From the NCBI GenBank assembly GCA_031425015.1, contig JANPIM010000013.1, forward strand, positions 120,939 through 184,938: 64,000 nucleotides of DNA. The letters run 5' to 3'. How positions within the stretch are numbered: the stretch's first letter is position 1; every line of letters starts with the position of its first letter. The translations under genes and the position numbers were made by a program. This DNA comes from Segetibacter sp. (GTDB taxonomy: Bacteria; Bacteroidota; Bacteroidia; Chitinophagales; Chitinophagaceae). Positions 1 through 64,000 of this stretch are shown here, one piece after another. The notes below the pieces were generated by a model. The model saw only the letters and a list, made by a program, of their open reading frames with translations. It was not told the DNA's origin and did not search any database.

Positions 1-3000
1 ACAGGGATCACTTATAGTTTAGATGCAAGCAGTATTGCAGCAGGCAATAGCATAAATAGTTCAACCGGCATAGTTACCTACGATGTCAACTGGAACGGTA
101 CCAGTGTGATTACTGCAACGGCTACAGGATGTAATGGACCATCTACTTCAAGCCATACAGTCACGATAAATGGATTGGTGAGTGCACCTGTATTTACACT
201 TGGTGCTACCAGCGTTCGGTGCCAGGGTGCCGGTTCAGCAACCTATACTGCTACCTCGAACAACACCACCGGTATTACCTACAGCTTAAACGCTGCGAGT
301 GTTACGGGTGGTAACAGCATTAATGCTACCACCGGTGTGGTAACATGGGCGACAGGGTGGAGTGGATCCACGATCATTACTGCGAGCGCAGCCGGATGTA
401 GCGGACCACAGACTGCTACGCATACGGTTACCATAACTCCAACTTTAGGGGTTCCTGTTTTTGCTCTGGGCGCTACTTCTACCCGTTGCCAAACTGCGGA
501 AACGATCTCGTACAGTGCCACTGCCACGACCAATACTGGAATTACTTATAGCTTAGATGCTGCAAGCCTTTCAGCTGGAAACAGTATTGATGTAAACACG
601 GGTAGTGTAACATGGGCCAATACGTGGAATGGCACATCTACCATAACAACAAGTGCTACCGGATGTAATGGACCAAGAACCGCTACTCATACCGTAACCA
701 CCACCGGCCTTGTTTCTATACCAGTATTTACCCTCGGAGATAATTCTGCACGTTGCCAGGCAGGTGCTAACATATTTTATACTGCCACTGCTAACAATAC
801 TACCGGGATTACCTATTCACTTGATGCAGCAAGCATCGCGGCTGGCGTTACCATCAATACAGCAAACGGCAGAGTGAGCTACCTGGCAGGTTATGTAGGA
901 ACCGCGTTTATTACCGCAACTGCTACAGGTTGCGACGGTCCGCAAACTGCGACACACACCGCGGTTACAAGTGGCCCGGTTGCAATTCCTGTTTTCACTA
1001 TTGGGGCTACTTCAACCCGTTGCCAGGGAGCCGGTGTTGTTAACTATGCTGCTACTGCCCTATACACAACGGGCATTACATATACGCTTGATTTAACTAG
1101 CCGCAATGCCGGTAATACCATCAATGCTACTACCAGCGATGTTACTTATGTTGCTGGTTGGAGTGGAACTTCTACCATTACTGCAAGTGCTGCAGGATGT
1201 AGCGGTCCCAGGACATCAACGCATACAGTTACCATTACGCCAACAGTGGGTGTACCTGTGTTTTCGCTAGGCGCTACCAGTACGCGTTGCCAGGCTGCAG
1301 GCCTTGTTACGTATACAGCAACCGCTACAAATAACACAGGTATCACTTATAGTTTAGATGCACCAAGTATTGCTGCAGGAAATAGTATTAACACAGCTAC
1401 CGGCGCAGTATCTTATGTTGCAGGTTGGTCTGGTACGTCCATCGTAACTGCGATTGCCGCAGGTTGTAATGGACCTTCTGCTGCCGTTAATCACACCATC
1501 ACAATTACCCCAGTAGTTGGCACTCCTGTGTTTGCAGCTGGTACTACATCTACAAGATGCCAGGGTGCCGGTTCAACAACTTATACGGCGACTGCCATTA
1601 GTACATCAGGTATTACGTACAGTTTAGATGCACCTAGTATAGCGGGTGGAAATACAATAGTGGCTGCGACGGGTGCCGTAACTTTTGCTGCGGCGTGGAG
1701 TGGAACAACAATAATAACCTCCAGCGCTGCAGGATGTAGCGGGCCACAAACAGCTACGCATACTATTACCATTACACCAACAGTGGGTACGCCGGTGTTT
1801 GCATTAGGAGCGTCATCGTCACGTTGCCAGGCTGCAGGTACAGTTAGTTATTCTGCTACTGTCACAAATTCAACGGGCATAAATTTTTCCCTGGATGCTG
1901 CAAGCATTGCCGGAGGTAATACAATCAACCCAGCTACAGGTGACGTAACCTACCAGGCCGGTTGGAGTGGAACAACAGTGATTACAGCCACCGCTACTGG
2001 TTGCAATGGGCCCAGATCTGCTACCCATACCATTACGGTAAATGCGCCGGTTGTTTCACCCGTATTTACATTAGGTACTACTTCTTCAAGATGCCAGGGT
2101 GCAGGTACGATTGGCTATTCAGCAACTGCTGCCAACAGCACTGCTATTAACTATACAATTGATGCTACCAGCGCAGCAGCTGGAAATACAATTGTCTCCA
2201 CTACTGGTGCCGTAACTTATGTAGCAGGTTGGAGTGGAACAACAACTGTAACGGCAAGTGCCGCCGGATGTTATGGTCCCGTAACTACTATTCATACGAT
2301 CACTACTACAGCCACTGTAGGTACCCCGGTATTTACACTGGGAAGTACTACCACAAGATGCCAGGGTTCTGGTACTGTAACCTATACCGCAACTGCATCG
2401 TTCAACTCTGGTATCACGTATAGTTTAGATGGTGCGAGTGTCACTGGCGGTAATACGATCAATTCCTCAACTGGAATGGTTACGTATGTAAATACATGGA
2501 GTGGGACATCTACCATTACCGCATCAGCTGCAGGATGTAACGGACCAAGAACTGCCACACATACCGTTACGATTACGCCAACGGTTGGATTGCCCGTATT
2601 TGCATTGGGTGCTTCATCTACCCGTTGCCAGGGTATTAATTCGGTAACCTACACTGCTACTTCAACCAACAACACAGGCATTACATACAGCCTGGATGCT
2701 GCCAGTATTGCTGCAGGAAATTCTATTAATACGTCGACAGGTGCAGTAACTTTTGTCGGAAGTTGGAGTGGTACTTCAACTGTTACAGCAGACGCCACGG
2801 GTTGTAATGGTCCCAGAACTTCAACCCATACAATTACTACCACAGCGACTGTAGCTACGCCCATCTTTGCTTCGGGTGCTACCTCCGTTAGATGCCAGGG
2901 AGCAGGAAGCATAAACTACAATGCATCCGCATCATTTAGTACCGGCATCTCTTACACGCTTGACGCAGCAAGTGTCATCGCAGGTAATACAATCAACTCA

Positions 3001-4983
3001 TCTTCGGGTGTGGTAACATGGGTAACCACTTGGAGTGGTTCTTCAGTTGTTACAGCAAATGCAACAGGTTGTAATGGACCATCAACCGCCACGCATACAA
3101 TCAGCACTACGCCAACGGTAAGTACTCCTGTGTTTATGTTCGGGGCAACCTCATCTCGGTGCCAGGCAGCAGGAACGATTTCCTATACGGCTACCGCTAC
3201 CAATGCTACAGGTATTACCTACAGTTTAGATGCTGCGAGCATCACTGGGGGCAACAGTATTAATGCAGCAACTGGTGCCGTATCATTTGTTTCATCATGG
3301 AGTGGAACCACAACCATTACTGCATCTGCGGCAGGTTGTAACGGGCCAAGAACTACCACGCATGTTGTAACGATCAGCGCACCTGTAACTACGCCTGTGT
3401 TTTCATCGGGTGCTACCAGTACACGATGCCAGGGAGCAGGTACGATTACTTATACGGCTACGGCATCTAATACTACAGGCATTACTTACACTTTAGATTT
3501 TGGTAGCACCACAGCAGGCAATAGCATTAATAGTACTACTGGTGCCGTTTCCTATGTTGCTACCTGGAGCGGCATCTCCATCATTACTGCCAGTGCAGCG
3601 GGTTGTTACGGACCCATTATAGCGACCCACACAGTTACTACAAGTGCAACTGTGGGTACACCGGTATTTGGCCTCGGAGCAGGTTCAACACGTTGCCAGG
3701 GAGCCGGTACCGTTGCTTATACGGCAACAGCCGCATCGTCAACCGGCATAACGTATAGCTTAGATGCAGCAAGTATCACAGCAGGTAATTCTATTAACTC
3801 TGGTTCTGGCACAGTCACGTATACTGCAGCATGGTCCGGTACATCCATTATTACTGCAAGCGCGTCAGGATGTAATGGCCCGAGAACAGCAACACATACG
3901 GTCACGATTAATATCACAGTAATTACACCGGTATTTACGCTGGGCGCAAACTCGTCGCGTTGCCGTGGCGCAGGAGTAGTTAACTACACTGCGAACTCTG
4001 CAAATGCAAGCGGCATCACTTACTCACTTGACGGGGCCAGTATAGCCGCCGGCAACACAATCAATCCCACTACAGGCGACGTTACCTATGTAGGATCATG
4101 GAGCGGCACTACAACTGTTACGGCAAGCGCCGCGGGTTGTAACGGTCCGAGGACAGCTACACATGTGGTTAGCGTAAATAATTCTGTGGGTGTTCCTTCG
4201 TTTGCGCTAGGAGCATCATCTACCCGCTGCCAGGGAGGGACCACCGTTTCTTACACAGCCACTGCTGCATTTAGTACCTCCATTGTTTACAGTATTGACT
4301 CCATTAGTATCATCGCCGGAAATACTATTGATTCGGTTACAGGTGTTGTAACCTTTATTCCTCAATGGAGTGGTGCTTCTACTGTAACTGCCACTGCGAA
4401 TGGTTGTAATGGTCCCGCAATTTCAACTCATGTAATAAACACTACAGCTTCGGTTGGTTTGGTAACTTTTTCGTTTGGACCTACATCATCAAGATGCCAG
4501 TCGGCCGGCCCGGTATCTTATGCAGCTACCGCCTCCAGTGCTACAGGCTTTACTTACAGCCTCGATGGGTTTAGTATCATGGCTGGTAATACAATTAATT
4601 CTATTACCGGGGTGGTTACCTACACGAGTACATGGATCGGTACATCAATCATTACCGCAACCGCAAGCGGATGTAATGGTCCTTCGGTAGGTACGCATAG
4701 TGCTGTTACCAATGGTGTCATGGGCAGTCTTTCTTTTGCACTTGGAAGTGCTTCTACACGATGTAGAGGTGCAGGCATTGTTACTTACGTAGCTTCAGCA
4801 CCAAATGCTACCGGCATCACATTTACTTTAGATAATGCAAGCCTTGCTGCAGGAAATGTAATCAATCCATCTACGGGTGGAGTTAACTTTGTTTCTACCT
4901 GGAGTGGCACCTCAACCATCACCGCTACTGCAGAAGGTTGTACAGGACCACGAGTTGCCGTTCATACCATAACTACCACGCCA
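1..4983 (+). repeat. Intragenic tandem array of 267-nt (89-aa) repeats, 18 complete plus 1 partial
   Basis: The Arg codon of the RCQ/RCR motif falls at 217, 484, 751, 1018, 1285, 1555, 1822, 2089 ... 4759. The period is 267 nt with a single 270-nt unit. Confidence 0.95.
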
Positions 4984-7900
4984 AATACCTGCGCATTTAC
5001 CATGTTCGATAAAGCCACTATCGAACGAATACCCACGGGCTCTAAGATCATCAACATGGGTATAGTACCTCAAACTATCGGTAATGCATTGAAACCTTAC
5101 GGACTGGTGTACCAACTTCTGGCTAACCAGATACCGGTGCGATGGGTATTCAATCAATCGAAACTGAAGGATGGAGTTGATCTCGTTCACAATGGAATTA
5201 CCTACCGGGGAAGTGCCTTTATTATTACTGCGCCTTTCTTAACACCTGCAATCAATTCGTTGATTTCAACATGGGAGGCAAAGGGGGTGGTAGTAAATAC
5301 CACCTTATTCGCCTTTGATGTGGAAGTAGCGAATACATTAAGGAGTAAACCTTTTTGGGTGATGGATGACCAAAATGGAAACATAGCAGTAGGATTTTTG
5401 CAAAATGCTGAAATACCATCAACAGCGTACATTTTTAAAAGTCCTGCCCAGCTAAATAATTGTGATGATATCTATGTAATGCCACATGCCGATCCAACAT
5501 GGGAAACTCATAAAAATTTATATTACTGGAACCTAAGTAATAAGGGCGGTATTTGGGCAGGTTGTCATGCAGTGAGTGTGTTGGAAAACGTATACGGACC
5601 AGATACTGCAAATGCCGCTGTTACACGCCGAATGAATTTTCTTATGAATGACGGTCCGGGCATAGGCAACTCAGCAGTATTATTTAATGACCATGCGAAT
5701 GCTTCACCACCTAATAACCAGCAATATCCCGGTACTCCCGTTATGCAGTTTATGGGCAAAACTGACCTTGCACATACTGGTGGATCTGAACAGGTTTTTA
5801 TGCCTAACAAGGCAGGAAGCTGGAGAAGTTCTACAATGATTGGGGTATTTGATCCATCGCAGGCTGATGTTCCTGCATTATCAAATGGTCCGGCAGCACA
5901 AATTGCTTTTGGACGTGCATTTGGCGATGATCAGCGGGGCTGGGTTCTATACGAAGGCGGACACAATATCAATGTAAGCAACCCTGATGGAATAGCAGCC
6001 ATGCGGACCTTCCTTAACTTTGGCTTCTTTAGTATCAGGGATAAACAACCTTCTGTGGTTGTAAGTGGAGCACCCAAAATTGCGTACAGCGGTCAATCGT
6101 ATGCGCTTAATGCAGTGGCTTCATCACAGATATCGACCTATGTTACGTTTAGCTACGAATGGACATCAAATTGCGGAGGTGTATTCTCTAATCCTTATGG
6201 GGCTTCTACAACATTTATTGCACCTACCGTTGCTTCTGCAACGCCTTGTGCAATTACTTGTAAAGTGACCGACAACTGTGGAAGACTAGTATTTGAAACG
6301 AAACCGTTGACTGTAACACCGGGTCCTAAAGCGCCATTGTGTGCCAGCGAAACGGTTATATACAATCCTTGTGATGGTAATTACATGACGGTGGATGTAC
6401 TCGCTAATGACTCAGATCCTGACGGTGGTGCATTATCGGTAACACTGCTTACTTCGGGTACCAATGGCACTTTCACGAATAATGGTAACGGTACGATCAC
6501 CTATACTCCGGGGTATGCATTTTCAGGGTCAGACAAAGTAGATTACTCCGTTTGTAATCCGAATGGAATGTGTTGCACTGCTACACTTACCGTAAATGTT
6601 GCGTTGATGGATGCCAACGGGTGTAGTCCTGATGAGTACTACACGATCGTTGGTAATATTACAGCATTGCGTGGCACTAGTGTAGGGGGAACTGCTATTA
6701 CTACCATTGGTGCTTCTACCAGTGACCCTGACGGAATAGTGGGCAACGCGGCCACGTATGCACTATTCTCTAACAAAAATCATATTGTCAATTACGCATT
6801 AAGTGCGCCTATACCAAAGGCAGATACTTTATACTTTTATGTTGATGGATCAGCAAATGCAGCGTATACGGTAAGTCAGAGTTCAGACAGTTTAAGCTGG
6901 ACTAACCCTATTCAATTTACATTAACGGGAACGGAAAACTTCCTGGCCTCAAGGGCAAACGCCTACCCGGTTTCCGCCGGAATAAGGTTTATTAAGGTTA
7001 CTATTCAAACAACTTCTGTGCAAATAGATGCCATGCAATACTTCGTTAGAAGTTGTGTAAGCGCAGCACCCGTTTCAACAAACGATGATGTGCAGACGCT
7101 GGAAGACATGCCAGTGATTATAGAGGTTGACGCAAATGATATTGACCCACGTGGTTTGCCGTTGAGGATTGCCCAGATCGTAGTAAAGCCAAAATATGGT
7201 GCGCTATCCATTAACTTGAATAATACAATTACCTACCTCAATTACAAAGACCAGGTGGGCAATGGCAGAGATACCTTTGTTTATCGTACGTGCAATACCG
7301 CAGAATTGTGTTCATTGGATACGGTCTACATCACAATCATAAAAGATAACTGCGCGCCAGGCAAGTACCGCCCGGGAACCTATAGTGTCTATTCATCTAC
7401 AATAAATCCTACAGCAGATAATTATTTGCGGTTGAATAATAACGGGACCAATTACGGTAACAATAACTCCATTGTTATCAAAGGAAAATCCAATGACTTT
7501 AAAAGAGGCATTTTACAGTTCAATACTTCCTTAATACCAAGTAATGCCATCATTGATGTGGCCACTTTGCGCCTCTACCAAACCAGTGGACCAACTGATG
7601 AAGCTTTAAAGATCCATCGTGTTACAACTCCATGGGCGGAAATGACCAGTACATGGGGCAGAAACAACGCAACAACCTTTTGGACAAACCCCGGTGGTGA
7701 CTTCAGTAATGTAATTGTTGCTGCAGGATTCTTAACTGGCCCGACCAATAGTTATAAGAGTTTCAACATAAGATCGGTTGTACAGGATTGGGTAAGCCAG
7801 ACCTATCCTAATTACGGAGTGGTGGCAACACGCTACCCGGAGAATGCAGGCACCAGCGACATTACCTTCAACTCTGTACAAAATGGATCGAACAGGCCAT

Positions 7901-10900
7901 TGTTATACATATCGTACCGGGTACCACTTGCATGTACCGATATACCGGCCTATGCGCCTTTGGCTATGCCAGATACCGCCACTACCAATTCAGTTCAGCC
8001 GGTAACGTTAACGGTAATGAGTAATGATTTTGATTACAACAATACCGGTTGTTCGATTGCTCTGTTAGGCACTACTACCGCCAAAGGTGGCACTGTAAGC
8101 CTAACTGCGGGCAATAAGATATTGTATACGCCACCTGCAACTCTACCTTCATTCAATGGTGTAGATACTTTTTCTTACCGTATGATAAACGGCACCTTCT
8201 CTGATACGGCTAACTGCTTTGTACTGGTGACCAATGCGCCGCCCAAAGCAAATCCCGACAGCTATATTTTGCAGTCAAATACGGCAACTACGCCCACTTC
8301 ACTTTCAAACGCCAACATCAGGGTAAACGACTCAGATCCAGAAGGTGCGGCGCTCTCCCTTCCAGTGGTCATAAAAGATCCGCGTAATGGCATAGCCACC
8401 ATTAATGGGTCTGGCTTGTTGTCTTATGTACCAAACCTAAACTTTCTTGGAAACGATACACTTGCCTACGAGATAACAGAGATGGCTGGTAACGGTTGTG
8501 TCCGGTTTAGAGATACCAGTACTATTGTGATCACGATTACCAATCGTCCGCCAATATCTGTTAATGACAACTTCACCTCCAATGCCTGTGAGGCAGTGAG
8601 AATTTCGGTGTTGAATAACGATATGGATCCTGAAGCGGGCAACATGACGGTACAGATCGTGACCCAGCCAAGTATTGGTTCCGTTGCTGTTATAAACAAT
8701 AACTCGGAAATTCTCTTTACACCACCAAGCGGCATTAGTAATATCACTACCAGCTTTACTTATAGAGCTTGTGATAATGCTACTCCTTCACTATGCGGCA
8801 ACACGGTTACAGTAAACGTAACCATCAGGCCGCTACCTGCTATAAACACTTCACCAGTAGCCGTTCGCGATACTTTTAGAGTGCCCTTGAACAGTGTGCT
8901 GTACGCAGACGTATTAACCAATGATTACGACCCGGATAAGAATGATTTCAGGTTGCCACTAACCATTGAAACCAATCCAAAAAATGGTTCTGTATTGCCT
9001 CTTCAAAATGGCCTTATCCAGTACATTCCAAATGCTTCTTACTTTGGCCGCGACTCATTCCAATACCGTGTGTATGATACCATCATGTCTATTGGTGGTT
9101 GTCCTGCAGCACCGGCACTTAGTTCTATAACATGGGTGTACATCCTGGTGCAGGATAAACCCATTGCTAATTGGGATTTGGCCGTGACGAGCAAAAACAT
9201 CCCTGTTACCATTAATGTTTTGAATAACGATTTATTTGGTGCATGGGGTCCGGCCAATGGAACAATATCAATCGTAACTGCACCAACAAGAGGTGCTGTA
9301 TCGGTGCTTTCAAACGGGTCGACGGTGCAGGCAAACAATACCCTCTCTTACACGCCAAATACCAATTATTTCGGTAGAGATTCACTGGTATACCGTATCT
9401 GCGATGCGTTTGGTAATTGCGATACGGCAATTGTGTACATCAGAATAGGGAATGATTCTGATGGCGATGGCGTAGCAGACGAGATCGACATTGATGACGA
9501 CAATGATGGTATAACAGACTATATAGAAGCCTGTGGTGCAGGTGCTACATCCTTCTCTTGTACTCCTGCCGGAAGTGACCCTTCAGGTGATGAGGACAAT
9601 GATGGTATTTTAAATTTTAGAGATAGTAAATGGGCACCACTGAATAGCAATGGGTGCTCCATATTCCTGGACACTGATGGAGATGGAGTGCCAGATTACC
9701 TGGATTTAGACAGCGATAACGATGGTATTGCCGATGTGGTGGAAGCACTCGGTGTAGATGCAAATGGTGACGGTATAATTGATAACTACTGCGACACCGA
9801 TGCTGATGGACTATCGCAAAACGTGGATGCAAATAATACAGGAGCAATGGGTAGCGGTTTTGGTTTAGGTGCTCCTGATTTTGATAATGATGGTTTACCG
9901 AACGCAGACGATGTGGATAGCGACAACGACGGCATACCGGACATTGTTGAATCTTATGGACAAGACTTAAACAACGATGGCAGGATAGAAGTGTTCACCG
10001 ATACAGATAACGATGGATGGGCAAATCAATTTGACGGCGACGCAGATGGAAATGGCATCGTAGAGAACGTAGCAAATGTGCTCATTGTTACCGGAAACGA
10101 CCCTGCCTACATTAATTGTGCGAGTCCCGGAACTGGAAGACCAGGTTGCTATCCTTTAAATGGTAATGCAGACAATGTTGGATTTCCAAACTTTATTGAC
10201 CTGGACAGTGATGGCGATGGAGTTACCGATGCAACAGAAAGTGGTTTAGCCATAAGTTATAGCAGGGGAATGGTGTCGGGATGTTCTTTGGTCAATGGAT
10301 GGTGTTCTACCATTCGTTCATTGCCGGCCCTGAACTTACGCAATACAGATGGCCATGGTCGTCCTGATGTCTACGATATTGATAGCGACAACGATGGAAT
10401 TACAGATAATATTGAAGCACAACCAACCCACAGTTATATAATTCCTATTGATCTGGATGGAGATGGTGACGGGTTAATTAATGTGTACGACTTTTTTGGT
10501 GGCGTTGGAGGTAATGGATTAACCCCGTATGATCATGATGCGGACGGAGTGCCAGATTACCGGGATACCGATACCGATAATGATGGAGCGCCCGATAGAA
10601 ATGAAGGTGATTACAGGAACAAAACAATGACCCAGGCTTTGATCAATGGAGACCTTGATAGTGATGGTGATGGCCTGATGGATTGTTTTGACATCAATGA
10701 TATTCGTTCCGAACTGTGCGGTGTTGGTTTCACCAATGTGAGCATGAGCAACATGGGTACCAATGGAAACTTCAACGGCCCTGCTCCAGGCGGATCATCC
10801 GTTCAATTGGTTCGTTCTTCTCCAACAGCTCCGGACCGTGATTGGAGAAACACTACCACGCTTCCCATCAATATTATCAGCTTTACAGGCTCGCTAAATA

Positions 10901-11415
10901 ATAGCATAGCAACCCTGGTTTGGAAAGTGGAGAATGAGCAGGTGGTAGACAAGTATGTAGTGGAAAGAAGTATGGATGGGGTCAACTTTTCAGCGGAGGC
11001 AATCAGGTTGTCGAATAATCTACCAGCCACCAGCTATTCAGTAGCAGATGATCTTACAAACTATATACATCCGATTGTTTACTACAGGGTGCTACAGGTA
11101 AACAAAGACGGACAGCGTTACTATACAAAAACACTTTTATTTAACCTGGGCAAAACCATGGTGCTTACGCCTTCGGCTTACCCGAACCCGGTGATAGATG
11201 TATTGACTGTTGCTGTTCCTTCACTTACTCGTCAACAGGTTACTATAACATTGTCAGACGCTTCTGGTAAGACAGTATTGGTGAAAAAAGTTTACCTGGA
11301 AAAAGGAGACAACAAATTTTTAGTGGAAGGAGTAGAGCGACTTTCTAAAGGCCTCTATATGGTACAAATCAAAACAACGGATGTAACCACAAACATAAAA
11401 GTCGTTAAACAGTAA
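1..11415 (+). CDS. Giant T9SS-secreted adhesin-like protein (5'-truncated, >3800 aa): >=18 x 89-aa Cys-containing PKD/Ig-like repeats, ~350-aa unknown domain, PKD-like, ~7 cadherin-like/Big_9 domains, DNRLRE-type domain, thrombospondin type-3-like DxDxDG Ca-binding region, T9SS type A CTD
   Basis: Frame 1 is open from nt 1 (TGITYSLDASSIAAG...) to TAA at 11413-11415, so the gene starts upstream of the window. Recurrent PxAxxD...V..ND.D...G.....G...YTP...F.G.D.F.Y motifs (6330-9450). ADNYL...NYG...GILQFN..IP....I..ATLRLY (7390-7920). Many DxDxDG repeats (9455-10700). TLPINIISFTG then YPNPV...LSKGLYMVQI...KVVKQ C-terminus. Confidence 0.9.
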   Translation, partial: TGITYSLDASSIAAGNSINSSTGIVTYDVNWNGTSVITATATGCNGPSTSSHTVTINGLVSAPVFTLGATSVRCQGAGSATYTATSNNTTGITYSLNAASVTGGNSINATTGVVTWATGWSGSTIITASAAGCSGPQTATHTVTITPTLGVPVFALGATSTRCQTAETISYSATATTNTGITYSLDAASLSAGNSIDVNTGSVTWANTWNGTSTITTSATGCNGPRTATHTVTTTGLVSIPVFTLGDNSARCQAGANIFYTATANNTTGITYSLDAASIAAGVTINTANGRVSYLAGYVGTAFITATATGCDGPQTATHTAVTSGPVAIPVFTIGATSTRCQGAGVVNYAATALYTTGITYTLDLTSRNAGNTINATTSDVTYVAGWSGTSTITASAAGCSGPRTSTHTVTITPTVGVPVFSLGATSTRCQAAGLVTYTATATNNTGITYSLDAPSIAAGNSINTATGAVSYVAGWSGTSIVTAIAAGCNGPSAAVNHTITITPVVGTPVFAAGTTSTRCQGAGSTTYTATAISTSGITYSLDAPSIAGGNTIVAATGAVTFAAAWSGTTIITSSAAGCSGPQTATHTITITPTVGTPVFALGASSSRCQAAGTVSYSATVTNSTGINFSLDAASIAGGNTINPATGDVTYQAGWSGTTVITATATGCNGPRSATHTITVNAPVVSPVFTLGTTSSRCQGAGTIGYSATAANSTAINYTIDATSAAAGNTIVSTTGAVTYVAGWSGTTTVTASAAGCYGPVTTIHTITTTATVGTPVFTLGSTTTRCQGSGTVTYTATASFNSGITYSLDGASVTGGNTINSSTGMVTYVNTWSGTSTITASAAGCNGPRTATHTVTITPTVGLPVFALGASSTRCQGINSVTYTATSTNNTGITYSLDAASIAAGNSINTSTGAVTFVGSWSGTSTVTADATGCNGPRTSTHTITTTATVATPIFASGATSVRCQGAGSINYNASASFSTGISYTLDAASVIAGNTINSSSGVVTWVTTWSGSSVVTANATGCNGPSTATHTISTTPTVSTPVFMFGATSSRCQAAGTISYTATATNATGITYSLDAASITGGNSINAATGAVSFVSSWSGTTTITASAAGCNGPRTTTHVVTISAPVTTPVFSSGATSTRCQGAGTITYTATASNTTGITYTLDFGSTTAGNSINSTTGAVSYVATWSGISIITASAAGCYGPIIATHTVTTSATVGTPVFGLGAGSTRCQGAGTVAYTATAASSTGITYSLDAASITAGNSINSGSGTVTYTAAWSGTSIITASASGCNGPRTATHTVTINITVITPVFTLGANSSRCRGAGVVNYTANSANASGITYSLDGASIAAGNTINPTTGDVTYVGSWSGTTTVTASAAGCNGPRTATHVVSVNNSVGVPSFALGASSTRCQGGTTVSYTATAAFSTSIVYSIDSISIIAGNTIDSVTGVVTFIPQWSGASTVTATANGCNGPAISTHVINTTASVGLVTFSFGPTSSRCQSAGPVSYAATASSATGFTYSLDGFSIMAGNTINSITGVVTYTSTWIGTSIITATASGCNGPSVGTHSAVTNGVMGSLSFALGSASTRCRGAGIVTYVASAPNATGITFTLDNASLAAGNVINPSTGGVNFVSTWSGTSTITATAEGCTGPRVAVHTITTTPNTCAFTMFDKATIERIPTGSKIINMGIVPQTIGNALKPYGLVYQLLANQIPVRWVFNQSKLKDGVDLVHNGITYRGSAFIITAPFLTPAINSLISTWEAKGVVVNTTLFAFDVEVANTLRSKPFWVMDDQNGNIAVGFLQNAEIPSTAYIFKSPAQLNNCDDIYVMPHADPTWETHKNLYYWNLSNKGGIWAGCHAVSVLENVYGPDTANAAVTRRMNFLMNDGPGIGNSAVLFNDHANASPPNNQQYPGTPVMQFMGKTDLAHTGGSEQVFMPNKAGSWRSSTMIGVFDPSQADVPALSNGPAAQIAFGRAFGDDQRGWVLYEGGHNINVSNPDGIAAMRTFLNFGFFSIRDKQPSVVVSGAPKIAYSGQSYALNAVASSQISTYVTFSYEWTSNCGGVFSNPYGASTTFIAPTVASATPCAITCKVTDNCGRLVFETKPLTVTPGPKAPLCASETVIYNPCDGNYMTVDVLANDSDPDGGALSVTLLTSGTNGTFTNNGNGTITYTPGYAFSGSDKVDYSVCNPNGMCCTATLTVNVALMDANGCSPDEYYTIVGNITALRGTSVGGTAITTIGASTSDPDGIVGNAATYALFSNKNHIVNYALSAPIPKADTLYFYVDGSANAAYTVSQSSDSLSWTNPIQFTLTGTENFLASRANAYPVSAGIRFIKVTIQTTSVQIDAMQYFVRSCVSAAPVSTNDDVQTLEDMPVIIEVDANDIDPRGLPLRIAQIVVKPKYGALSINLNNTITYLNYKDQVGNGRDTFVYRTCNTAELCSLDTVYITIIKDNCAPGKYRPGTYSVYSSTINPTADNYLRLNNNGTNYGNNNSIVIKGKSNDFKRGILQFNTSLIPSNAIIDVATLRLYQTSGPTDEALKIHRVTTPWAEMTSTWGRNNATTFWTNPGGDFSNVIVAAGFLTGPTNSYKSFNIRSVVQDWVSQTYPNYGVVATRYPENAGTSDITFNSVQNGSNRPLLYISYRVPLACTDIPAYAPLAMPDTATTNSVQPVTLTVMSNDFDYNNTGCSIALLGTTTAKGGTVSLTAGNKILYTPPATLPSFNGVDTFSYRMINGTFSDTANCFVLVTNAPPKANPDSYILQSNTATTPTSLSNANIRVNDSDPEGAALSLPVVIKDPRNGIATINGSGLLSYVPNLNFLGNDTLAYEITEMAGNGCVRFRDTSTIVITITNRPPISVNDNFTSNACEAVRISVLNNDMDPEAGNMTVQIVTQPSIGSVAVINNNSEILFTPPSGISNITTSFTYRACDNATPSLCGNTVTVNVTIRPLPAINTSPVAVRDTFRVPLNSVLYADVLTNDYDPDKNDFRLPLTIETNPKNGSVLPLQNGLIQYIPNASYFGRDSFQYRVYDTIMSIGGCPAAPALSSITWVYILVQDKPIANWDLAVTSKNIPVTINVLNNDLFGAWGPANGTISIVTAPTRGAVSVLSNGSTVQANNTLSYTPNTNYFGRDSLVYRICDAFGNCDTAIVYIRIGNDSDGDGVADEIDIDDDNDGITDYIEACGAGATSFSCTPAGSDPSGDEDNDGILNFRDSKWAPLNSNGCSIFLDTDGDGVPDYLDLDSDNDGIADVVEALGVDANGDGIIDNYCDTDADGLSQNVDANNTGAMGSGFGLGAPDFDNDGLPNADDVDSDNDGIPDIVESYGQDLNNDGRIEVFTDTDNDGWANQFDGDADGNGIVENVANVLIVTGNDPAYINCASPGTGRPGCYPLNGNADNVGFPNFIDLDSDGDGVTDATESGLAISYSRGMVSGCSLVNGWCSTIRSLPALNLRNTDGHGRPDVYDIDSDNDGITDNIEAQPTHSYIIPIDLDGDGDGLINVYDFFGGVGGNGLTPYDHDADGVPDYRDTDTDNDGAPDRNEGDYRNKTMTQALINGDLDSDGDGLMDCFDINDIRSELCGVGFTNVSMSNMGTNGNFNGPAPGGSSVQLVRSSPTAPDRDWRNTTTLPINIISFTGSLNNSIATLVWKVENEQVVDKYVVERSMDGVNFSAEAIRLSNNLPATSYSVADDLTNYIHPIVYYRVLQVNKDGQRYYTKTLLFNLGKTMVLTPSAYPNPVIDVLTVAVPSLTRQQVTITLSDASGKTVLVKKVYLEKGDNKFLVEGVERLSKGLYMVQIKTTDVTTNIKVVKQ

Positions 11416-11435
11416 TGCTGCACGGGGCTGTATTG

Positions 11436-11476
11436 GAGAGGGTTAGGGTAAATTCCTTGACCCTCTCTTTTATTTT
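11436..11476 (+). terminator. Intrinsic terminator after giant protein 1
   Basis: GAGAGGGTTAGGG-taaatt-CCTTGACCCTCTC followed by TTTTATTTT. Confidence 0.8.
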
Positions 11477-11520
11477 ACGGCATAGTTTTTTAGTTCACCC
11501 TTATTCAATAAACTGAATTT

Positions 11521-12411
11521 ATGAAGAACATCATTGCTACTTTCATTATCACAACATTTTGTGCAGCGAATATTTCAGCTCAAAATGTACATTCCTCATC
11601 TGTCGCAATGATAGATACTTTGTCGCATCCGCAAATGGCCATGCCGATGCCGCCGCTCACTCCGGGTGTGTCGCCGTATAAAATAAGCTGGAAGGTAGAT
11701 GCCCCCATTATTGCTACCGGCGTTGGTTTAACGGTGTTAGGCGTGAAATTGATTGGTCAAAAAAAGGACCTGACAGTAGCTGAATACGCAACCAAAGTCC
11801 CGGCAAATGTGTGGGGTTTTGATAGGGGTAACGCAGGCGTGTATTCCGAAAGGGCAGATGAAATCAGTTATATCCCTTTTCATGCTTCTTTTGCTATGCC
11901 GGTACTGGTTGGTCTGCTCGATAAAAATCACCGTAAGAACTACGGCCAGGTGATGGTGCTATATATGGAAACCATGGCGATTACCGGTGCAGCCTTTACC
12001 ATGGCAGCAGGTACGGTGCAGCGCTCCCGGCCATTTGTTTATGGAAGAAATAATGGCTTAGACGACGAATACAAAAGAAATGGAAACAATCAACGCTCGT
12101 TTTTTGCAGGTCATACCGCAGCAACAGCCGCAGCCACTTTTTACACTGCTAAAGTATTCAACGATTTTAACCCCGACTCCAAAGCCCGTACCTATGTTTG
12201 GATTGCAGCTGCGGCAGTTCCTGCAGTAGTTGGTTATTATCGGCACAAAGCCGGAATGCACTTTTTAAGTGATAATATTTTGGGATACGCGGTTGGTGCT
12301 GCCACTGGTATTTTGGTGCCTCATTTTCACAGGAAGAAGATCAAAAACCTAAGCGTTGTGCCGGAGATTGGTGGAGGCTACAGAGGACTGGCGGCAACCT
12401 ATAAACTGTGA
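11521..12411 (+). CDS. PAP2-superfamily phosphatase with N-terminal signal peptide
   Basis: C1/C2/C3-like motifs VQRSRP, SFFAGH, RHKAGMHFLSD; hydrophobic helices; signal peptide ending ISA-Q. Confidence 0.85.
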   Translation: MKNIIATFIITTFCAANISAQNVHSSSVAMIDTLSHPQMAMPMPPLTPGVSPYKISWKVDAPIIATGVGLTVLGVKLIGQKKDLTVAEYATKVPANVWGFDRGNAGVYSERADEISYIPFHASFAMPVLVGLLDKNHRKNYGQVMVLYMETMAITGAAFTMAAGTVQRSRPFVYGRNNGLDDEYKRNGNNQRSFFAGHTAATAAATFYTAKVFNDFNPDSKARTYVWIAAAAVPAVVGYYRHKAGMHFLSDNILGYAVGAATGILVPHFHRKKIKNLSVVPEIGGGYRGLAATYKL

Positions 12412-12715
12412 TGACTATTTCAAGTTAATTGATCCCATTTAACGACTTTTTTAATACTGCCCACTTGAAAAATGAGTGGGTGGTTCTGTTTAGGGTGGTC
12501 GTGAAATGATACTGCGAATAAATAAAAACTAAGGGCCGCAGTAGCCTCTAAGTTTCCAACGATAAATACACAATAAAAAAGATGTTGATCCGTTTTAGTA
12601 AAAGGTTTCCAGTAAACCTTGTTTCAATCCAATATTCAGTTAAACCGTTCATTTTCAATCCAGGACGATCTATGAAGAACCGAATTAAATAGAACCTGAT
12701 CGAACATGAATAAAA

Positions 12716-12748
12716 GCAGCCTCCTGGTTTTCCGGGAGGCTTTTTGAT
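12716..12748 (+). terminator. Intrinsic terminator inside the 587-nt intergenic region upstream of giant protein 2
   Basis: AGCCTCCTGG-tttt-CCGGGAGGCT followed by TTTT. Confidence 0.75.
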
Positions 12749-12998
12749 TTCATCTCATGTCGTATTTTATTTATAGCATTTTAGTTTACTGTTTATTTTG
12801 GGAAACTTCCCAAAATTTTAACGAATGCTGCAACCAAATTGACAGCATCCACCTCTTTACATTTTAGTCAACCTTCCCCTTGAAAGTATCCAGGATTCCT
12901 GGGAGCTTATTTTTTAAATCCTTATCTGTTGAGACATCAGCGGATTTATTACCCATCAATAAGAAGATGGTATTGTAAACATTTCTAATTAAGAATCT

Positions 12999-15900
12999 AT
13001 GAGCATTTTTACCCATGGTAGTAAATCCAAAGACAAAACAAATGCATCTTGTTGGTGGCATTCGATAAAAACACTGGCAGGTATATTTTTACCTGTAATT
13101 GCATTTTTATGTATTTGCACCAATGCCTTGTCGCAAGATTTGCCCAATCCGGCACCAAATAATAAAACGCTTGCAACAGGCAGTTTTGTAATTGCCATGG
13201 ATAACAACAACCAGTCAAATGGTGCCAATTATTTTAACCTGAAAGCCTACGGTTTAGTAGTCCATCTTTTAAACAATCAGGTAAAAGTAAAATGGATTAT
13301 TAAGGCTGGTAAAGCAAAGGACGGAATTGATTTTTCTGTAAATGCTTCCCGTATAAAACCTACTACTGCAGCAGGTTTGGTGCTCGATTTTAGAAGCGGG
13401 CCATTTGTGATTCAGAGTGCTGATGTTGCCGGAGTAAGTGCGTTGGTCGATGCTTATAATAATACATTGGCTGTAGCTGATCGTGTAAAAGTTTACCAAA
13501 CCAATGCTGCCGTTTTAGTAGATGAGCGATATGATCTTACCGGGTTTAAACCAAAAGCGGCTTTGCTCAATAATGGTGGAAATTGGGATATACATCGCGA
13601 CTTCTTTTTAGATGCCGGAATTACAGGTGGAATGAATACTGCAAACACTGCAGCAACCAACTGGAGCAAAGCCATGGCAGCTGATTTACTGAGCTCTTGC
13701 TACACATTTGCCTCAGAGGCACATTGGGAGCAATCAAAAGAAGTGGAAGCCAAGGCTGCCACAGATGCTGTAAAAGCTTTTTTAGTTGCAGGCGGTAATG
13801 CCTTGGCAGAATGTGCTGCAGTACGCACTTATGAAAATGCGGGTCGTTTTCATTCTACAGGTGGTATTAATTCAGCTACCGAAAATAAATTTAATGGAGC
13901 ATTATCTACGTTAGTTTATCCGAATGCTGATCTAAGTTATACACAGTTTCAAGGTGCTATTAATATTGATAATGGAGGAAGTTTAAAAAACTGGACTTAT
14001 AGTGGAAGTTTAAAAAACAACCAGCATGACCATGTGAGAGGACCTGTTGCCAATCCTAATATTGGCGCAGCTGTTTCTAAATTATCAACCGCAGGTAAAG
14101 GTGGTTTAATATTTTACCTGGGAAATCACAAATTTGATAATCAAAAAGATATTACCGTCATCAATGGTGAGAGAATGTATTTAAATGCATTTCTAACACC
14201 ATCTAGAAATAATACCTGTACAAGCGGGGGCGGGGGAAGCTTGAAGTTGGGTAACCAGGTATGGAACGACTATGATGGAGATGGTAAAAGAGACTTGAAT
14301 GAACCAGGTATTGCAGGTGCTACTATTACTTTATATACCGATAATGACAATAATAATTTACCGGATGGTGAGGGTATTGCAACAACTACAACCGATCAGT
14401 TTGGAAAATATGCTTTTACCAATCTTGCACAGGGCAGGTATATAGCTTCTATGCCTATTTTACCTGGATATACGCAAACTCCTAATAATACCACCGGAGG
14501 CATAGTAGGTGCACTAAAGCCTGGATGTTGCAGCCTGGATCCCGATGCTAATATTGATAATGATAATAATCTTGTTCGTCTTGTTGGACCAAATGGACCA
14601 GGTGGCGTGGTATATACTAATGGAATTACGCTTTCTGAAGGTGGTGAACCTACCACTGATGGTGACGATGCTAATAGTAACTTAACCTTAGACCTTGCAC
14701 AATGCGGTAATGGAGCCATTGGTGATTTTGTATGGAATGATTTAAATGGCAATGGCATACAAGATGCCGGAGAACCTGGTATTAATGGTGTAGTAGTACG
14801 TATCACCTATAGCGATGGCACCTTTGCAGAAGAAGCAACGCATAGTTATAATGGGCAGGATGGATATTACGATTTTGTAAACCTGGGCCCTGGTACTTAT
14901 GTCATTTCATTTACAAATCCGCCAGGATTTATACCCGGCCTTGCTAACCAGGGATCGAATGATGCCATTGACAGTGACCCAGTAAATGGCAGCGTAACTG
15001 TAACACTAACACACAATCAAAGCGATTTTACCATTGATGCTGCATTTATTCAAAATGGTATCCAGGCTAATTTAACCACAGGTAACCAAGTGTGGAACGA
15101 CTATGATGGCGATGGAAGAAGAGATTTGAATGAGCCTGGAATTCCCGGTGCCACTGTACGGTTGTATAGGGATAATAACAATGATAACTTACCCGATGGT
15201 GCACCAATTGCTACCACTACTACAGATGCTAATGGTAAATATTTATTTACTAACCTAAGCCAGGGAAGGTATATAGCTTCCATGCCAATACTGCAAGGTT
15301 ACCAGCAAAGTCCAAATACTGCTACCGGAGGTGTTATAGGTTCACCACAATCAGGTTGTTGTAGTCTTGATCCGGATCAAAATATTGATGATGACAATAA
15401 CCTTGTAAGATTAGTAGGTCCAAATGGTGTAGGGGGGGAATTGTATACAAATGCTATTATCCTGAATCCAGGCCAGGAGCCAACTAATGATGGCGATGAT
15501 GCAAACGGAAACTTAACACTTGACCTGGCTCAGTGCGGTGTCTTCTTCATCGGCGATTTTGTTTGGAATGATTTAAACGGAAACGGTATCCAGGATGCAG
15601 GTGAAGGTGGATTAAACGGTATTACTGTTCGCATCACTTTTTCAGATGGCACAATAGGCGAAACAACTACAGCCACCTCCAACGGGCAAGATGGATATTA
15701 TAATTTTAGAAATCTTGGTCCAGGTACGTATGTTATCAGTTTTCCTGCTATTCCAGGATTTACGCCTAGTCCTGCAAACCAGGGCAGCGACAGGGAAAAA
15801 GACAGTAATCCTGTGAATGGATCTACTACTGTAGTAATAAGCAATGCAAGCGATTTTTCTGTGGATGCGGGTTATGTGCGAACAGTTAATGCATGTACTT

Positions 15901-18900
15901 TCACCGTAAATTTGGTTTCGCAGGTAATGCCTACTACAACTAACTATGATGGCTCCGTTACAGTAAGCTTTTTAGATATGGTTCCACCATATTCCTACAC
16001 CATTCAAAAGGGCCAGAATTCAGGAGGATATGTGACCATACGTACTGTAACCAATCAAACTGCTAATCCACTTACTATAAGTGGCCTGAACGATGGTTTT
16101 TACTGGGTAAGCTTTATAGATAGCCGGGGATGCACTGGAATGGTAGATCCAGATCTGCAAATACAATGTACGACCATAGGAGGAACCTTAACAGCAGGAA
16201 AAATCAATTGCATAAATGGTCTTACTACCCTTACTGCAAACGTTACTGGCGGAAGCGGTACTTATCAATACAGTTTAGATGATATTACTTTTCAGAATAG
16301 TAGTATTTTCACGGTACCTGCAGGCACCTACTCAGTTTATGTTCGCGATTTTAATAAAGGTTGCATTAAACTTTTGCAGCCAATTACCGTGCTACCGGGA
16401 AATACAAATTGCAACGAAATTTGCTTAGTTAGCCCTACTATTCCCAACATTGTAAATGCGAAACTAAGATGGGTGACCAATGCAGATGGCACCATTACCA
16501 TCCGCAGCACATTTGCCAAAACTTTTGTTGACAATACGTATGGCACCAATGCTATCGGATGGGGTACCAAAGGTCATACATTCAGCAATCTTGTTGGATC
16601 AGACCATGTACAACTTGCCCTGTTTGATAATTCAAATACAAAGAAGCTTGAGTTTAAGCTCGATTATATTACTGCTTCCAATACGGCACCTTCAGGTTAT
16701 AAAACATTAGGCGTATTGGGTGGCGAAGGCCAGATGATTCTAGGTAATGCTTCGGATGTAGTAAGTGTGCGCACATCCATTGACTCAAACCTCAATGGCT
16801 TTGGATATGTGCTAACCACCAACTCCCCGGTTACTGATTTAAATTATACGCCTAATCCATCCTATCCAAATTGGATATTCGAGGTATGGTACGAGGTAAC
16901 TGTAAAAGCCAGTGCATTTGGCACGTCAGGATTTAAAAATCCGATGATAGCTTCAGTACATGCAAGTCCAAGCAAAACGGGCAACAACACAGAAGTAGTA
17001 GTACCGGGCGATTGTCCCACAACGGGTTCAATTGGCGACTTTGTATGGAGCGATCTAAACGGGAATGGCATACAGGATGCCAACGAACCAGGATTAAGTG
17101 GTGTAACGGTAACCTTAACTGCAGCCAATGGAACGATACGCACTACCACTTCAGGTAGCAATGGTCAATATTTATTTTCAAACTTACCAGCCGGCACTTA
17201 TACCGTTACGTTCAGCACCCCTGCGGGCTTTGCTGCTACACTTAGCAACCAGGGGAGTGATGATGCTAAAGACAGTGATCCGATAAATGGATCAGTTACT
17301 GTAACATTGGCTGCCGATCAAAGTAATCTTACAATAGATTTTGGTTTGAAGGTAATTTCAGATTGTCCTCCGGGCCAAATTGGTGGAATTCAGCTTTCTA
17401 ATTTAACTAAACAACTGTTTGTATTTACTGACGGTAGCGTAGACGCCAATTGGCAAAGCGCATCCAAAGGATATGTTGGGGACGTAGCAATTGATGGTTT
17501 AAAAGCTTCTGAGAGAACTTCAGGAACTGTACCTTATTCAGGAACTATCTCTACTAACGACAATACTTTGAGTAGCTGGCAGAAAATTGTAAATGATAAT
17601 CCTGGACAGGCATTTTCTTCTTTAAACCAATCAACTAAAATAAATTCTTTTAGAACTGAACTTGAAAATGCTTTTGCACAAATAAATGCCTTCCCTGCAA
17701 GTGCTGGTTATTCAAGTGTTTCCGCTTCATCATTAAATGGATTAAACACGCAAGATGGGGTAGCACAAACATTTGTAATTAATGTTACCAGCGGGTTTGG
17801 AGTATCTTCTAAAATAAATATTACTGGCGATGCAAATGATATTTTCATTCTACGTTGGGATGAAGATGCGAACTTTAGCAATGGTTACAATGGGCAGGTA
17901 AAGTTTCAGAGTGGCGGTGCTATTGTACCTATGGGTGGATTGAAGGCTTCTAACTTCATTCATGTTGCTGGGGATATTAATAGTAGCGGCGGCGGTTCAA
18001 CACCTAATTCTCCTTACCCACAAGGGCCACGTAAAAACAATGGTACCGGAGATCTTATAAACGGTGGTAGCGACTTTAATGGTGGTGGTTTCTTTACAGG
18101 ATACTGGTTAACTACCGGTGCGCCTACCATTACAGGGTCTGGACAGCCTTATGGAGAAACATCCTCTTTAAGCAACGGAATATTTGTGGGTGGATGGTAT
18201 TCAAAAACTACTAAGTTCAGTATGACTTCTGGCACAAGTGGTGTTTATGTAGCTCCTGCCCCATGTGTCCCAACTTCTAAAGGTAAAATCGGTGATTTCG
18301 TTTTCAACGATGTAAACGGAAACGGCATTCAGGATGCTGGTGAACCAGGTTTACCTAGTGTAACCGTTACTTTGACTTTACCCAACGGATCTACACAAAC
18401 CACTACTTCAGGTAACAATGGACAATATGCATTTTCTAATTTACCTGCAGGTACTTATACAGTATCGTTTAGTACACCTGCGGGTTTTGTTGCCACATTG
18501 GCCAACCAGGGTTTTAATGATGCCATAGACAGCGATCTAAATGCGGATGGAGAAGTAGAGGTAACGCTGGCGCTGCCATCTGCAACTTCGCCAAACACAA
18601 GTAGCCTAAATGTAGATGCTGGTTATTACAACCCGGGTTTACGTCAACAATCTTCACCAGCGTTTACCTTCTGCGATCTTAAAGTTGCACTTGAATTAAC
18701 ACATCCATTGTGTAGTGGTCACGTAACCGGTAAAATAATGTCGAAAGTAACCGGCAATACAAATGCGCTTACGTACAGTTGGAGCAACGGAAGCACAGGT
18801 GCAAACTTGTTAGCAGTTGGAGCGGGAACATACACGCTTACGGTGCAGGAAAATGCTACTGGATGCTCAGTCACCTCTAAACCAGTTGAGTTGAAAAATC

Positions 18901-19916
18901 CCGCAAAGATGTTGGTGACATTGTCAAGTCCTCAGCAACAAGGATACAACGTGACGTGCAAAAACAGCGCGACCGGTAATATAGAATTGAAAGTAAAAGG
19001 TGGAGTGGGTGACTATAGCTATAGCTGGAATACTGGAGCGACCACTGCTTACCTCACCAATGTACCGGCGGGCAAGTACACCGTAGTAGTAAAGGATGAA
19101 GCTCAATGTCCTGTGCAAAAAAGCATCAACTTAACGGAGCCTGCAAACAGTGTTTCAATAGAATCAATTGTACGTTCCATTGATTGCAATAATGCAAACG
19201 GATCGATTGCTGTGAAAGTAACCGGTGGCCTAGCTCCATACCGTTACATGCTTAATGGAGTAGCCGCTACTTTCAACATGCAAAAACTTTCGGCAGGAGT
19301 TTATTCGATAACTGTAATAGATGCTTTGGGTTGTGAAAAAACAAAAACAGTTGAAGTAAAAGATAACCGACTGCAGGTGATGGTGACAGCCGACAGGCAT
19401 ACACTGGTAGCTAGCTCAGGCATTACTTCTACTACTTTGAATGCTGAAGCTATTGGTGGTACGGGCAAGTATACTTACACCTGGAATGCAAACGAAAGTT
19501 TGCAGGCGAACGGAAATGCTAAAGCCACAGTACATCCTGCCACTACTACTGATTATACCGTAACTGTGCAAGATGAAGTCGGTTGCAAAGCAACGGCAAG
19601 CCTGACTGTAAAAGTGATGGCAGAAGTGATAGCGGCTAAGGTGCCTGCTGCTCCTGTGGTGGTGATAGAAAGTATGAAGGTGTCGCCTAACCCTACCAAT
19701 GGTATTTTCAATGTACTGTTGAACGGATTTGCAAATGGTAAAGTAGAAATTCGGGTATTGGATGCCAACGGAAAAGAGGTAGCCACCAAACAACTAAATG
19801 TTGTGGGAGAGATGCAAAGTGTGCCGTTTAACCTGATGAAAATGTCGAGAGGAATGTATTTCATTCACGTGGTAACTGCTACGGGATCGTTCCAGGAGAA
19901 AGTGCTGATAAAATAG
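12999..19916 (+). CDS. Large T9SS-secreted surface protein (2305 aa): signal peptide, unknown ~350-aa domain, 6 SdrD-B-like domains, SprB-like repeats, unknown ~200-aa domain, DUF3494/choice-of-anchor-like beta-solenoid, PKD-like, T9SS CTD
   Basis: Six G(N/D)(Q/F)V(W/F)xDxxG(D/N)G..D..EPG motifs (SdrD_B signature). C-terminal YSWSNG..G..L..V.AG.Y.L.V.D...C repeats (SprB-like). SPNPTNG.F...SRGMYFIHV...EKVLIK CTD. Signal peptide ending ALS-Q. Confidence 0.9.
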   Translation: MSIFTHGSKSKDKTNASCWWHSIKTLAGIFLPVIAFLCICTNALSQDLPNPAPNNKTLATGSFVIAMDNNNQSNGANYFNLKAYGLVVHLLNNQVKVKWIIKAGKAKDGIDFSVNASRIKPTTAAGLVLDFRSGPFVIQSADVAGVSALVDAYNNTLAVADRVKVYQTNAAVLVDERYDLTGFKPKAALLNNGGNWDIHRDFFLDAGITGGMNTANTAATNWSKAMAADLLSSCYTFASEAHWEQSKEVEAKAATDAVKAFLVAGGNALAECAAVRTYENAGRFHSTGGINSATENKFNGALSTLVYPNADLSYTQFQGAINIDNGGSLKNWTYSGSLKNNQHDHVRGPVANPNIGAAVSKLSTAGKGGLIFYLGNHKFDNQKDITVINGERMYLNAFLTPSRNNTCTSGGGGSLKLGNQVWNDYDGDGKRDLNEPGIAGATITLYTDNDNNNLPDGEGIATTTTDQFGKYAFTNLAQGRYIASMPILPGYTQTPNNTTGGIVGALKPGCCSLDPDANIDNDNNLVRLVGPNGPGGVVYTNGITLSEGGEPTTDGDDANSNLTLDLAQCGNGAIGDFVWNDLNGNGIQDAGEPGINGVVVRITYSDGTFAEEATHSYNGQDGYYDFVNLGPGTYVISFTNPPGFIPGLANQGSNDAIDSDPVNGSVTVTLTHNQSDFTIDAAFIQNGIQANLTTGNQVWNDYDGDGRRDLNEPGIPGATVRLYRDNNNDNLPDGAPIATTTTDANGKYLFTNLSQGRYIASMPILQGYQQSPNTATGGVIGSPQSGCCSLDPDQNIDDDNNLVRLVGPNGVGGELYTNAIILNPGQEPTNDGDDANGNLTLDLAQCGVFFIGDFVWNDLNGNGIQDAGEGGLNGITVRITFSDGTIGETTTATSNGQDGYYNFRNLGPGTYVISFPAIPGFTPSPANQGSDREKDSNPVNGSTTVVISNASDFSVDAGYVRTVNACTFTVNLVSQVMPTTTNYDGSVTVSFLDMVPPYSYTIQKGQNSGGYVTIRTVTNQTANPLTISGLNDGFYWVSFIDSRGCTGMVDPDLQIQCTTIGGTLTAGKINCINGLTTLTANVTGGSGTYQYSLDDITFQNSSIFTVPAGTYSVYVRDFNKGCIKLLQPITVLPGNTNCNEICLVSPTIPNIVNAKLRWVTNADGTITIRSTFAKTFVDNTYGTNAIGWGTKGHTFSNLVGSDHVQLALFDNSNTKKLEFKLDYITASNTAPSGYKTLGVLGGEGQMILGNASDVVSVRTSIDSNLNGFGYVLTTNSPVTDLNYTPNPSYPNWIFEVWYEVTVKASAFGTSGFKNPMIASVHASPSKTGNNTEVVVPGDCPTTGSIGDFVWSDLNGNGIQDANEPGLSGVTVTLTAANGTIRTTTSGSNGQYLFSNLPAGTYTVTFSTPAGFAATLSNQGSDDAKDSDPINGSVTVTLAADQSNLTIDFGLKVISDCPPGQIGGIQLSNLTKQLFVFTDGSVDANWQSASKGYVGDVAIDGLKASERTSGTVPYSGTISTNDNTLSSWQKIVNDNPGQAFSSLNQSTKINSFRTELENAFAQINAFPASAGYSSVSASSLNGLNTQDGVAQTFVINVTSGFGVSSKINITGDANDIFILRWDEDANFSNGYNGQVKFQSGGAIVPMGGLKASNFIHVAGDINSSGGGSTPNSPYPQGPRKNNGTGDLINGGSDFNGGGFFTGYWLTTGAPTITGSGQPYGETSSLSNGIFVGGWYSKTTKFSMTSGTSGVYVAPAPCVPTSKGKIGDFVFNDVNGNGIQDAGEPGLPSVTVTLTLPNGSTQTTTSGNNGQYAFSNLPAGTYTVSFSTPAGFVATLANQGFNDAIDSDLNADGEVEVTLALPSATSPNTSSLNVDAGYYNPGLRQQSSPAFTFCDLKVALELTHPLCSGHVTGKIMSKVTGNTNALTYSWSNGSTGANLLAVGAGTYTLTVQENATGCSVTSKPVELKNPAKMLVTLSSPQQQGYNVTCKNSATGNIELKVKGGVGDYSYSWNTGATTAYLTNVPAGKYTVVVKDEAQCPVQKSINLTEPANSVSIESIVRSIDCNNANGSIAVKVTGGLAPYRYMLNGVAATFNMQKLSAGVYSITVIDALGCEKTKTVEVKDNRLQVMVTADRHTLVASSGITSTTLNAEAIGGTGKYTYTWNANESLQANGNAKATVHPATTTDYTVTVQDEVGCKATASLTVKVMAEVIAAKVPAAPVVVIESMKVSPNPTNGIFNVLLNGFANGKVEIRVLDANGKEVATKQLNVVGEMQSVPFNLMKMSRGMYFIHVVTATGSFQEKVLIK

Positions 19917-19935
19917 TTGATGTGTTTTAAATGGT

Positions 19936-19972
19936 AATGGCCTGCGGCGTAATGCTGTGGGCCATTTTATTT
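19936..19972 (+). terminator. Intrinsic terminator after giant protein 2
   Basis: AATGGCCTGCGGC-gtaat-GCTGTGGGCCATT (G-U pairs) then TTATTT. Confidence 0.65.
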
Positions 19973-19993
19973 ATAGTGCTTTTGACAACCGGG

Positions 19994-20650
19994 TTATAGC
20001 AAGTTCATGTGCAACACACTAAAGTTTTGTAACGATGAAATTTTTAAATCTGCCAGGCTCCAGCGTTCGTCTTTAGCCTGTGCAGGCACCGGAACAACTA
20101 CACATTTCATGCGGGCTGCTTTGGCTGCAATCATGCCGTTAACGGAATCTTCAAAGCAAATACATTGCAAGGGTGAAGAACCTAAGGCGGCTGCGCAGTC
20201 GAGGTATACTTGCGGGTGGGGCTTGCCAAAATCCATGTTTTCTGCTGAAGTGGTGGCGAGCAAATAGGGTTTTATCTGTAGCATGTCCACCACCGTTTCA
20301 ACCAGCGATAAAGGTGAAGAGGTAGCTAACCCAATTTTAAATCCGCGTTGGTGAAAGAAGTCGAAAATGTAGCGCGTGCCAGGTAAGGCCTGCCCATTGC
20401 GTTGTATTTTTCTAATCACCAGTTCAATGATGTTGTCGGCTGCACGCTTCAATTCAGCATCGTCAAAGTTATAGTCGCGGAGCCACCAGCTTACAAACTC
20501 GCTGGTGCGTAAACCGGTTGTTTGTTCGTACTCTCCTTTACTTAGTTTTTTGCCGTAGTAAGCAAATACTTCTTCTGCTGCTTCCTTCCACAGAGGTTCG
20601 CTGTCAATCAGCAAGCCGTCCATATCAAATATTACCGTATTCAGCTCCAT
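19994..20650 (-). CDS. hxpB: HAD-family hexitol/2-deoxyglucose-6-phosphate phosphatase (HxpB/YniC-like)
   Basis: VIFDMDGLLIDSEPLW, LATSS, GKPHPQVYL, FEDSVNGMIAAKAARM. Confidence 0.85.
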   Translation of the reverse strand: MELNTVIFDMDGLLIDSEPLWKEAAEEVFAYYGKKLSKGEYEQTTGLRTSEFVSWWLRDYNFDDAELKRAADNIIELVIRKIQRNGQALPGTRYIFDFFHQRGFKIGLATSSPLSLVETVVDMLQIKPYLLATTSAENMDFGKPHPQVYLDCAAALGSSPLQCICFEDSVNGMIAAKAARMKCVVVPVPAQAKDERWSLADLKISSLQNFSVLHMNLL

Positions 20651-20668
20651 GCTCTTTTTTTAAGAGCG

Positions 20669-20676
20669 CAAAGATA
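20669..20676 (-). promoter_or_regulatory. Bacteroidota sigma-A -7 element for hxpB
   Basis: TATCTTTG on the minus strand (consensus TAnnTTTG), ending 18 nt upstream of the ATG. Confidence 0.6.
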
Positions 20677-20742
20677 GGTGGACACATGGCTTAGCTCTTG
20701 AAGGATCTATTGAGATGAAATGAGGTAAAAAGGCTGGGCAAT

Positions 20743-20778
20743 AAAAAAGGACGGCAGTTTTTAAACTGCTATCCTTTT
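20743..20778 (-). terminator. Terminator after SIMPL gene
   Basis: Minus strand AAAAGGATAGCAGTTT-aa-AAACTGCCGTCCTTTTTT. Confidence 0.6.
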
Positions 20779-20847
20779 ATGTCTTACTTCTTAGTTAGTA
20801 TTGAAGCGGGTGAGTTTATGACCCGATGAAGACGGAAAAAATAGTTG

Positions 20848-20868
20848 AAGTGTGCGACGCAACGATGC
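20848..20868 (+). repeat. REP-like dispersed element copy
   Basis: AAGTGTGCGACGCAACGATGC, continuing ...CAAATGTTGGCTACC, which resembles the 29016 copy. Confidence 0.75.
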
Positions 20869-20900
20869 ATCATTCATGTTCAAATGTTGGCTACCAAAAA

Positions 20901-21617
20901 CTACTTCAAAGCAAAGATGACATTGACATCAAACTGTAACTTTATTTTCTTGAAACCGATCTCTGGCGTTGCGGCACCATCATCCGCCATTTCCTGTTTC
21001 ATCATTTGGTTGGCCATCATGGGCTGTGGATAGAAGCGCACTTCATTTGGATCGTTGATGGTGAGGGCTTCACCAACCTTTTCGCCTATTGCTTCTGATA
21101 AATACGTAGCCTTTTCTTTTGCTGCTTTAACCGCCTGGATCTTCAACTGCTTTTTAAACTCCTGCAACTTGCTGTGTGACACGCGTGCAATAAAAAAGTT
21201 TTGTGTGGCCTCATCATCCAGTTTCTCTACCAGTTCATCCATCTTTTTGGTTGAGGATAACTTTACCTGGTAAGTGATGCTGGCCTTCAGGTCGGGGTTC
21301 TTCTTCTTGTTTTTACGATACAACCAATAGTTGCCGTCCCAGCCCTGGTAGCTTTGAACTGATAAGTCCGTCTCCGCAATGCCGATGGACATTGCCGCCT
21401 TAATGAAGTCGCTCTTTATCTTTTCAATTTCAACTTTGCTGCCGCCTTTTCGGTCGTATTCGCGCAGTTCAACCTGCACATAAATTTCATCGGGCACTAC
21501 TTCCATTTCGGCAGAGCCATTTACATTAATTGTTTTTTGTTTGATTACTTCCTGGCTGAATGCTTGCGCAGTAAGCATTGTGGAGGCGATGAGTAGTGTA
21601 GTAAGGATGCGTTTCAT
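20901..21617 (-). CDS. SIMPL (DUF541) domain periplasmic protein
   Basis: Signal peptide MKRILTTLL...AFS-Q (likely start ATG 21617); INVNGSAEMEVVPD, AVKAAKEKA..L....G..VG...I. Confidence 0.85.
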   Translation of the reverse strand: MKRILTTLLIASTMLTAQAFSQEVIKQKTINVNGSAEMEVVPDEIYVQVELREYDRKGGSKVEIEKIKSDFIKAAMSIGIAETDLSVQSYQGWDGNYWLYRKNKKKNPDLKASITYQVKLSSTKKMDELVEKLDDEATQNFFIARVSHSKLQEFKKQLKIQAVKAAKEKATYLSEAIGEKVGEALTINDPNEVRFYPQPMMANQMMKQEMADDGAATPEIGFKKIKLQFDVNVIFALK

Positions 21618-21751
21618 GATCTTTATTTTAGTTACCAGATGTTGAGCATTGAGCAATTACATACAAAGAAAATAAACAAATCAACTCTTAACATTGTGTT
21701 TACATTCCTTATTTTGCAGCCCGCTTTATTGATTGTAATAAATACCCATAG

Positions 21752-22522
21752 ATGAGTTCGTTTGCCGATAAACTAAAACATGTAAGGATCGTTCGTAAGA
21801 TAGTGTATGCGATGGTTGGCGTGATAACATATCCTGGGTTGGCTATTATAAACACGATCAAAATAGAGGGTACCGAACATCTTGAAAAATTGCCGAAGCA
21901 AAATGTATTGTTTGTCAGCAATCACCAGACTTACTTTGCGGATGTTATTACGTTCCTCCACATTTTTTGTGCAGTGAAGTGGGGCAAACGTAACAAGCTT
22001 GGAATACCCTATTACCTGCTAAATCCATTCACTAATTTATACTATGTAGCTGCTGAAGAAACAATGAATGGGAGCTTTATCAGCCGCCTTTTTAAACTGG
22101 CCGGTGCACTCACGGTTAAACGTACCTGGCGTTCAGAAGGAAAGGAAGTAAGGCGCGGCCTTGACCCATCAGATACCAGAAAAATTACGCAAGCATTAAG
22201 CAACAGCTGGATCATTACATTTCCGCAGGGTACTACCAAGCCATTTGCGCCGGGAAGAAAAGGCACATCGTTTATTATTCAGAAAAATCGACCCATTGTA
22301 GTGCCGATTGTGATCAATGGTTTTTGGCGTGCCTTCAATAAAAAAGGATTGGTATTTAAAAAGAAAGGTTCTATACTTTCTGTAAAGTTTAAGGAGCCAT
22401 TGTCTATTGATTATGATGCGCCTTCCGAAGAAATTCTGGAGCAGGTAATGGATGCCATTGAGCAAAGCAAAAGGTTCATGATGAAAGGCAAGCATCATAA
22501 GATTACGGCGACGGATAAGTGA
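21752..22522 (+). CDS. Lysophospholipid (1-acyl-sn-glycerol-3-phosphate) acyltransferase
   Basis: SNHQTYFAD (HX4D), TFPQGT, PIVVPIVI. Confidence 0.85.
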   Translation: MSSFADKLKHVRIVRKIVYAMVGVITYPGLAIINTIKIEGTEHLEKLPKQNVLFVSNHQTYFADVITFLHIFCAVKWGKRNKLGIPYYLLNPFTNLYYVAAEETMNGSFISRLFKLAGALTVKRTWRSEGKEVRRGLDPSDTRKITQALSNSWIITFPQGTTKPFAPGRKGTSFIIQKNRPIVVPIVINGFWRAFNKKGLVFKKKGSILSVKFKEPLSIDYDAPSEEILEQVMDAIEQSKRFMMKGKHHKITATDK

Positions 22523-22621
22523 GCGGAGATCAGTGACTGGTGACCAGGAAGCTTTGCAAGTTCAGTTTTCTACCAATCACTAATCACTGATTACAAGTCA
22601 CTCACCACCAACCACCGACTC
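22518..22621. repeat. Degenerate 7-mer arrays (AGTGAnn / TCACTnn types) between convergent genes
   Basis: gatcagtgactggtgaccagg ... accaatcactaatcactgattacaagtcactcaccaccaaccacc. Confidence 0.6.
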
Positions 22622-23134
22622 CTATTTCACAAACAACGCCTTCAGCTCACTCGCATCATCGGGTTTCATTTTTCCGGCGAGTATAAGTCTCAATTGCCTT
22701 CTTCTTAATGCGCCTTCATAAATCTTCTTCTCGTGTTCTGTTTCGGGTATAAGCTGTGGTACCGGCCTTGGCTTATTGTAAGGGTCCAGGGCTACAAAGG
22801 TGAAGTAGGCTTCATTGCTCTCATACCTGTATTGATGCAATAAATCTTCACCCCAAACTTGTATATGTATTTCCATTGAAGTAGTAAATGCCCTCGAAAC
22901 CTTTGCCTCTATATGCACTACGTTGCCAAGCTTTATGGGGTTCTTAAAACTAAGATTATCCACGCTAGCCGTCATGCTGGGAAAGTTGCAATGTTTGCCT
23001 GCTGCAATGCCAGCTGCAATATCCATCCAGTACATTAGGCGACCACCCATAAGGTTTCCAAAAGTATTGGTATCGTTAGGCAAAACAATTTCATTCATGA
23101 TCGTAAAACTCTCACTCGCTTTCTTCTCGGGCAT
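22622..23134 (-). CDS. Acyl-CoA thioesterase (HotDog, YciA family)
   Basis: VLPNDTNTFGNLMGGRLMYWMDIAA, TASVDNLSFKNPI, AYFTFVALD. Confidence 0.9.
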   Translation of the reverse strand: MPEKKASESFTIMNEIVLPNDTNTFGNLMGGRLMYWMDIAAGIAAGKHCNFPSMTASVDNLSFKNPIKLGNVVHIEAKVSRAFTTSMEIHIQVWGEDLLHQYRYESNEAYFTFVALDPYNKPRPVPQLIPETEHEKKIYEGALRRRQLRLILAGKMKPDDASELKALFVK

Positions 23135-23149
23135 GCGCTAAATTTTGCG

Positions 23150-23157
23150 CAAAGGTA
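23150..23157 (-). promoter_or_regulatory. -7 promoter element for the thioesterase gene
   Basis: TACCTTTG on the minus strand, ending 15 nt upstream of the ATG. Confidence 0.6.
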
Positions 23158-23415
23158 TCGGATTGTGTTTGTTGCTACTGCCGCCATCAAAGCTTAACGG
23201 ATTATTGGTGGTTGCGCAAAGTAGCATGCACGGGTTCAATTGTCTGCTCAAATGCATATATCACCTTGCTGGTCAACTTAAACCGTTTGGCTCTTTGTTG
23301 ATTGATGTGTCATTTGCTTTGTGTAGCAACCTTCGTGCGCCTTCTCCCATCAATTGTTTTTTGGATTTTTTAGTTAAACCCGCCTAACCGATATTCGCAC
23401 CGAATTAGTCTTGCT

Positions 23416-24603
23416 ATGAACATTGCTTTCGAAAACACTGAGAATGCCTTCGCTTATAAATCTACTAAAGAATTAAAGCAGGCCAAATGGCTCTTTAAGA
23501 CCATGGATATGCCGTGGCTTGTAGCCGTTGGTACGCGCCTTACTCCCCTGGCCATCAAATTAGGATTACCTGTAAATAGTTTGATTCGCAAAACCATTTT
23601 CAGCCAGTTTGTAGGTGGAGAAACAATGGAAGAAACCATTCAAGTGACCAATGTTCTGGACAAGTATAGTGTGGAAGTGATTCTTGATTATGGCGTAGAA
23701 GGAGAAGAAGGTGAAGCAAATTTTGATCACGCAACCGACGAGTTTATAAAAGTGATAGAATACGCTGCTACCCAGCCGCATATCCCTTTTATCAGTATAA
23801 AAGTTACGGGTTTATCGCGTCATGGGCTGTTGCAAACTTTGCATGAAGCACCGCGCCTTCGCTCAGGCATTCATGATGATGAAGTAGAGCGTGAAGAATG
23901 GGAGCGGGTACGTAGTCGCATGCTTCGCATATGCCAGGTGGCTTCCGATAAAAAAGTAGGTGTATTGATAGATGCAGAAGAAAGTTGGATACAGGATCCA
24001 GTGGACAGGCTCACTATGGAAATGATGGAAGCTTTTAATAAAGATTATGCAATTGTATACAACACTATTCAGTTGTATCGCCACGACCGTTTGCATTTTC
24101 TGGATCTATCTTATCGTATTGCAAAGCAGAAAAATTTTGTGTTAGGTATAAAACTCGTACGCGGTGCCTACATGGAAAAAGAGCGTGCAAGAGCTGCAGA
24201 AAACGGGTACAAGTCACCCATTCAACCTGATAAGGAAAGCACTGACCGCGACTACGATGCGGCAGTAAAATACTGCATTGATCGGATTGAAGATATTGCC
24301 TGTATTGTTGCCAGTCATAATGAAGATAGCAACCTGGAAGCCGTTCGACTTATGGAAGAAAAACAACTTCCGCTCAATCATGAGCATCTGCATTTTTCGC
24401 AGTTGTTGGGCATGAGCGATCACATCACTTTTAATTTGGCAAAAGCCGGATGCTCTGTCAGCAAGTACGTTCCTTTCGGGCCAATTAAAGAAGTAATTCC
24501 TTACCTGATGCGGCGTGCACAAGAGAACACCAGCGTATCCGGCCAAACCGGAAGGGAACTGATGCTGATTGAAAAAGAATTAGAGCGGAGAAAAGGAAAG
24601 TAG
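23416..24603 (+). CDS. Monofunctional proline dehydrogenase
   Basis: QFVGGE, LIDAEESWIQD, KLVRGAYMEKER, ASHN, FSQLLGMSD, KYVPFGP..EVIPYLMRRAQEN. Confidence 0.92.
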   Translation: MNIAFENTENAFAYKSTKELKQAKWLFKTMDMPWLVAVGTRLTPLAIKLGLPVNSLIRKTIFSQFVGGETMEETIQVTNVLDKYSVEVILDYGVEGEEGEANFDHATDEFIKVIEYAATQPHIPFISIKVTGLSRHGLLQTLHEAPRLRSGIHDDEVEREEWERVRSRMLRICQVASDKKVGVLIDAEESWIQDPVDRLTMEMMEAFNKDYAIVYNTIQLYRHDRLHFLDLSYRIAKQKNFVLGIKLVRGAYMEKERARAAENGYKSPIQPDKESTDRDYDAAVKYCIDRIEDIACIVASHNEDSNLEAVRLMEEKQLPLNHEHLHFSQLLGMSDHITFNLAKAGCSVSKYVPFGPIKEVIPYLMRRAQENTSVSGQTGRELMLIEKELERRKGK

Positions 24604-24634
24604 TTTTGGGAGCGAGCTTTGGAGATCGTCTCAA

Positions 24635-24658
24635 CATCGTTGTGTCACTCACTTGTAC
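24635..24658 (-). repeat. REP-like dispersed element copy
   Basis: Reverse complement GTACAAGTGAGTGACACAACGATG is identical to the cores at 28860 and 29016. Confidence 0.85.
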
Positions 24659-24702
24659 GATATATCATTGTCTCGCGAGCACGTAAGCATCAATGCTCAC
24701 CC

Positions 24703-24742
24703 ACTCAACTTTTCAACCTATCAACTCATCAACTAATCCACC
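24703..24742 (+). repeat. Degenerate 8-mer array (TCAACnnn) upstream of thyA
   Basis: tcaacttt tcaaccta tcaactca tcaactaa. Confidence 0.7.
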
Positions 24743-24761
24743 ATAAAGCTACCTTGCATCC

Positions 24762-25556
24762 ATGCAGCAATACCTCGATTTACTTCAGCATATCTTAACG
24801 AATGGCACTGCCAAAACCGACCGCACCGGCACGGGAACCAAGAGTGTTTTTGGTTACCAGATGCGTTTCAATCTTGCTGAAGGTTTTCCGCTGGTGACTA
24901 CCAAACGGCTACACCTGAAAAGCATAATTTACGAGTTGCTGTGGTTCTTAAATGGCGATACCAATATCAAATATCTCAATGATCATGGGGTAAGCATTTG
25001 GAATGAATGGGCAAATGATCAGGGCGAACTTGGTCCCGTATATGGCAAGCAATGGCGCAGTTGGGAAGGTGCAGATGGAAAAGTGATCGATCAAATTACA
25101 TATGTAGTAAACCAGATTAAAACCAACCCCGACAGCAGGCGCATGATTGTAAGTGCTTGGAATGTGGGTGAGCTTTCGCAAATGGCTTTGATGCCGTGCC
25201 ATTCCTTATTCCAGTTTTACGTGGCTGATGGAAAATTGAGTTGCCAGTTGTACCAACGCAGTGCCGATGTTTTTTTAGGGGTTCCTTTCAACATTGCTTC
25301 TTACGCTTTGCTTACATTAATGATGGCGCAAGTTTGCAACCTGCAACCTGGCGATTTCGTGCACACTTTTGGCGACGTGCACTTGTACAATAATCATTTT
25401 GAGCAAGCGGATCTGCAACTCTCACGTACACCATTTCCATTGCCGCAGGTAAAGCTTAACCCATCGGTTAAGGATATTTTCAGCTTCCAGTTTGAAGATT
25501 TCACTATTGAAAATTATCAATACCATCCTGCTATTAAAGCACCGGTAGCCGTGTAG
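24762..25556 (+). CDS. thyA: Thymidylate synthase
   Basis: [47 protein letters not shown]. Confidence 0.98.
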
Positions 25557-25629
25557 CCACTGGCTCACTATTTTCAACTACCTGATCATAATATAACCGG
25601 GTATTTCACTCTTTATAAAGGCCTGGTTA

Positions 25630-25687
25630 GAGTGGCTCACTCTGCATCATTGCGCATTATAGGATCGTAAAATAGAGTGAACCACTC
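25630..25687. repeat. 14-bp inverted repeat with 30-nt spacer between thyA and folA
   Basis: GAGTGGCTCACTCT (25630-25643) vs AGAGTGAACCACTC (25674-25687), 1 mismatch; partial copy TGGCTCACT at about 25560. Confidence 0.65.
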
Positions 25688-25763
25688 AATGCATGCTGTA
25701 AATCTTTTTTTGTATAGACCCATCAATCCGCGTACTTCGTACTTCAAACTTTGCACTTACTAA

Positions 25764-26258
25764 ATGACTATTTCACTCATCGTTGCGGCATCGGCTAATA
25801 ATGCTATTGGAATCAATAATCAACTTCCGTGGCACCTACCAACCGACATGAAATTTTTCAAAAACACTACTTGGGGTATGCCGGTTATCATGGGTAGAAA
25901 AACATTCGAATCCATGGGCAACAAGCCACTTCCCGGCAGAGTTAATATTGTAATAACCAGGCAAGATGATTGGAAGGCTGAAGGCGTAATCAGCACATCA
26001 TCTTTGGCCGAAGCAAAAGAGGCCGCAATTGAAACCGATTGTAAGGAAGCATTTGTAATTGGTGGAGGAGAAATATTTTCGATGGCCATGAATGATGCCT
26101 CAAAAATTTATATGACCCGCGTGCACACAAACATTGAGGGCGATATTTTCTTCCCTGAAATCAATCCATCAGTTTGGAGCATGACTACGGCACGCGAGTG
26201 CTTTAAAGATGAGAAGCATCTGTTTGATTTTACATTTGAAACCTGGGAGCGCAAGTAA
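25764..26258 (+). CDS. folA: Dihydrofolate reductase
   Basis: IVAASANNAIG.NNQLPWHLPTDMKFFK, IMGRKTFES, PLPGR.NIVIT, IGGGEI. Confidence 0.97.
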   Translation: MTISLIVAASANNAIGINNQLPWHLPTDMKFFKNTTWGMPVIMGRKTFESMGNKPLPGRVNIVITRQDDWKAEGVISTSSLAEAKEAAIETDCKEAFVIGGGEIFSMAMNDASKIYMTRVHTNIEGDIFFPEINPSVWSMTTARECFKDEKHLFDFTFETWERK

Positions 26259-26303
26259 TCGGTATAATTTTTTAGTCATCTGTTAAACGAACAAGCCGCT
26301 TAC

Positions 26304-27101
26304 ATGTATTCAGCTTTTACTCTTGCCAGAAAATACCTGGAATACTATACAAAAGCTTCTAATAGTAAAGGTCACGGAGTCCATTCTCCATTCGTTTTCC
26401 AGTTTATTTCCAAGGTACTCAACGACACAAGAAAGCCTGCCATTTTTAGGCGCATTGAGCAACAGCGGCGCGCTATAAAAAGGAATACCGATTACCTGAC
26501 TATCGAGGATTTTGGTGCTGGATCTTCTATTGCAAAAACGAATACCCGCCGGGTTAGAACCATTGCAAGAACATCGCTAAAGCCAGCCAAGTACGCGCAG
26601 CTAATGCATCGGATGATTAACTATTACCTGGCAACAGGCATAGTGGAGTTAGGCACCTCCTTGGGTATTACCACGGCTTACCTGGGCGCATCTAATCCGC
26701 TTACAAAAGTTACCACCTTCGAAGGCTCTAATGAAGTGGCAGATATCGCTGAGAGCAACTTCATATCGCTGGGCCTGCTTAACATTAAGTTGATCCGCGG
26801 CAACTTTGATGCAACACTGCAGCCTTACCTGGACAACACATCTCATATTGATTTTGCATTCATTGATGGCAATCACCGTAAGGAACCAACACTCCGCTAT
26901 TTTGATAGGTTGCTTACCAAATCAAATGAGCAATCGGTGTTTGTATTTGATGATATACACTGGAGCGCAGAGATGGAGGAGGCCTGGGCTGCCATTCAGC
27001 AACATCCTTCTGTTACCCTTACCATCGATTTATTTTATATTGGCATCGTGTTCTTTCGTAAAGAACAAAAAGTGAAGCAACACTTTTCTATTCGTTTTTA
27101 G
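26304..27101 (+). CDS. Class I SAM-dependent methyltransferase (Methyltransf_24-like)
   Basis: HGVHSPFVF, VELGTSLG, FIDGNH, FVFDDIHWS. Confidence 0.8.
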   Translation: MYSAFTLARKYLEYYTKASNSKGHGVHSPFVFQFISKVLNDTRKPAIFRRIEQQRRAIKRNTDYLTIEDFGAGSSIAKTNTRRVRTIARTSLKPAKYAQLMHRMINYYLATGIVELGTSLGITTAYLGASNPLTKVTTFEGSNEVADIAESNFISLGLLNIKLIRGNFDATLQPYLDNTSHIDFAFIDGNHRKEPTLRYFDRLLTKSNEQSVFVFDDIHWSAEMEEAWAAIQQHPSVTLTIDLFYIGIVFFRKEQKVKQHFSIRF

Positions 27102-27333
27102 CGTTCTTTAGTTGAACAAAGTTTTTGGTACTGACGTGGCTCATACATCCCAACCTAGCCATGTTTTATTTTTGAAAATTGAACGGGAAGGAGACTTCGC
27201 TGTTATTAGTGTCGTAAGAAGTAATGACAATTTTTTGAATTTTGACTTTTGAATTTAGTTGTCCCTACATCTTATTGCATTTTGCAATGTCTTTAAAACC
27301 CGATAATTTCATGCGCATCAACTCTAGTAAAAC

Positions 27334-28458
27334 ATGACGATAGGAATTTTAAAAGAACCAACGGAAGAATCTAGAATATCGTTATTGCCTGAACAAGTAC
27401 AAGCTTTGGTGAAGAAGAATGTAGCATTATTGGTAGAAACAAATGCCGGTAATACTGCATTTGCAGACGACGCCTCCTACACTACGGCGGGTGCTACCAT
27501 CGCCAACCGCCAGCAGGTATTGCAACAAAGTGATGTGGTCCTTTCTATACAAATGCTTTCCACCGATGATGTGGCACAGTTGCAAGCGGGCAAAGTTGTC
27601 TTGGGTATTTATCAACCACTGTACAATGCAGCGGTCATCCAGCAATGGGCGGCTAAGGGAATCACCACTTTTAGCATGGATATGATCCCCCGCACTACAC
27701 GTGCCCAGAGTATGGACGTGCTGAGTAGCCAGGCCAATATCGCTGGTTACCGGGCGGTGTTGTTGGCAGCAAATACCTTCCCTAAATATTTTCCCATGTT
27801 TATGACTGCAGCGGGTACCATTCCCCCTGCCAAGGTGCTGATATTAGGTGCCGGTGTCGCTGGTTTGCAAGCCATTGCCACGGCCAGGAGGTTGGGAGCA
27901 GTAGTAGAAGTATTTGATACGCGTCCGGCTGTAAAAGAAGAGGTGATGAGCCTGGGTGCAAAGTTTGTGGAAGTGGAAGGAGCGGCCGATGCATCTACTG
28001 CAGGTGGGTATGCAGTGGAACAAACAGAAGAATACAAACTAAAACAGCAGCAGAGAATTGCGGACGCCATCGCGAAAGCAGATGTAGTAATTACGACAGC
28101 ACAAATTCCGGGCACGAAGGCGCCCATCTTAATTACCGAACCGATGCTGGCGAGTATGAAAGCAGGCTCCGTAATTATTGATATTGCTGCAGCTACCGGG
28201 GGCAATACACCGTTCACCAAAAACAATGAAACCGTGGTTTATAAAGGCGCCACCATCATTGGCAACAGTAACCTGCCTGCAGGCATGCCTTCAGACGCCA
28301 GTAAATTGTATGGAAAGAATATCCTGAATTTCCTTAACCTGATGATTGATAAGGAAGGTAAATGGAACCTGAATTGGGAGGATGATTTGGTGAAAGGGAC
28401 TTGCATCACCTTCGATGGCAATGTGGTGAATGACCGGGTGAGCGGATTGGTGGGTTGA
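27334..28458 (+). CDS. pntAA: NAD(P) transhydrogenase subunit alpha, part 1 (domain I)
   Basis: RAQSMDVLSSQANIAGY, GAGVAGLQAIATARRLGA, DVVITTAQIPG, DIAAATGGN. Confidence 0.95.
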   Translation: MTIGILKEPTEESRISLLPEQVQALVKKNVALLVETNAGNTAFADDASYTTAGATIANRQQVLQQSDVVLSIQMLSTDDVAQLQAGKVVLGIYQPLYNAAVIQQWAAKGITTFSMDMIPRTTRAQSMDVLSSQANIAGYRAVLLAANTFPKYFPMFMTAAGTIPPAKVLILGAGVAGLQAIATARRLGAVVEVFDTRPAVKEEVMSLGAKFVEVEGAADASTAGGYAVEQTEEYKLKQQQRIADAIAKADVVITTAQIPGTKAPILITEPMLASMKAGSVIIDIAAATGGNTPFTKNNETVVYKGATIIGNSNLPAGMPSDASKLYGKNILNFLNLMIDKEGKWNLNWEDDLVKGTCITFDGNVVNDRVSGLVG

Positions 28459-28569
28459 TCAGTGATTGGTGATCGGTTGAGTGGGTGATGGGTTGATGAG
28501 TTGATTGGTTGATTGGTTGATTGGTTGTAGGGTTAAGGTTGAAGAGTTGAGTGGTTGAAAAGTTGATTG
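28454..28569 (+). repeat. Degenerate 8-mer array (GTTGAnnn / TTGATTGG) directly after the pntAA stop
   Basis: gggttgatgagttgattggttgattggttgattggttgtagggttaaggttgaagagttgagtggttgaaaagttgattg. Confidence 0.8.
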
Positions 28570-28582
28570 TATGAATTGCATC

Positions 28583-29066
28583 CTGCAGTTGATGACGCTA
28601 TAGAAAACATGTGCTGATGCCGAAGTTGGCGTCCGCGCCAACTGCTATAGTTAACGACGGTAAATAAGTCAACATCACTCTTAGATCAAGAAGCAAAACT
28701 TAATAGAAGTTGAATAGTAGTGTTCGGTAAAAGTGAGTGACACAACGATGCTGAGGCCGCAGTTGGCGTCCGCGCCAACTGCTAGGCAAAGGTTATTAGG
28801 TGTAAAAGAAATTGCTTTCAAAGAAGCAAAATTTGGTAAAAAATGAAAAGTGAATTGCGGTACAAGTGAGTGACACAACGATGCCGCCATGAAAAGCAAA
28901 TGCTGATGGGCTGCAGTTGGCGTCCGCGCCAACTGCTATAGACAAAGGTTATTAGGTAAAAAGGGAATCGATTTCTAAGTAGCAAAAATTGGCAAAAGAT
29001 GAACTGTGGGTTGCTGTACAAGTGAGTGACACAACGATGCAGCCATGAAAAGCAAATGCCAGCTAC
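28583..29066 (+). repeat. BIME-like tandem triplication (~135-155-nt units): perfect hairpin + diverged linker + REP-like core
   Basis: Hairpin (GC)AGTTGGCG-TCCG-CGCCAACT(GC) at 28624, 28759, 28913; core AAGTGAGTGACACAACGATGC at 28731, 28864, 29020; linkers of units 2 and 3 are visibly homologous. Confidence 0.9.
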
Positions 29067-29093
29067 CTTAAAAAATTAAAAATAATTGACGTT

Positions 29094-29429
29094 ATGGTTT
29101 CAACAACACTGCACGAAATATTCAATTGGTTTAGCCTGAACATGGGCATGATGTACATCGTTATCCTGTCCATTTTTTTAGGAATAGAGGTGATAGGGCG
29201 TGTGCCAAGTGTGTTGCATACCCCGCTTATGAGTGGGGCAAATGCGATCCACGGCGTTGTGATCATTGGCGCCATCATCGTGATGGGTAGGGTAGAAGCG
29301 GACAACTACCTGGCACTTATTATTGGGTTTTTAGCGGTGGTGTTAGGCACGCTTAACGTGGTGGGCGGTTTCGTGGTGACCGACAGAATGCTGAGCATGT
29401 TCAATAAAAAGAAAGGAAAAAATAATTAA
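29094..29429 (+). CDS. pntAB: NAD(P) transhydrogenase subunit alpha, part 2 (membrane)
   Basis: VPSVLHTPLMSGANAIHG, NVVGGFVVTDRML.MF. Confidence 0.95.
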   Translation: MVSTTLHEIFNWFSLNMGMMYIVILSIFLGIEVIGRVPSVLHTPLMSGANAIHGVVIIGAIIVMGRVEADNYLALIIGFLAVVLGTLNVVGGFVVTDRMLSMFNKKKGKNN

Positions 29430-29447
29430 GCAAAAACAAGGCTGTTC

Positions 29448-30917
29448 ATGATTCTATTATCAATTATATATCTCATTGGGTCGGTTACTTTTATTTTGGG
29501 GCTAAAGATGCTGTCGCATCCTGAATCTGCAAAGCGCGGCAACCTGATTGCTGCTGCCGGCATGACCCTCGCCATTTTCGGAACCATCTTTCTGTACGAA
29601 GAAGCAGGCCAGAAGCTCGGTAATTTGACCTGGATATTTGGAGCACTTTTTATTGGAACCGTAATTGGTACAGTGGCTGCTCGCCGGGTAAAAATGACGG
29701 CAATGCCGGAGATGGTTAGTCTTTTTAATGGTATGGGTGGCGCCTGTGCAATGCTTATTTCTGTTCTTGAATTTAAGCATCTTATAGACCATGCCCCGGA
29801 AACATCTACCGGCTTTTTTCAGATTACTGCCAACATTGGTCACATGCATATGTTGATCGTAATTGCAGGTCTCGTTATTGGAAGTGTATCCTTCGCAGGC
29901 AGTATGATTGCATGGGGTAAACTAAACGGCAGCGTAAAAGATTTTACCTACAAAGGGCAGCAGTATGTCAACCTTTTTTTGCTGGCATTGCTCGTGCTTG
30001 GCTCTGCTTATTTTATTTACATCACACCGGCTACGGCACCAGGAAATGAAGCGGTGTTAGGCATTACCTCAATGCAGATTTATTTCTTCTACGGCATTGC
30101 CATTCTTTCTTTATTGTATGGGGTGATGTTTGTGTTTCCCATTGGCGGAGCTGACATGCCGGTTGTCATTTCACTGCTGAATTCCTTTACAGGTGTAGCT
30201 GCTGCATGTGGTGGATTTTTATACAACAACCAGGTGATGCTTACCGGTGGAATACTCGTAGGTGCTGCCGGTACTTTGCTCACCATCATGATGTGCAAAG
30301 CAATGAACCGAAGCCTGATGAATGTATTGCTAGGTGCCTTTGGTGGCAATGCAGCTACTTCGGGTGGTAACACAGATTCCGGTGGAACGTACAAAGAGAT
30401 TACGCTAACGGATAGTGCGGTTTTAATGAGCTATGCTAACAAGGTGATGATCGTACCGGGTTATGGTTTGGCGGTTGCACAGGCACAACACGTTTGTCAC
30501 GAGCTTGAGAAGTTGCTGGAAGAAAAAGGGGTTGAGGTGCAATATGCAATACATCCCGTAGCCGGACGGATGCCTGGGCATATGAACGTATTGCTTGCTG
30601 AAGCCGATGTGAGTTATGAAAAGTTGATGGAGATGGAACAAGCAAATGAAGTGTTTAATTCGTGCGATGTAGTATTGATACTCGGTGCCAATGATGTGGT
30701 AAATCCTGCTGCCAAAACAGATACGGCATCGCCCATTTATGGTATGCCCATTTTAGAAGTTGAGCAGGCCAAGCACGTGATTGTAAACAAACGAAGCATG
30801 AAACCGGGGTATGCCGGAATCGAGAATATGTTGTTTTTTCAACCGAAAACGTCAATGTTATTTGGTGATGCAAAGGGCGTATTGCAGAAGCTGGTAACGG
30901 AAATTAAAGCTTTATAG
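29448..30917 (+). CDS. pntB: NAD(P) transhydrogenase subunit beta
   Basis: MTAMPEMVSLFNGMGG, IGGADMPVVISLLNS, VPGYGLAVAQAQH, HPVAGRMPGHMNVLLAEA, GANDVVNPAA. Confidence 0.97.
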   Translation: MILLSIIYLIGSVTFILGLKMLSHPESAKRGNLIAAAGMTLAIFGTIFLYEEAGQKLGNLTWIFGALFIGTVIGTVAARRVKMTAMPEMVSLFNGMGGACAMLISVLEFKHLIDHAPETSTGFFQITANIGHMHMLIVIAGLVIGSVSFAGSMIAWGKLNGSVKDFTYKGQQYVNLFLLALLVLGSAYFIYITPATAPGNEAVLGITSMQIYFFYGIAILSLLYGVMFVFPIGGADMPVVISLLNSFTGVAAACGGFLYNNQVMLTGGILVGAAGTLLTIMMCKAMNRSLMNVLLGAFGGNAATSGGNTDSGGTYKEITLTDSAVLMSYANKVMIVPGYGLAVAQAQHVCHELEKLLEEKGVEVQYAIHPVAGRMPGHMNVLLAEADVSYEKLMEMEQANEVFNSCDVVLILGANDVVNPAAKTDTASPIYGMPILEVEQAKHVIVNKRSMKPGYAGIENMLFFQPKTSMLFGDAKGVLQKLVTEIKAL

Positions 30918-30997
30918 ATTTCCAGTAAAGCTTCAATGATCAACTTTATAATTCGATTTTATTGTGGGCCAGCAAAGGAACATGGATGGAGCTTTTC

Positions 30998-31016
30998 TTG
31001 CGTCGCACTCTTGTAC
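30998..31016 (-). repeat. REP-like dispersed element copy
   Basis: Reverse complement GTACAAGAGTGCGACGCAA. Confidence 0.75.
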
Positions 31017-31064
31017 GGATAATCTCTATTCAACTTTTTCTATGCTTTGTTTTTGGTAAGAATT

Positions 31065-31290
31065 AACGCAAAGGCGCAAAGGAATTCCACCCAAAGGAGC
31101 AGAGGAAAGCCTCTTTATATTGTTCTTTGCGTCTTTGCTCCTTTTGATTTCTTTGCGTGAAATTGTACCTGTCGCAATGGGGCGAAAATGATTTCACGCA
31201 AAGGCGCAAAGTGAAGCACGCAAAGGCGCAAAGAAAAACCTCTAGATATGGTTCTTTGCATCTTTGCTCCTTTGCGTCTTTGCGTGAAAT
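31065..31290. repeat. Two tandem ~100-nt inverted-repeat (hairpin) elements built from CGCAAAGG/CTTTGCGT octamers
   Basis: Element 2: ATTTCACGCAAAGGCGCAAAG (31191) ... CTTTGCGTCTTTGCGTGAAAT (31290), 20/21 complementary. Element 1 (31065-31163) is a diverged duplicate. Confidence 0.85.
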
Positions 31291-31349
31291 TTTAATGAAC
31301 CTAGAGCAAATTGTTTCGTACGTCACCTTTGGGAATTATTCTTCGCAAC

Positions 31350-31390
31350 TAAACTTCAAACCCTAAACCCTAAACCCCAACCCCAAACTC
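31350..31390 (-). repeat. Degenerate heptamer array after the ALDH stop
   Basis: aaactt caaaccc taaaccc taaaccc caacccc aaactc. Confidence 0.7.
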
Positions 31391-32849
31391 ACAACTCCAC
31401 ACACACATTCTTTGCTTCCGTAAAAAACCGCAGCGCTTCCCAACCGCCTTCACGGCCAACGCCGCTGTTTTTTGTGCCGCCAAAAGGTGTACGCAAATCC
31501 CGAACAAGCCAACAGTTCACCCAGATGATTCCTGCTTCCACTTTCGCTGCTACACGGTTGGCCCTGCCAATGTCTTGCGACCAAATCGTAGCCGCTAATC
31601 CGTAATGGCAGGCATTGGCTAATTGCAATGCTTCCGCTTCAGTTGTAAATGATTGTAGCGTAACAACCGGTCCAAATATTTCATCCATGTTGGTGCTGCA
31701 GTCAGGCCCCAATCCTTCTATAATCGTTGGCTTAATAAACAATCCGTTAGCACAACGACCTTCTAATTTTACTGCTTTTCCACCAGTCAATATTGTTCCG
31801 CCTTCCTGCTTTGCCACTTCTATGCAGTTTATTACTTTATCGAAATGCAGCTTACTCACAACTGCTCCTTGTTTTGAAGTTTCATCCATTGGATCACCGA
31901 CCGTAAGCTCCCTTGTTCGTGCTACAAACTCAGCTTTAAATTTTTCGTAAATACTTTCTTCCACCAGTATTCTACTACCGCATAAACAGATTTGTCCCTG
32001 GTTGCTAAAAGATGATCGCAAGGTTGCTTCCATCATTTTGTTCCAATCGCAATCAGCAAAAATGATGTTGGGATTTTTTCCACCCAACTCCAATGATAAC
32101 TTCTTAAACTTTGGTGCAGCAATGGACGCAATGCGCTCACCTGCACGTGTACTTCCCGTAAAAGAAATGGCTTTTATTGCCGGATGCGAAACAATTACTT
32201 CGCCCACGCCTGGCCCGGTTCCATGAACGATGTTCAATACGCCATCCGGCAAGCCTGCTTCTTTGCAAATCTTTGCGAGTAGATAAGCCGTGACCGGCGT
32301 TACTTCCGAAGGTTTTGCAACCACGCAATTACCGGCTGCCAAAGCCGGCGCTATCTTCCATGTAAAAAGGTATAAGGGTAAATTCCACGGCGAGATACAT
32401 CCAACAATACCAATCGGCTGGCGTAACGTATAGTTGATCGCCTTGTCTTCCATGTGGTGACTCTCTGTACTAAAGTGCATAATACCCGTTGCAAAAAACC
32501 GGAAGTTGGCAGATGCTCTTGGTATGTCAACACGTTTACTCAGCCATAGTGGTTTGCCATTGTCAGTTGTTTCGGCTATCGCTAACGCATCTAAGTTTTC
32601 ATCGATCAGTTCTGCAATCTTATTCAAAATCTTAAACCGCTCTTCAGCCGCCATCACTGACCAAACAGGGAAAGCTTGCTTAGCTGCGTTCACGGCCAGC
32701 TCTACATCTTTCTCATTGCTGTCAGGTGTATTAGAAAAAACTTCACCCGTCGCTGGATTAATGTTCTCCAAATACTTTCCACTCAGCGGCCCAATTAAAT
32801 TGCCACCTATGTAGTTCTCGAGGTAGAATGGAATAGAGAGGGATGGCAT
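31389..32849 (-). CDS. Aldehyde dehydrogenase, likely 2-aminomuconate-6-semialdehyde dehydrogenase (NbaE/AmnC/ALDH8A1-like)
   Basis: SPWNLPLYLFTWKIAPALAAGN, FTGST..G, LELGGKNP, FSNQGQICLCGSRI, DEIFGPV; adjacent to nbaC/nbaD. Confidence 0.88.
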   Translation of the reverse strand: MPSLSIPFYLENYIGGNLIGPLSGKYLENINPATGEVFSNTPDSNEKDVELAVNAAKQAFPVWSVMAAEERFKILNKIAELIDENLDALAIAETTDNGKPLWLSKRVDIPRASANFRFFATGIMHFSTESHHMEDKAINYTLRQPIGIVGCISPWNLPLYLFTWKIAPALAAGNCVVAKPSEVTPVTAYLLAKICKEAGLPDGVLNIVHGTGPGVGEVIVSHPAIKAISFTGSTRAGERIASIAAPKFKKLSLELGGKNPNIIFADCDWNKMMEATLRSSFSNQGQICLCGSRILVEESIYEKFKAEFVARTRELTVGDPMDETSKQGAVVSKLHFDKVINCIEVAKQEGGTILTGGKAVKLEGRCANGLFIKPTIIEGLGPDCSTNMDEIFGPVVTLQSFTTEAEALQLANACHYGLAATIWSQDIGRANRVAAKVEAGIIWVNCWLVRDLRTPFGGTKNSGVGREGGWEALRFFTEAKNVCVEL

Positions 32850-33000
32850 GTTTGAAGTTTGAAGTTTGAGGTTTGAAGAAAGATGTTTCTAGTATCTAGT
32901 TTAAGGTTCGAGGTTATTTCTGTAGAAAGCGACAGCAGGTAAATATTTAAATCAATGTTTGTGCTTGTCAACTTCAAACTTTAAACATCAAACTTCAAAC
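32850..33000. repeat. Inverted heptamer arrays (GTTTGAA vs TTCAAAC) bracketing about 90 nt between SDR and ALDH
   Basis: tttgaagtttgaagtttgaggtttgaag (32851-32878) ... cttcaaactttaaacatcaaacttcaaac (32972-33000). Confidence 0.8.
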
Positions 33001-33004
33001 GGCG

Positions 33005-33790
33005 TTAAATGCTTCCTGTCCTCCCACCATCCACCGCTATACTTACGCCATTAACATAAGCCGCTGCCGGCGATGCTAGGAATGCGGCAACGGTAGCAAT
33101 TTCTTCCGCTTCAGCAAAGCGTTTTGCTGGTATCTCATGCATCATTTCTTCTTCAACCTTATCTATCGTTTGCTGCTTCTTATTTGCGTTGTTCGATATA
33201 ATGGTTTCTAATCTTTTTGTCTTGGTAGCGCCCGGTAACACATTGTTGACCGTTATGCCAAACTGTGCCAATTCATTACTCATAGTTTTAGCCCATGAAG
33301 CCACCGCTCCACGAATGGTGTTGGATACGCCCAGGTTTTTCAAGGGTATCTTTACTGAAGTAGATACAACGTTAATGATCCTTCCAAAACCAGCTTCTTT
33401 CATGAACGGGATAACTGCCTTTGCAAGGATATGATTGCAAATAAGATGTTGATTGAAGGCAGCAATAAAGTCTTCCTCTTTTGCTTCCACAATCGGTCCC
33501 GCAGCAGGGCCACCTGTATTATTCACCAGTATATGCACTGCATGGTTTTCTGCATGCGCTTCAATGGCTGCTTTCACTTCATCGGGCTTAGAAAAATCGG
33601 CTACCAGCATCTGGTGGTTTTGCATTAGAGAGGTGTCTAGATGAAGCAATGCTTCTTCCAGCGATTGTTGATTGCGCGCCATTAAGGTGCAACTGGCACC
33701 CATTAATGCAAGCTCTTGTGCAATGGCTAATCCGATACCTTGTGTACTGCCACAAACAACTGCATTTCTGCCTTCAAGTGATAAGTTCAT
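33005..33790 (-). CDS. Short-chain dehydrogenase/reductase (SDR) of unknown substrate, cotranscribed with ALDH
   Basis: CGSTQGIG (TGxxxGxG-like), NNTGGP, atypical active-site segment SNTIRGAV in place of YxxxK, NNVLPG.T.T.R. Confidence 0.85.
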   Translation of the reverse strand: MNLSLEGRNAVVCGSTQGIGLAIAQELALMGASCTLMARNQQSLEEALLHLDTSLMQNHQMLVADFSKPDEVKAAIEAHAENHAVHILVNNTGGPAAGPIVEAKEEDFIAAFNQHLICNHILAKAVIPFMKEAGFGRIINVVSTSVKIPLKNLGVSNTIRGAVASWAKTMSNELAQFGITVNNVLPGATKTKRLETIISNNANKKQQTIDKVEEEMMHEIPAKRFAEAEEIATVAAFLASPAAAYVNGVSIAVDGGRTGSI

Positions 33791-33797
33791 ATACCCT

Positions 33798-33805
33798 CAA
33801 ACTTA
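33798..33805 (-). promoter_or_regulatory. -7 promoter element immediately upstream of the SDR ATG (possibly leaderless mRNA)
   Basis: TAAGTTTG on the minus strand, 7 nt before the ATG at 33790. Confidence 0.55.
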
Positions 33806-33869
33806 GTCAGATTTGCTGTAATTTGGCCAGGTTTCCATGTCATAACATCTTCACCTAAAACATTTGCAC

Positions 33870-34403
33870 ATGCCAGTAGCTTCCCCATTTAACCTAAAGG
33901 GTTGGATAAATGAACATCGTAATCTTTTAAAACCACCGGTTGGTAATCAATGCGTTTATAAGGATGCAGAAAATTTTATAGTGATGGTTGTGGGCGGCCC
34001 GAATGCACGCAAAGATTATCACTACAATGAAAGTGAAGAATTGTACTACCAGGTAGAGGGAAATATTGTGTTGAAGATTATTGATGAGGGTACGCCACGT
34101 GATATTCCCATCAACGAAGGCGACATGTTTTTACTTCCGCCACAAACGCCACACTCACCCCAGCGCCCAGCAAATACCGTTGGCTTAGTCATAGAAAAAA
34201 AACGTGAAGACGAGGAAAATGAGAAAGATGCATTCATGTGGTTCTGCGAAAATTGCGGCAATAAGTTGTACGAAGAATTTGCTTTCGTCAGCGATATTGT
34301 ACAACAGCTTCCGCCTATAATGGAGAAGTTTTATTCGAATGAATCATTGCGGACTTGTGATAAGTGCGGGGTGGTGATGGAGCCTCCAATTAAAAAAGAT
34401 TAG
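33870..34403 (+). CDS. nbaC: 3-hydroxyanthranilate 3,4-dioxygenase
   Basis: LLKPPVGN, VVGGPNARKDYH.NE.EE, PHSPQR, WFCENC...CDKCG (rubredoxin-like site). Confidence 0.96.
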   Translation: MPVASPFNLKGWINEHRNLLKPPVGNQCVYKDAENFIVMVVGGPNARKDYHYNESEELYYQVEGNIVLKIIDEGTPRDIPINEGDMFLLPPQTPHSPQRPANTVGLVIEKKREDEENEKDAFMWFCENCGNKLYEEFAFVSDIVQQLPPIMEKFYSNESLRTCDKCGVVMEPPIKKD

Positions 34404-34862
34404 AACGCAGATTTTTATGATTGTGATGATTAAAATGATTTTATGGACACTTATTTACACTCTGATATCACATCGTTAATAATAAAAGGGTTCTATACAG
34501 TTTATAATAGACTTGGTTATGGTTTTCTTGAAAAGGTTTATGAAAATGCGCTGCTATTTGAACTTAGAAAACAGGGATTAGTTTGTCAACCACAGCTGCA
34601 GGTCAAAGTTTTTTATGATGAGGTTCAAGTTGGTTATTACGTAGCTGATATGATAGTTAATGACAAAGTTATTGTAGAAATTAAAGCCGCTGAAGCTTTA
34701 TGTGAAGAACATGAAGCACAGCTTGTGAATTATTTGAGAGCAACAAATATAGACGTAGGAATACTTTTGAATTTCGGTAAGAAAGCAGAGCTGAAAAGAA
34801 AGGTGTTCTCATCTTAATTCAAAAATCATAACGCATCATCAGAATCATAAAAATCTGCGTTC
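34403..34862. mobile_element. Putative inverted-repeat-bounded GxxExxY cassette inserted between nbaC and nbaD
   Basis: GAACGCAGATTTTTATGATTGTGATGAT (34403-34430) vs ATCATCAGAATCATAAAAATCTGCGTTC (34835-34862), 27/28 complementary. Mobility is inferred, not shown. Confidence 0.55.
34443..34817 (+). CDS. GxxExxY protein (PD-(D/E)XK-like)
   Basis: LGYGFLEKVYENAL (GxxExxY), ADMIVNDKVIVEIKA, QLVNYL, GILLNFG. Confidence 0.92.
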   Translation: MDTYLHSDITSLIIKGFYTVYNRLGYGFLEKVYENALLFELRKQGLVCQPQLQVKVFYDEVQVGYYVADMIVNDKVIVEIKAAEALCEEHEAQLVNYLRATNIDVGILLNFGKKAELKRKVFSS

Positions 34863-34872
34863 CAATACAATA

Positions 34873-35859
34873 ATGAAAATCGACATCCACACCCACATCA
34901 TGCCGGAGCATATGCCTAACTGGACAAGAAAGTTTGGCTACGGCGAGTTTATTCATTTGGAGCATCGCAACTGCGAGGCTTGCATGATGAAAGGTGATAA
35001 GCTATTTCGGGTAGTGGAACCGAATTGTTTTAAAGCTGAGGTGCGGATAAAAGACATGGACGAAACAGAGGTATCCATGCAGGTGCTTTCAACTATCCCG
35101 GTGCTTTTTAATTATTGGGCGAATGCAAATGATGGACATGAAACGGCGCGTTTTTTAAATGATCACCTTGCTGAAGAAGTTTATAAGGCACCCGATCGCT
35201 TCATAGGTATTGGCACAGTTCCGTTACAGGATATTGATTTGTCGATAAAAGAAATGGAGCGGTGTATGCACGAATTGAAAATGCCTGGTCTGGAAATTGG
35301 CTCCAACATCAACGGCAAAAATCTAAGCGATCCATCTTTCTTTCCTTTTTATGAAGCTGCAGAAAAAATGGGATGCGCCTTATTTGTTCATCCGTGGGAA
35401 ATGATGGGAGAGGACCAGATGCAAAAATACTGGCTGCCCTGGTTGGTAGGAATGCCTGCTGAAACTACACGTGCCATCTGCTCAATGATTTTTGGTGGCG
35501 TGTTTGAAAAGTTTTCAAAGTTGCGCGTAGCCTTTGCACACGGTGGCGGATCATTTCCGTATACCCTGGGCCGAATAGAACATGGCTTTGATGTTCGACC
35601 TGATTTGGTAGCCGTTGATAATTCAAACTCGCCGCGCAGTTATCTTGGCAAGTTTTGGGTGGATAGCCTTGTTCACGACCCTAAAACTCTTCATTATTTA
35701 TTGGATGTAATGGGTGATGATAAAGTTTGTCTCGGTAGCGATTACCCTTTTCCTCTGGGGGAGCACCGTCCCGGCAAATTGATCCAGGAAATGAACATCG
35801 GGCAACAGGTGAAAGAAAAATTATGGTATCAAAATGCGAAGAATTGGCTGGGCTTATAA
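34873..35859 (+). CDS. nbaD: 2-amino-3-carboxymuconate-6-semialdehyde decarboxylase (ACMSD, amidohydrolase 2 family)
   Basis: IDIHTH, FVHPW.MMG, WLPWLVGMPAET, AHGGGSFP..LGR..HG, LGSDYPFPLGE. Confidence 0.93.
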   Translation: MKIDIHTHIMPEHMPNWTRKFGYGEFIHLEHRNCEACMMKGDKLFRVVEPNCFKAEVRIKDMDETEVSMQVLSTIPVLFNYWANANDGHETARFLNDHLAEEVYKAPDRFIGIGTVPLQDIDLSIKEMERCMHELKMPGLEIGSNINGKNLSDPSFFPFYEAAEKMGCALFVHPWEMMGEDQMQKYWLPWLVGMPAETTRAICSMIFGGVFEKFSKLRVAFAHGGGSFPYTLGRIEHGFDVRPDLVAVDNSNSPRSYLGKFWVDSLVHDPKTLHYLLDVMGDDKVCLGSDYPFPLGEHRPGKLIQEMNIGQQVKEKLWYQNAKNWLGL

Positions 35860-35866
35860 ACATTTC

Positions 35867-36748
35867 TTACCTCTGAATTAAATTTGGATAATCCGTAATT
35901 ATTCCGTCCACCCCCATACGAATGAGCGCTTTTATTTTCTTCTTTTCGTTTACAGTCCAGGGGATGATTTTGATATTATATAAATGGCATTGCTCAACCA
36001 CTTGCCTGTTAACAAGTGAATAATGAGGGCTAACCGTAGTGGGTATAAATCGTAATTCTTTTATGATGTCTTTAATCGGTTTGATCGTCTCGCCCTCTAT
36101 TAAAAAGGCCAATGCAATTGCGGGAAACTTTTTGTTCAGATACTGTAGTGGTCTCTTGTCAAACGACTGAAGCGTTGTTCTTCGTTCCACTTTTTCGTCT
36201 TTAATTACCTTCATCAATAGGTCAACAAATTCGCCTGGTTTCGGGTGAAAAAGATCATCTGTAGCGGGGTTGGTTTTAATTTCAATATTGTACTGAAGGG
36301 TCTTGTTGTGTTTGGTTGCCCTAAAAACATCGATCAGTGTTGGTTTGCTTGCGGGTACTTTTTTCTGCTCAGGAAAACGTGGATGTGATTTTTGCCCTAC
36401 ATCAAATATGCTAACCTCACTGTAGTTCATTCGGTAAATATTAAACTTCAACTCGTTTTCCTTCGACACAAATTCACCCGATTGCAAGGTTGTTATTTCG
36501 TGGCTAAAATAAGGTTCATGACTCACCAGCACTTGCTGATCAGCGGTTATCACTACATCCATCTCCAAGGTATTTACGCCTAGATCAATAGCCTTCAACA
36601 TGGCAGGTATCGTATTCTCCGGAAGTAAGCCACGGCAGCCGCGGTGGCCTTGCCAATCAATTTTTTTTGTTTTGCCGAAGGTTGTTTTCAATGCTTTACA
36701 GGATAACAATGGAAGTGTAACTACAGAAAGCAGCAGGAGTGTTTTCAT
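35867..36748 (-). CDS. Glycerophosphodiester phosphodiesterase, lipoprotein
   Basis: Lipobox LLS-C; QGHRGCRGLLPENT, LEMDV, NIEIK, LQSFD, WTVN, DGIITDYP. Confidence 0.9.
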   Translation of the reverse strand: MKTLLLLSVVTLPLLSCKALKTTFGKTKKIDWQGHRGCRGLLPENTIPAMLKAIDLGVNTLEMDVVITADQQVLVSHEPYFSHEITTLQSGEFVSKENELKFNIYRMNYSEVSIFDVGQKSHPRFPEQKKVPASKPTLIDVFRATKHNKTLQYNIEIKTNPATDDLFHPKPGEFVDLLMKVIKDEKVERRTTLQSFDKRPLQYLNKKFPAIALAFLIEGETIKPIKDIIKELRFIPTTVSPHYSLVNRQVVEQCHLYNIKIIPWTVNEKKKIKALIRMGVDGIITDYPNLIQR

Positions 36749-36752
36749 GTGG

Positions 36753-38000
36753 TTATGTTTTTTCCTCCCACACCTGCACCAAATTCACCATTACTTCTAC
36801 TGCTTTTTCCATGTCTTTTACACCGATCCATTCTTTCTTACTATGGATGCCTTGCATGCCGGTAAAAAGGTTGGGGCAAGGCAGGCCCATAAAGCTTAGC
36901 CGGCTGCCATCTGTACCACCGCGGATGCTTTGTTTGCGCACCGTTACACCGCTTCTTCGGTAAGCTTCTTCAGCATGTGAAACAACCTGCGGATGTTGGT
37001 CCAGCATCTCTTTCATGTTTCTATATTGCTCAGTTACTTTAAACTCCATCCGCGCCTTGTTATGTTGTTGCAATATTTTCTCTGCTATATTTTGCAAGCG
37101 TTCTGCGTTTGCTTTCAACCCTTCTCTTGAAAAATCTCTTACGATGAATTCAATGGTTGCTTTTTCCGCATTGCCTTCTATGCGTAGTGGGTGAACAAAG
37201 CCGTCACGGTTTTCTGTTGTTTCCGGACTGAATTCTTTGGTGGGTAATGCAGTCAGTATCTCACCTGCAATTTTTAAGGCATTTACCAGGTGGCCTTTGG
37301 CATAGCCGGGATGTGCACTCACACCATGTACAGTGATCGTAGCGCCATCAGCACTAAAGGTTTCATCTTCGAGGGTGCCTTGTTCGCCACCATCCAAGGT
37401 ATAGCCAAAATCGGCACCGAGCTTTTGCATATCCAGCTTTGCCACGCCACGTCCTACTTCTTCATCGGGGGTGAAAAGGATTTTGATGGTACCGTGTTTT
37501 ACCTCTGGATGTGACATGATGTAATTCGCCATATCCATTATTTCGGCTACGCCTGCTTTATCATCCGAGCCCAATAAAGTATTGCCACTTGCCGTGATGA
37601 TGGTATTTCCAATGTGTTCGTTCAAGTAAGCAAAATCTTTTGATGAAAGCACCTGGGTTGTATCGTCAGGCAGCACAATGTCTTCGCCCGTATAATTTTT
37701 GTGAATGATGGGTTGAACGTTGGTGCCGCTGCAATCGGGTGCGGTATCCACATGGCTGCAAAAACAAATCACCGGTACTTTCTTTTCGCTGTTGGAAGGT
37801 ATGGATGCATAAACATAGCCATACGCGTCCGTATGCGCATCGGCTATACCCATTGCCAGTAATTCTTCTGCTAAAATTTTACTTAGATCTTTTTGTTTTT
37901 CGGTAGAAGGAGTGGCCGGATTTTGGGGATTGCTTTGCGTGTCTACCTGCACGTAACGCACAAATCTTTCTGCACAGGTAAAATTGTATGGCTGTAACAT
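36753..38000 (-). CDS. pepT: Peptidase T (M20B tripeptide aminopeptidase)
   Basis: SHVDTAPD, LLGSDDKAG, FTPDEEVGRG, TLDGG, ETFSAD, IRGGTDGSRLSFMGLPCPNLFTG. Confidence 0.96.
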   Translation of the reverse strand: MLQPYNFTCAERFVRYVQVDTQSNPQNPATPSTEKQKDLSKILAEELLAMGIADAHTDAYGYVYASIPSNSEKKVPVICFCSHVDTAPDCSGTNVQPIIHKNYTGEDIVLPDDTTQVLSSKDFAYLNEHIGNTIITASGNTLLGSDDKAGVAEIMDMANYIMSHPEVKHGTIKILFTPDEEVGRGVAKLDMQKLGADFGYTLDGGEQGTLEDETFSADGATITVHGVSAHPGYAKGHLVNALKIAGEILTALPTKEFSPETTENRDGFVHPLRIEGNAEKATIEFIVRDFSREGLKANAERLQNIAEKILQQHNKARMEFKVTEQYRNMKEMLDQHPQVVSHAEEAYRRSGVTVRKQSIRGGTDGSRLSFMGLPCPNLFTGMQGIHSKKEWIGVKDMEKAVEVMVNLVQVWEEKT

Positions 38001-38060
38001 ATCGTTTAATTTGTCGGCAAATTAGTCATTAGCCTTACACTGAGCAAAACCCATCAAACC

Positions 38061-38903
38061 ATGAAATCGGCAGCAATCAAACAAGGGTGGCTTCGAGCCC
38101 TCATCTATTTTCTTTTATTTATTGCCCTTGCCCTCACCTTACAACAGCCTGTTACCAATGCCGCATCCATGATCACCAAAGACCCTCAGCAGCACTTTAT
38201 GGTTTCATACAGTTTAATGGCGACAGTGTTTATTTTATTTACCTGGTTAAGTAAGCTGTTTTTGGATCGTGAATCGTTTATGGAATTGGGGTTTAGGTGG
38301 AACGGATACCAGGCAGATGCAGGCCTTGGTTTTTTTACTGCTGTTTCACTGATGGGAATGGGAACACTGATTCTATTGACCACAAAAAAGATTACGATCA
38401 CAGGCACTGCCTTCGATCCGGCTGCACTCAGTTTGCAATTATTGCTGATGGTTGTAGTTGCCCTTAGCGAGGAAATTGTTTTTCGCGGGTATCTATTATA
38501 CAACCTGATGGCCAGTTTAAATAAATGGGTTGCCTTGTCGATTTCTGCTATTTTATTTGCACTGGTTCACGGAGCTAACCCAGGCATCTCTGCAGTTCCA
38601 TTGGCCAACATTGTACTTGCAGGATTTTTGTTGGGCATCAACTTTATGTATACACGCAATATTTGGTTTGGCGTAATGCTTCACCTTGCCTGGAACTATT
38701 TGCAAGGCCCTGTTCTGGGCTACCAGGTTAGCGGTATAGAAACGCAAAGTGTGCTCACGCAATATGTAACCGGTAGCGACTTGTGGACCGGTGGAAAATT
38801 TGGTTTTGAAGGATCGTTGATCTGCACCATTTTGTTAGCCGCTGCAATATTGATTTGGACATATCTTTTTGCACAAAAATATCCGACGGCAACGACTATT
38901 TAA
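38061..38903 (+). CDS. CPBP-family intramembrane glutamic endopeptidase
   Basis: SEEIVFRGY, LFALVH, LHLAWN motifs; multiple TM helices. Confidence 0.88.
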   Translation: MKSAAIKQGWLRALIYFLLFIALALTLQQPVTNAASMITKDPQQHFMVSYSLMATVFILFTWLSKLFLDRESFMELGFRWNGYQADAGLGFFTAVSLMGMGTLILLTTKKITITGTAFDPAALSLQLLLMVVVALSEEIVFRGYLLYNLMASLNKWVALSISAILFALVHGANPGISAVPLANIVLAGFLLGINFMYTRNIWFGVMLHLAWNYLQGPVLGYQVSGIETQSVLTQYVTGSDLWTGGKFGFEGSLICTILLAAAILIWTYLFAQKYPTATTI

Positions 38904-38971
38904 GTGTTTGTACACAAGGATTGTTTAAGTACACACTTCTACATATATTTCATCAACCAAAAACCCTAACG

Positions 38972-39529
38972 ATGAAAAGAATACTTGTCGGCGCCCTTGT
39001 TGGTGCTATTTTAATGTTTGCGTGGCAGGCTGTTGCGCACATGTTTTTTGTATACCACCACGTGAATGTTCAGCAGGCTCCAAACAGCTCGGCCATTTTA
39101 GCATTACTGTCTTCGAGCATAAAAGAAGATGGACAATATTTTTTACCTGACATGAATGTGAATGCTACCGCAGCGGAGCAAGAAGAAATAGGAAAAAACA
39201 TGGAAGGTAAGCCATGGGCATTTGTCACTTATCATACTGCATGGAAATCGGACATGGCCATGCCTATGATCCGGCAAGTTGCAACCATGTTTTTAGTATT
39301 GGCATTTTTCATTTGGGTGCTGGGTAAATCGCCGGGTAGTTATGGTACAGTACTGGCAAAATCATTGGTTACCGGCTTCATTATTTTTTTGGCAGCGTGG
39401 TATCCGCAAAATATTTGGTGGCATATGCCATGGCCTGTACTTCAAGCCGAGTTATACGATTTAATTGCCGGTTGGGGCTTGGTGGGTCTTTGGTTGGGAT
39501 GGTGGCTGAATAGGAGGAGCGTGAAGTAG
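38972..39529 (+). CDS. Hypothetical membrane protein
   Basis: Likely start MKRILVGAL at 38972; about 4 hydrophobic segments; no family recognised. Confidence 0.7.
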   Translation: MKRILVGALVGAILMFAWQAVAHMFFVYHHVNVQQAPNSSAILALLSSSIKEDGQYFLPDMNVNATAAEQEEIGKNMEGKPWAFVTYHTAWKSDMAMPMIRQVATMFLVLAFFIWVLGKSPGSYGTVLAKSLVTGFIIFLAAWYPQNIWWHMPWPVLQAELYDLIAGWGLVGLWLGWWLNRRSVK

Positions 39530-39540
39530 GTTTGATGTTG

Positions 39541-39812
39541 AAGTCAAAAGTCAAAAAGCAAAAAGCAAAAAGCAAAAATAAAATCAGAATAGAGAAAGTA
39601 ATGTTGCTTTTTCGCTTTGAAAGAAGCTACATAGTAGCACAACTGCTGAACGGAATGCGACGCAAGGATGCTTAACCTGGGCACTAAAGTTTGTACCAAA
39701 ATTTTAGCATAGATCAGGATAATAAAAAAAGTCAAAAGTCAAATTAGAGGCTGACCTCTTTTTTGACTTTTGACTTTTGACTTTTGATTTTTGCTTTTTG
39801 CTTTTTTACTTG
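39541..39812. repeat. Heptamer arrays (AAGTCAA/AAGCAAA and complements) plus one REP-like copy between convergent genes
   Basis: aagtcaaaagtcaaaaagcaaaaagcaaaa (39541-); aaagtcaaaagtcaaa-ttagaggctgacctc-ttttttgacttttgacttttgac (39725-39782); REP core GAATGCGACGCAAGGATGC at 39653-39671. Confidence 0.8.
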
Positions 39813-39814
39813 AT

Positions 39815-40270
39815 TTAAGGCATGATGATCAGCGACTTGCTGCCAACTATTTCAACTAGCTCCAGGTCGAAAACGAGGTCTTCGCCGGCAAGTGGATGGT
39901 TGGCATCCAGCATCACAGTAGTTTCCTGCACCTCGCTAATTACTACCGGAAAGTTTTGACCGGCACCATTACTCATATTCAATTGCATGCCTATTTCGGG
40001 CACCATGTCTTCAGGAAAACGATCACGCGGAAATTCCATAATCATATCGTCCTGCTTAGGACCATAAGCCTCATCTACCGGTATTGTTACAGTCTTTTTC
40101 TGACCCACTTCCATCCCAGTTACACCCGCATCAAAGCCAGGGATCACAGCGCCGCTGCCTACTTCAAATTCCAAAGGCTCTCTTCCTTCGCTGCTGTCAA
40201 ATGTAGATCCGTCAGTGAGCTTACCATGATAATGTACTTTCACCTTATCACCGTTTTTTACTTGTTGCAT
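39815..40270 (-). CDS. FKBP-type peptidyl-prolyl isomerase (SlyD/SlpA-like)
   Basis: VKVHYHGKL.DG..FDSS, PLEF..G.G.VIPGF, EAYG, DANHPLAGEDL.FDLELV. Confidence 0.93.
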   Translation of the reverse strand: MQQVKNGDKVKVHYHGKLTDGSTFDSSEGREPLEFEVGSGAVIPGFDAGVTGMEVGQKKTVTIPVDEAYGPKQDDMIMEFPRDRFPEDMVPEIGMQLNMSNGAGQNFPVVISEVQETTVMLDANHPLAGEDLVFDLELVEIVGSKSLIIMP

Positions 40271-40502
40271 GTTTACTTGTTTATTCGTTTATAAAAGCAT
40301 TCTGCTTACATCGCATGGGCAGAATACCAACATTCCATTGGTTGAAAGTCGCACAACAATCTTGCCATCGGCAGGTAGTTTCCAGGTACGATACAGTTTG
40401 GGGATGAAGCAGTACGACTTATTTAAAGGAGGTCAAAATAAAGCCTTTCTCTAACACGAACAGCATATTTTTTGGGTACTTTCATCGCTTTAATACAAAC
40501 AC

Positions 40503-41801
40503 ATGAAGCACATTTTATACATTCTGATAGCTGTAATACTTGCAGCGCCAGCGTTTGCTCAACCTCGCCAGCTGAAAGGGAAACCTGTAAAAAAAGGTGT
40601 TGGAGCTATCACATCCACCACTGTCGTTTTACCGGGGGCACATCAAACGGCTGAGTTTTTGCCTTTGCTAAAAGGAAAGCGCGTAGGCGTTTTTGCCAAT
40701 CATACTTCTACCATAGGTAAGGTTCACCTGGTAGATAGTTTGCAAAAGCTCGGCATAACCATCGCTAAAATTTTTGGTCCAGAGCACGGCTTTAGAGGAA
40801 CCGCAGACGCCGGTGAAAAGGTGGGCAATTATACGGATGAGCAAACCGGCATACAAGTAATATCGCTTTACGGAAAAAAGCGAAGACCGTCCCAGGAAGA
40901 CCTCGCTGATGTGGATGTTTTGTTGTTTGACATACAAGATGTAGGCGTTCGTTTTTACACCTACATTTCCTCGTTGCAGGATTTTATGGAGTCTGCTATC
41001 GAACATAAAAAGCCACTGGTTATTTTAGATCGGCCAAATCCAAATGGATTTTATGTGGACGGCCCGGTGCTCGATACTGCCTTTAAAAGTTATATAGGAA
41101 TGCAGGCTGTGCCCGTGGTGTATGGATTGACCATAGGCGAATATGCAAAGTACCTGTTGGGTGAGCGTTTGGTGGGTAAAAGTGTAAAGGGTAACGCAGG
41201 TGCGAACGGCAAAAATTCAAAGGATGCATCAGCAAAAATCACAGTTATCAGGAATAAAAATTACACGCACAAAAGCAAGTATGTATTACCCGTAAAACCA
41301 TCTCCTAATTTGCCCGATGAAGGCACTGTATATTGGTATCCTTCTACTTGTTTTTTTGAGGGAACTGTTTTGAGTGAAGGTCGCGGTACCGATCATCCTT
41401 TCCAAATATTCGGGCATCCATCTTTGCCAAATACACTGTATGCTTTTACACCTACCAGCAGGGATGGCGCTAAGTCGCCAAAGCTGCAGGATAAACTTTG
41501 CTACGGATGGACGCTAGTGAACGAACCCATCAATCATTCACCATCCAACAAACTTGAGTTGAAATATCTAATGGACGCATACCGCTTATTTCCTGATAAA
41601 GAGAACTTCTTTATTAAGCCGAAAAAAGAAAACCTGCGCGCCACTGATTATTTCTTCAATAAGCTGGCGGGCAATGCAGCGTTAATGCAGCAGATAAAAG
41701 ATGGTAAGTCGGAAGCAGCAATACGTGCCAGCTGGCAACCCAAGCTCGATGCCTTTAAAAAAATACGCAAGAAGTATTTACTGTACCCTGACTTTGAATA
41801 A
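40503..41801 (+). CDS. namZ: Exo-beta-N-acetylmuramidase NamZ family (DUF1343)
   Basis: FGPEHGFRG, FDIQDVGVRFYTYIS, LDRPNP, PSPNLP, FEGT.LSEGRGT..PF. Confidence 0.88.
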   Translation: MKHILYILIAVILAAPAFAQPRQLKGKPVKKGVGAITSTTVVLPGAHQTAEFLPLLKGKRVGVFANHTSTIGKVHLVDSLQKLGITIAKIFGPEHGFRGTADAGEKVGNYTDEQTGIQVISLYGKKRRPSQEDLADVDVLLFDIQDVGVRFYTYISSLQDFMESAIEHKKPLVILDRPNPNGFYVDGPVLDTAFKSYIGMQAVPVVYGLTIGEYAKYLLGERLVGKSVKGNAGANGKNSKDASAKITVIRNKNYTHKSKYVLPVKPSPNLPDEGTVYWYPSTCFFEGTVLSEGRGTDHPFQIFGHPSLPNTLYAFTPTSRDGAKSPKLQDKLCYGWTLVNEPINHSPSNKLELKYLMDAYRLFPDKENFFIKPKKENLRATDYFFNKLAGNAALMQQIKDGKSEAAIRASWQPKLDAFKKIRKKYLLYPDFE

Positions 41802-41872
41802 TTGTATTCCAAACATCTTAAGCGGTCCGCTGTAACTTATATGCTTGTTCAATATTGTTTCTTTTTTTCTTT

Positions 41873-41920
41873 GCAGGCATTTGTCTTTTATAGCGGCACC
41901 GTTGAGTCACTCACTTGTAC
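41873..41920 (-). repeat. Extended REP-like element copy (48 nt)
   Basis: Reverse complement is 40/48 identical, ungapped, to 29016-29063. Confidence 0.85.
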
Positions 41921-42039
41921 TGTAAACCTTCAGGCAACAAAAACGAAGAATAAGCTGTTATTAGAGCTCTAATCTATAAAGCCCCTACTTCCGTAATCAA
42001 TCACTATTCAATAGTTCACAACGTCAAACGCGGCAGCAA

Positions 42040-42070
42040 CTTCAAACCTCAAACCTCAAACTCGAAACTA
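42040..42070 (+). repeat. Heptamer array (CAAACCT) before fmt
   Basis: cttcaaacctcaaacctcaaactcgaaac. Confidence 0.7.
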
Positions 42071-42081
42071 TAAAACACCCC

Positions 42082-43011
42082 ATGCACCACCTCCGTATCG
42101 TCTTCATGGGCACGCCCGAGTTTGCAGTAGCATCGTTGGATGCATTGGTGCAAGCAGGCTGCAACATTGTTGGGGTGATAACAGCACCCGACAAACCTGC
42201 CGGCCGCGGAATGAAGTTAACGGAGAGTGCAGTAAAGAAATATGCAGTGGAAAATGGATTGCATGTGCTGCAACCAGAGAAGCTGAAAAATGCTGTCTTT
42301 CTGGAAGACCTAAAAGCGCTGAATGCCGACTTGCAGGTAGTGGTTGCCTTCCGCATGTTGCCCGAACTGGTTTGGAATATGCCGCCACTCGGTACTATTA
42401 ATGTGCATGGATCATTACTGCCTCAATACCGTGGTGCGGCTCCTATTAACTGGGCTGTAATGAATGGTGAAACGCAAACCGGTTTGACTACTTTTAAACT
42501 CCAGCATGCCATTGATACCGGTGACATTTTACTGCAGGACACCATAGCAATAGGAGCGGATGAAACCGCCGGCGAACTGCACGATAGAATGAAAGAAACG
42601 GGTGCTAATTTGTTGGTAAAAACCATTAAAGGTTTGGCAGATGGTTCACTAAAAGAAACACCGCAGGCAACTGCCATCATGAATGCGCTGAAGCATGCGC
42701 CGAAGATTTTTACCGACACCTGCAAGATCGATTGGAATACTACAACTGATCATATTCACAACCACATCCGTGGACTATCTCCTTTTCCCGGTGCGCTTAC
42801 GACACTGCAGGATAAAGTGCTGAAAATTTATAAAAGCAGTAAGGAAAAAGGAACGCCAACAAACCCACCCGGTACGTGGACGACCGACCATAAAACCTTT
42901 CTAAAGTTAGCCTGCACAGATGGCTATATACACCTGCTTGAACTGCAACTCGAAGGAAAGAAGCGTATGCTGATTTCGGATTTTTTGCGTGGCTTTAGGG
43001 GTGGGGTATAA
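42082..43011 (+). CDS. fmt: Methionyl-tRNA formyltransferase
   Basis: IVFMGTPEFA, TAPDKPAGRG, INVHGSLLP.YRGAAPI, DTGDIL, HAPKI. Confidence 0.97.
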   Translation: MHHLRIVFMGTPEFAVASLDALVQAGCNIVGVITAPDKPAGRGMKLTESAVKKYAVENGLHVLQPEKLKNAVFLEDLKALNADLQVVVAFRMLPELVWNMPPLGTINVHGSLLPQYRGAAPINWAVMNGETQTGLTTFKLQHAIDTGDILLQDTIAIGADETAGELHDRMKETGANLLVKTIKGLADGSLKETPQATAIMNALKHAPKIFTDTCKIDWNTTTDHIHNHIRGLSPFPGALTTLQDKVLKIYKSSKEKGTPTNPPGTWTTDHKTFLKLACTDGYIHLLELQLEGKKRMLISDFLRGFRGGV

Positions 43012-43068
43012 AGCAATTCAATGCACTTCATTTCATCTGTTTTGCCTTAGCCCGATAACGAGGTTGCA

Positions 43069-44238
43069 TTACTGGTAAAAGGTAACCTGCACCGGGAAAC
43101 GTGGATCAATTATTCCGAGGTTAGACGCTGCGGCGTTGCTCATCCGCAACAGGAGCGACCCAGAGTCTTTTGTATCGGGCATTGCACCCAGTACTTTAGC
43201 ATAAACAACCTTGTTGGTAGAGGCACTCAGCTTTACTATCGTTCCGGGTGTTACCTCATTCATCAGCACGTAATATTTTTTGTCCTGCCAGCCACTGGTA
43301 GATTTAAATGTGCCTGCTTCTCCTGCTTTATTTACCAAAGATTTTTCGGCAACATCTGTCGAGTATAAACTTCCAAACGCACCTTCTTCAGCAGATACTA
43401 TGGAAGGAACACTGGCCTCCGTCGTTATTTTTTCAGTAACAGGTTTCGCCACAGACACAGCTTCGTCTTTTTGGCTAACGACCTCTTTTTTGTTTTCTTC
43501 AGCAACCGGCGGGAGTGTTTTATTTGGAGCTACCTCTTTACTAGCGACACCCTGCGGTGTTATCTCAACAGGCTTCTCTTTTGCAGGCGTAACGTTTTCT
43601 TTTGACACTTCAGGTGCCGGTATTTTTACCTCTGTAGAACTGCTGCTTTCCGGAACAAACACTTTAGTAGTAGCTGATGATTTTTCTGCTGAATCAACTG
43701 TTTTGTCAAGCTGCTGCGTTTCTGCTTTTGTGCTTGTTGGGGCAGTAGCCTTCTGGCGTTCTACCGCTGATTTAAACGCGGCTGCTTGCTCTTTCTTTGC
43801 ACGCAGATGTCCAACCATTAATGTATTGCCTACTTCAATTTTATCTGCAGTTAGCTTATTCCATTGCCTGATGCTTTCTAACGGAGTTGAATGATTGTTG
43901 CCAATGCGAAACAGCGTCTCGTTTTTTGATACGACGTGGTAAACAGGTATCAGCACTTCGTCATTTGCAGCGGAGCCACTCACATCATAGTTCAATGTGT
44001 TTAAAGGAATCTTCAACGTTTGCCCAACGGCAAGACCCTTTTCTAGTTTTGTTTGGTTGAAGGTTGCAATCGAATTCGGTGCCTGGTTGTATAGTCTTCC
44101 AATACTAAAGAAATTTTCTTTTGCTGCTACAATATGTGTAAGGTAGAGATTAGGAGTAATGCCTTCTACCACCAGGTTTTGCTGTGCAAAAAGGGTAGTT
44201 GTATAAAAAAATACAATGGCCAGGAACAACTTTTTCAT
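43069..44238 (-). CDS. LysM domain protein (2 LysM, low-complexity linker, C-terminal DPBB/RlpA-like domain)
   Basis: HIVAAKENFFSIGRLYN and HVVSKNETLFRIG LysM motifs; signal peptide LFA-Q; C-terminal GTIVKL...KVVYAKVLG...LRMSNAAA..LG. Confidence 0.8.
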   Translation of the reverse strand: MKKLFLAIVFFYTTTLFAQQNLVVEGITPNLYLTHIVAAKENFFSIGRLYNQAPNSIATFNQTKLEKGLAVGQTLKIPLNTLNYDVSGSAANDEVLIPVYHVVSKNETLFRIGNNHSTPLESIRQWNKLTADKIEVGNTLMVGHLRAKKEQAAAFKSAVERQKATAPTSTKAETQQLDKTVDSAEKSSATTKVFVPESSSSTEVKIPAPEVSKENVTPAKEKPVEITPQGVASKEVAPNKTLPPVAEENKKEVVSQKDEAVSVAKPVTEKITTEASVPSIVSAEEGAFGSLYSTDVAEKSLVNKAGEAGTFKSTSGWQDKKYYVLMNEVTPGTIVKLSASTNKVVYAKVLGAMPDTKDSGSLLLRMSNAAASNLGIIDPRFPVQVTFYQ

Positions 44239-44278
44239 AGTTGTGTTTGGGTTTTCAGGTGATTAAAACGGGGCGAAG

Positions 44279-45640
44279 TTAAGGTATTAAAATCCTCCAG
44301 TTGGTAGGGTAATAATTGTTCACCCGTGTGGGTAAAACTTTGGCCCAGCCTAAGTTTAGCCCTTCATGCTGCATGAGCATCCAGCCTTTTTTTTCAGATG
44401 ATGCGGTGAGGTCCTGGCGCTTCAAGTACTTCAACGCATCTTCTTTGTTTAATTCAAGATATGGGACATTTTTATTCAACAAACGGGACAAAGCAAACTC
44501 ATGGTGTGGAATCAAATCGTTGCCTTTAAACATGCCGATAGCCACACCTGATTTTCTAACCCCTAAATGCTTTTGAATAATCGAGAATGTTTCAGACCAA
44601 CGATGGGGGATAGCAACGATGTTATCCTTTTGTTGAAAAAGAAAATACTCGTCCGGATTGCTCAGCCATGCATTTAAAATTTCCTGCTCCTTCTTGGTGA
44701 TGGCTTGCAATTTTGTTCCGGGGGCATAATATTCTTCCACCAGGTTTTCTTGTTTGAAACAGGCGATAAAAAAGCCTTCACCATGTACTTTATCCGGATA
44801 AAACCGATAGCCGAAGGCACCATTTCTTTCAGAAATAGTTTCGGTAATACCCCACGGCTCCTCCACTTCAATTTTTACCGACGTGAGATCAAAAGTGTCC
44901 ACGATCCAATCACAGATGTCTTCGTTTTCTTGTCGGCTATAGCTGCAGGTGCTGTAAACAAGGTGCCCATTTTGTCGCAAAGATGGAATGGCATCCGTTA
45001 GAATTCGTTGCTGCCGCATACTACACAGTTGCACATTATTTTCGCTCCATTCTTCTATTGCATTTGGATCTTTTCTAAACAATCCACTACCACTGCATGG
45101 TGCATCTACCACCAATAAATCAAAGAAAGCGGGAAGACGTGCAAAGTCTTTAGGATCGTTGTTGGTAACTATAACATGTTCGCTGCCCCATTTGCTAATG
45201 TTTTCTGCCAGCACACTTACGCGGGTTTTTATTACTTCGTTAGAAACAATAAAGCTATTGGGTAAGGCTGCCGCTAACAGTGTGCTTTTGCCACCCGGTG
45301 CGCCGCACAGGTCAAGCACATGTTTGGGCACGTCCTGCGCACACAACTGATGCACTACATGGTGCAGGAACATGCTGCTTGCCTCCTGCACGTAGTATGC
45401 CCCACCATGAAAAACCGGATCGAGGGTAAACGAAGGACGCGCCTGCAAATACCTTCCATCAGCACACCAGGGAACTGCTGTTGTATCGGGAAAATGGTTA
45501 TCTACCAAAGGCTTTTTTGGGTTTAACCGAATAGAAATAACCTGCTTATTTACTTCGTGTGCCTGCAAAAAGGCTGGTTCATCAAAGCCCGGCAGTCCTT
45601 GTAAATCGTGGAGTAATTGAGGTGGTATTTGGGTCAGCAA
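44279..45640 (-). CDS. RsmB/RsmF (NOL1/NOP2/Sun) RNA m5C methyltransferase, RsmF-like
   Basis: YYVQEASSM, VLDLCGAPGGKST, VDAPCSGSG, YSTCS, RFYP..GEGFF. Confidence 0.9.
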   Translation of the reverse strand: MLTQIPPQLLHDLQGLPGFDEPAFLQAHEVNKQVISIRLNPKKPLVDNHFPDTTAVPWCADGRYLQARPSFTLDPVFHGGAYYVQEASSMFLHHVVHQLCAQDVPKHVLDLCGAPGGKSTLLAAALPNSFIVSNEVIKTRVSVLAENISKWGSEHVIVTNNDPKDFARLPAFFDLLVVDAPCSGSGLFRKDPNAIEEWSENNVQLCSMRQQRILTDAIPSLRQNGHLVYSTCSYSRQENEDICDWIVDTFDLTSVKIEVEEPWGITETISERNGAFGYRFYPDKVHGEGFFIACFKQENLVEEYYAPGTKLQAITKKEQEILNAWLSNPDEYFLFQQKDNIVAIPHRWSETFSIIQKHLGVRKSGVAIGMFKGNDLIPHHEFALSRLLNKNVPYLELNKEDALKYLKRQDLTASSEKKGWMLMQHEGLNLGWAKVLPTRVNNYYPTNWRILIP

Positions 45641-45759
45641 AAAAGATAAATTAATGTTTCAAAAATATTCATCTTTACTAACAACAGTTGCAATCGTTTC
45701 AGCAGTCTGCTTTTGATCAAGCCGCCGCTAATGGTTCAATGTTGAAAATCAGTTTGCCC

Positions 45760-46176
45760 ATGAGTAATATTATTAAAACCGACGCCGCTGCCAAGCCGCT
45801 TGGCGCTTATCCGCATGCAAGGAAAGTGGGCAATCTTTTATTCTTGTCCGGCATTGGTTCGCGCAGCGCTAGCGATAATACCATCCCGGGCTTACAACAA
45901 GATGCAGATGGGACTATCACGGCTTACGATATAGAAGCTGAATGTCATTCAGTATTTGCCAACGTAAAAGCCGTGCTGGAAGCAAGTGGCAGCAGTTGGG
46001 AAAATATGGTTGATGTAACGGTGTTCCTTACCAACATGAAAAAAGATTTTCCTATTTACAACAGGGTGTATGGCGAGTACTTTAAACACGTAGAAGCCTG
46101 CCGTACAACCGTAGAAGTAAAAAGCCTGCCTACACCCATTGCCATCGAACTAAAAGTGATTGCAACGCTTAATTAA
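45760..46176 (+). CDS. RidA/YjgF family protein, likely 2-aminomuconate deaminase
   Basis: PLGAYPHA.KVG..LFLSG, VDVTVFL..M..DF, RTTVEV..LP.PIAIELK; first gene before kynU-kmo; likely start ATG 45760. Confidence 0.82.
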   Translation: MSNIIKTDAAAKPLGAYPHARKVGNLLFLSGIGSRSASDNTIPGLQQDADGTITAYDIEAECHSVFANVKAVLEASGSSWENMVDVTVFLTNMKKDFPIYNRVYGEYFKHVEACRTTVEVKSLPTPIAIELKVIATLN

Positions 46177-46214
46177 TTTTCTGTTTCCCAAGGGCGAAAG
46201 CCAAACAATCTTCC

Positions 46215-47483
46215 ATGCAAAACACATTAAAATACGCCCAACAACAAGACCAGAACGATAGATTGAAAGAGTTTAGAAGTAAGTTTTTCATTCCGCAGGT
46301 AAATGGTAAAGAGGCAGTTTACTTTACCGGAAACTCTTTAGGACTTCAACCTAAAACAACGAAATCATACATTAACCAGGAGCTGGATGATTGGGCAAGC
46401 CTGGGGGTAGAAGGACATGTGCATGCGCAAAATCCATGGGTCAGTTACCATGAAGCATTTCCTGCTATCTTGTCCAAAATTGTTGGGTGCCTACCAGGGG
46501 AAGTAGTAGCTATGAATCAATTAACCGTGAACCTTCACCTGTTAATGGTCTCATTTTACCGACCTACCAAAGAACGATACAAAATCATTTGCGAGGCAAA
46601 GGCATTTCCTTCTGATCAGTATGCTTTTCAATCCCAGGCTACTTTTCATGGGTTCGATTTCAATGATGCAATTGTTGAAGTGTTCCCCCGCGATGGAGAA
46701 CATTCCATTCGCCACGAAGATATTCTTGCCACCATAGAAACGCACAAAGATCAACTTGCGCTCGTACTTTTTGGCGGCGTCAATTATTACACGGGCCAGG
46801 TATTCAACATGCAATCCATCACAAAAGCTGCGCACGATGCTGGCGCTATCGCGGGGTTCGATCTTGCCCATGCCGCGGGAAATATTCCGATGCAATTGCA
46901 CGATTGGGATGTTGATTTTGCCTGCTGGTGTTCGTATAAATATTTAAATAGTGGACCCGGTGGAGTTGCTGGAATTTTCATTCATCAAAAGCATACAAGC
47001 AATACCTCGTTGCCGCGCTTTGCCGGCTGGTGGGGACATGATAAAGCGAACCGGTTTAAAATGGGGCAGGACTTTAACCCGATACCAACTGCTGAAGGCT
47101 GGCAACTTAGCAATGCGCCCATCTTGCTGATGGCTGTACACAAAGCATCGCTCGATATTTTTGAAGAAGCAGGCTTTGCAAATCTTGTTGCTAAAAGCAA
47201 ACAATTGACGGGTTATTTGTTGTTTGTATTGGATGAAATAAATAAGTTGATGAATCAACCCATCATTGAAGTAATCACACCAAAAAATGAAGACGAAAGA
47301 GGTTGCCAGGTAAGTATGCTTATGTTGGAACATGGCCGCGAATTTTTTGATGAATTGATACAGCATGGTATAATTGCCGACTGGCGCGAACCTAATGTTA
47401 TCCGTGTAGCGCCGGCACCTTTGTACAACTCGTTTGAGGACGTGTGGCGCTTTGGAGAAGTGGTCAGGACTATTTTGAAATGA
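46215..47483 (+). CDS. kynU: Kynureninase
   Basis: YFTGNSLGLQP, MNQLTVNLH, AFPSDQY, DLAHAAGN, WCSYKYLNSGPG, GWWGH, DWREPNVIR. Confidence 0.97.
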   Translation: MQNTLKYAQQQDQNDRLKEFRSKFFIPQVNGKEAVYFTGNSLGLQPKTTKSYINQELDDWASLGVEGHVHAQNPWVSYHEAFPAILSKIVGCLPGEVVAMNQLTVNLHLLMVSFYRPTKERYKIICEAKAFPSDQYAFQSQATFHGFDFNDAIVEVFPRDGEHSIRHEDILATIETHKDQLALVLFGGVNYYTGQVFNMQSITKAAHDAGAIAGFDLAHAAGNIPMQLHDWDVDFACWCSYKYLNSGPGGVAGIFIHQKHTSNTSLPRFAGWWGHDKANRFKMGQDFNPIPTAEGWQLSNAPILLMAVHKASLDIFEEAGFANLVAKSKQLTGYLLFVLDEINKLMNQPIIEVITPKNEDERGCQVSMLMLEHGREFFDELIQHGIIADWREPNVIRVAPAPLYNSFEDVWRFGEVVRTILK

Positions 47484-47501
47484 AACGGAACGTAAAATGG
47501 T

Positions 47502-47597
47502 ACGCAAATTTTTATGGTTGTTATGATTTGTTATGGATTATGTGGAATTCGTAAAAAAGATCAGTATTCATCCTTTCAGTCATAAAAATCTGCGTTC
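47502..47597. repeat. Gene-less copy of the GxxExxY inverted-repeat bracket between kynU and kmo
   Basis: Left ACGCAAATTTTTATGGTT (47502-47519) pairs with right AGTCATAAAAATCTGCGT (47578-47595). TCATAAAAATCTGCGTTC (47580-47597) is identical to 34845-34862. Confidence 0.8.
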
Positions 47598-47610
47598 AAA
47601 AATTTAGAAC

Positions 47611-48954
47611 ATGACGGAAAAGAGAATTGTAATAATCGGCGCCGGACTTGTTGGTTCGTTGCTCGGAATTTATCTTTCTAAGCGCGGACACCAGGTAAAA
47701 ATATTTGAGCGCCGTGCCGATATGCGTCAAGAAATAGTGAAGGCAGGCAGGTCTATCAACCTCGCATTAAGTGATCGCGGTCTGAAGGCATTGCGAGAAG
47801 TTGGAATAGCCGACGACTTAATGGAGATTGCTATTCCCATGCCCGGCAGAATGATTCATAACCTGAATGGCGCTAGTGTGTTTCAGGCATATGGTAAAGA
47901 AGGGCAGGCCATCAATTCTGTTTCGCGTGGTGAGTTGAATAAGAAACTAATGGACCTGGCAGAAGCCAATAATGTAGAAATCATTTTCAATAAAAAATGT
48001 GCTTCCATCAATTGGGATAAACGCGAAATTGCTTTTGACGACACCACTACGCTCAACCAGGAGTTTGAATACCCTGATGTGATATTTGCAGCTGATGGAG
48101 CATATTCAGCGGGACGATTGCAGCACATGACCACGCATCCAATGTTTGACTACCAACAGTTTTACATTGATTGCGGCTACAAAGAATTATCGATTCCCGC
48201 AGGGGAAGGCGGAAGTTTTCTGTTGGACAAAAACGCTTTGCATATCTGGCCGCGTAAAGATTATATGCTAATCGCGTTGCCTAATACTGATGGAAGTTTT
48301 ACAGGCACTTTATTCTTTCCGTATCACGGCGAAACGTCATTTGAAAAACTGGATACACCACAAAAAGTACACACATTTTTCTCTTCAGATTTTCCTGATA
48401 TCATGCAACTCATTCCAAACGTGACGGAACAGTTTTTTGAGAACCCCACATCGCCATTGGTGACGGTGAAATGTTTTCCCTGGGTACGTGATGATCGATT
48501 CGCTTTAATCGGTGACGCGGCTCATGCCATTGTTCCTTTTTTCGGACAAGGCATGAATGCCGGTTTTGAAGATTGTTCTGTGTTGAATGAATTGATGGAT
48601 AAACATGGGGATGATTGGGCTGCATTGTTACAAGATTTTCAAACCATGAGAAAACCGGATGCAGATGCCATTGCAGACCTGGCAGTAAACAACTTTATCG
48701 AAATGCGCGAAAAGACAGCGGATCCAATTTTCCTGCTTCAAAAAAAGATAGAAGCACGCCTGCATGAACGCCATCCGAATAAATGGATACCAGCTTATTC
48801 GCAGGTAACGTTCTCGCCACACATCCGTTATTCTGAAGCATTATTGAGAGGACAACGTCAGGAAGCAATTATGCAAACAGTGATGAGCATAGACGGCATT
48901 GCAGAAAAGTGGGACAGTGAGGAAATTGAGAATCGTATTCTTGAGCAGCTCTAA
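47611..48954 (+). CDS. kmo: Kynurenine 3-monooxygenase
   Basis: GAGLVG, GRSINLALSDRG, GYKEL.IP, ALHIWPR, IALPN.DGSFT, GDAAHAIVPFFGQGMNAGFED. Confidence 0.95.
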   Translation: MTEKRIVIIGAGLVGSLLGIYLSKRGHQVKIFERRADMRQEIVKAGRSINLALSDRGLKALREVGIADDLMEIAIPMPGRMIHNLNGASVFQAYGKEGQAINSVSRGELNKKLMDLAEANNVEIIFNKKCASINWDKREIAFDDTTTLNQEFEYPDVIFAADGAYSAGRLQHMTTHPMFDYQQFYIDCGYKELSIPAGEGGSFLLDKNALHIWPRKDYMLIALPNTDGSFTGTLFFPYHGETSFEKLDTPQKVHTFFSSDFPDIMQLIPNVTEQFFENPTSPLVTVKCFPWVRDDRFALIGDAAHAIVPFFGQGMNAGFEDCSVLNELMDKHGDDWAALLQDFQTMRKPDADAIADLAVNNFIEMREKTADPIFLLQKKIEARLHERHPNKWIPAYSQVTFSPHIRYSEALLRGQRQEAIMQTVMSIDGIAEKWDSEEIENRILEQL

Positions 48955-49188
48955 AAGAGAAAATGGAGGCTTATAAGTGCGGTTTCAATAACTAATTTTA
49001 TAGTTTTCGCTAAAATAATCAGGTCATTTTGTTTTGCTTTATAAGTCTTTGAAATAGAGTGCTGGCGGGCTTTTTTCGCTGAGGCACCCCGGTATTCAAT
49101 CGATTTTGTTTTGGCCCGGCTACAGGTTTTTGATATAAGATGCATCAGAAGGCATCATACCTAAGATAAATTCCCGAAATTTGCTTTT

Positions 49189-49473
49189 ATGGAAAAGTTT
49201 CAAATGTTTGAAGAATGGTTGAAGGCAAAGCATCAACTTAACTGGCGTGAAAATATCATTCACATCACCGCCATTGATAAAGTGCTAATGGTGCCCAACT
49301 TTGAAAAGATTGCTTCGGCATCTATTCTCAATCAAATGATGAGTGCATTAAAGAAAAATGTTTCTTTCGCCTCTAAACCTAAAACAGAACGTGACAAAGA
49401 ACTAAAGTCTTTAAAACTGTACATTCAGTTTATCGAGGAAGAAAAAGTGCTAAAGAACTCTTCTGCTTCGTAA
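49189..49473 (+). CDS. Small hypothetical protein (94 aa)
   Basis: AT-rich ORF between kmo and pyrF; all-helical appearance; no family confidently recognised. Confidence 0.55.
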   Translation: MEKFQMFEEWLKAKHQLNWRENIIHITAIDKVLMVPNFEKIASASILNQMMSALKKNVSFASKPKTERDKELKSLKLYIQFIEEEKVLKNSSAS

Positions 49474-49591
49474 ATATTCCCGTCATGTGATTTTCTTTCT
49501 CCCCAATTTCCTACAACAACAGACAACGATTTTCCTGCATTTCCCAATGTAGGGCCATGCATAATCCGTTTGCAAAAACTATTCTGTATCT

Positions 49592-50434
49592 ATGAATCGT
49601 GTGCAGCTCATTCAGCAAATATTTGACAAGAAAAGCTATCTATGTGTTGGCTTGGATACCGATCCGCAGAAACTTCCATTTCACTTACAGGGAAGAGAGG
49701 ATGGTGTGCTGGCGTTCAATAAACGGATGATTGATGCAACTAAGGACTACTGTGTTAGCTATAAACTGAACACAGCATTCTATGAGGCAATGGGCATACA
49801 AGGATGGGAGATACTACAAGAAACGGTTGACTATATTCCTTCTACACACCTTACCATAGCTGATGCTAAGCGCGGCGATATTGGTAATACATCGGCTCAA
49901 TACGCAAAAACCTTTTTCGAGGTATATGGATTTGATGCTGTAACGGTAGCGCCCTACATGGGTGAGGACAGCATTCGTCCGTTCCTGGATTATGCAGATA
50001 AGTCCACTATTGTGTTGGGGCTTACCTCCAACAAAGGCAGCGAAGATTTTGAACAACTGAAAGTTTCAAGCGATCCATCCAGCGGACAAAATGCTTTGCA
50101 TCAACAGCCTTTTCTATACGAAAAAGTGATGGAAAAAGTTGCTGGTTGGGGAACGCCCAATAACCTGATGTTTGTAGTTGGAGCAACTAAAACAGAACAA
50201 CTTGAGCAACTACGTAAATCATTTCCCGAACACTTTTTCTTAGTGCCTGGCGTAGGGGCGCAGGGCGGAAGTTTGGAAGAAGTTTCTCGTGCGGCAATGA
50301 ACCACGAAGCAGGTTTGTTGGTAAATGCAAGTAGGGCGATCATTTATGCATCAACAGGGGAAGATTTTGCAGAAGCCGCTGCCACAGTAGCCAGCGAATA
50401 CGCTAAAGAGATGAGTAAATATTTTTTGAAGTGA
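49592..50434 (+). CDS. pyrF: Orotidine-5'-phosphate decarboxylase
   Basis: LCVGLD, YKLNTAFYE, IADAKRGDIGNT, LTSN.GS.DF, VVGAT, LVPGVGAQGG, VNASRAII. Confidence 0.97.
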   Translation: MNRVQLIQQIFDKKSYLCVGLDTDPQKLPFHLQGREDGVLAFNKRMIDATKDYCVSYKLNTAFYEAMGIQGWEILQETVDYIPSTHLTIADAKRGDIGNTSAQYAKTFFEVYGFDAVTVAPYMGEDSIRPFLDYADKSTIVLGLTSNKGSEDFEQLKVSSDPSSGQNALHQQPFLYEKVMEKVAGWGTPNNLMFVVGATKTEQLEQLRKSFPEHFFLVPGVGAQGGSLEEVSRAAMNHEAGLLVNASRAIIYASTGEDFAEAAATVASEYAKEMSKYFLK

Positions 50435-50441
50435 GGAAACT

Positions 50442-51050
50442 CTACATACCTGTGCTAAAAACTTGAACCAGGCGATCTGCCCATCTTTCATATTCTTTCG
50501 CAGACGGATGAAGTTTGTCTGCAGCCAGTAAACTGGCATCATTTGCAACTTCGCGGGTTCCGGGTGTAATGTCAATGTAGGGGCACCTGTACTTTTCAGC
50601 AATCCGTTTATTAATTGCGTTGAAGGCATCAATCTCCTTCGTAATCTCCTTTTTATTTTTCCCTGCGGCAAACGGTGTACAACCCCAATCAGGAATGGAC
50701 AGTACAGCAACGTTTGATGGTTTTTCAGCGGCGAAGTGGATGGCTTTTTTCAGCAAGAACCCAAAATCATTTTCGTAATCTGCAGCGGCCAAACCGCGGT
50801 ATTGATTGTTTACACCAATCAACAGCGACACAAAATCGTAGTGCTGATTCAATACATTGTGAATGAGGTGTTCAGCAAGTTCAGTGGTGGTCCAACCTGT
50901 TTTTGCCACAATTTCTGGCGCATGAATAGTATGTCCTGTTTGTCTCAGGTTTTGCACTGCCTGGTAGGGGAAGCTTTCATAAATTGGAAGACTTTCGCCA
51001 ATAGTATAGGAGTCGCCAAGCGCAAGGTAAGAGTAGAGATGCTTTGACAT
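50442..51050 (-). CDS. SGNH/GDSL hydrolase
   Basis: ALGDSYT, GWTT, LIGVNN, DKLHPS. Confidence 0.9.
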   Translation of the reverse strand: MSKHLYSYLALGDSYTIGESLPIYESFPYQAVQNLRQTGHTIHAPEIVAKTGWTTTELAEHLIHNVLNQHYDFVSLLIGVNNQYRGLAAADYENDFGFLLKKAIHFAAEKPSNVAVLSIPDWGCTPFAAGKNKKEITKEIDAFNAINKRIAEKYRCPYIDITPGTREVANDASLLAADKLHPSAKEYERWADRLVQVFSTGM

Positions 51051-51060
51051 GGAGTTCAGC

Positions 51061-51112
51061 GTGTTGAATAGTTGATTTGTTCAATGGTTGAAAGGTTGAA
51101 AAGTTGATTGGC
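51061..51112 (-). repeat. Degenerate 8-mer array before the SGNH start
   Basis: + strand gttgaatagttgatttgttcaatggttgaaaggttgaaaagttgattgg, i.e. TCAACnnn on the sense strand. Confidence 0.7.
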
Positions 51113-51151
51113 AGATCCGAGGCGAGCCAGGGTATCATTCATCACAAGCCA

Positions 51152-51580
51152 TTATTTAAAAACAGCATTCTTCGCTGTCCACCACGGATGAATTTCGTAT
51201 CCTAAACGACCGGCAACAATGGCCGGGTCTGTTTTCAATAGCTCTACTACTTCTTCTTTTGTTTCCGCATCGAATATAAAAACGCCGCGCCAATTACCAT
51301 CGTCACCAAAAGGTCCTGCTACCACAATTTTACCTTCTTTAGCAAGGCGGTTCAGGTTATCCATATGCCCTTGCTGAATTTTATTGATAATAGCAGTGTC
51401 GGTAATTTCACCACGCCTGTTTCCTTTGGTAAGCATTACAAAGAAGTATTGCTTCATGGTGTACTCGCCTGCCTTAAATTCTTTCACCGGTTTTTTGACC
51501 ATGGCGTCTTTGGTGGCAGGTGTTTGGGCAGAGGAAATAGCTGTTACAAACAGTACAAGAAGGAATGTTATTGTTTTCAT
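51152..51580 (-). CDS. YciI-family protein with signal peptide
   Basis: Likely start MKTITFLL (51580); HMDNL..L..EGK...AGPF, G.FIF, DPAI..G. Confidence 0.8.
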   Translation of the reverse strand: MKTITFLLVLFVTAISSAQTPATKDAMVKKPVKEFKAGEYTMKQYFFVMLTKGNRRGEITDTAIINKIQQGHMDNLNRLAKEGKIVVAGPFGDDGNWRGVFIFDAETKEEVVELLKTDPAIVAGRLGYEIHPWWTAKNAVFK

Positions 51581-51690
51581 GTTGAATTGTATTTGCATAA
51601 GAAAAATACAACAATTCGTTGGTGTGACGAGGCGGCGGGTTATTTTTACCGCCATATTAAAAAGACTAAATCTTTATAAAACAAAACGAG

Positions 51691-52875
51691 ATGGCTGCCA
51701 GAACTGATTTATTTCAATCCCCCGATTACTACCTGCTTGACGAATTGCTTACAGAAGAACAACGCATGGTGCGTGATACCGTACGCAATTATGTAAAAAA
51801 GGAAATCTCTCCGATTATTGAAGATTATGCACAGCGGGCTGAGTTTCCTCAGCAGATTGTTAAGCAGATGGGTGACATTGGTGTGTTTGGACCTACAGTG
51901 CCGGTAGCGTATGGCGGTGGCGGCATGGATTACATTAGTTATGGATTGATGATGCAAGAGTTAGAACGTGGCGATAGTGGAGTACGTAGTACAGCTTCGG
52001 TACAAGGTTCATTGGTGATGTACCCAATTTTTGCTTATGGTAGCGAAGAACAAAAAATGAAGTATTTGCCAAAACTGGGTAGTGGCGAATGGCTGGGTTG
52101 TTTTGGATTGACCGAGCCCGATCATGGAAGCAATCCTTCAGGAATGCTGAGCAACATTAAAGATGCAGGCGATCATTATATTTTAAACGGCGCAAAAATG
52201 TGGATCAGCAATGCACCTTATGCGCAGGTAGCGGTTGTATGGGCGAAAGATGAAGCAGGAGATATACGCGGAATGGTGGTTGAACGAGGGTGGGAAGGTT
52301 TTAGTACACCCACAACCCACGGCAAATGGAGTCTTCGAGCTAGTGCTACCGGAGAGCTTGTATTTGATAATGTGAAAGTGCCAAAGGAGAATGTTTTTCC
52401 AAATGTAAAAGGTTTGAAAGGGCCATTGGGATGTTTGAGTAAGGCACGCTATGGAATTTCCTGGGGAGCACTCGGTGCGGCAATGGACTGCTACGATACT
52501 GCTTTACGTTATAGCAAAGAGCGCATTCAGTTCGATCGGCCAATCGGGGGGTTTCAACTGCAACAGAAAAAATTGGCAGAGATGATTACAGAAATCACCA
52601 AGGCACAACTGATGGTTTGGCGCTTAGGCGTTTTGATGAATGAAGGAAGGGCAACACCCGCGCAAATCTCAATGGCAAAAAGAAATAGTTGTGAGATAGC
52701 CGCCAATATTGCCCGCGATGCCAGGCAGATGTTGGGCGGCATGGGCATAACAGGGGAGTACAGTATTATGCGCCACATGATGAATTTGGAAAGTGTAATT
52801 ACTTATGAGGGAACGCATGATGTTCACCTGCTGATCACAGGTATGGATGTAACCGGATTGAATGCTTTTAAATAG
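51691..52875 (+). CDS. gcdH: Glutaryl-CoA dehydrogenase (acyl-CoA dehydrogenase family)
   Basis: ELERGDSGVRSTASVQGSLVMYPI, CFGLTEPDHGSNP, GKWSLRASATG, ARYGISWG, ESVITYEGTHDVH. Confidence 0.88.
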   Translation: MAARTDLFQSPDYYLLDELLTEEQRMVRDTVRNYVKKEISPIIEDYAQRAEFPQQIVKQMGDIGVFGPTVPVAYGGGGMDYISYGLMMQELERGDSGVRSTASVQGSLVMYPIFAYGSEEQKMKYLPKLGSGEWLGCFGLTEPDHGSNPSGMLSNIKDAGDHYILNGAKMWISNAPYAQVAVVWAKDEAGDIRGMVVERGWEGFSTPTTHGKWSLRASATGELVFDNVKVPKENVFPNVKGLKGPLGCLSKARYGISWGALGAAMDCYDTALRYSKERIQFDRPIGGFQLQQKKLAEMITEITKAQLMVWRLGVLMNEGRATPAQISMAKRNSCEIAANIARDARQMLGGMGITGEYSIMRHMMNLESVITYEGTHDVHLLITGMDVTGLNAFK

Positions 52876-53069
52876 GTTTTGAGACCTGACAATATTTGTG
52901 GGTTAAACTCGTCTTTAGTGGACGGGGAGTATTTCTTAGATCGTGTGAAAGGTTTGACTGTAGCGTTTCTCAGTGATTTTTATGCATATGTGCCTTAGGA
53001 ATATTTCTCTATGTTTTCTATGGAAATTCTAGTGTAACTATGTGTTTTTAACCCAACCAAACCTTTAAC

Positions 53070-53576
53070 ATGAAGCTCTTTTTAATCGGCATGCCCGGTG
53101 CCGGCAAAACCCACGCAGCAGAATTTTTAAAAAAGAAACTCAAAATTCCTGCCTACGACCTGGATGCACTTGTAGAGATGATGGAAGAAAAAACCATCAC
53201 CGAAATTTTTGAAGAAGGTGGGGAAGAAACCTTCAGAAAATTAGAGGCGAAAATGCTGCGTTTATTTAAAGAGAAGAAGAAATTTATACTCAGTACCGGT
53301 GGAGGTACACCCTGTTTTCACGATAACATAGATTGGATGAATAAAAACGGTCAAACGGTTTTTATTGATGAACCAGTTGAAGTACTCGTTGAACGTTTGG
53401 TGAACGAGCAAGAGAAACGTCCGTTATTGAAAGATAAATCAGCTTCTGAACTAGAGGCCTACCTACAGGAAACGCTGGCACAAAGAAGATCATTTTACGA
53501 AAAGGCCAGTTGCCAGTTTACATCAAAAGAGTTGGAGGCAGGTGGTTATAAGAAATTAGAAGTAGAATATGCATAA
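53070..53576 (+). CDS. aroK: Shikimate kinase
   Basis: LIGMPGAGKT, DLD, GEETFRKLE, STGGGTPC, KRPLL. Confidence 0.93.
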   Translation: MKLFLIGMPGAGKTHAAEFLKKKLKIPAYDLDALVEMMEEKTITEIFEEGGEETFRKLEAKMLRLFKEKKKFILSTGGGTPCFHDNIDWMNKNGQTVFIDEPVEVLVERLVNEQEKRPLLKDKSASELEAYLQETLAQRRSFYEKASCQFTSKELEAGGYKKLEVEYA

Positions 53577-53955
53577 TACATTTATAAAACTGGCGGCGAT
53601 TATCGGAGCTCTTTCTGTTGCTCTAGGTGCCTTTGGCGCACACGCACTTAAGCAACGAGCCTCAGAGTATGCGGTGGGTATTTTTGAAACCGCTGTACGT
53701 TACCAGTTTTATCATGTAATTGCTTTATTGGCTGTAGGTATATTATTTAAAGATTTTGGAAATAGGTGGATGACGTATGCCGGTTGGTCATTCATACTTG
53801 GTATTATACTTTTCAGCGGCAGCTTATACCTTCTTACTTACATCAAGATGATTGACAAGCCTTCGCTTAACTGGATTGGCGCTATTACCCCGCTGGGTGG
53901 AGTAGCGTTAATTGCGGGTTGGGTTTGTATGTTTATGGCATTGTTGAAACAATAA
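53569..53955 (+). CDS. DUF423 (YgdD/TMEM256-like) membrane protein
   Basis: GAFGAHAL, FETAVRYQFYH, LFSGSLY, GAITPLGG. Confidence 0.92.
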   Translation: MHNTFIKLAAIIGALSVALGAFGAHALKQRASEYAVGIFETAVRYQFYHVIALLAVGILFKDFGNRWMTYAGWSFILGIILFSGSLYLLTYIKMIDKPSLNWIGAITPLGGVALIAGWVCMFMALLKQ

Positions 53956-54021
53956 TTTCATCTGCGTTGGACTTATTTTTCACCACCCGAAAGCAGGGCA
54001 GCCATTAATGCCGAAATGTAA

Positions 54022-54046
54022 AAGACCGGCGCTAGATGCCGGTCTT
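54022..54046 (-). terminator. Hairpin terminator between convergent DUF423 and ssb
   Basis: AAGACCGGC-gctagat-GCCGGTCTT, with a T-run following on the minus strand. Confidence 0.65.
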
Positions 54047-54119
54047 GGACGATAAAGAATTACACTTTGAAATTGTTGGTTGTAATAAATGTCACCAACT
54101 GCTAAATTCAACATTCAAC

Positions 54120-54461
54120 TTAAGCAGTCTTTTTTCCAAATACCAACAATTCATTAGCCTGCACTTCTGTTACATACTTTTTAGTTCCTTCTTTATCTGT
54201 ATAGTTCCGGTTCACCAATTTACCCTGTACCAAAACCTCCATTCCTTTGGTGAATAGCTTTTCTGCAATCTCGGCTGTTTTACCCCAGGCAATGATATTG
54301 TGCCATTGCGTTTCGGTTATTTTCTCACCCTTCGCATTTGTATACACTTCATTTGTTGCGAGATTGATCCTTGCCATTTTTTTGCCGTCGTCTAATGTTT
54401 TTACTTCAGGATTAGCTCCAAGGTGTCCAATCAGTTGTACTTTGTTCTTCATGCTGTTCAT
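54120..54461 (-). CDS. ssb: Single-stranded DNA-binding protein, short paralog lacking the acidic C-terminal tail
   Basis: NKVQLIGHLGANPE, LATNE, TQWHNI.AWGK.AE, KG..V.V.GKL..R.Y; ends ...LLVFGKKTA. Confidence 0.92.
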   Translation of the reverse strand: MNSMKNKVQLIGHLGANPEVKTLDDGKKMARINLATNEVYTNAKGEKITETQWHNIIAWGKTAEIAEKLFTKGMEVLVQGKLVNRNYTDKEGTKKYVTEVQANELLVFGKKTA

Positions 54462-54637
54462 AACTAAGATTTTATTCGTTTAAAATGGTGGCAGGTTTGC
54501 TGCCGTTACTCAAACAAAGGTGGGGTTGAGGAAAAGCCCGAATCGGTATTTAGTCGCTTACTACCAGATATAGTCATTTGTAAGCGTTTGCAAACGGATA
54601 AGTTTTATACTATGTTAGTATTTCTAAAGCTTATTGT

Positions 54638-55015
54638 ATGTCTTCCGAAAATCACAACTGCATCGAATGTAACCGTCCAATCAAAGGAAGGGTTGATAAA
54701 AAATTTTGCGACGATGGTTGTCGGAATACCTATAACAACAAACTGAACAGTACCACCAGCAACCATGTTCGAAACATCAATAACACGCTGAAACGTAACC
54801 GTCGTATTCTTGAGGAAGCGTTGCACCAATATGAAGAGATGAGTAAAACAACCCGACAAAAAATGTTGCTGAAGGGCTTTTCATTTACTTACCATACGCA
54901 TACTTACACCAATAAAAAGGGCAATGTTTATTTTTTCTGTTACGAGTATGGCTATCTACTGCTCGAAGCTGACTGGGTGCTGGTGGTAAAACGAAAAGAA
55001 ACATCTTCCACTTGA
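54638..55015 (+). CDS. Zn-ribbon-containing hypothetical protein (Bacteroidota-type)
   Basis: CIECNRPIKGRVDKKFCDDGCRNTYNN; NNTLKRNRRIL; YFFCYEYGYL. Confidence 0.8.
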   Translation: MSSENHNCIECNRPIKGRVDKKFCDDGCRNTYNNKLNSTTSNHVRNINNTLKRNRRILEEALHQYEEMSKTTRQKMLLKGFSFTYHTHTYTNKKGNVYFFCYEYGYLLLEADWVLVVKRKETSST

Positions 55016-55107
55016 CGGAGTGTTCCGCCAGGCAATCAATTAAGTTGTAAAACGCAACGAAGTATCCTTCATCAACTTACTTTTACTGCTTATCACCTGT
55101 AAACAAC

Positions 55108-55539
55108 ATGCAAAATAAGAACGCCGCTTTCGATGTAGTAAACGAAGTATTGGAAGCTTGTATTCTTGCCTACCCTGTGTCTTCGTTTGTCATTAGCCTG
55201 TACAAGCAATACCAGATTAGGGGCAGTCTTAGCAAAAAACAGTTGGAGGGCTTGTATGGTAAGGCTTCAAAAATTGAAGACTTATCGCCGGGCAAACTGG
55301 CAACATTAGAGGCACTCATCAAAAAAATGCCAAACCGGTTTAAGTCTGATAAGCCTGAGCCAAAAGAGGAAGTACAAAAAGATGAGCGGATGGGAAAGCT
55401 AATGGATGATATTTTACTTAAATATCCGCAGCACAAGCGTGTTATATTTCTTAAAGCTAAGTATACCAACAACGAGCTTTTAACGGCAGCAGACCTGGCG
55501 GATTTGAAACGGTTTGAACAGGTAATGACAAAGAAGTAA
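55108..55539 (+). CDS. Hypothetical protein with an internal two-fold repeat
   Basis: 143-aa ORF; two ~31-aa segments align without gaps (see findings). Confidence 0.75.
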   Translation: MQNKNAAFDVVNEVLEACILAYPVSSFVISLYKQYQIRGSLSKKQLEGLYGKASKIEDLSPGKLATLEALIKKMPNRFKSDKPEPKEEVQKDERMGKLMDDILLKYPQHKRVIFLKAKYTNNELLTAADLADLKRFEQVMTKK

Positions 55540-55640
55540 GTGGCATTTCAGGTTTGGAGATTTTTCAAGCACTTCAATTTTACCGGGATCTGCATCGCAA
55601 AAGAAAGCGATAAGCCGGATTGCTTCCATAACACCTTTCT

Positions 55641-56324
55641 CTAAACAACAACCTCTGTATTACTCACTTCATTTTCTATTATTCTGCCGTCCTTCATATG
55701 AATAACGCGATCACTTAATAAAGCCAGTTCTTCATTATGTGTAACAATTAAAAACGTCTGGTTGAATTCATTCCTCAGGTGAATAAATAATTCATGCAGT
55801 TCCTTAGCATTCTTGCTATCCAAATTGCCTGTTGGCTCATCTGCAAAAACAATTTCCGGGCTATTGATCAATGCTCTCGCCACCGCTACACGTTGCTGCT
55901 CACCACCGCTAAGTTGGTTGGGTTTGTTATCCAGCCGATGCCCAAGGTTTAGGGTGGCCAGTAATTGCTTCGCTCGTTCCTCCACATCCTTTTTGCGCGT
56001 ACCGGCAATCCACCCCGGAATGCAAACGTTTTCCAACGCATTGAATTCAGGTAGTAAATGATGAAACTGGAAAACAAAACCAATGTGCTTATTTCGAAAT
56101 TTAGCCAGTTGCTTTCCGCCTAACTTATCAACGCGATTATTGTTTAAATAAATCTCGCCTTTGTCTGCATTGTCAAGCGTACCCAAAATATGCAACAGCG
56201 TGCTTTTACCTGCTCCAGACGACCCGGCAATGCTTACAATTTCGCCCTTGTTTACTGTAAGGTCTACACCCTTAAGTACCTCAAGCGAATCATATTTTTT
56301 ATGGATATTCTTACACGTAAGCAT
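55641..56324 (-). CDS. lolD: ABC transporter ATP-binding protein, LolD-like
   Basis: [58 protein letters not shown]; 227 aa. Confidence 0.8.
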
Positions 56325-56358
56325 TCGGTGTGTTTAGTGATAATTTGGTAATGAGTTG

Positions 56359-56366
56359 CAAACCTA
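56359..56366 (-). promoter_or_regulatory. -7 promoter element for the lolD-like gene
   Basis: TAGGTTTG on the minus strand. Confidence 0.55.
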
Positions 56367-56430
56367 CATCAGCACGGGGTAAGGCCGATAATTTTAGGGA
56401 AATATATAACCTGGTGTTCTAAAAGGTTCA

Positions 56431-56461
56431 TTTGGTTATTTCGTTTATACACCTACATTTG
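56431..56461 (+). promoter_or_regulatory. Canonical Bacteroidota housekeeping promoter for the DUF2795 gene
   Basis: TTTG (56431-56434) - 19 nt - TACATTTG (56454-56461). Confidence 0.8.
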
Positions 56462-56484
56462 CAAAAATTATAAATCGATCGCCG

Positions 56485-56706
56485 ATGTTTTGGACACTTG
56501 AATTAGCCAGTTATTTAGAAGAAGCACCTTGGCCGGCAACCAAAGACGAGTTGATTGATTACTCTATTCGTTCTGGTGCGCCCATCGAAGTTGTTGAGAA
56601 CCTCCAGGAGTTGGAAGACGAAGGAGAGGTGTACGAAAGTATTGAAGACATTTGGCCTGATTACCCTAGCCAGGATGACTTCATGTTTAATGAAGACGAG
56701 TACTAA
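56485..56706 (+). CDS. DUF2795 domain protein
   Basis: MFWTLELASYLEEAPWPATKDELIDYSIRSGAP.EVVENL. Confidence 0.9.
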   Translation: MFWTLELASYLEEAPWPATKDELIDYSIRSGAPIEVVENLQELEDEGEVYESIEDIWPDYPSQDDFMFNEDEY

Positions 56707-56721
56707 AAAACAGTTCAGCAT

Positions 56722-56757
56722 AAAAAAAACCATCCTAGTTTACAGGATGGTTTTTTT
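56722..56757. terminator. Bidirectional intrinsic terminator
   Basis: AAAAAAACCATCCT-agtttac-AGGATGGTTTTTTT. Confidence 0.85.
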
Positions 56758-56787
56758 GTGCCCGGCATCAAAACAATTTTCACCGTC

Positions 56788-56808
56788 CGTTGCGTCGCAC
56801 TCTTATAC
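56788..56808 (-). repeat. REP-like dispersed element copy
   Basis: Reverse complement GTATAAGAGTGCGACGCAACG. Confidence 0.75.
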
Positions 56809-56868
56809 AGTATCTCTTTAATTTTCTTTTATTATGTTTTGTAGTGCACCTGCATTACCCATTTCCAA

Positions 56869-57138
56869 CTATACTTTACTTCCTTTTTTAAAGGCATATT
56901 TAAAGTATAGCAGCACCAACGATAGCACCAGTATTACCGAATTAGCAATGATGACGGGAAGTAAATTCAAGTAAAATCCATACACCAACCACACAATTAC
57001 ACTGGTAAACACAATCAACAACATTCCTAGTGAGAGGTCGCCCACACTTCTGCTTTTGTAGGCTAGTACCACTTGAGGAATAAAAGTGATAGCAGAAAGG
57101 AAAGCGCCAAATAATCCTACGTATTCTATCCAGGGCAT
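56869..57138 (-). CDS. SemiSWEET (PQ-loop) transporter
   Basis: 89 aa, 3 TM helices, TFIPQV, DLS, WLVYG, PVIIAN. Confidence 0.9.
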   Translation of the reverse strand: MPWIEYVGLFGAFLSAITFIPQVVLAYKSRSVGDLSLGMLLIVFTSVIVWLVYGFYLNLLPVIIANSVILVLSLVLLYFKYAFKKGSKV

Positions 57139-57253
57139 TGGTTTGGTTGATTAGTTGAGTTGTGATTGGTTGATTGGTTAATAAGTTGAATGGCTGAAAG
57201 GTCAAAAGCTGAAACACGATCAAACCTCAATTTTTGACTTTTGACTTTGAAAA
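57139..57253 (-). repeat. Mixed 7/8-mer arrays between fabI and SemiSWEET
   Basis: Sense strand: aaagtcaaaagtcaaaa after the fabI stop; tcaacc/tcaact arrays before the SemiSWEET ATG. Confidence 0.7.
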
Positions 57254-58069
57254 TCATTTCTCCATTTGCTCAATCACCTCTGCCGTCACGCCGGTAAAGC
57301 TGAACCCGCCATCGTGAAACAGATTTTGCATGGTAACATACTTTGTGAGATCGCTAAATAGGGCTACGCAATAGTTGGCACAATCAACGGCTTCGGCATT
57401 TCCCAGTGGGCTCATTTTTTCTGCAAAAGAAATAAAGCCATCAAATCCTTTTACGCCACTACCTGCAGTGGTACGTGTGGGTGATTGGCTTACAGTATTT
57501 ACCCGTACTTTATTTTTTACACCATAATGATAACCGAAGCTGCGCGTAATACTCTCCAGCAAAGCTTTTGCATCTGCCATTTCGTTGTAATCAGGAAACA
57601 CCCGCTGTGCTGCTATATAAGTTAAGGCTACTACACTTCCCCACTCGCTAATCGCATCCAGCTCATAAGCAGTTTGCAATACACGGTGAAGGCTCATTGC
57701 CGAGATGTCCAAGGTCTTGTGTTCAAAATCGTGGTTCAACTTAGTGTAGTGGAAACCTTTGCGAATATTCAAACTCATACCAACACTGTGCAAAACAAAA
57801 TCAACCTTGCCACCAAAGTGTTCCATCGACTGTTCAAACAACTTCTTCAGGTCATCCATGTTGGTTACATCGGCACCAATTACGGGTGCGTTGCCACACG
57901 CCTCTGCCAGTTTATTAATCTCACCCATCCGCAATGCAATGGGCGCATTGGTCAGCACTATTTGCGCGCCTTCAGCATAGCATTGTTGCGCTGTTTTCCA
58001 TGCAATCGACTGATCATTTAACGCGCCAAAGATGATCCCTTTCTTTCCCTTCAATAAGTTGTAAGCCAT
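57254..58069 (-). CDS. fabI: Enoyl-ACP reductase
   Basis: GIIFGALN..SIAW, LHSVGMS, LTYIAAQR.FP.YN.M..AKALLES, VNTVSQSP..TTAGSG. Confidence 0.93.
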   Translation of the reverse strand: MAYNLLKGKKGIIFGALNDQSIAWKTAQQCYAEGAQIVLTNAPIALRMGEINKLAEACGNAPVIGADVTNMDDLKKLFEQSMEHFGGKVDFVLHSVGMSLNIRKGFHYTKLNHDFEHKTLDISAMSLHRVLQTAYELDAISEWGSVVALTYIAAQRVFPDYNEMADAKALLESITRSFGYHYGVKNKVRVNTVSQSPTRTTAGSGVKGFDGFISFAEKMSPLGNAEAVDCANYCVALFSDLTKYVTMQNLFHDGGFSFTGVTAEVIEQMEK

Positions 58070-58117
58070 TGTGAATTCGTTTTGTTATTTGGTAAGAATT
58101 GCGGTAAAAATAGAAAT

Positions 58118-58339
58118 TCAATTTCTAACCCCGAAAAAGAATGTAAAGTAAAGCCACATGCTAAAAGAATGCATCAGGTAAGCAGCACCAATAACTCCCA
58201 CGAAGTAAAATAGCAAGTTGATAAACGTGCGGTGGGCATAAGCACGGCCCCTTAATTTCAGATGAATATAATATACCGGCACTGCCACCAGTATGAAATA
58301 GAGCACTACAAGCCAATGCCAGTGGGGTACATTCTTCAT
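58118..58339 (-). CDS. Small hypothetical membrane protein
   Basis: 73 aa, two hydrophobic helices, tightly packed in a minus-strand run. Confidence 0.55.
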   Translation of the reverse strand: MKNVPHWHWLVVLYFILVAVPVYYIHLKLRGRAYAHRTFINLLFYFVGVIGAAYLMHSFSMWLYFTFFFGVRN

Positions 58340-58342
58340 AAA

Positions 58343-58834
58343 TCAACAACCTGTTTCGCCAAAAATAGTCACCGCTTTTTTTTCGTTGCCACTCCTTATT
58401 TCAAGCGTGCCTTCATTGCTGTTTAATTCATCGCCTGTTAGCCCAACTTTAGTAATCTTAATTTTTAAAGTGAACCCTTCGCCTGCATACTCATCCGTGT
58501 AGGTGCCTTCGGTTCCTTCCGTTCTTTTTGACAAGTGGAGGTAAACAATTTTACCATCTACCTGCAGCATTCCCAGCCCTTCAAGATTGCTGATGAAGAT
58601 GAACTGTTGCGCTTTAAAAGCTTTTTCGCTCAGTGCAAATACGCCACTGCAACCATCAATCGTATCCGGAAAGTTTTTGAATATTTCGTAACCAGGCAAA
58701 CTTGTAGGGCGTGTTGTAGTATCAGATGGTTCAACGGCTTTCGTAGTTTCAGGAATGGCCTTTCCTGCTGTTGGTTGATTGTTGCACGAAGCAGCAAAGA
58801 TGCACGCCAGCAGTAGTATGAAGAGTTGTTTCAT
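58343..58834 (-). CDS. Hypothetical lipoprotein
   Basis: Lipobox FAAS-C; abuts recN. Confidence 0.75.
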   Translation of the reverse strand: MKQLFILLLACIFAASCNNQPTAGKAIPETTKAVEPSDTTTRPTSLPGYEIFKNFPDTIDGCSGVFALSEKAFKAQQFIFISNLEGLGMLQVDGKIVYLHLSKRTEGTEGTYTDEYAGEGFTLKIKITKVGLTGDELNSNEGTLEIRSGNEKKAVTIFGETGC

Positions 58835-58835
58835 G

Positions 58836-60491
58836 TTAGTTCATGACCATCTCACGTGCATTTTCTAAGGCAGCAGCAGTTGGCTTCTCCCCACTCAGCA
58901 TTTGTGCGATAGCTAGTATTCTTTCATCTTGCGATAGCAGTCGAATGTTAGTGGTAATGGCGTCGCCTTTAATTTCTTTGTACACAAAAAAGTGTGCAGT
59001 TGCCTTGCCTGCAATTTGTGGTTGATGGGTAATGCAAATGACCTGGCGACTGGTAGAAAGATTCTTCATGATGGCACCAACCTGCTTTGCGGCTTCGCCG
59101 GAAATGCCGGTGTCAATTTCATCAAATATCAGCGTTGGCAAATCGATTGATTCAGCAACCAGTGACTTGATGCATAACATCAATCGGCTCAGTTCTCCAC
59201 CACTCGCCACCTTTCGGATGGGTTCAAAACGATTACTCTTATTGGCGTCGAACAAAAATTCTATTTCATCAGTGCCAAACATATTTAGTTCAGCAGGTTC
59301 AATTTGCACCAGCAGTTTAGCATTGGGCATACCCACTTGTTGCAGCAAACGGTTTACATTCTTTTCAAGCGAAGCAGTCTGTGCTTTTCTTCTTTTAGAT
59401 ATTTCGTCAGATGTTTTGACGCATGCGTTGTAAGAATCTTCCACTTCCTTCTGCTTTTGCAAAATGGTGTCATCAATATTTAAAACCGCTTCCAGTTTGC
59501 TGCTGATTTCATTTCGGATGTCGATGAGTTGATTGGTCGTTTGCACACCATGCTTCTTCAGCAACTTATAGCCTAACGATAATCGTTCATTGATTTGCTC
59601 GATGCGCTGCTCGTCAAATTGTACTTGCTCATTGATGCTGTCCACCTCTTCGGCAATATCCTGCAGCTCCAATTGCGCACTGTACATTCTTTCTACAATA
59701 GCAGGCAGTTCAGGATGAAAGTCAGCAAAAGGAACCATTTGATTGGCGAGTATTTTCAGGTGTTGAACAAGTGGCTGTTCTCCTTCCTTTAATTCGGCAA
59801 ATACTTTGGTCAGGGTGGTTTTAATTCCTTCAGCGTTTGATAGCAACTTTAGTTCAGTCTCCAGTTGCTCCAGTTCATTTTCAACTAGCTGTAATTGGTC
59901 TAATTCGTTGAAGATAAATTGATGATAATCCAATTCTTTTTTAAAGCTTTCCTTTTGATCGAGCAACTTTTTTAACTGTGCTTTATGCTGTTGCCAAAGT
60001 TTGTAATGTCCTACAAATTTCAATAGCAGTTCCTGGTTATTTGCCAGTGCATCCAACACCTCCCGTTGAAAATCACTATCGCCCAATTCAAGTGTATCGA
60101 ACTGCTGATGAAGATCAACCAACAAGGAAGAAAGTTCCTTCAGTTGCTGTAGTGTTGCAGGAGTATCGTTGATGAATGCACGTGATTTACCATTGGCGGC
60201 TATCTCTCTTCTTACTACCAATTCAGTTTCGTTATCCAATTCATGGGCTGCTATAAACTGCTTCACCGCTGCCTTGTCATCCACTTTAAAAAACCCTTCT
60301 ACCACACATTTCTTCTCGCGTTTTTGCAGTACCGAAGTATCTGCTCGTTCTCCTAAAATAAGGCTGAGGGCACCCATCAAAATACTTTTACCTGCACCAG
60401 TCTCTCCCGTAATTACACTAAGGTTATCCGAAAAGGAAATTTCAAGTGCATCAATAATGGCGTAGTTCTGAATGTGCAGCTTTTGTAGCAT
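58836..60491 (-). CDS. recN: DNA repair protein RecN
   Basis: I.NYAII..L, ITGETGAGKSI, SRAFIN, ASGGELSRLML, IFDEIDTGISG, ITHQPQIA. Confidence 0.97.
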   Translation of the reverse strand: MLQKLHIQNYAIIDALEISFSDNLSVITGETGAGKSILMGALSLILGERADTSVLQKREKKCVVEGFFKVDDKAAVKQFIAAHELDNETELVVRREIAANGKSRAFINDTPATLQQLKELSSLLVDLHQQFDTLELGDSDFQREVLDALANNQELLLKFVGHYKLWQQHKAQLKKLLDQKESFKKELDYHQFIFNELDQLQLVENELEQLETELKLLSNAEGIKTTLTKVFAELKEGEQPLVQHLKILANQMVPFADFHPELPAIVERMYSAQLELQDIAEEVDSINEQVQFDEQRIEQINERLSLGYKLLKKHGVQTTNQLIDIRNEISSKLEAVLNIDDTILQKQKEVEDSYNACVKTSDEISKRRKAQTASLEKNVNRLLQQVGMPNAKLLVQIEPAELNMFGTDEIEFLFDANKSNRFEPIRKVASGGELSRLMLCIKSLVAESIDLPTLIFDEIDTGISGEAAKQVGAIMKNLSTSRQVICITHQPQIAGKATAHFFVYKEIKGDAITTNIRLLSQDERILAIAQMLSGEKPTAAALENAREMVMN

Positions 60492-60681
60492 GCGGTAAAG
60501 ATAGTTTGCGAATAGAACTTCACTTTAGAAGTGTATAAAAAAATGCAGCGCAGCGAGGTCAAGGTCGCATTAATAATGCCGCATAAGCAGCCGATGGCTG
60601 CAGTTGAAGTAAATGAATCCGTGCAGCATCCAAGAAAAAAAATTACCTCAGTTGATCTAACCTGCAGATTTCAGCTACAGA

Positions 60682-62169
60682 CTATTCACCCTTACACCTG
60701 GCTATTCCAGATTTAGCCCGCTGGTCCAGCGAGTCTTTGTAGTCATGATCTTCCATGTCAATGCAACTCTGAAATGCTTTTATGGCCAATGCTTTTTGTC
60801 CGCGCTTTTCATAGATGTATCCCATCTGCAGCGCAGCCCTTGCAGCATAATACTCGGTACGTGACCTCCCTAAATTAATGGCACGTTGATAGTATTGAAG
60901 AGCCTCATCGTCCCGTTGCAGGTCATCGTATATGCGCGCCAACCGGTAACTAAATTCAAGCAGTTCGGCTGGATTGTTGGTAACGGTAGCTTCTTTGCCC
61001 GCTAATAGGGCCAGGGCCTGCTTATGGTATCCGCCGTCATTTAAAATTCGTGCTTTTAGTAAAAGTGGATTTGGCCAAACGGCACTCTTCGCGTCTTTGT
61101 AGGCCTTCTTGTCAGCGTCGGAATCTACGTTCCCTTTCCTGATCGCTAGCTGCCGGTACTTTTCGGCCTCCGCCATGTTTTCTTTTAAATAATATGCCCA
61201 GCCAATTTTCTGCAGAGCATCTTTTACATAAAAGTTTCCTTTAAAATTGGCAGTGAACTTTTGCAAGTTTGCGATGGCAGCATCCAATTGTAATTGATGG
61301 AGTTTAATATATCCCATCTCCAAATCCCAGACAGGTGTTTGCATATAACCGGGAGCCAGGTTTCTTTTGTTGATGATTGCTTCAGCGTAGTCGGTTTGCT
61401 TGTCGTTAATCGCCAGGTTAGAAGCCATATAAGTAAACAAATGATTGTTGACTACATCCAATTTTTTTGCCTGCATGTATTTAAATACTTCTTCGGGCTT
61501 ATTCTCGATGTAGTACATCAGGTAGCAATAATAAAATGTGGCTTCGTTGGCAAACAGTTTTGCATATGGGTCATTGCTGTTCAAAAAATTGCGCATCATC
61601 TGCATGCCACTTGCCACCGATCCGCGCATACCAAACAAACTCGTGATCCACTTATAACCTTTGGGCACCGTACCCACAATTACATTCAGTGGTCCGTACA
61701 CCATGTTGTTTGGCTGAAAGGAAGGAAACTTACCGCGATTGTCTTTTATAAATGAGTTGGCTTTTTTAAAGTCCCAGCCGGCGGAATATCGCTCACCAAA
61801 TTTTATCCGCACGGCAGCACGTTGCATGTAAGTTAGCCCAAGGCAATAATTATAAAACGGACTGCTCTGTGGTCCTTCCTCTAATACATCTATCCGATCG
61901 GAAAATGCCTCTTTCTTGGTAGCATACATCGTTGGATCTTCATTAAAGAACAATTCAAAAAAATCTGCGTAACCCTCCAGTAATTCAGGAATGAGATTGT
62001 TTGGATTTTGCTTGCGAGCTTGTTGAATCAACGCTTTTCCCGGCTCAAGCCTCAGCTTCATTATTTCCGCATAGGCTTGCTGGCAAACAGGGGAGAAGTC
62101 GTACACTTTCTGGCCAAAACTATTTGCAAAAAAGATCAGGGCGATCAACGTAACTACACACTTCTTCAT
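60682..62169 (-). CDS. Secreted tetratricopeptide-repeat protein
   Basis: Signal peptide SFG-Q; C-terminal TPR-like YRLARIY...EALQYYQRAI and ALQMGYIYE...AIKAFQSCI. Confidence 0.8.
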   Translation of the reverse strand: MKKCVVTLIALIFFANSFGQKVYDFSPVCQQAYAEIMKLRLEPGKALIQQARKQNPNNLIPELLEGYADFFELFFNEDPTMYATKKEAFSDRIDVLEEGPQSSPFYNYCLGLTYMQRAAVRIKFGERYSAGWDFKKANSFIKDNRGKFPSFQPNNMVYGPLNVIVGTVPKGYKWITSLFGMRGSVASGMQMMRNFLNSNDPYAKLFANEATFYYCYLMYYIENKPEEVFKYMQAKKLDVVNNHLFTYMASNLAINDKQTDYAEAIINKRNLAPGYMQTPVWDLEMGYIKLHQLQLDAAIANLQKFTANFKGNFYVKDALQKIGWAYYLKENMAEAEKYRQLAIRKGNVDSDADKKAYKDAKSAVWPNPLLLKARILNDGGYHKQALALLAGKEATVTNNPAELLEFSYRLARIYDDLQRDDEALQYYQRAINLGRSRTEYYAARAALQMGYIYEKRGQKALAIKAFQSCIDMEDHDYKDSLDQRAKSGIARCKGE

Positions 62170-62202
62170 CGGGCTAAAGGTAATGTTTTATGGCAGTGCA
62201 TT

Positions 62203-62233
62203 AAAAAAGGGCGCTCTTGTGAAGCACCCTTTT
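62203..62233 (-). terminator. Terminator after the zinc-ribbon gene
   Basis: AAAAGGGCGCT-cttgtga-AGCACCCTTTT. Confidence 0.6.
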
Positions 62234-62255
62234 AGTCTTTATTTATCGCTTGCGA

Positions 62256-63011
62256 TTACTTAGTCTCAACGTTCTCATGCAGTTCCTGGTCAACCAAGAT
62301 TCTGCCACAGTTCTCACACACAAGTATTTTCTTGTGTTGTTTTATTTCACTCTGCTTTTGCGGTGGTATTGCATTGAAGCATCCACCACAACTATCTCTT
62401 ACTACCGGTACTACGCTCAAACCATTGCGGTAGTTGTTGCGAATACGATCGTAGGAAAACAGCAAACGCTCATCTAAAGAAACACGGGCTTCATCGCTCA
62501 CTTTTCTAAACTGCGTTTCTTCCTTCTCCGTGTCAGCAATAATTTTTTCGAGTTCGCTTTTCTTATTGTTTAGCACACCCTCTTTTGAAGCAATCTGCTT
62601 TTTTGCAGCATCCAGCAATTTTATCTTTTCTGCAATCTCTTCGTTTGCATCCTTTATATGCTTCTCAGCAAGCTTCACTTCCAGCTGCTGCATTTCCATT
62701 TCTTTGTTAATGGCTTCAAACTCGCGATTGTTCTTTACGTTCTCGCTTTGTTTTTCATATTTCGCAATCAACGCTTCACTCTCCTTTATCACTTCTTTCT
62801 TCTTGTCAATGAATTCAGAAATGCCGTTGATCTCTTCTTCTACACGTGTTTGGCGTGCATGCAAACCCTGTATTTCATCTTCCAGGTCGCTCACTTCCAT
62901 GGGCAGTTCCCCCTTCAGAATACTGATTTCATCCAGTTTAGAATCAATCTTTTGCAGCCTTACCAGGTTGGTTAATTTTTCCTGTACAGAAAATTCTTTA
63001 ACGCTTGCCAT
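62256..63011 (-). CDS. C4-type zinc-ribbon coiled-coil protein (DUF164/CT398 family)
   Basis: Likely start MASVKEFSV (63011); long coiled coil; CGGCF..IPPQ...CENCGRIL. Confidence 0.9.
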   Translation of the reverse strand: MASVKEFSVQEKLTNLVRLQKIDSKLDEISILKGELPMEVSDLEDEIQGLHARQTRVEEEINGISEFIDKKKEVIKESEALIAKYEKQSENVKNNREFEAINKEMEMQQLEVKLAEKHIKDANEEIAEKIKLLDAAKKQIASKEGVLNNKKSELEKIIADTEKEETQFRKVSDEARVSLDERLLFSYDRIRNNYRNGLSVVPVVRDSCGGCFNAIPPQKQSEIKQHKKILVCENCGRILVDQELHENVETK

Positions 63012-63084
63012 ATCTAGTTTTAAAGTTTGAAAGTTTGATATTGAGTAGAAGAACTTGGGAACCGGCATCGTAACTCCGATGTTT

Positions 63085-63101
63085 CATTGTTGCGTCGCAT
63101 T
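63085..63101 (-). repeat. REP-like dispersed element copy
   Basis: Reverse complement AATGCGACGCAACAATG ... GATGCCGG. Confidence 0.65.
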
Positions 63102-63161
63102 ACGTTCATCTGTTGTGCGCCCCTCAACTTTTTTACCTGTTCTATTCCTCCGCTCTTTCCC

Positions 63162-64000
63162 TTAACCCATGAAATAATGAACCGGGTTGGTTCTTACCCC
63201 ACTTTTAAGGACGGCGAAGGTAGGAAAATTTGTATGCAAAACATCATGTAAAAGGTCTATCGTAAACTGCTCACTTTCATAATGGCCAATATCGGCAATT
63301 ACAATCTTGTCTTCAGCATCAAAAAAATCGTGGTATTTAAAATCGCTGCTAACGTACATGTCGGCCTTTACGTTTATTGCATTTTTCAACAGGAAGCTCC
63401 CCGCGCCTCCGCAAAGCGCTACCGTTTTCACCGGTCTACCGGGCAAAGGCGTGTGTTTTATTGCTTCTAATTTGAACTGTTCTTTTACCAGTTGAAGAAA
63501 ATCCCGCTCGGCCATTGCTTCTGGAAGTTCGCCGTACAATCCGCCGCCTACTTCTTGAAAATAGTTTGTCAGCGCAACCACATCATAGGCTACCTCTTCG
63601 TAAGGATGCGCCTCCAACATAGCTTCAATCACCCGATCTTTTAGGTAGACGGGCATAATCACTTCAATCTTTTCTTCATTAGCTTCTTCTCTTTTGCCAA
63701 TTTCCCCAATGTGTGGGTTGGTGCCTTCTTCAGGCTTAAAGGTGCCGGTACCTTTTATGTTGAAGCTGCATTCACTGTACTTGCCAATTTTGCCGCCACC
63801 TGCTTTGAATATGACATCTCTAATAGCGTTAGCGTCTTTATCAGGGGCAAATACAGCAAGTTTAATCAGGTTATTTTGGCGGTGCAATAAAACCTTTCGG
63901 TTTTGGAGTTGTAGCTTATCCGCCATTTTTCCATTTACGCCAGTTAGCAGATTGTCCAGGTTGGTATGGATGGCATAAATGGCTATATCGTTTTTGATGG
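63162..64000 (-). CDS. NIF3/YqfO-like dinuclear metal-centre hexameric protein (5'-truncated)
   Basis: The frame extends to the window edge (IKNDIAIYAIHTNLDN); PII-like insert AHPYEEVAYD; VALCGGAG, SDFKYH, DIGHYESEQ. Confidence 0.95.
   Translation of the reverse strand, partial: IKNDIAIYAIHTNLDNLLTGVNGKMADKLQLQNRKVLLHRQNNLIKLAVFAPDKDANAIRDVIFKAGGGKIGKYSECSFNIKGTGTFKPEEGTNPHIGEIGKREEANEEKIEVIMPVYLKDRVIEAMLEAHPYEEVAYDVVALTNYFQEVGGGLYGELPEAMAERDFLQLVKEQFKLEAIKHTPLPGRPVKTVALCGGAGSFLLKNAINVKADMYVSSDFKYHDFFDAEDKIVIADIGHYESEQFTIDLLHDVLHTNFPTFAVLKSGVRTNPVHYFMG

Follow-up and report, generated by a model that had tools for sequence, protein, structure and literature searches.

The 64,000-nt stretch of Segetibacter sp. 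DNA analyzed here (the window) encodes two giant secreted surface proteins, ORF1 and ORF2, which contain one common unnamed domain of about 350 residues (Table 1). A T9SS type A C-terminal sorting domain (CTD) is present in both open frames and in most homologues. The N terminus of ORF2, as read from the sequence, resembles a signal peptide, and the N terminus of ORF1 lies outside the window. Within the full ORF1 frame, copy 1 of the domain falls at approximately residues 2880-3250. The Segetibacter genome has four copies of the domain, all of them in giant open frames (5030, 2307, 2213, and 1873 aa).

Table 1. Open frames, domain copies, and candidate site residues in the window (residues are those of copy 1 unless copy 2 is named)
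Feature	Position (nt)	Strand	Description
ORF1	1..11415	+	Last 3804 aa of an open frame of 5030 aa; start upstream of the window
ORF1 architecture			Giant T9SS cargo: ~19 tandem 89-aa repeats, domain, Big_9/cadherin-like repeats, DNRLRE/CBM96-like domain, Ca-binding-type Asp-rich repeats, type A CTD
Domain copy 1	5008..6066	+	P0003 residues 17-369; HMM envelope, AF2, Foldseek
Asp136	5365..5367	+	95% conserved; after strand 133-136; replaced in the dead-site clade
Cys168	5461..5463	+	Near-invariant (372/374), the second such Cys; strand 171-174 begins three residues later
His176	5485..5487	+	374/374; MPHADP motif; two residues after strand 171-174
Cys202	5563..5565	+	374/374; between strand 197-201 and helix 204-209, nucleophile-elbow position
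Gln263	5746..5748	+	374/374; part of the vMQFmG motif in a long, well-ordered insertion; also present in the dead-site clade
His335	5962..5964	+	373/374; follows strand 328-332 by three residues and precedes the C-terminal helix by seven
T9SS type A CTD, ORF1	11179..11394	+	PF18962, E 7.8e-9; TIGR04183
ORF2	12999..19916	+	2305 aa: signal peptide, domain, six SdrD-B-like repeats, SprB repeats, type A CTD
Domain copy 2	13149..14225	+	P0002 residues 2-360; divergent subfamily; directly after the signal peptide
His193, copy 2	13722..13724	+	Equivalent of His176
Cys223, copy 2	13812..13814	+	Equivalent of Cys202; between strand 218-222 and helix 224-233
His328, copy 2	14127..14129	+	Equivalent of His335; after strand 321-325
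T9SS type A CTD, ORF2	19683..19910	+	PF18962, E 3.4e-14

A preliminary description of this DNA had recognized a domain common to the two proteins from a few short motifs, and these motifs were indeed found where it had placed them, i.e. ALKPYGLV...KDGVD (nt 5086-5181), GSAFII (5209-5226), and GGIWAGCHAVSVLEN (5545-5589, with the Cys codon at 5563) in ORF1, and NLKAYGLV...KDGID (13236-13331), SGPFVI (13395-13412), and GGNALAECAAVRTYEN (13791-13838, with the Cys codon at 13812) in ORF2. The region proposed for the second copy was also correct, but its proposed start at position 13160 is out of frame, and the true limits are those given in Table 1. Because a BLASTP comparison of copy 1 and copy 2 aligned 57 N-terminal residues only (42% identity, E 8e-10), the resemblance might be attributed to coincidence or to low complexity, the two proteins being repetitive adhesins. 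However, a search with a profile built from 116 domain 1 homologues recovered domain 2 at E 4e-19, and the hhalign comparison of the two subfamily alignments gave a probability of 99.8% (E 1.3e-27) along 301 columns, with the two cysteines paired, so that both comparisons covered the whole domain. Moreover, twelve invariant columns are repeated in both subfamilies, and the two structural models described below display one fold. A fortuitous resemblance, whose probability we consider negligible, is thus refuted by the profile and HH comparisons, and the sequence similarity between the two copies is far above that expected by chance.

The domain belongs to a family of about 1,950 clusters at 50% identity (E ≤ 1e-3), or 963 at E ≤ 1e-30; a scan for related loci with a single protein revealed six loci only. 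It occurs once per protein and is never repeated within one protein, and in 130 out of 140 representatives it is located just after the signal peptide of a T9SS cargo of 500-4,700 aa. The partner domains found across the family are Big_9/cadherin, PKD, CBM96, β-helix, OmpA, and the T9SS CTD. Since such cargo is anchored by its C terminus, a domain placed by Bacteroidota right behind the signal peptide of a long protein would constitute the distal head of a surface fibril. Neither copy matched any Pfam model (E ≤ 1), NCBIfam model, or PDB sequence; a 20-sequence profile used as query found no match among the PDB sequences, and a Pfam scan of 20 family members at E ≤ 10 yielded nothing. A literature search on T9SS plus GATase-like or ThuA-like proteins likewise found nothing on this family. 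In agreement with the preliminary description, the family is therefore uncharacterized and has no family model. None of the 240 homologues listed carries in its source name the annotation "asparagine synthetase B", which the preliminary description had associated with the LKAYG motif.

The structures of both copies were modeled by AF2 with high confidence (pLDDT 93.9 and pTM 0.91 for copy 1; pLDDT 90.2 and pTM 0.90 for copy 2). When the two models were separately compared with the PDB by Foldseek, the top matches belonged almost entirely to the class I GATase-like superfamily, which agrees with the type of fold anticipated in the preliminary description. The best matches were ThuA-like proteins (E 9e-4 for copy 1 and 8.5e-5 for copy 2, probability 0.99-1.00), and the others included the GH42 middle domain, PabA/ADC synthase (TM 0.60 on target), the amidotransferase domains of the GMP, CTP, and CPS synthetases, C26-type γ-glutamyl peptidases, and SpuA. 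The TM-scores were modest (0.32 on query and 0.45-0.60 on target), and they were lower on the query because of some 150 inserted residues. The models support the assignment, at the level of the fold, of the domain to the class I glutamine-amidotransferase-like α/β proteins, and the head domain as modeled is a much-enlarged version of this fold, with about 350 residues versus about 190-240 for the core. When the family was compared by hhalign with three kinds of alignment drawn from the genomes of relatives (ThuA, mixed GATase, and TrpG only), no signal was observed (probability <1%), and the link to the amidotransferases is hence one of fold and not of sequence.

To locate conserved residues within the predicted fold, conservation was counted over 374 domains. 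Gly48, Lys68, Asp74, His176, Cys202, and Gln263 were 100% conserved, and Cys168, Glu209, His335, and Arg349 were conserved in at least 99% of the domains. The DSSP assignments of both copies, considered for secondary structure and spacing, located the invariant Cys at a nucleophile elbow, as had been suggested from the motifs, and 28 residues separate Cys202 from the end of the preceding core strand, versus 29 in TrpG. The position of His176 is that of the oxyanion-hole Gly of the SPGPG motif in TrpG/PabA-type amidotransferases, and the position of His335 is that of the catalytic His of the triad amidotransferases, with no acid at +2; the side chain at position 337 is hydrophobic (I/F/H/L/Y), and an acid is never conserved there. 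Asp136, for which ORF2 and 14 other domains have Asn, is a candidate third residue of the site. The preliminary description had proposed a GATase/DJ-1-like domain in which the Cys is followed by a His that would have been lost in protein 2. The specific DJ-1/PfpI reading did not hold, because the adjacent residue, His203, is variable (present in only 242 of the 374 domains, or 65%, and replaced by Ala in ORF2) and there was no DJ-1/PfpI entry among the 50 Foldseek matches listed for each model. The invariant His residues are His176 (PHADP) and His335 (GGH), and ORF2 keeps both, as His193 and His328 of P0002. ORF2 is therefore not degenerate, and, judged by their sequences, ORF1 and ORF2 both carry the full putative Cys/His/His site.

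A genome search recovered five orthologues of one genus that constitute a dead-site clade, in which His176 is replaced by Asn, Ala, or Thr, Cys202 by Ser, and His335 by Asn, Asp, or Gly, all three jointly. This joint replacement indicates that the three residues form one site, and the topology suggests that they are adjacent in space. Met33, Asp136, Ala204, and Ser276, most of them strand-end residues, change as well, and the clade keeps the remaining invariant set, including Cys168, Lys68, Asp74, Glu209, Gln263, and Arg349, together with Asn353 and several aromatic residues. The domain is kept under selection in this clade, which suggests that it is of some value without the site. The same orthologues bear on a possible disulfide between Cys168 and Cys202, which is unlikely because Cys168 is kept in the five orthologues where Cys202 is Ser; such a bond is also disfavored by the location of the two residues at opposite ends of neighboring strands according to DSSP, and by two domains with Thr168 that retain Cys202. 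Cys168 is, therefore, probably not the partner of Cys202. On the points that could have told against the preliminary description, we found a predicted GATase-like fold, a conserved Cys, and an unlikely disulfide with the only other invariant Cys.

Lys68, Asp74, Glu209, Gln263, Arg349, Asn353, and the aromatic residues retained by the dead-site clade might provide a binding surface independent of the Cys and His residues, and a non-catalytic head is a possibility that we consider rather unlikely. The domain would then be a glycan-binding or adhesive module of GATase fold, comparable to the levan-binding SGBP domain or the Agd3 CBM, with the invariant polar residues lining its crater, and would serve to grip a polysaccharide or a surface at the fibril tip. 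GATase1/ThuA-like folds serve as carbohydrate binders on secreted and surface proteins, the copy 2 model matched a chain of the levan utilisome (8aa2_G) at rank 2 (E 1.2e-4), and the partners of the domain are adhesin stalks and polysaccharide-related modules (CBM96/DNRLRE, β-helix). Nevertheless, the Cys-His-Glu triad is missing from the Agd3 CBM, which has conserved aromatic residues instead, whereas in the head domain the Cys and the two His at the triad positions are invariant (374 domains) and disappear only as a group. The crater predicted for the head domain, with Cys/His/His invariant at its positions, is thus unlike the aromatic-lined crater without catalytic residues that characterizes an Agd3-type CBM. 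The pattern of joint loss fits a catalytic or a metal site better than a sugar-binding platform, and the absence of repetition of the domain within a protein also argues against a binding module.

Three invariant soft ligands at neighboring strand ends that are lost as a set could also constitute a metal site, with His176, Cys202, and His335 as ligands of Zn, Fe, or Cu in a metalloenzyme or a metal-dependent binder. A His in place of the oxyanion-hole Gly would be unusual for a nucleophile mechanism, and metal ligation would shield an extracellular Cys from oxidation. However, the fold matches listed offer no structural or sequence precedent, the Cys occupies precisely the nucleophile-elbow position and has the canonical His as its partner, and a fourth ligand is not evident, Asp136 being replaced by Asn in the domains mentioned above. 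We therefore regard a metal site as unlikely.

Because amidotransferase chemistry consists in the attack of a Cys on a Gln side chain, the strict invariance of both Cys202 and Gln263 would accommodate a form of covalent adhesion in which Cys202 attacks the internal Gln263 to generate an intramolecular thioester that later reacts with a nucleophile of the target surface. A layout with the head on an anchored stalk that contains SdrD-B-like repeats is also parallel to that of the Gram-positive adhesins. Gln263 persists, however, in the clade that has lost Cys202, which points to a role of Gln263 that is independent of the Cys, and the fold is unrelated to that of the known thioester domains; the internal thioester is, accordingly, highly improbable. 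We also consider very unlikely a wider version, in which Cys202/His335 would act on the Gln263 of the domain itself or on a Gln/Asn of a target protein to yield a thioester or isopeptide link. Were it true, T9SS fibrils would form covalent links with surfaces or with one another, and the domain would be a Gram-negative counterpart, with an unrelated fold, of the thioester/isopeptide adhesin domains of Gram-positive bacteria.

The explanation that we tentatively favor, with a likelihood somewhat short of even, is that the domain is a surface-displayed, thiol-dependent extracellular enzyme of Bacteroidota. According to the models, the C-terminal edge of the central sheet would bear a complete active-site-like crater, with Cys202 at the elbow, His335 after the last core strand, His176 at the oxyanion-loop position, and Asp/Asn136 and Met33 on neighboring strand ends. 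His335 would activate Cys202, which would in turn attack an amide or ester bond of a substrate located on some surface, in the matrix, or in the envelope of the cell itself. Several observations argue against such an enzyme. Sequence profiles give no tie to any amidotransferase family, the canonical Glu at His+2 is absent, the TM-scores are modest, and the closest fold relatives include non-catalytic members, i.e. the GH42 middle domain, the levan SGBP, the Agd3 CBM, and the PelA middle domain. In addition, free catalytic thiols are liable to oxidation when exposed on extracellular proteins, and the dead-site clade retains the domain although the site is gone.

T9SS cargo constitutes the main surface and secreted proteome of Bacteroidota, and to our knowledge the heads of most giant T9SS fibrils have no assigned function. 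The domain described here, which lacks a family model, forms the head in about two thousand protein clusters, and its amidotransferase-type fold presents a complete, strictly conserved, putative crater of Cys/His/His in an extracellular setting, where no task for an amidotransferase is apparent. An enzymatic domain would represent a new family of extracellular thiol hydrolases or transferases borne by adhesin stalks, and a binding domain would extend the small set of lectin-like modules of GATase fold. In both cases the domain is a well-delimited target for expression (about 350 aa) that also occurs naturally in small proteins of about 565-640 aa, such as the 640-aa protein of Niastella caeni; point mutants suggest themselves, and the dead-site clade provides a natural control.

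Among the known systems, the ThuA-like proteins (PF06283; PDB 1T0B, 4JQS/4PXY) are the best structural neighbors of both copies. They resemble the head domain in their α/β core, in having a conserved residue where the strand turns into the helix at the elbow, and in a "GH" that follows a late strand, as observed in the ThuA sequences of relatives. In contrast, there is no profile similarity (hhalign probability 0.6%) and no PF06283 match, and the ThuA proteins are of about 210-240 aa, with an elbow motif GIH that lacks Cys in the sequences seen, whereas the head domain has about 350 aa, some 150 residues of insertions, and the Cys/His/His site, and is exported on T9SS cargo. The Segetibacter genome of the window has no ThuA gene.

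The triad GATases (PF00117: TrpG/PabA, GuaA, CarA, PyrG) and the C26 γ-glutamyl peptidases share the fold as well, with TM-scores of 0.53-0.60 on target for 2d7j, 8rp0_B, 2a9v, and 3fij in the Foldseek search with the copy 2 model. The elements also match in order and spacing, from a core strand through the oxyanion loop, a helix, and a further strand to the Cys and its helix, with a His behind the last core strand: the head domain runs strand-P-H176, helix, strand, C202, helix, where TrpG runs strand-S-P-G-P-G, helix, strand, G-V-C-L-G-H-Q, and it ends in strand-GG-H335-helix, where TrpG ends in VQFHPE-helix. However, hhalign against the TrpG alignment gave a probability of 0.2% and there was no PF00117 match, the head domain does not have the Cys-His-Glu triad because it lacks the Glu at His+2, and its His176 stands where the oxyanion Gly stands. 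Since the domain would be extracellular and has no synthase partner, a role as an ammonia donor is implausible. With the DJ-1/PfpI proteins (PF01965) it has in common a superfamily-level fold and a Cys at the nucleophile elbow, and head-domain subfamily 1 shows adjacent Cys-His as PfpI does, but there is no PF01965 match and the adjacent His is missing from the subfamily of ORF2.

According to the available parts of the published descriptions, the domain at the C terminus of the Bacteroides thetaiotaomicron levan SGBP and the middle domain of PelA are of GATase1/ThuA-like fold on secreted or surface-exposed proteins; those parts describe no catalytic site in either, in contrast with the invariant Cys/His/His of the head domain. 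The N-terminal CBM of Agd3 has the same type of fold. In overall layout, the closest parallel is with the Gram-positive adhesins (MSCRAMM A-regions, thioester domains), which likewise consist of a signal peptide, one head, a repeat stalk, and a C-terminal sorting signal, with SdrD-B-like or Ig-like stalk repeats as in the head-domain proteins; their heads have an unrelated fold, and they are anchored by LPXTG/sortase, whereas the proteins described here carry a T9SS type A CTD.

Profile and hhalign comparisons supported, far above chance, the proposal in the preliminary description that ORF1 and ORF2, the two giant T9SS cargo genes of the window, have one domain in common. The motifs quoted for it all lie where they had been placed, with the cysteine codons at 5563 and 13812, and the sole slip in coordinates was the start in the second protein (13160), which is out of frame. 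BLASTP aligned domain 1 (nt 5008-6066, in ORF1) with domain 2 (nt 13149-14225, in ORF2) over the first 57 residues only (42% identity, E 8e-10). Because domain 2 was recovered by a profile of 116 domain 1 relatives (E 4e-19), hhalign joined the two subfamily alignments over 301 columns with the two cysteines paired (99.8% probability, E 1.3e-27), and twelve columns were invariant in a joint alignment of 115 sequences, the shared domain was confirmed. The homologues form a separate large set for either copy, about 640 aa long for domain 1 and about 565 aa for domain 2, and nearly all are made up of a signal peptide, the domain, a short middle region and a T9SS CTD.

This is a genuine and widespread domain that carries no name. 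Domain 1 and domain 2 gave no match in Pfam, NCBIfam or PDB sequences, a 20-sequence family profile gave none in PDB sequences, and a Pfam scan of 20 members matched no family at E<=10. When 1.84 billion representative proteins were searched exhaustively with a profile, 1,950 clusters matched at E<=1e-3 and 963 at E<=1e-30. The homologues go by source names no more telling than "hypothetical protein", "T9SS type A sorting domain-containing protein", "OmpA family protein" and similar; the asparagine synthetase annotation suggested earlier is absent among the 240 homologues listed. Among 140 representatives new in this search, about 360 to 4,735 aa long (43 exceed 2,000 aa), the domain begins inside the first 130 residues of 130 proteins and lies internally in the other 10; none carries two copies, and the partners are Big_9/cadherin, PKD, CBM96/disaggregatase-related, beta-helix and OmpA domains and T9SS CTDs. 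Named hosts are Niastella, Flavihumibacter, Flavisolibacter, Ferruginibacter, Puia and Segetibacter within the Chitinophagaceae and, beyond it, Lewinellaceae, Arcicella and Salegentibacter. In an even sample of the phylum at least 4 of 301 genomes contain the domain, all in the order of the window's genome, a lower bound since the sample search has a loose first filter. Two close homologues, locus L055 on a contig labelled Methylophilus rhizosphaerae MAG (66% identity) and protein P0028 labelled Dolichospermum sp. (52% identity), most likely come from mis-binned Bacteroidota contigs rather than from transfer.

Four copies are present in the window's genome, each within a giant frame and three of them N-terminal; ORF1 is a rare case of an internal domain. 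A T9SS type A sorting domain closes both ORFs, and the remainder consists of stalk-type repeats: six SdrD-B-like repeats and SprB repeats in ORF2; Big_9/cadherin-like "tandem-95" repeats, a DNRLRE/CBM96-like domain and Asp-rich Ca-binding-type repeats in ORF1. C-terminal anchoring by T9SS is established for type A CTD cargo; the fibrils would thus be anchored by the C-terminus, with the domain at their distal end. The 89-aa repeats of ORF1, with two Cys each (GITYSLDAxSIAAGNxIN...C.GP...H.V...PVF.LG..S.RCQG), have no Pfam or NCBIfam match, and further copies are probable because the open frame extends for another 1,226 aa before the window begins. The Asp-rich run has sub-threshold NCBIfam matches to MtsC and BamM. 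The head domain is paired with a DNRLRE/CBM96 domain in an unrelated representative (P0248) as well, which hints at a link to polysaccharides.

Coordinates of the genes, repeats and domains discussed
Feature	Location	Strand	Extent	Remarks
ORF1	window 1-11415	+	3804 aa in window; 5030-aa open frame in genome	window starts inside gene
~19 tandem 89-aa repeats	window 1-4950	+	ORF1 residues 1-1650 of window part	
DNRLRE/CBM96/disaggregatase-related domain	window 7414-7911	+	ORF1 residues 2472-2637	downstream of head domain
Asp-rich DxDxDGxxD repeats	window 9433-9831	+	ORF1 residues 3145-3277	thrombospondin type 3/Ca-binding kind
PAP2-superfamily phosphatase gene	window 11521-12411	+		E 1e-16; between ORF1 and ORF2
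ORF2	window 12999-19916	+	2305 aa	second giant gene
Dead-site clade	loci L065-L069 (genomes G178, G312-G315)		intact 831-875-aa frames	type-B-like C-terminal domain

In Niastella caeni a 640-aa family member occupies the same genomic slot (locus L080, 8001-9923; window 12999-24603), and HAD hydrolase, acyltransferase, 4HBT thioesterase and proline dehydrogenase genes lie downstream of both this member and ORF2, whereas a SIMPL/DUF541 gene is additional in the window. The shared gene order therefore indicates that the slot was expanded in the window's genome, from 640 aa to two giant genes of 5030 and 2305 aa.

AlphaFold2 models fed with the family alignments (pLDDT 93.9 and pTM 0.91 for domain 1; 90.2 and 0.90 for domain 2) matched the same superfamily when compared with the PDB by Foldseek, which supports the GATase-type fold proposed earlier. 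Domain 1 retrieved the ThuA-like proteins 4JQS, 4PXY and 1T0B (E 9e-4, probability 0.99), the GH42 middle domain, ADC synthase, CTP synthase, the GMP synthetase amidotransferase domain and Pdx2. Domain 2 retrieved 1T0B (E 8.5e-5, probability 1.00), levan utilisome chain 8aa2_G, P. horikoshii GATase and E. coli PabA (TM on target 0.58 and 0.60), lin1909, PurQ, CarA, SpuA and gamma-glutamyl peptidase 1. The ~150 additional residues of the domain keep the query TM-scores at just ~0.32. Neither model has a DJ-1/PfpI entry among its 50 listed matches. No signal emerged when profiles were compared with ThuA, mixed GATase and TrpG alignments made from related genomes, and the domain was therefore assigned to the class I GATase-like fold but to none of its sequence families. 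Such folds can serve binding: the levan-binding domain of the B. thetaiotaomicron SGBP is ThuA-like (10.1101/2022.08.15.503959), the N-terminal CBM of Agd3 is GATase1-like without the triad (PMC7229062), and the PelA middle domain resembles these (10.1101/2024.06.28.601253). A non-catalytic glycan-binding or adhesive head nevertheless seems rather unlikely, and the invariant Cys/His/His set speaks against a pure binder.

This set (His176, Cys202 and His335 in domain 1 numbering; His193, Cys223 and His328 in domain 2) stood out among 374 full-length domains, in which G48, K68, D74, H176, C202 and Q263 are 100% conserved and C168, E209, G275, G327, H335 and R349 at least 99%. The cysteine proposed for the elbow is thus invariant, and it lies between strand and helix in both models, which supports the earlier elbow inference. 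The DJ-1/PfpI-type Cys-His reading did not hold, the His adjoining Cys being present in 65% of the domains only; nor did the loss of His from the second protein, as ORF2 retains both invariant histidines and its degeneracy is unsupported.

A divergent member from the phylum sample and four same-genus orthologues, 55-75% identical to it, form a dead-site clade with a single domain copy found per genome. All five carry N/A/T in place of His176, Ser in place of Cys202 and N/D/G in place of His335, with accompanying changes at Met33, Lys45, Gly85, Asp136, Leu165, Ala204, Ser276 and Val329, while K68, K70, D71, D74, C168, E209, Q263, W288, R349 and N353 are retained. Cys202 and His176 are kept in all of ten further divergent relatives, which come from related genomes, and His335 in nine of these; the tenth has Asn at 335, but the alignment there looks doubtful. 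Their joint loss indicates that His176, Cys202 and His335 are one working unit, and some function of the domain persists after site loss. By the same sequence comparison, Cys168 is independent of Cys202; a disulfide between them is unlikely because Cys168 is kept where Cys202 is Ser and precedes the strand start, on the other edge of the sheet. Covalent adhesion through an intramolecular Cys-Gln thioester is a very improbable reading: the equal invariance of Gln263 makes it attractive, but the retention of that residue where the Cys is lost weakens it. A Cys-His-His metal site is improbable.

The evidence best fits an enzyme domain displayed on the surface, in which Cys202 would act as nucleophile with His335 as base, an assignment kept tentative, at somewhat under even chances, because catalysis, the closeness of the residues in space and the substrate are all inferred. 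Active sites of alpha/beta enzymes are placed at the C-terminal ends of core strands, and the co-changing residues 33, 136, 176, 202 and 335 lie at or just past such ends.

Secondary structure, spacing and co-variation are the basis of the putative site geometry. By DSSP, the domain 1 model runs through strand 171-174, Pro175-His176, helix 181-194, strand 197-201, Cys202, helix 204-209 and, later, strand 328-332, Gly-Gly-His335 and helix 342-362; domain 2 has the same order, with His193, Cys223 between strand 218-222 and helix 224-233, and His328 after strand 321-325. The matching elements in TrpG of relatives are IILSPGPG, a helix, ILGVCLGHQ and later GVQFHPES followed by a helix, and the core-strand end and the Cys are 28 residues apart in domain 1 versus 29 in TrpG. 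Since the catalytic-residue positions of triad amidotransferases are established, this comparison suggests that Cys202 is the nucleophile-elbow residue, that His335 is the counterpart of the catalytic His and that His176 stands at the position of the oxyanion-hole Gly. In contrast to triad amidotransferases, the family lacks the Glu at His+2, position 337 being hydrophobic. The fold is class I GATase-like, and the domain is a new, much-enlarged and extracellular version of it that is set apart by its invariant Cys/His/His site.

Follow-up and report, generated by a model that had tools for sequence, protein, structure and literature searches.

Polarised arrays of 7–8-nt units in Segetibacter spacers as possible arms of dyad-symmetric hairpin elements that can enclose small genes

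The heptamer STRR repeats of cyanobacteria are a known system related to the arrays described here. The orientation rule with which we are concerned was already published in 2015 for other bacteria, namely for the GGGAATC heptamers of Xanthomonas and the GGGGAYT heptamers of Nostoc, where it was ascribed to G-quadruplexes (Rehm et al., 2015; PMC4692102). There as here, tandem 7-nt units occur in hundreds of intergenic copies, with the G-rich strand less than 50 bp past a stop codon (sense) or less than 50 bp before an ORF (antisense); they are rarer between divergent ORFs, form many convergent inverted pairs, and keep their position between species while length and sequence vary (PMC4692102). 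Unlike Xanthomonas and Nostoc, the present genome has many unit families, most of them devoid of G-tracts, and A/T-type arrays also obey the rule. A connection with four-helix-bundle and GxxExxY cassettes is drawn here but not in PMC4692102. ORF-bearing intervening sequences (IVSs) of 23S rRNA in Coxiella burnetii and Leptospira likewise have a long terminal stem round a small S23p-family gene; the Coxiella IVS carries two to three purine-rich GACAGAT heptamers, variable in number between strains, in the 5′ arm just ahead of its S23p ORF, with RNase III cleavage at the first of these repeats (PMC4990558). The architecture of our cassettes matches that of such an IVS. However, IVSs sit in helices 25 and 45 of 23S rRNA, whereas the elements here lie in mRNA spacers, most copies are gene-less, and RNase III processing is presumptive. 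REP/REPIN sequences with RAYT genes (PMC3116915) and NTS repeats with Ssn nucleases (PMC11893778) are similar in that inverted repeat copies frame a small gene, the repeat is otherwise dispersed gene-less in spacers, and the repeat population differs from genome to genome. In contrast to these, the cargo here is neither a Y1 transposase nor a GIY-YIG nuclease, and the arms are degenerate tandem arrays instead of a fixed 20–30-nt palindrome. True RAYT genes with their own repeats are separately present in this genome.

The window, a 64,000-nt stretch of a Segetibacter sp. contig (JANPIM010000013.1), had been reported in an initial annotation to contain arrays at 13 intervals. The described arrays are present at all 13, and TRF with a score of at least 30 recovers 11 of them; the two arrays within 22518–22621 are too degenerate for TRF, and jointly fold better than shuffled sequences (z = −2.6). 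The arrays and elements are as follows, in window coordinates.

22518–22548: degenerate G-type array of AGTGA/GGTGA units, with the TGA stop of the acyltransferase gene (21752–22522, +) within the first unit.
22570–22621: C-type array of CAATCAC/TCACTNA units adjoining the stop of the convergent thioesterase gene (22622–23134, −); on the sense strand of that gene, a G-type array after the stop.
24703–24742: C-type array of TCAACnnn octamers (TRF period 8, 4.2 copies), 19 nt 5′ of the ATG at 24762.
27233–27256: T-rich array of 3.4 TTTTGAA/TTTTGAC heptamers in the right half of a tandem spacer.
28436–28575: long G-type array of about 14 GTTGAnnn/GTGATnG units enclosing the pntAA TGA stop (28456–28458); no complementary partner of this array was found. 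REP-like 156-nt units come after it.
31065–31290: two hairpin elements whose 5′ arm consists of ACGCAAAGG octamers and whose 3′ arm is CCTTTGCGT; polarity as in the other arrays, unit family different.
31350–31407: C-type array of AAACCCT/AACCCCA units enclosing the stop of the ALDH gene (31389–32849, −), after which it reads GTTTAGGG/GGGGTT on the sense strand.
32850–33000: gene-less hairpin of (GTTTGAA)x4, a 91-nt centre and (TTCAAAC)x4 (z = −5.05), taking up the whole ALDH–SDR spacer between the start codon on one side and the stop codon on the other.
34403–34862 (+): GxxExxY cassette with cargo gene 34443–34817 (TIGR04256, 131.6 bits; PF13366), left arm 34403–34442 (GAACGCAGAT TTTTATGAT TGTGATGAT TAAAATGAT) and right arm 34819–34862 (...ATCATAAAAATCTGCGTTC).
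39541–39580: A-rich array of AAGTCAA/AAAAGCA heptamers, 11 nt past the stop of 38972–39529 (+).
39725–39812: (AAAAGTC)n arm, GC core stem-loop (AGAGGctgaCCTCT) and (GACTTTT)n arm between convergent genes.
42038–42070: C-type array, CTTCAAAC/CTCAAAC, 11 nt 5′ of the ATG at 42082.
47484–47610: gene-less copy of a GxxExxY-type element in the kynU–kmo spacer, termini ACGCAAATTTTTATGG...TCATAAAAATCTGCGTTC (fold z = −2.1), from a family of about 12 copies in the genome.
51061–51112: G-type array of GTTGAwww octamers; the GDSL-lipase gene (50442–51050, −) has its start codon 10 nt away.
53004–53069: right-arm relic that precedes the ATG at 53070 and reads CTCTATG TTTTCTATGG .. TAACTATGTG, then AACCCAACCAAACC.
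57139–57253: chimeric pair with non-complementary arms, a G-type arm of GGTTGATT units (57139–57210) beginning 1 nt from the SemiSWEET ATG and a T-rich TTTTGAC arm (57225–57253) adjoining the fabI stop.
63016–63038: additional array, AGTTTGAA x2.9, beyond the range of the initial annotation.

All 13 arrays obey, relative to the nearest gene, the proposed rule that G-type arrays follow a stop codon and C-type arrays precede a start codon or close a hairpin. The upstream TGA stop lies inside the G-type arrays at 22518 and 28454, the arrays at 31350 and 32972 are G-type after a stop when read on the minus sense strand, and those at 24703, 32851, 42040, 51061 and in the left part of 57139 read as C-type shortly before a start. 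The array at 51061–51112 is ambiguous, as it also lies 39 nt past the stop of 51152–51580 (−) and is C-type on the sense strand of that gene. Paired arms had been thought to give a long hairpin, which applies to the ALDH–SDR spacer (z = −5.1) and to the element after the PPIase gene (39725–39812; −31 kcal/mol, z = −8.4), but not to the fabI–SemiSWEET spacer (z = −0.6), because its two arms come from different unit families. Positions 31065–31160 fold with z = −2.8, and a GxxExxY gene at C8:5172 is flanked by the unit family of the 31065–31290 elements.

The 4.9-Mb genome contains about 390 intergenic arrays of 7–8-nt units. Across all its spacers, 286 arrays have period 7, against 16–23 after dinucleotide shuffling, and 135 have period 8, against 23–26; periods of at least 10 showed no excess over the shuffles in the same spacers. 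The copy number has a median of 3.9 units and a maximum of 14, and the 704 rows of the array listing hold 331 distinct units, with identical adjacent units in runs (e.g., GTTGATTG x3) and some families dispersed (AAAAGTC at 52 loci, GAGGTTT at 29, GAAGTTT at 25). The median distance to a gene end is 12–13.5 nt. Convergent and tandem spacers are the most densely populated with arrays, divergent spacers the least.

Genome-wide, the orientation of the arrays is strongly non-random, as had been predicted. G-type arrays (G-rich, C-free; 2% C) favour the left of the spacer (left/right 73/16) and C-type arrays (C-rich, G-free; 3% G) the right (18/73; Fisher p = 1e-17), and a weaker bias of this kind is seen for A-rich (55/26) and T-rich (29/55) arrays (p = 2e-5). 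In the first 6 nt past a stop codon, we counted 79 G/A-type against 4 C/T-type arrays (p = 4e-19). Spacers with two arrays show 64 ordered against 5 reversed pairs (p = 4e-14), an order that is valid across all four spacer types (7:2 in divergent spacers) and is also kept by non-complementary chimeric pairs; single arrays in divergent spacers have no polarity. The congener G014 repeats the polarity (15/4 vs. 2/12, p = 4e-4), and so does G028 from a different family of the same order (5/1 vs. 0/4). The rule is not strand-specific as claimed, since the order of G/A arm and C/T arm (64:5) is identical from either strand; the polarity is dyad-symmetric, with a purine-type and then a pyrimidine-type arm on both strands, complementary or not. 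The apparent strand rule is really a polarity pointing to the centre, because ordinary genes lie outside the element.

We give an even chance to the explanation that the arrays belong, as arms, to a single class of dyad-symmetric hairpin elements in spacers downstream of genes. On either strand, the element reads 5′-purine-type arm, centre, pyrimidine-type arm-3′, where purine-type arms are G/T/A-rich and C-free, or A-rich, and pyrimidine-type arms are C/A-rich and G-free, or T-rich. It usually begins at a gene's stop codon and ends where the following gene has its start or stop codon, and the arms may occur paired, solitary or chimeric. Complete members contain one small promoter-less central gene in the direction of the host genes, either an Avd/S23p-like four-helix-bundle gene whose arm units are about 7 nt long or a GxxExxY PD-(D/E)XK gene with 8–10-nt arm units ending in GAT and the conserved terminus GAACGCAGAT. 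Similar arrays do flank these two gene types, as the initial annotation had proposed. In this genome, about 8 of 12 cargo loci lie between a purine-type left and a pyrimidine-type right arm regardless of cargo strand. The same arrangement is seen at most of the 20 four-helix-bundle loci from four congeners, and arrays of this kind also bracket the majority of 78 GxxExxY loci across many phyla. In the left flank of these 78 loci, GAT outnumbers ATC 60:13 and G outnumbers C 63:14; in the right flank, ATC outnumbers GAT 52:16, and the termini TAGAACGCAGAT...ATCTGCGTTCTA are common across phyla. Two four-helix-bundle loci (L128, L129) have direct, not inverted, flanks, and the cassette at 34403–34862 is polarised opposite to its cargo, with the G-arm upstream of the cargo ATG. 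Cargo is co-directional with its neighbours 116:6 (10/10 in this genome), the sole real strand asymmetry, of which the cause could be either selection or mechanism.

Orthologous junctions of relatives carry cargo in three cases. The 51691–53070 spacer, with only the right-arm relic in the window, has 1195 nt in G014 and holds CACATAG/CTATGTG hairpin units with a GxxExxY gene (TIGR04256, 133.9 bits). In G011, a four-helix-bundle cassette directly follows the ALDH stop, where the window has the array 31350–31390, and another replaces the GxxExxY cassette at nbaC–nbaD (34403–34862), which is kept in G014, G013 and G010; arm type and cargo type switch together at a junction. The ALDH–SDR junction has three different arm families between species, with other units in G014 and a ACGCAGAT-type empty element in G011. 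Elements are present or absent between species at kynU–kmo, where the 61-nt G014 spacer has none, and at pntAA–pntAB, where the array 28436–28575 is a recent gain because the orthologous spacers of G014 (13 nt) and five other congeners are array-free. Elsewhere, G014 has a full hairpin of other units, (AAGTTGAT)...(TATCAACY), at the spacer orthologous to 42038–42070, and a longer array of the 51061–51112 type on the same side despite an inverted lipase gene; its orthologue of 39725–39812 combines identical arms with a different core stem. Among 17 congeners, the fabI–SemiSWEET spacer varies strongly and either holds different units or lacks an array. Between species, a given junction gains an element, loses it or exchanges it for another, and this turnover takes place as DNA. 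Neither a transposition event nor a target duplication or a trans-acting enzyme was identified for the elements. The idea of empty or relic cassette arms is partly upheld by the cargo at the three junctions, but cargo is present in only about 10 of about 390 arrays; as a clearly complementary partner exists for only about 82, we infer rather than observe the descent of most arrays from cassettes. The difference in units between orthologous spacers counts against the cassette reading and is compatible with local slippage.

Slippage in place by the polymerase, favouring 7–8 nt, would make the arrays autonomous STRR-like simple-sequence repeats with orientation filtered by selection on untranslated regions and cargo coincidental in repeat-prone spacers. 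We regard this as unlikely, even though it accounts for positions kept with differing units, runs of identical neighbours, the many distinct units and the variable copy number, and a heptamer excess general in bacteria has been ascribed to slippage (PMC4692102). The 64:5 ratio of ordered pairs is not what slippage alone would predict. Also against it are a few unit families spread over dozens of loci, the joint switch of arms and cargo type, and GAACGCAGAT termini conserved across phyla, and single arrays in divergent spacers are unpolarised although selection at start codons should apply there. Rather improbable, too, is that the arrays belong to intrinsic terminators, which would often be bidirectional, or to 3′-end stabilising hairpins, with the A-rich 5′ and U-rich 3′ arms as expanded A- and U-tracts. 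A/T-type arrays with a central GC stem do look like bidirectional terminators, and 39725–39812 is shaped like one, its GC core stem standing between an A-arm and a T-arm in a layout conserved in G014 around a different core; 18 A-then-T pairs have short centres, the density peaks in convergent spacers and is lowest in divergent ones, and the arrays adjoin stop codons. Yet the 3′ arm of G/C-type elements is A/C-rich with no U-tract, many pairs are non-complementary, translated genes are enclosed, and elements lie inside operons (pntAA–pntAB, nbaC–nbaD, ALDH–SDR), where termination would be harmful.

The idea of the initial annotation, in its strong form, is a strand-specific RNA-level system, such as IVS-like excision with reverse insertion, that places the cassettes and leaves the polarity as a footprint. 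The co-directional cargo, the likeness to RNase III-excised IVSs and the placement of elements in the exact interval from a stop to the following start agree with it, but we think it very unlikely: both strands show identical polarity, arm mismatches on the cargo sense strand have no G:U excess (G:U 40 vs. A:C 45), no link to a reverse transcriptase or ligase was found, and elements also occur in convergent spacers, in which they are not defined by any single transcript. There is scarcely any case for G-quadruplex-forming regulatory repeats as in Xanthomonas and Nostoc, despite the same positional rule (PMC4692102) and the GGGTTTA/GGGGTT sense strand of 31350–31407. The dominant units GTTTGAG, GTTTGAA, GGTTGAT, GTGAGTT and AAAAGTC have no G-tracts of at least 3, with equal or stronger polarity. 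This reading is contradicted for the present genome; as most units are devoid of G-tracts, G-quadruplexes cannot be the cause.

For the dyad-symmetric hairpin elements, a function of the arrays can be suggested from sequence. Read-through transcripts would probably form the long stem, which RNase III would cut as in IVSs, splitting the cargo RNA from the host mRNA, and A/T-type arms round a GC core probably double as bidirectional terminators. The polarity probably originates from the arm upstream of the cargo, which would have to be purine-rich, being an initiation region that has stops in every frame, the downstream arm being its complement; A-rich 5′ arms mostly contain no stop codons, which counts against all-frame stops as a general rationale. 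Alternatively, the order may serve Rho avoidance, as a C-free arm transcribed first would leave the C-rich arm paired on emergence. Gene-less copies would inherit the polarity of the cassette.

The window corresponds to C13:120939–184938 of a 4.91-Mb genome (50 contigs), which carries 3836 genes as predicted with a purpose-made codon-usage ORF caller, with 86% of the sequence coding. Although spacers amount to only 13.5% of the genome, most 7/8-nt arrays were located there. Across all genome spacers, TRF detected 286 period-7 and 135 period-8 arrays, compared with 16–23 and 23–26, respectively, in dinucleotide shuffles, and periods of at least 10 showed no excess over the shuffles. With 390 intergenic arrays in all, the median length is 3.9 units; most arrays are locus-specific in this genome, and the dominant unit families are AAAAGTC (52), GAGGTTT (29), GAAGTTT (25), AAAAATC (22), and GTGAGTT (15). 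Of 53 period-7/8 arrays in a genome from another family of the same order (G028, C1:1000001–1400000, loci L151–L170), 18 are built of the one unit AAAAGTG; the leading unit in the window's genome is AAAAGTC, and the preferred unit seems to differ from genome to genome. Comparison of a GxxExxY protein gives Segetibacter, Ferruginibacter, and other Chitinophagaceae MAGs as the closest named relatives.

The initial annotation listed 13 arrays in the window and proposed that, on the sense strand of the adjacent gene, GTTGA-like units follow stop codons and their complements precede start codons. Inspection of the sequence confirmed all 13 as described (11 are recovered by TRF), and with our own gene annotation all 13 obey the rule with respect to the nearest gene. 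The TGA stops of pntAA and of the acyltransferase gene fall within the first array unit, and the start codons of ALDH and SemiSWEET lie 0–1 nt past the last one. The observation generalizes genome-wide, where the proposed scan revealed an orientation far from random. On the plus strand, G-type arrays (G-rich, 2% C) are nearer to the left gene in 73 cases and to the right gene in 16, as opposed to 18 and 73 for C-type arrays (C-rich, 3% G; Fisher p = 1e-17). A-rich and T-rich arrays follow with left/right counts of 55/26 and 29/55 (p = 2e-5). Within 6 nt past a stop codon, the sense strand shows 51 G-type and 28 A-rich arrays against one C-type and three T-rich arrays (p = 4e-19). The polarity is also present within individual unit families, and it is replicated in 520 kb of the congener G014 (15/4 vs. 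2/12, p = 4e-4) and in 400 kb of G028 (5/1 vs. 0/4).

Spacers containing two arrays are ordered from purine-type to pyrimidine-type in 64 cases and in reverse in five, in all four gene arrangements:

Ordered array pairs by spacer type (purine-type to pyrimidine-type : reverse)
Tandem, >> : 24:1
Convergent, >< : 16:1
Tandem, << : 17:1
Divergent, <> : 7:2

Taken over these arrangements, the stop/start rule reduces to a single statement: a spacer reads 5′-[G/A-type] ... [C/T-type]-3′ on both strands. Because the same order holds on the plus and minus strands, the polarity is dyad-symmetric and a property of the element, not of a strand, and the strand-specific rule originally put forward gives way to a polarity pointing to the center of the spacer. 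It is also independent of pairing, as many pairs are chimeras of unrelated families, e.g., (GTTTGAG)n...(CTCACTA)n. The median distance between an array and the gene end is 12–13.5 nt. Arrays occur at 0.88 per kb of convergent spacer, 0.63–0.76 of tandem spacer, and 0.35 of divergent spacer, and single arrays in divergent spacers are distant from genes without left/right bias. Stop codons before G-type arrays are TAG in 41% and TGA in 28% of cases, against genome averages of 28% and 15%; this suggests that the stop codon is in many cases contributed by the element end or directly next to it.

Several unifying criteria were considered for the orientation. Scoring the TGA/TCA core by itself yielded a bias that was only modest, since TTTTGAC runs opposite to GTTGA, and we replaced it with per-family and compositional classes. 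Purine versus pyrimidine works as a unifier, but the G/C class is better described as keto versus amino (G+T vs. A+C), and we found no single compositional principle covering all array classes. Stop codons in three frames as a guard against read-through fit the G-type arms, 49 of 89 of which are closed in all three, but not the A-rich arms, 36 of 81 of which have no stop; pairs of the (A,C) kind are not avoided.

The closest precedents are the GGGAATC repeats of Xanthomonas and the GGGGAYT repeats of Nostoc (Rehm et al., 2015; PMC4692102). Their G-rich strand lies within 50 bp past a stop codon in sense orientation or, in antisense orientation, no more than 50 bp upstream of an ORF. These repeats reside near the 5′ neighboring ORF in any orientation, are under-represented between divergent ORFs, form 70–75 convergent inverted pairs, and keep their positions while varying in length; the orientation rule was explained by G-quadruplexes (PMC4692102). 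As with these heptameric SSRs/STRR, tandem units of about 7 nt are strongly over-represented in the intergenic DNA here, the G-rich strand follows stops or precedes ORFs in antisense, arrays are rare between divergent ORFs, and inverted pairs occur. Unlike them, the dominant units here lack GGG, and among the listed arrays only 31350–31407 has the four or more G-tracts of a quadruplex-capable sequence. The G-quadruplex explanation is not transferable, because most units here have no G-tracts. Read in the ALDH sense (minus strand), 31350–31407 consists of GTTTAGGG/GGGGTT and resembles plant-type telomere repeats. The orientation rule itself is already published for other taxa, with single G-rich units; what appears to be new is that it extends to many non-G4 units in Bacteroidota and is directly tied to the four-helix-bundle and GxxExxY cassettes, with their turnover at junctions.

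The genome contains 12 cargo loci, five with GxxExxY genes (TIGR04256/PF13366) and seven with four-helix-bundle genes (TIGR02436/PF05635). PF05635 is Avd-like (PMC10053308) and PF13366 has no known function (PMC3424549); our literature searches found no description of the function of GxxExxY, PF13366, or TIGR02436. In agreement with the statement in the initial annotation that similar arrays flank both families in Bacteroidota, inverted degenerate arrays bracket about eight of the 12 loci, with a different unit at each locus, such as TTATGAT/ATCATAA, GTTTGAG/CTCAAAC, AATTTGAC/GTCAAATT, GGAAATT/..TTTCC.., and AAAAAGT/ACTTTTT. The purine-type arm is on the left in every bracketed case, independently of the cargo strand, and at 10 of 10 loci the cargo runs in the direction of both neighbors. 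Seen from the cargo, the rule is reversed, with a G-arm directly 5′ of the ATG and a C-arm 3′ of the stop, which places the cargo inside the element and ordinary genes outside. Four congeners show the same brackets at most of 20 four-helix-bundle loci, with two exceptions having direct flanks. The bias extends to 78 GxxExxY loci collected with a single-protein query from Bacteroidota, Ignavibacteria, Planctomycetota, Nitrospirota, Chloroflexota, and others: GAT exceeds ATC at 60 versus 13 left flanks and G exceeds C at 63 versus 14, ATC exceeds GAT at 52 versus 16 right flanks, and cargo and flanking ORFs are co-directional by 116:6. Many of these loci share the terminus TAGAACGCAGAT...ATCTGCGTTCTA with 8–10-nt units ending in GAT. 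A flank-complementarity scan for new cargo types returned mainly known cargo and RAYT/IS200-type genes, and too few flanks were TRF-positive for a scan based on polarity. At C13:338647–339153, a gene for a 168-aa secreted-looking protein lies between a GTTTGAG array (left) and a T-rich array (right), an "inside" layout seen elsewhere only with cargo genes.

Three spacers had been proposed to form long imperfect hairpins. Those of ALDH/SDR (z = −5.05) and downstream of the PPIase gene (z = −8.4) do so, and that of fabI-SemiSWEET does not (z = −0.6). Complementary termini forming a long stem, with a loop able to hold an S23p ORF, are a feature of paired and cargo-bearing copies and not of solo or chimeric arrays. 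A terminator layout (GC stem-loop, U-tract, and an upstream A-tract if bidirectional) was seen at 39725–39812 and in some A/T pairs, and G/C-type elements do not have it. Compared with MITEs (terminal inverted repeats, many near-identical copies), the gene-less ACGCAGAT family, with conserved termini of the TAGAACGCAGAT...ATCTGCGTTCTA type, has about 12 copies in the genome, one of which is 47484–47610, whereas most arrays are specific to their locus. The pntAA/pntAB spacer holds additional repeats:

28576–29093: three REP-like units of about 156 nt, 3′ of the G-type array, each combining a perfect GCAGTTGGCGTCCGCGCCAACTGC hairpin with a ...CAAGTGAGTGACACAACGATGC core

Comparison with relatives revealed considerable turnover at these junctions. 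Congener G014 is syntenic with the window over 31389–53955 at 75–85% amino-acid identity. Its ALDH/SDR spacer carries arrays of the same polarity with different units, and that of the relative G011 a gene-less ACGCAGAT-type element. Junction 40503/42106 has only a C-arm in the window, whereas G014 has the complete (AAGTTGAT)...(TATCAACY) hairpin there; in the convergent 38972/PPIase spacer, G014 retains the AAAAGTC/GACTTTT arms with another GC core between them; and the kynU/kmo element is absent from G014. The pntAA/pntAB spacer, a 635-nt mosaic in the window, is 13 nt long in G014 and array-free in five other congeners, indicating a recent gain. Cargo does occur at orthologous junctions; its absence there is what would have refuted the idea according to the initial annotation. 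At 51691/53070, the G014 spacer measures 1195 nt and comprises a GxxExxY gene (133.9 bits) as well as CACATAG/CTATGTG hairpin units, where the window has only a CTATGTG-type right arm left. A four-helix-bundle cassette (101 bits) lies immediately 3′ of the ALDH stop in G011, the window counterpart being array 31350–31390. At nbaC/nbaD, the gene in G011 is of the four-helix-bundle family (79.7 bits, interrupted by one stop) and is flanked by GTTTGAT/CTCAAAC arms, and this genome, G014, G013, and G010 carry a GxxExxY cassette. Arms and cargo type therefore switch together at one junction. Neither cargo family was found at fabI-SemiSWEET in 17 congeners or at pntAA/pntAB in eight, where the spacers are variable or empty.

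The GDSL-lipase gene (50442–51050) is inverted relative to its neighbors in G014, yet the GTTGAwww G-type array keeps its side of that spacer; on the gene's other side, G014 has an additional (GTTTCTG)...(CAGAAAC) element. The 637-nt spacer 48955–49591 contains a 94-aa ORF (49189–49473) without NCBIfam match, and the orthologous G014 spacer is only 56 nt long. The genomes G004 (L182) and G006 (L175) carry GGTCAAT/AGTCATT G-type arrays 3′ of the fabI stop. An insert of about 870 nt before SemiSWEET in G004 encodes a 165-aa lipoprotein-like ORF, which ends next to an (ATTCAAC)n C-type array and has no tblastn match to either cargo family.

The suggestion that the arrays are relic or empty arms of intervening cassettes is thus upheld in part: the brackets around cargo genes and the junction turnover speak for it, whereas only about 82 of the 390 arrays have a clearly complementary partner, which speaks against it. 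An RNA-level insertion system, as also envisaged, is unsupported. Arm mismatches in 38 GxxExxY cassettes, counted on the cargo sense transcript, were 40 G:U versus 45 A:C, i.e., no strand-specific RNA signature. Generic spacer hairpins showed a weak G:U excess (341 vs. 263) at a low score threshold, which disappeared at higher thresholds. A role of RNase III in processing, terminator activity, and the cause proposed for the polarity are inferences.

Paired and cargo-bearing elements resemble 23S rRNA intervening sequences in forming a stem around a possible S23p ORF. In the Coxiella 23S IVS, a 28-bp terminal stem is accompanied by two to three GACAGAT heptamers 5′ of the S23p ORF, and the first of these heptamers is where RNase III cleaves (Warrier et al., 2016; PMC4990558). 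Unlike IVSs, which are inserted in helix 25 or 45 of 23S rRNA, all arrays and cassettes here are located between protein-coding genes. REP/RAYT and Ssn/NTS (PMC11893778) are the nearest systems of a small gene framed by its dispersed repeat. In contrast to RAYT, a Y1 transposase, the genes flanked by 7/8-mer arrays are of the four-helix-bundle and GxxExxY families, and in contrast to Ssn, a GIY-YIG nuclease framed by repeats it cleaves, the cargo is PF13366 (PD-(D/E)XK) or TIGR02436. Outside the window, the genome also has genes of the RAYT and IS200/IS605 types, each flanked by inverted repeats of a system separate from the 7/8-mer arrays:

C41:15765–16409, C41:23631–24275, C41:183330–183788, and C35:101979–102458: two genes for REP-associated tyrosine transposases (RAYT; the one that was scored gives 96.8 bits with NF047646) plus two for Y1 transposases of the IS200/IS605 type

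A broader, speculative proposal, which we consider rather improbable, is that the Bacteroidota heptamer/octamer arrays, cyanobacterial STRR/GGGGAYT, Xanthomonas GGGAATC, and ORF-bearing 23S IVSs constitute one previously unrecognized superfamily of phased-repeat hairpin cassettes, with arms read by cognate proteins and polarity as a design rule. Pentameric Avd/S23p-like four-helix bundles would then read 7-nt units and GxxExxY nucleases 8–10-nt units. The C-free purine-type arm would always be transcribed first, and the polarity would arise from co-transcriptional folding, Rho avoidance, and cargo translation.

The orientation rule is tied here to two orphan gene families (PF05635 and PF13366) and to rRNA intervening sequences, which gives a repeat class that has long lacked an explanation (STRR, heptameric SSRs) a hypothesis open to testing. 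Practically, the polarity tells cargo inside an element from the genes outside and marks spacers with fast turnover between species. Hundreds of spacers per genome carry arrays, in direct contact with stop and start codons and also within operons (pntAA/pntAB, the kynurenine genes, ALDH/SDR), in a phylum not known to use Shine-Dalgarno-led initiation. Given these positions, the arrays probably shape mRNA processing, termination, and translation.

Follow-up and report, generated by a model that had tools for sequence, protein, structure and literature searches.

The 64,000-nucleotide stretch of DNA analyzed here (hereafter the window; contig JANPIM010000013.1 of assembly GCA_031425015.1) originates from a freshwater Chitinophagaceae bacterium (Segetibacter sp.) with animal-like kynurenine genes. 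It encodes a catabolic, animal-like kynurenine pathway, the lower end of which differs from the bacterial nba/amn route via 4-oxalocrotonate decarboxylase. An atypical SDR that accompanies these genes in at least two phyla is the best candidate for the gene-less step making 2-oxoadipate. The explanation that we favor overall, with a confidence a little above even, is that a RidA-family 2-aminomuconate deaminase (AMD) deaminates 2-aminomuconate, the SDR forms 2-oxoadipate, and the route then continues to glutaryl-CoA via GcdH.

Organization of the kynurenine genes

The first of two gene clusters comprises the AMS dehydrogenase (AMSDH), the atypical SDR, nbaC and ACMSD, and the second an AmnE-like RidA deaminase, kynU and kmo. 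The gap of ~9.8 kb between them is filled with unrelated housekeeping genes, and gcdH starts 2,737 nt past the end of kmo. Profile and PDB matches recovered all genes named in the original prediction at or near where it had placed them, and the gene coordinates bear out its layout of two clusters with gcdH 2.7 kb after kmo.

AMSDH (2-aminomuconate-6-semialdehyde dehydrogenase; NbaE/AmnC/ALDH8A1-like; 31389..32849, minus strand), the ALDH of the first cluster, matched Pfam Aldedh with 559 bits, and its seven best distinct PDB sequences, 4U3W, 7BZV and 4I1W among them, are all AMSDH (E 1e-127 to 1e-130). On the plus strand, nbaC/HAO (3-hydroxyanthranilate 3,4-dioxygenase; 33864..34403) scored above cut-off with both NF009763 (254 bits) and TIGR03037 (244 bits) and carries Pfam 3-HAO. 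ACMSD (34873..35859, plus strand; Pfam Amidohydro_2) matched human ACMSD (4IGM/2WM1, E 4.5e-126) with 424 bits, compared to 233 bits for Pseudomonas ACMSD (2HBV, 3.8e-68). The open reading frame between nbaC and ACMSD (34443..34817, plus strand) was ruled out as a pathway enzyme, as it encodes a GxxExxY/PD-(D/E)XK_3 protein (TIGR04256, 132 bits; PF13366); such a protein occupies the equivalent position in two other loci.

All genes of the second cluster lie on the plus strand. The RidA-family AMD (AmnE/NbaF-like; 45688..46176; Pfam Ribonuc_L-PSP), whose true start is probably Met25 at 45760, has the 2-aminomuconate deaminase AmnE (6IZH, 4.8e-24) as its top PDB match and shares with it an insertion that is absent from canonical RidA. 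It is followed by kynU (kynureninase; 46215..47483), which matched TIGR01814 with 466 bits (cut-off 246), and by an animal-like kmo (kynurenine 3-monooxygenase; 47611..48954), whose product matched mammalian KMO best (PDB matches 6LKD, 6e-102; 5X68, 8.5e-92; P. fluorescens 5FN0, 8e-84). The gcdH gene (51691..52875, plus strand) matched the glutaryl-CoA dehydrogenases 3EOM/3GNC (5e-132), and it is close to the kynurenine cluster in three other loci, too.

The source genome, with a completeness of 100%, encodes TDO outside the window, one SucA, and NadA. Since NadA is present, the kynurenine pathway is not needed for quinolinate.

Alternative lower pathways in the source genome

The original prediction had pointed out that genes for 4-oxalocrotonate tautomerase, decarboxylase and hydratase are missing from the window. 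This absence extends to the entire complete genome: neither the window nor the genome contains a PF01361 tautomerase (4-OT) or a 4-oxalocrotonate decarboxylase/hydratase, as none of three PF01557 proteins is of the MhpD/4-OD type. Likewise, no DmpG aldolase above cut-off and no ASPDH homologue were found in the complete genome. Overall, the genome-wide search for meta-cleavage lower-pathway genes yielded no oxalocrotonate lower pathway.

An SDR with an atypical active site

Sequence and family assignment identified the protein encoded at 33005..33790 (minus strand; P0001, 261 aa) as an SDR. Its active site is indeed atypical, as had been predicted: S156-N-T-I-R160 stands at the expected YxxxK position, and a tetrad of His115-Ser143-Ser156-Arg160 replaces Asn-Ser-Tyr-Lys. 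All four residues are invariant among 20 orthologues, and the lettered positions of the motif LGVSNT.R.A.ASWAKTMSNEL are invariant across four phyla. His115 is specific to the clade, paralogues of 40–43% identity having Leu at that position. Using a structure model (pLDDT 89.6), the best structural matches in Foldseek were AerF (TM 0.94) and BacG/YwfH (TM 0.91), at 33–34% identity.

The SDR and ALDH genes lie on one strand, separated by a spacer of 155 nt (32850..33004, minus strand) that is a long-range inverted repeat of GTTTGAAG-like units and has an RNA fold of -34.8 kcal/mol (z = -5.4 vs shuffles). This spacer, which is only 18–45 nt long in four other loci, is probably an inserted repeat element. 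In view of it, the cotranscription of SDR and ALDH given in the original prediction is at most conjectural. On its other side, the SDR gene is divergent from nbaC, in agreement with the original prediction, and the 73-nt intergenic region (33791..33863) would form a shared promoter region; SDR<>HAO divergence recurs in 12 loci.

Phyletic distribution of the SDR clade

The distribution of the SDR was analyzed in 301 Bacteroidota genomes and, as a second phylum, in 121 genomes of one gammaproteobacterial order. Among the Bacteroidota, 48 genomes harbor both AMSDH and SDR, two AMSDH alone and nine SDR alone, while 242 have neither. Accordingly, the SDR is present in 48/50 genomes with an AMSDH orthologue, but in only 2/21 genomes that are positive for nbaC and lack AMSDH (NAD-type). 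In the gammaproteobacterial order, all 13 genomes with an AMSDH orthologue have the SDR, the two genes being at most ~1.1 kb apart in 12 of them, and it is absent from 106/108 others. The non-independence of related genomes and possible transfer of the cluster as a whole inflate these co-occurrence counts.

A strong match to the 4-OD/MhpD family was found in none of 61 genomes with SDR and AMSDH. In more than five SDR-less genomes, the 4-OD family adjoins nbaC or a different ALDH clade, and a further member was found in the AMSDH-positive, SDR-negative genome G112. Thus, the SDR clade and the 4-OD family are mutually exclusive among the genomes sampled. GcdH orthologues of at least 52% identity occur in 62/62 genomes tested; being so widespread, GcdH does not discriminate between readings. 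The co-occurrence of the SDR clade with AMSDH in two phyla supports the original prediction.

An AMD-like RidA is encoded in all 60 other genomes with SDR and AMSDH (53 close orthologues and seven diverged copies, six of which are no more than ~1.5 kb from the ALDH), and it mostly belongs to the same cluster. This bears on the idea that the SDR acts directly on 2-aminomuconate as a bacterial analogue of metazoan ASPDH/AMR. The product would then be 2-aminohex-3-enedioate, or 2-oxoadipate if the reaction were a reductive deamination, and RidA would have a side role. SDR-ALDH is the most conserved two-gene unit, which fits an enzyme taking the ALDH product; in Kangiellaceae the two genes form an adjacent pair, while RidA and nbaC are ~62 kb away; and animals possess an NAD(P)H-dependent 2-aminomuconate reductase. 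Nevertheless, the presence of the AMD-like RidA in all 60 genomes, together with a validated 2-aminomuconate deaminase as its best structural relative, suggests that enzymatic deamination is part of the route, and the substrates of the SDR's characterized relatives are 2-oxo acids rather than enamines. We consider such direct action quite unlikely.

Gene neighborhoods and retention of the SDR without the pathway

Across 54 SDR loci, all from other genomes, the genes adjacent to the SDR were kynU (20), AMSDH (17), HAO (12), ACMSD (11) and RidA (9). Loci linked to kynurenine genes include those of Pontibacter, Cyclobacteriaceae and Saprospiraceae, and a planctomycete locus has the order RidA-ALDH-x-ACMSD<>SDR. 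RidA orthologues sit between ALDH and kynU in nine loci, and nine loci have kynU immediately after the SDR, with no ALDH.

As kynU is the most common neighbor, the SDR could serve the kynurenine pathway in another way, either by reducing the carbonyl of a 2-oxo acid, which would yield a 2-hydroxy acid, or by detoxifying reactive enones or quinone-imines derived from kynurenine, 3-hydroxykynurenine or 3-hydroxyanthranilate. Such a role would account for retention of the SDR without ACMSD and AMSDH: kynU is kept in 8/11 genomes with SDR and without AMSDH, and the SDR is paired with HAO-kynU(-kmo) in G204 and G220, the former (HAO-kynU-SDR) having no ACMSD. However, 19 of the 21 NAD-type genomes do without the SDR, which indicates that kynurenine flux alone does not require it, and kynU is missing from three SDR-positive genomes. 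Furthermore, an SDR that has lost its catalytic Tyr and Lys is not expected to carry out ordinary carbonyl reduction, and complementarity with the 4-OD family would not be predicted. Taken together, we regard this role as unlikely.

An intact SDR without an AMSDH orthologue was found in 9/57 SDR-positive Bacteroidota, three of which lack kynU, nbaC and AMSDH altogether. Pinibacter and Paraflavitalea keep the SDR in the absence of nbaC, and in genomes without the pathway the protein retains all invariant residues and shows equal divergence (62–66% identity). Conversely, the complete kmo-kynU-kynB-ACMSD-HAO-RidA-ALDH cluster of G117 is accompanied by neither SDR nor 4-OD. Retention in pathway-less genomes suggests that the pathway role is not the only role of the SDR.

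The SDR might also have a housekeeping function that has nothing to do with tryptophan catabolism. In this case it would belong to a conserved Chitinophagaceae backbone (Mrp-PaiB-like-GDPD-SDR-pyrF), and the kynurenine genes would be later insertions. The Pinibacter loci (Mrp-FMN_bind_2-GDPD-SDR-pyrF) indeed contain no kynurenine genes, 14/16 other Chitinophagaceae in the Bacteroidota sample have the SDR whereas only 9/16 have nbaC or AMSDH, and the divergence rate is the same with or without the pathway. Outside Chitinophagaceae, however, gains and losses of the SDR go together with those of AMSDH in at least five more families, the SDR-ALDH pair recurs with different neighbors in the gammaproteobacterial order (13/13) and in the planctomycete, and a backbone neighbor would not exclude the 4-OD family. 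We therefore hold a housekeeping function to be quite improbable.

Proposed route to glutaryl-CoA

In the favored route via deamination, tryptophan would be opened by TDO and converted by KMO, KynU, HAO, ACMSD and AMSDH to 2-aminomuconate, assignments that are backed by strong homology. Based on homology and context, the AmnE-like RidA would then form 2-oxohex-3-enedioate. The SDR, a candidate NADPH-dependent 2-oxohex-3-enedioate C=C reductase, would place a hydride onto C4 of this compound, and protonation of the enolate would give 2-oxoadipate, a conjugate C=C reduction as carried out by AerF and BacG on dihydro-4-hydroxyphenylpyruvate. We speculate that Ser143, Ser156 and Arg160 polarise the 2-oxo-carboxylate end and that His115 is the likely proton donor. 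Finally, the genome's only 2-oxoglutarate dehydrogenase complex may turn 2-oxoadipate into glutaryl-CoA, which GcdH would then oxidize.

The proposal of the original prediction that RidA and the SDR convert 2-aminomuconate to 2-oxoadipate feeding GcdH is thus supported in part: it survived every computational refutation test run (no oxalocrotonate lower pathway, co-occurrence with AMSDH, C=C-reductase relatives), but the SDR is also kept in genomes without ACMSD and AMSDH.

Comparison with known systems

AerF (Microcystis aeruginosa, PDB 6JH7/6JHA/6JHB) and BacG/YwfH (Bacillus subtilis, PDB 3U49/3U4C) share their fold with the SDR (sequence E 2e-37 and 2e-31, respectively). Both use NADPH to reduce the C=C bond of dihydro-4-hydroxyphenylpyruvate and were solved with NADP(H), and as in the SDR, Ser replaces the canonical Tyr and the canonical Lys is missing. 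They act on 2-oxo acids that contain a conjugated C=C, a class to which the candidate substrate 2-oxohex-3-enedioate belongs, and BacG reportedly acts by conjugate hydride addition (Parker and Walsh 2012; Rajavel et al. 2013). In contrast, their helix alpha-E has a K-x3-Y pair (K119/Y123 in AerF) where the SDR clade has the invariant His115 and Asn/Ser119, so that the mechanistic analogy is incomplete. Arg160 of the SDR clade is Asn in AerF, and both enzymes act on a cyclic substrate in secondary-metabolite biosynthesis, whereas the SDR context is amino-acid catabolism with a linear dicarboxylate. The closest PDB sequences (E 1e-36 to 2e-40) are structural-genomics SDRs with an SNxxR motif from Burkholderia (5VA8/5VPS/5IDX), Thermotoga (TM1169, 1O5I) and Aeropyrum (APE0912, 2Z1N); alignments of 5VA8, 5VPS, 5IDX and 1O5I have S-N-x-x-R in place of YxxxK like the SDR, while the Burkholderia proteins differ from its clade in having Asn instead of His at position 115.

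The nba/amn pathways (P. fluorescens KU-7 nbaCDEF, Pseudomonas sp. AP-3 amn, Burkholderia cenocepacia) use homologous HAO, ACMSD, AMSDH and RidA-family deaminase, although the ACMSD and KMO of the source genome resemble their mammalian counterparts more than those of Pseudomonas. They continue via 4-oxalocrotonate decarboxylase, hydratase, aldolase and acetaldehyde dehydrogenase; the tautomerase, decarboxylase/hydratase and aldolase families were not found in the source genome.

The metazoan kynurenine pathway with ASPDH/AMR equals the one described here in its upper part to 2-aminomuconate and in its presumed 2-oxoadipate/glutaryl-CoA end. This end, which the original prediction had given as established, is still the presumed destination, but the account is dated by a report that human ASPDH converts 2-aminomuconate to L-2-aminohex-3-enedioate without release of ammonia (June 2026 preprint, bioRxiv 10.64898/2026.06.05.730449). 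Metazoan ASPDH thus reduces 2-aminomuconate itself, while the source genome has no ASPDH homologue. The fungal pathway, in turn, uses a RidA-family AMD as the source genome does, and the SDR represents a bacterial candidate for exactly the post-AMD step of this fungal-type route.

Kynurenine-pathway genes of the window

Protein searches against the PDB bore out the gene content described in the original prediction, with tryptophan-degradation genes lying in two clusters of the window. The first group comprises the gene of an aldehyde dehydrogenase (AMSDH; 31389-32849, minus strand), whose seven best distinct PDB matches are all 2-aminomuconate-6-semialdehyde dehydrogenases, and that of the atypical 261-aa short-chain reductase (SDR; 33005-33790, minus strand). 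Divergent from the SDR gene are those of 3-hydroxyanthranilate dioxygenase (HAO/nbaC; 33864-34403, plus strand), a GxxExxY/PD-(D/E)XK protein (34443-34817, plus strand) and the Amidohydro_2 protein ACMSD (34873-35859, plus strand). After about 9.8 kb of unrelated housekeeping genes, the second group follows on the plus strand with a RidA-family 2-aminomuconate deaminase (AMD; 45688-46176), kynureninase (kynU; 46215-47483), the flavin monooxygenase KMO (47611-48954) and, after pyrF, an acyl-CoA dehydrogenase identified by PDB search as glutaryl-CoA dehydrogenase (GcdH; 51691-52875). The top PDB match of the RidA protein is AmnE (6IZH, 4.8e-24), aligned through an insertion that canonical RidA proteins are without, whereas the next match, PH0854 (1e-19), shows a 12-residue gap at this AMD insertion. 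The protein probably starts at Met25 (position 45760).

ACMSD scored 424 bits against the human enzyme versus 233 bits against that of Pseudomonas, and the best PDB matches of KMO are mammalian (345 bits, compared to 285 bits for the Pseudomonas fluorescens enzyme). At the level of sequence, the label “eukaryote-like” is thus justified for these genes, and the closer similarity to mammalian than to P. fluorescens enzymes fits an old link between the kynurenine genes of Bacteroidota and animals.

Three further features of the region were recorded. The GxxExxY/PD-(D/E)XK_3 gene occupies the same position between nbaC and ACMSD at two other Chitinophagaceae loci (L007:6683-7051 and L010:6862-7224; 68-74% identity) and is missing from most kynurenine clusters. 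An SGNH/GDSL hydrolase without assigned role (50442-51050) lies between pyrF and gcdH. Finally, all 155 nt of the spacer between SDR and AMSDH (32850-33004) form a long-range inverted repeat of GTTTGAAG-like units with a predicted fold of -34.8 kcal/mol (z -5.4). As the corresponding spacer measures only 18-45 nt in four relatives, it looks like an inserted repeat element, which may affect cotranscription of the two genes.

Lower-pathway genes in the remaining genome

The window belongs to a 4.9-Mb Chitinophagaceae assembly with a completeness of 100%, which probably derives from a metagenome of freshwater sediment. Tryptophan-opening TDO is encoded on contig C41 and KMO, KYNU, HAO, ACMSD and AMSDH in the window, so that all six of these enzymes leading to 2-aminomuconate are present; despite the presence of TDO, a search with PF04199 revealed no KynB-type kynurenine formamidase in the genome. 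An O-methyltransferase gene follows TDO on the same contig (L071:2616-3707). Since the genome also encodes quinolinate synthase NadA, NAD synthesis does not depend on the kynurenine genes, for which a catabolic role is the best reading.

Beyond 2-aminomuconate, two solutions have been described, the 4-oxalocrotonate decarboxylase (4-OD) route and the metazoan route via ASPDH. The original prediction named, as a refuting condition, an oxalocrotonate pathway encoded in full at another site of the genome; this was looked for and does not occur. Whole-genome profile searches gave no match to the 4-oxalocrotonate tautomerase family (PF01361) or to 4-OD (TIGR03218), and the best match to 4-hydroxy-2-oxovalerate aldolase (TIGR03217) reached 82 bits, below the cut-off of 286. 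The three PF01557 (FAA-hydrolase-family) proteins of the genome are of the fuconate/rhamnonate-hydrolase, FAH-like and YcgM-like types, with no MhpD/4-OD-type protein among them. With the tautomerase, 4-OD/hydratase and aldolase genes all missing, the nba/amn lower pathway is ruled out for this genome, as is an ASPDH-type reductase, for which no PF01958 (Asp_DH_C) match was found genome-wide. A dedicated DHTKD1-like second 2-oxoacid dehydrogenase E1 was likewise not found; the genome encodes a single SucA (2-oxoglutarate dehydrogenase E1).

The original prediction had further likened the route to that of animals. The shared 2-aminomuconate stage holds, but its description of the animal route is outdated, as ASPDH acts on 2-aminomuconate itself: according to a June 2026 preprint, the human enzyme converts 2-aminomuconate to L-2-aminohex-3-enedioate (bioRxiv 10.64898/2026.06.05.730449). 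For fungi, the same preprint places a RidA-family deaminase at 2-aminomuconate and leaves the reductase of the deaminated product open.

Co-occurrence of SDR and AMSDH

In order to follow the SDR across genomes, we sampled 301 Bacteroidota genomes evenly. Proteins were counted as SDR orthologues from 48% identity upwards, well separated from the paralogues at 40-43%, and as AMSDH orthologues from 54% identity upwards. SDR was present in 57, nbaC in 71 and AMSDH in 50 of these genomes. Among the AMSDH-positive genomes, 48 harbored SDR and two did not; among those without AMSDH, the numbers were nine and 242. Genomes with nbaC and without AMSDH, representing the NAD-type pathway, contained SDR in only 2/21 cases, which indicates that SDR tracks the catabolic branch and not the kynurenine pathway as a whole. 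Both genes covary within at least six families, and the problem of relatedness is thereby lessened, not removed.

A second sample comprised 121 gammaproteobacterial genomes of the order containing a Kangiellaceae metagenome-assembled genome (MAG) with an SDR relative. Here, SDR was found in all 13 genomes with an AMSDH orthologue and in only two of the other 108, and in 12/13 the two genes lie at most about 1.1 kb apart.

The 4-OD/MhpD family was followed in both samples. Four of the 301 Bacteroidota genomes encode the family and none of these carries both SDR and AMSDH; they include G112, which has AMSDH and no SDR, and G054, in which a 4-OD gene adjoins nbaC. Strong matches in the gammaproteobacterial sample were confined to nine genomes, none of them among the 13 with SDR and AMSDH, and seven of the nine possess a different aldehyde dehydrogenase clade (41-47% identity), always within a few kb of 4-OD-family genes. 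The SDR-AMSDH pair and the 4-OD/MhpD family are hence complementary in two phyla. G112 is the only Bacteroidota genome of the sample pairing an AMSDH orthologue with a 4-OD-family pair; it has two nbaC copies, its genes are scattered unclustered over three contigs, and the neighbours of its aldehyde dehydrogenase gene were not informative.

All 60 other genomes with SDR and AMSDH encode a GcdH orthologue as well as an AMD-like RidA protein, the latter as 53 close orthologues and seven diverged copies; for six of the seven, the distance to the aldehyde dehydrogenase gene is no more than about 1.5 kb. Direct reduction of 2-aminomuconate would be the alternative to deamination followed by reduction, and the presence of an AMD-like RidA protein in 60/60 genomes favours the latter. 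Taken together, we lean slightly towards the interpretation of the original prediction, that RidA and SDR convert 2-aminomuconate to 2-oxoadipate for GcdH, as the best-supported reading and a candidate role for the SDR.

Gene neighbourhoods of SDR relatives

Inspection of 54 loci with close SDR relatives (50-71% identity) from other genomes revealed kynU near SDR at 20 loci, followed by AMSDH (17), HAO (12), ACMSD (11), RidA (9) and kmo (8). The fullest order, found in Chitinophagaceae, reads Mrp, PaiB-like, (GDPD), ACMSD<, HAO<, SDR>, ALDH>, RidA>, kynU>, kmo>, pyrF, where ALDH is the aldehyde dehydrogenase; in the window, this unit is split in two. The link between SDR and kynurenine genes recurs with other surroundings in Pontibacter, in a Cyclobacteriaceae MAG (kmo-kynU-HAO<>SDR-ALDH), in Saprospiraceae (HAO<>SDR), in Kangiellaceae (ispA-dxs-acyl-CoA DH-SDR-ALDH) and in a Mariniblastus MAG (RidA-ALDH-RadC-ACMSD<>SDR).

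At 14/54 loci, a PaiB-like FMN_bind_2 gene (PF04299) either immediately preceded SDR or was located a short distance upstream of the cluster (for instance L048:4184-4822, as well as L010, L021, L027, L034, L044, L046 and L047). It persists where kynurenine genes are missing and was therefore treated as syntenic backbone.

Genomes deviating from the pattern

Not all genomes follow this pattern. Pinibacter soli and Paraflavitalea speifideaquila have kept SDR while nbaC is absent. Nine SDR-positive Bacteroidota genomes have no AMSDH orthologue, and nbaC is also absent in seven of them; three of the nine (G164, G012 and G168) contain SDR with AMSDH, nbaC and kynU all absent. In G204, HAO, kynU and SDR occur together with no ACMSD genome-wide. 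The SDRs of all these genomes retain every invariant residue, and their divergence does not exceed that of SDRs in complete clusters. Selection of some kind acts on them; a second substrate is possible, as is a function not limited to the lower pathway. Conversely, the high-GC Bacteroidota genome G117 harbors a compact kmo-kynU-kynB-ACMSD-HAO-RidA-ALDH cluster (L073, G117:C11:102000-121000) and neither an SDR orthologue nor a 4-OD-family gene anywhere in the genome. A non-orthologous reductase within this cluster was ruled out, as the gap gene there encodes a KynB-type cyclase.

Significance for tryptophan degradation

Assigned genes for converting 2-aminomuconate to 2-oxoadipate have been lacking since the 1960s. 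According to the 2026 preprint, ASPDH accounts for the first metazoan step; the SDR is a candidate for the step that follows the deaminase. Within the literature on bacterial 2-aminomuconate or 4-oxalocrotonate reductases, we found no paper assigning this SDR, and the term aminomuconate is absent from the GapMind and fitness papers. Martins et al. (PMC7842363) noted that some 3-hydroxyanthranilate clusters of Aspergillus have an SDR gene in synteny.

If the assignment is correct, the route from tryptophan to glutaryl-CoA, which is widespread in Bacteroidota and also occurs in some Gammaproteobacteria and a planctomycete, would be complete, and the fungal enzyme acting after AMD could be sought with the SDR as template and probe. 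More than 120 close relatives are listed in databases, and the generic annotation “SDR / 3-oxoacyl-ACP reductase” of the named entries among them would be corrected as well; SDRs in pathway-less genomes would point to a second 2-oxo-enoate substrate.

Active site and comparison with characterised reductases

The SDR, which matches Pfam adh_short and adh_short_C2, keeps the Rossmann motifs G14-S-T-Q-G-I-G20 and N90-N-T-G-G94. An alignment of 20 orthologues, drawn from Bacteroidota, Gammaproteobacteria, one planctomycete and unclassified MAGs, shows 71 invariant positions, among them G14, G18, G20, N90, N91, G93 and G94 as well as H115, S143, S145, S156, N157, R160, R193 and R224. The YxxxK site is occupied by S156-N-T-I-R160, His115 stands at the Asn site of helix alpha-E, and the catalytic Ser S143 is the only residue retained from the classical tetrad. 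All lettered positions of helix alpha-F (LGVSNT.R.A.ASWAKTMSNEL) are invariant. A paralogous clade (40-43% identity; loci L078-L083, in six genomes) retains SNxxR and has Leu at position 115, and the kynurenine-pathway genes of the window were not detected within about 5 kb of these loci. His115 thus marks the kynurenine-linked clade.

An ESM Atlas search returned only generic SDR names, bacterial throughout. Based on the AlphaFold model (pLDDT 89.6), the closest structures identified by Foldseek were AerF of Microcystis (6JHA, TM 0.94) and BacG/YwfH of Bacillus (3U4C, TM 0.91), along with Burkholderia structural-genomics SDRs. AerF and BacG are the sole characterised close relatives. Each acts on a 2-oxo acid with a conjugated C=C bond and reduces that bond, the type of chemistry required to convert 2-oxohex-3-enedioate to 2-oxoadipate. 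BacG catalyses the same conjugate reduction of dihydro-4-hydroxyphenylpyruvate as AerF. From Arg39, which is invariant and follows beta-2, and from the NADP(H) with which its relatives were solved, we infer that the SDR would be an NADPH-dependent 2-oxo-acid C=C reductase.

At the canonical Tyr position AerF likewise has Ser, to which S156 aligns. AerF, however, has a relocated K119/Y123 pair on helix alpha-E, where His115 and Asn119 align in the SDR; position 115 is invariably His and position 119 is Asn or Ser among the 20 orthologues. In BacG, the equivalent Lys-x3-Tyr pair is K113/Y117, mapped to the SDR by way of the AerF alignment. With K119/Y123 of AerF replaced, the clade has its own tetrad, His-Ser-Ser-Arg, and the analogy is incomplete. 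We see an even chance that this clade is the long-missing 2-oxohex-3-enedioate reductase yielding 2-oxoadipate, in which case AMD and an ene-reducing SDR would constitute a third, bacterial solution, and His-Ser-Ser-Arg a third active-site variant among the Tyr-less SDR ene-reductases.
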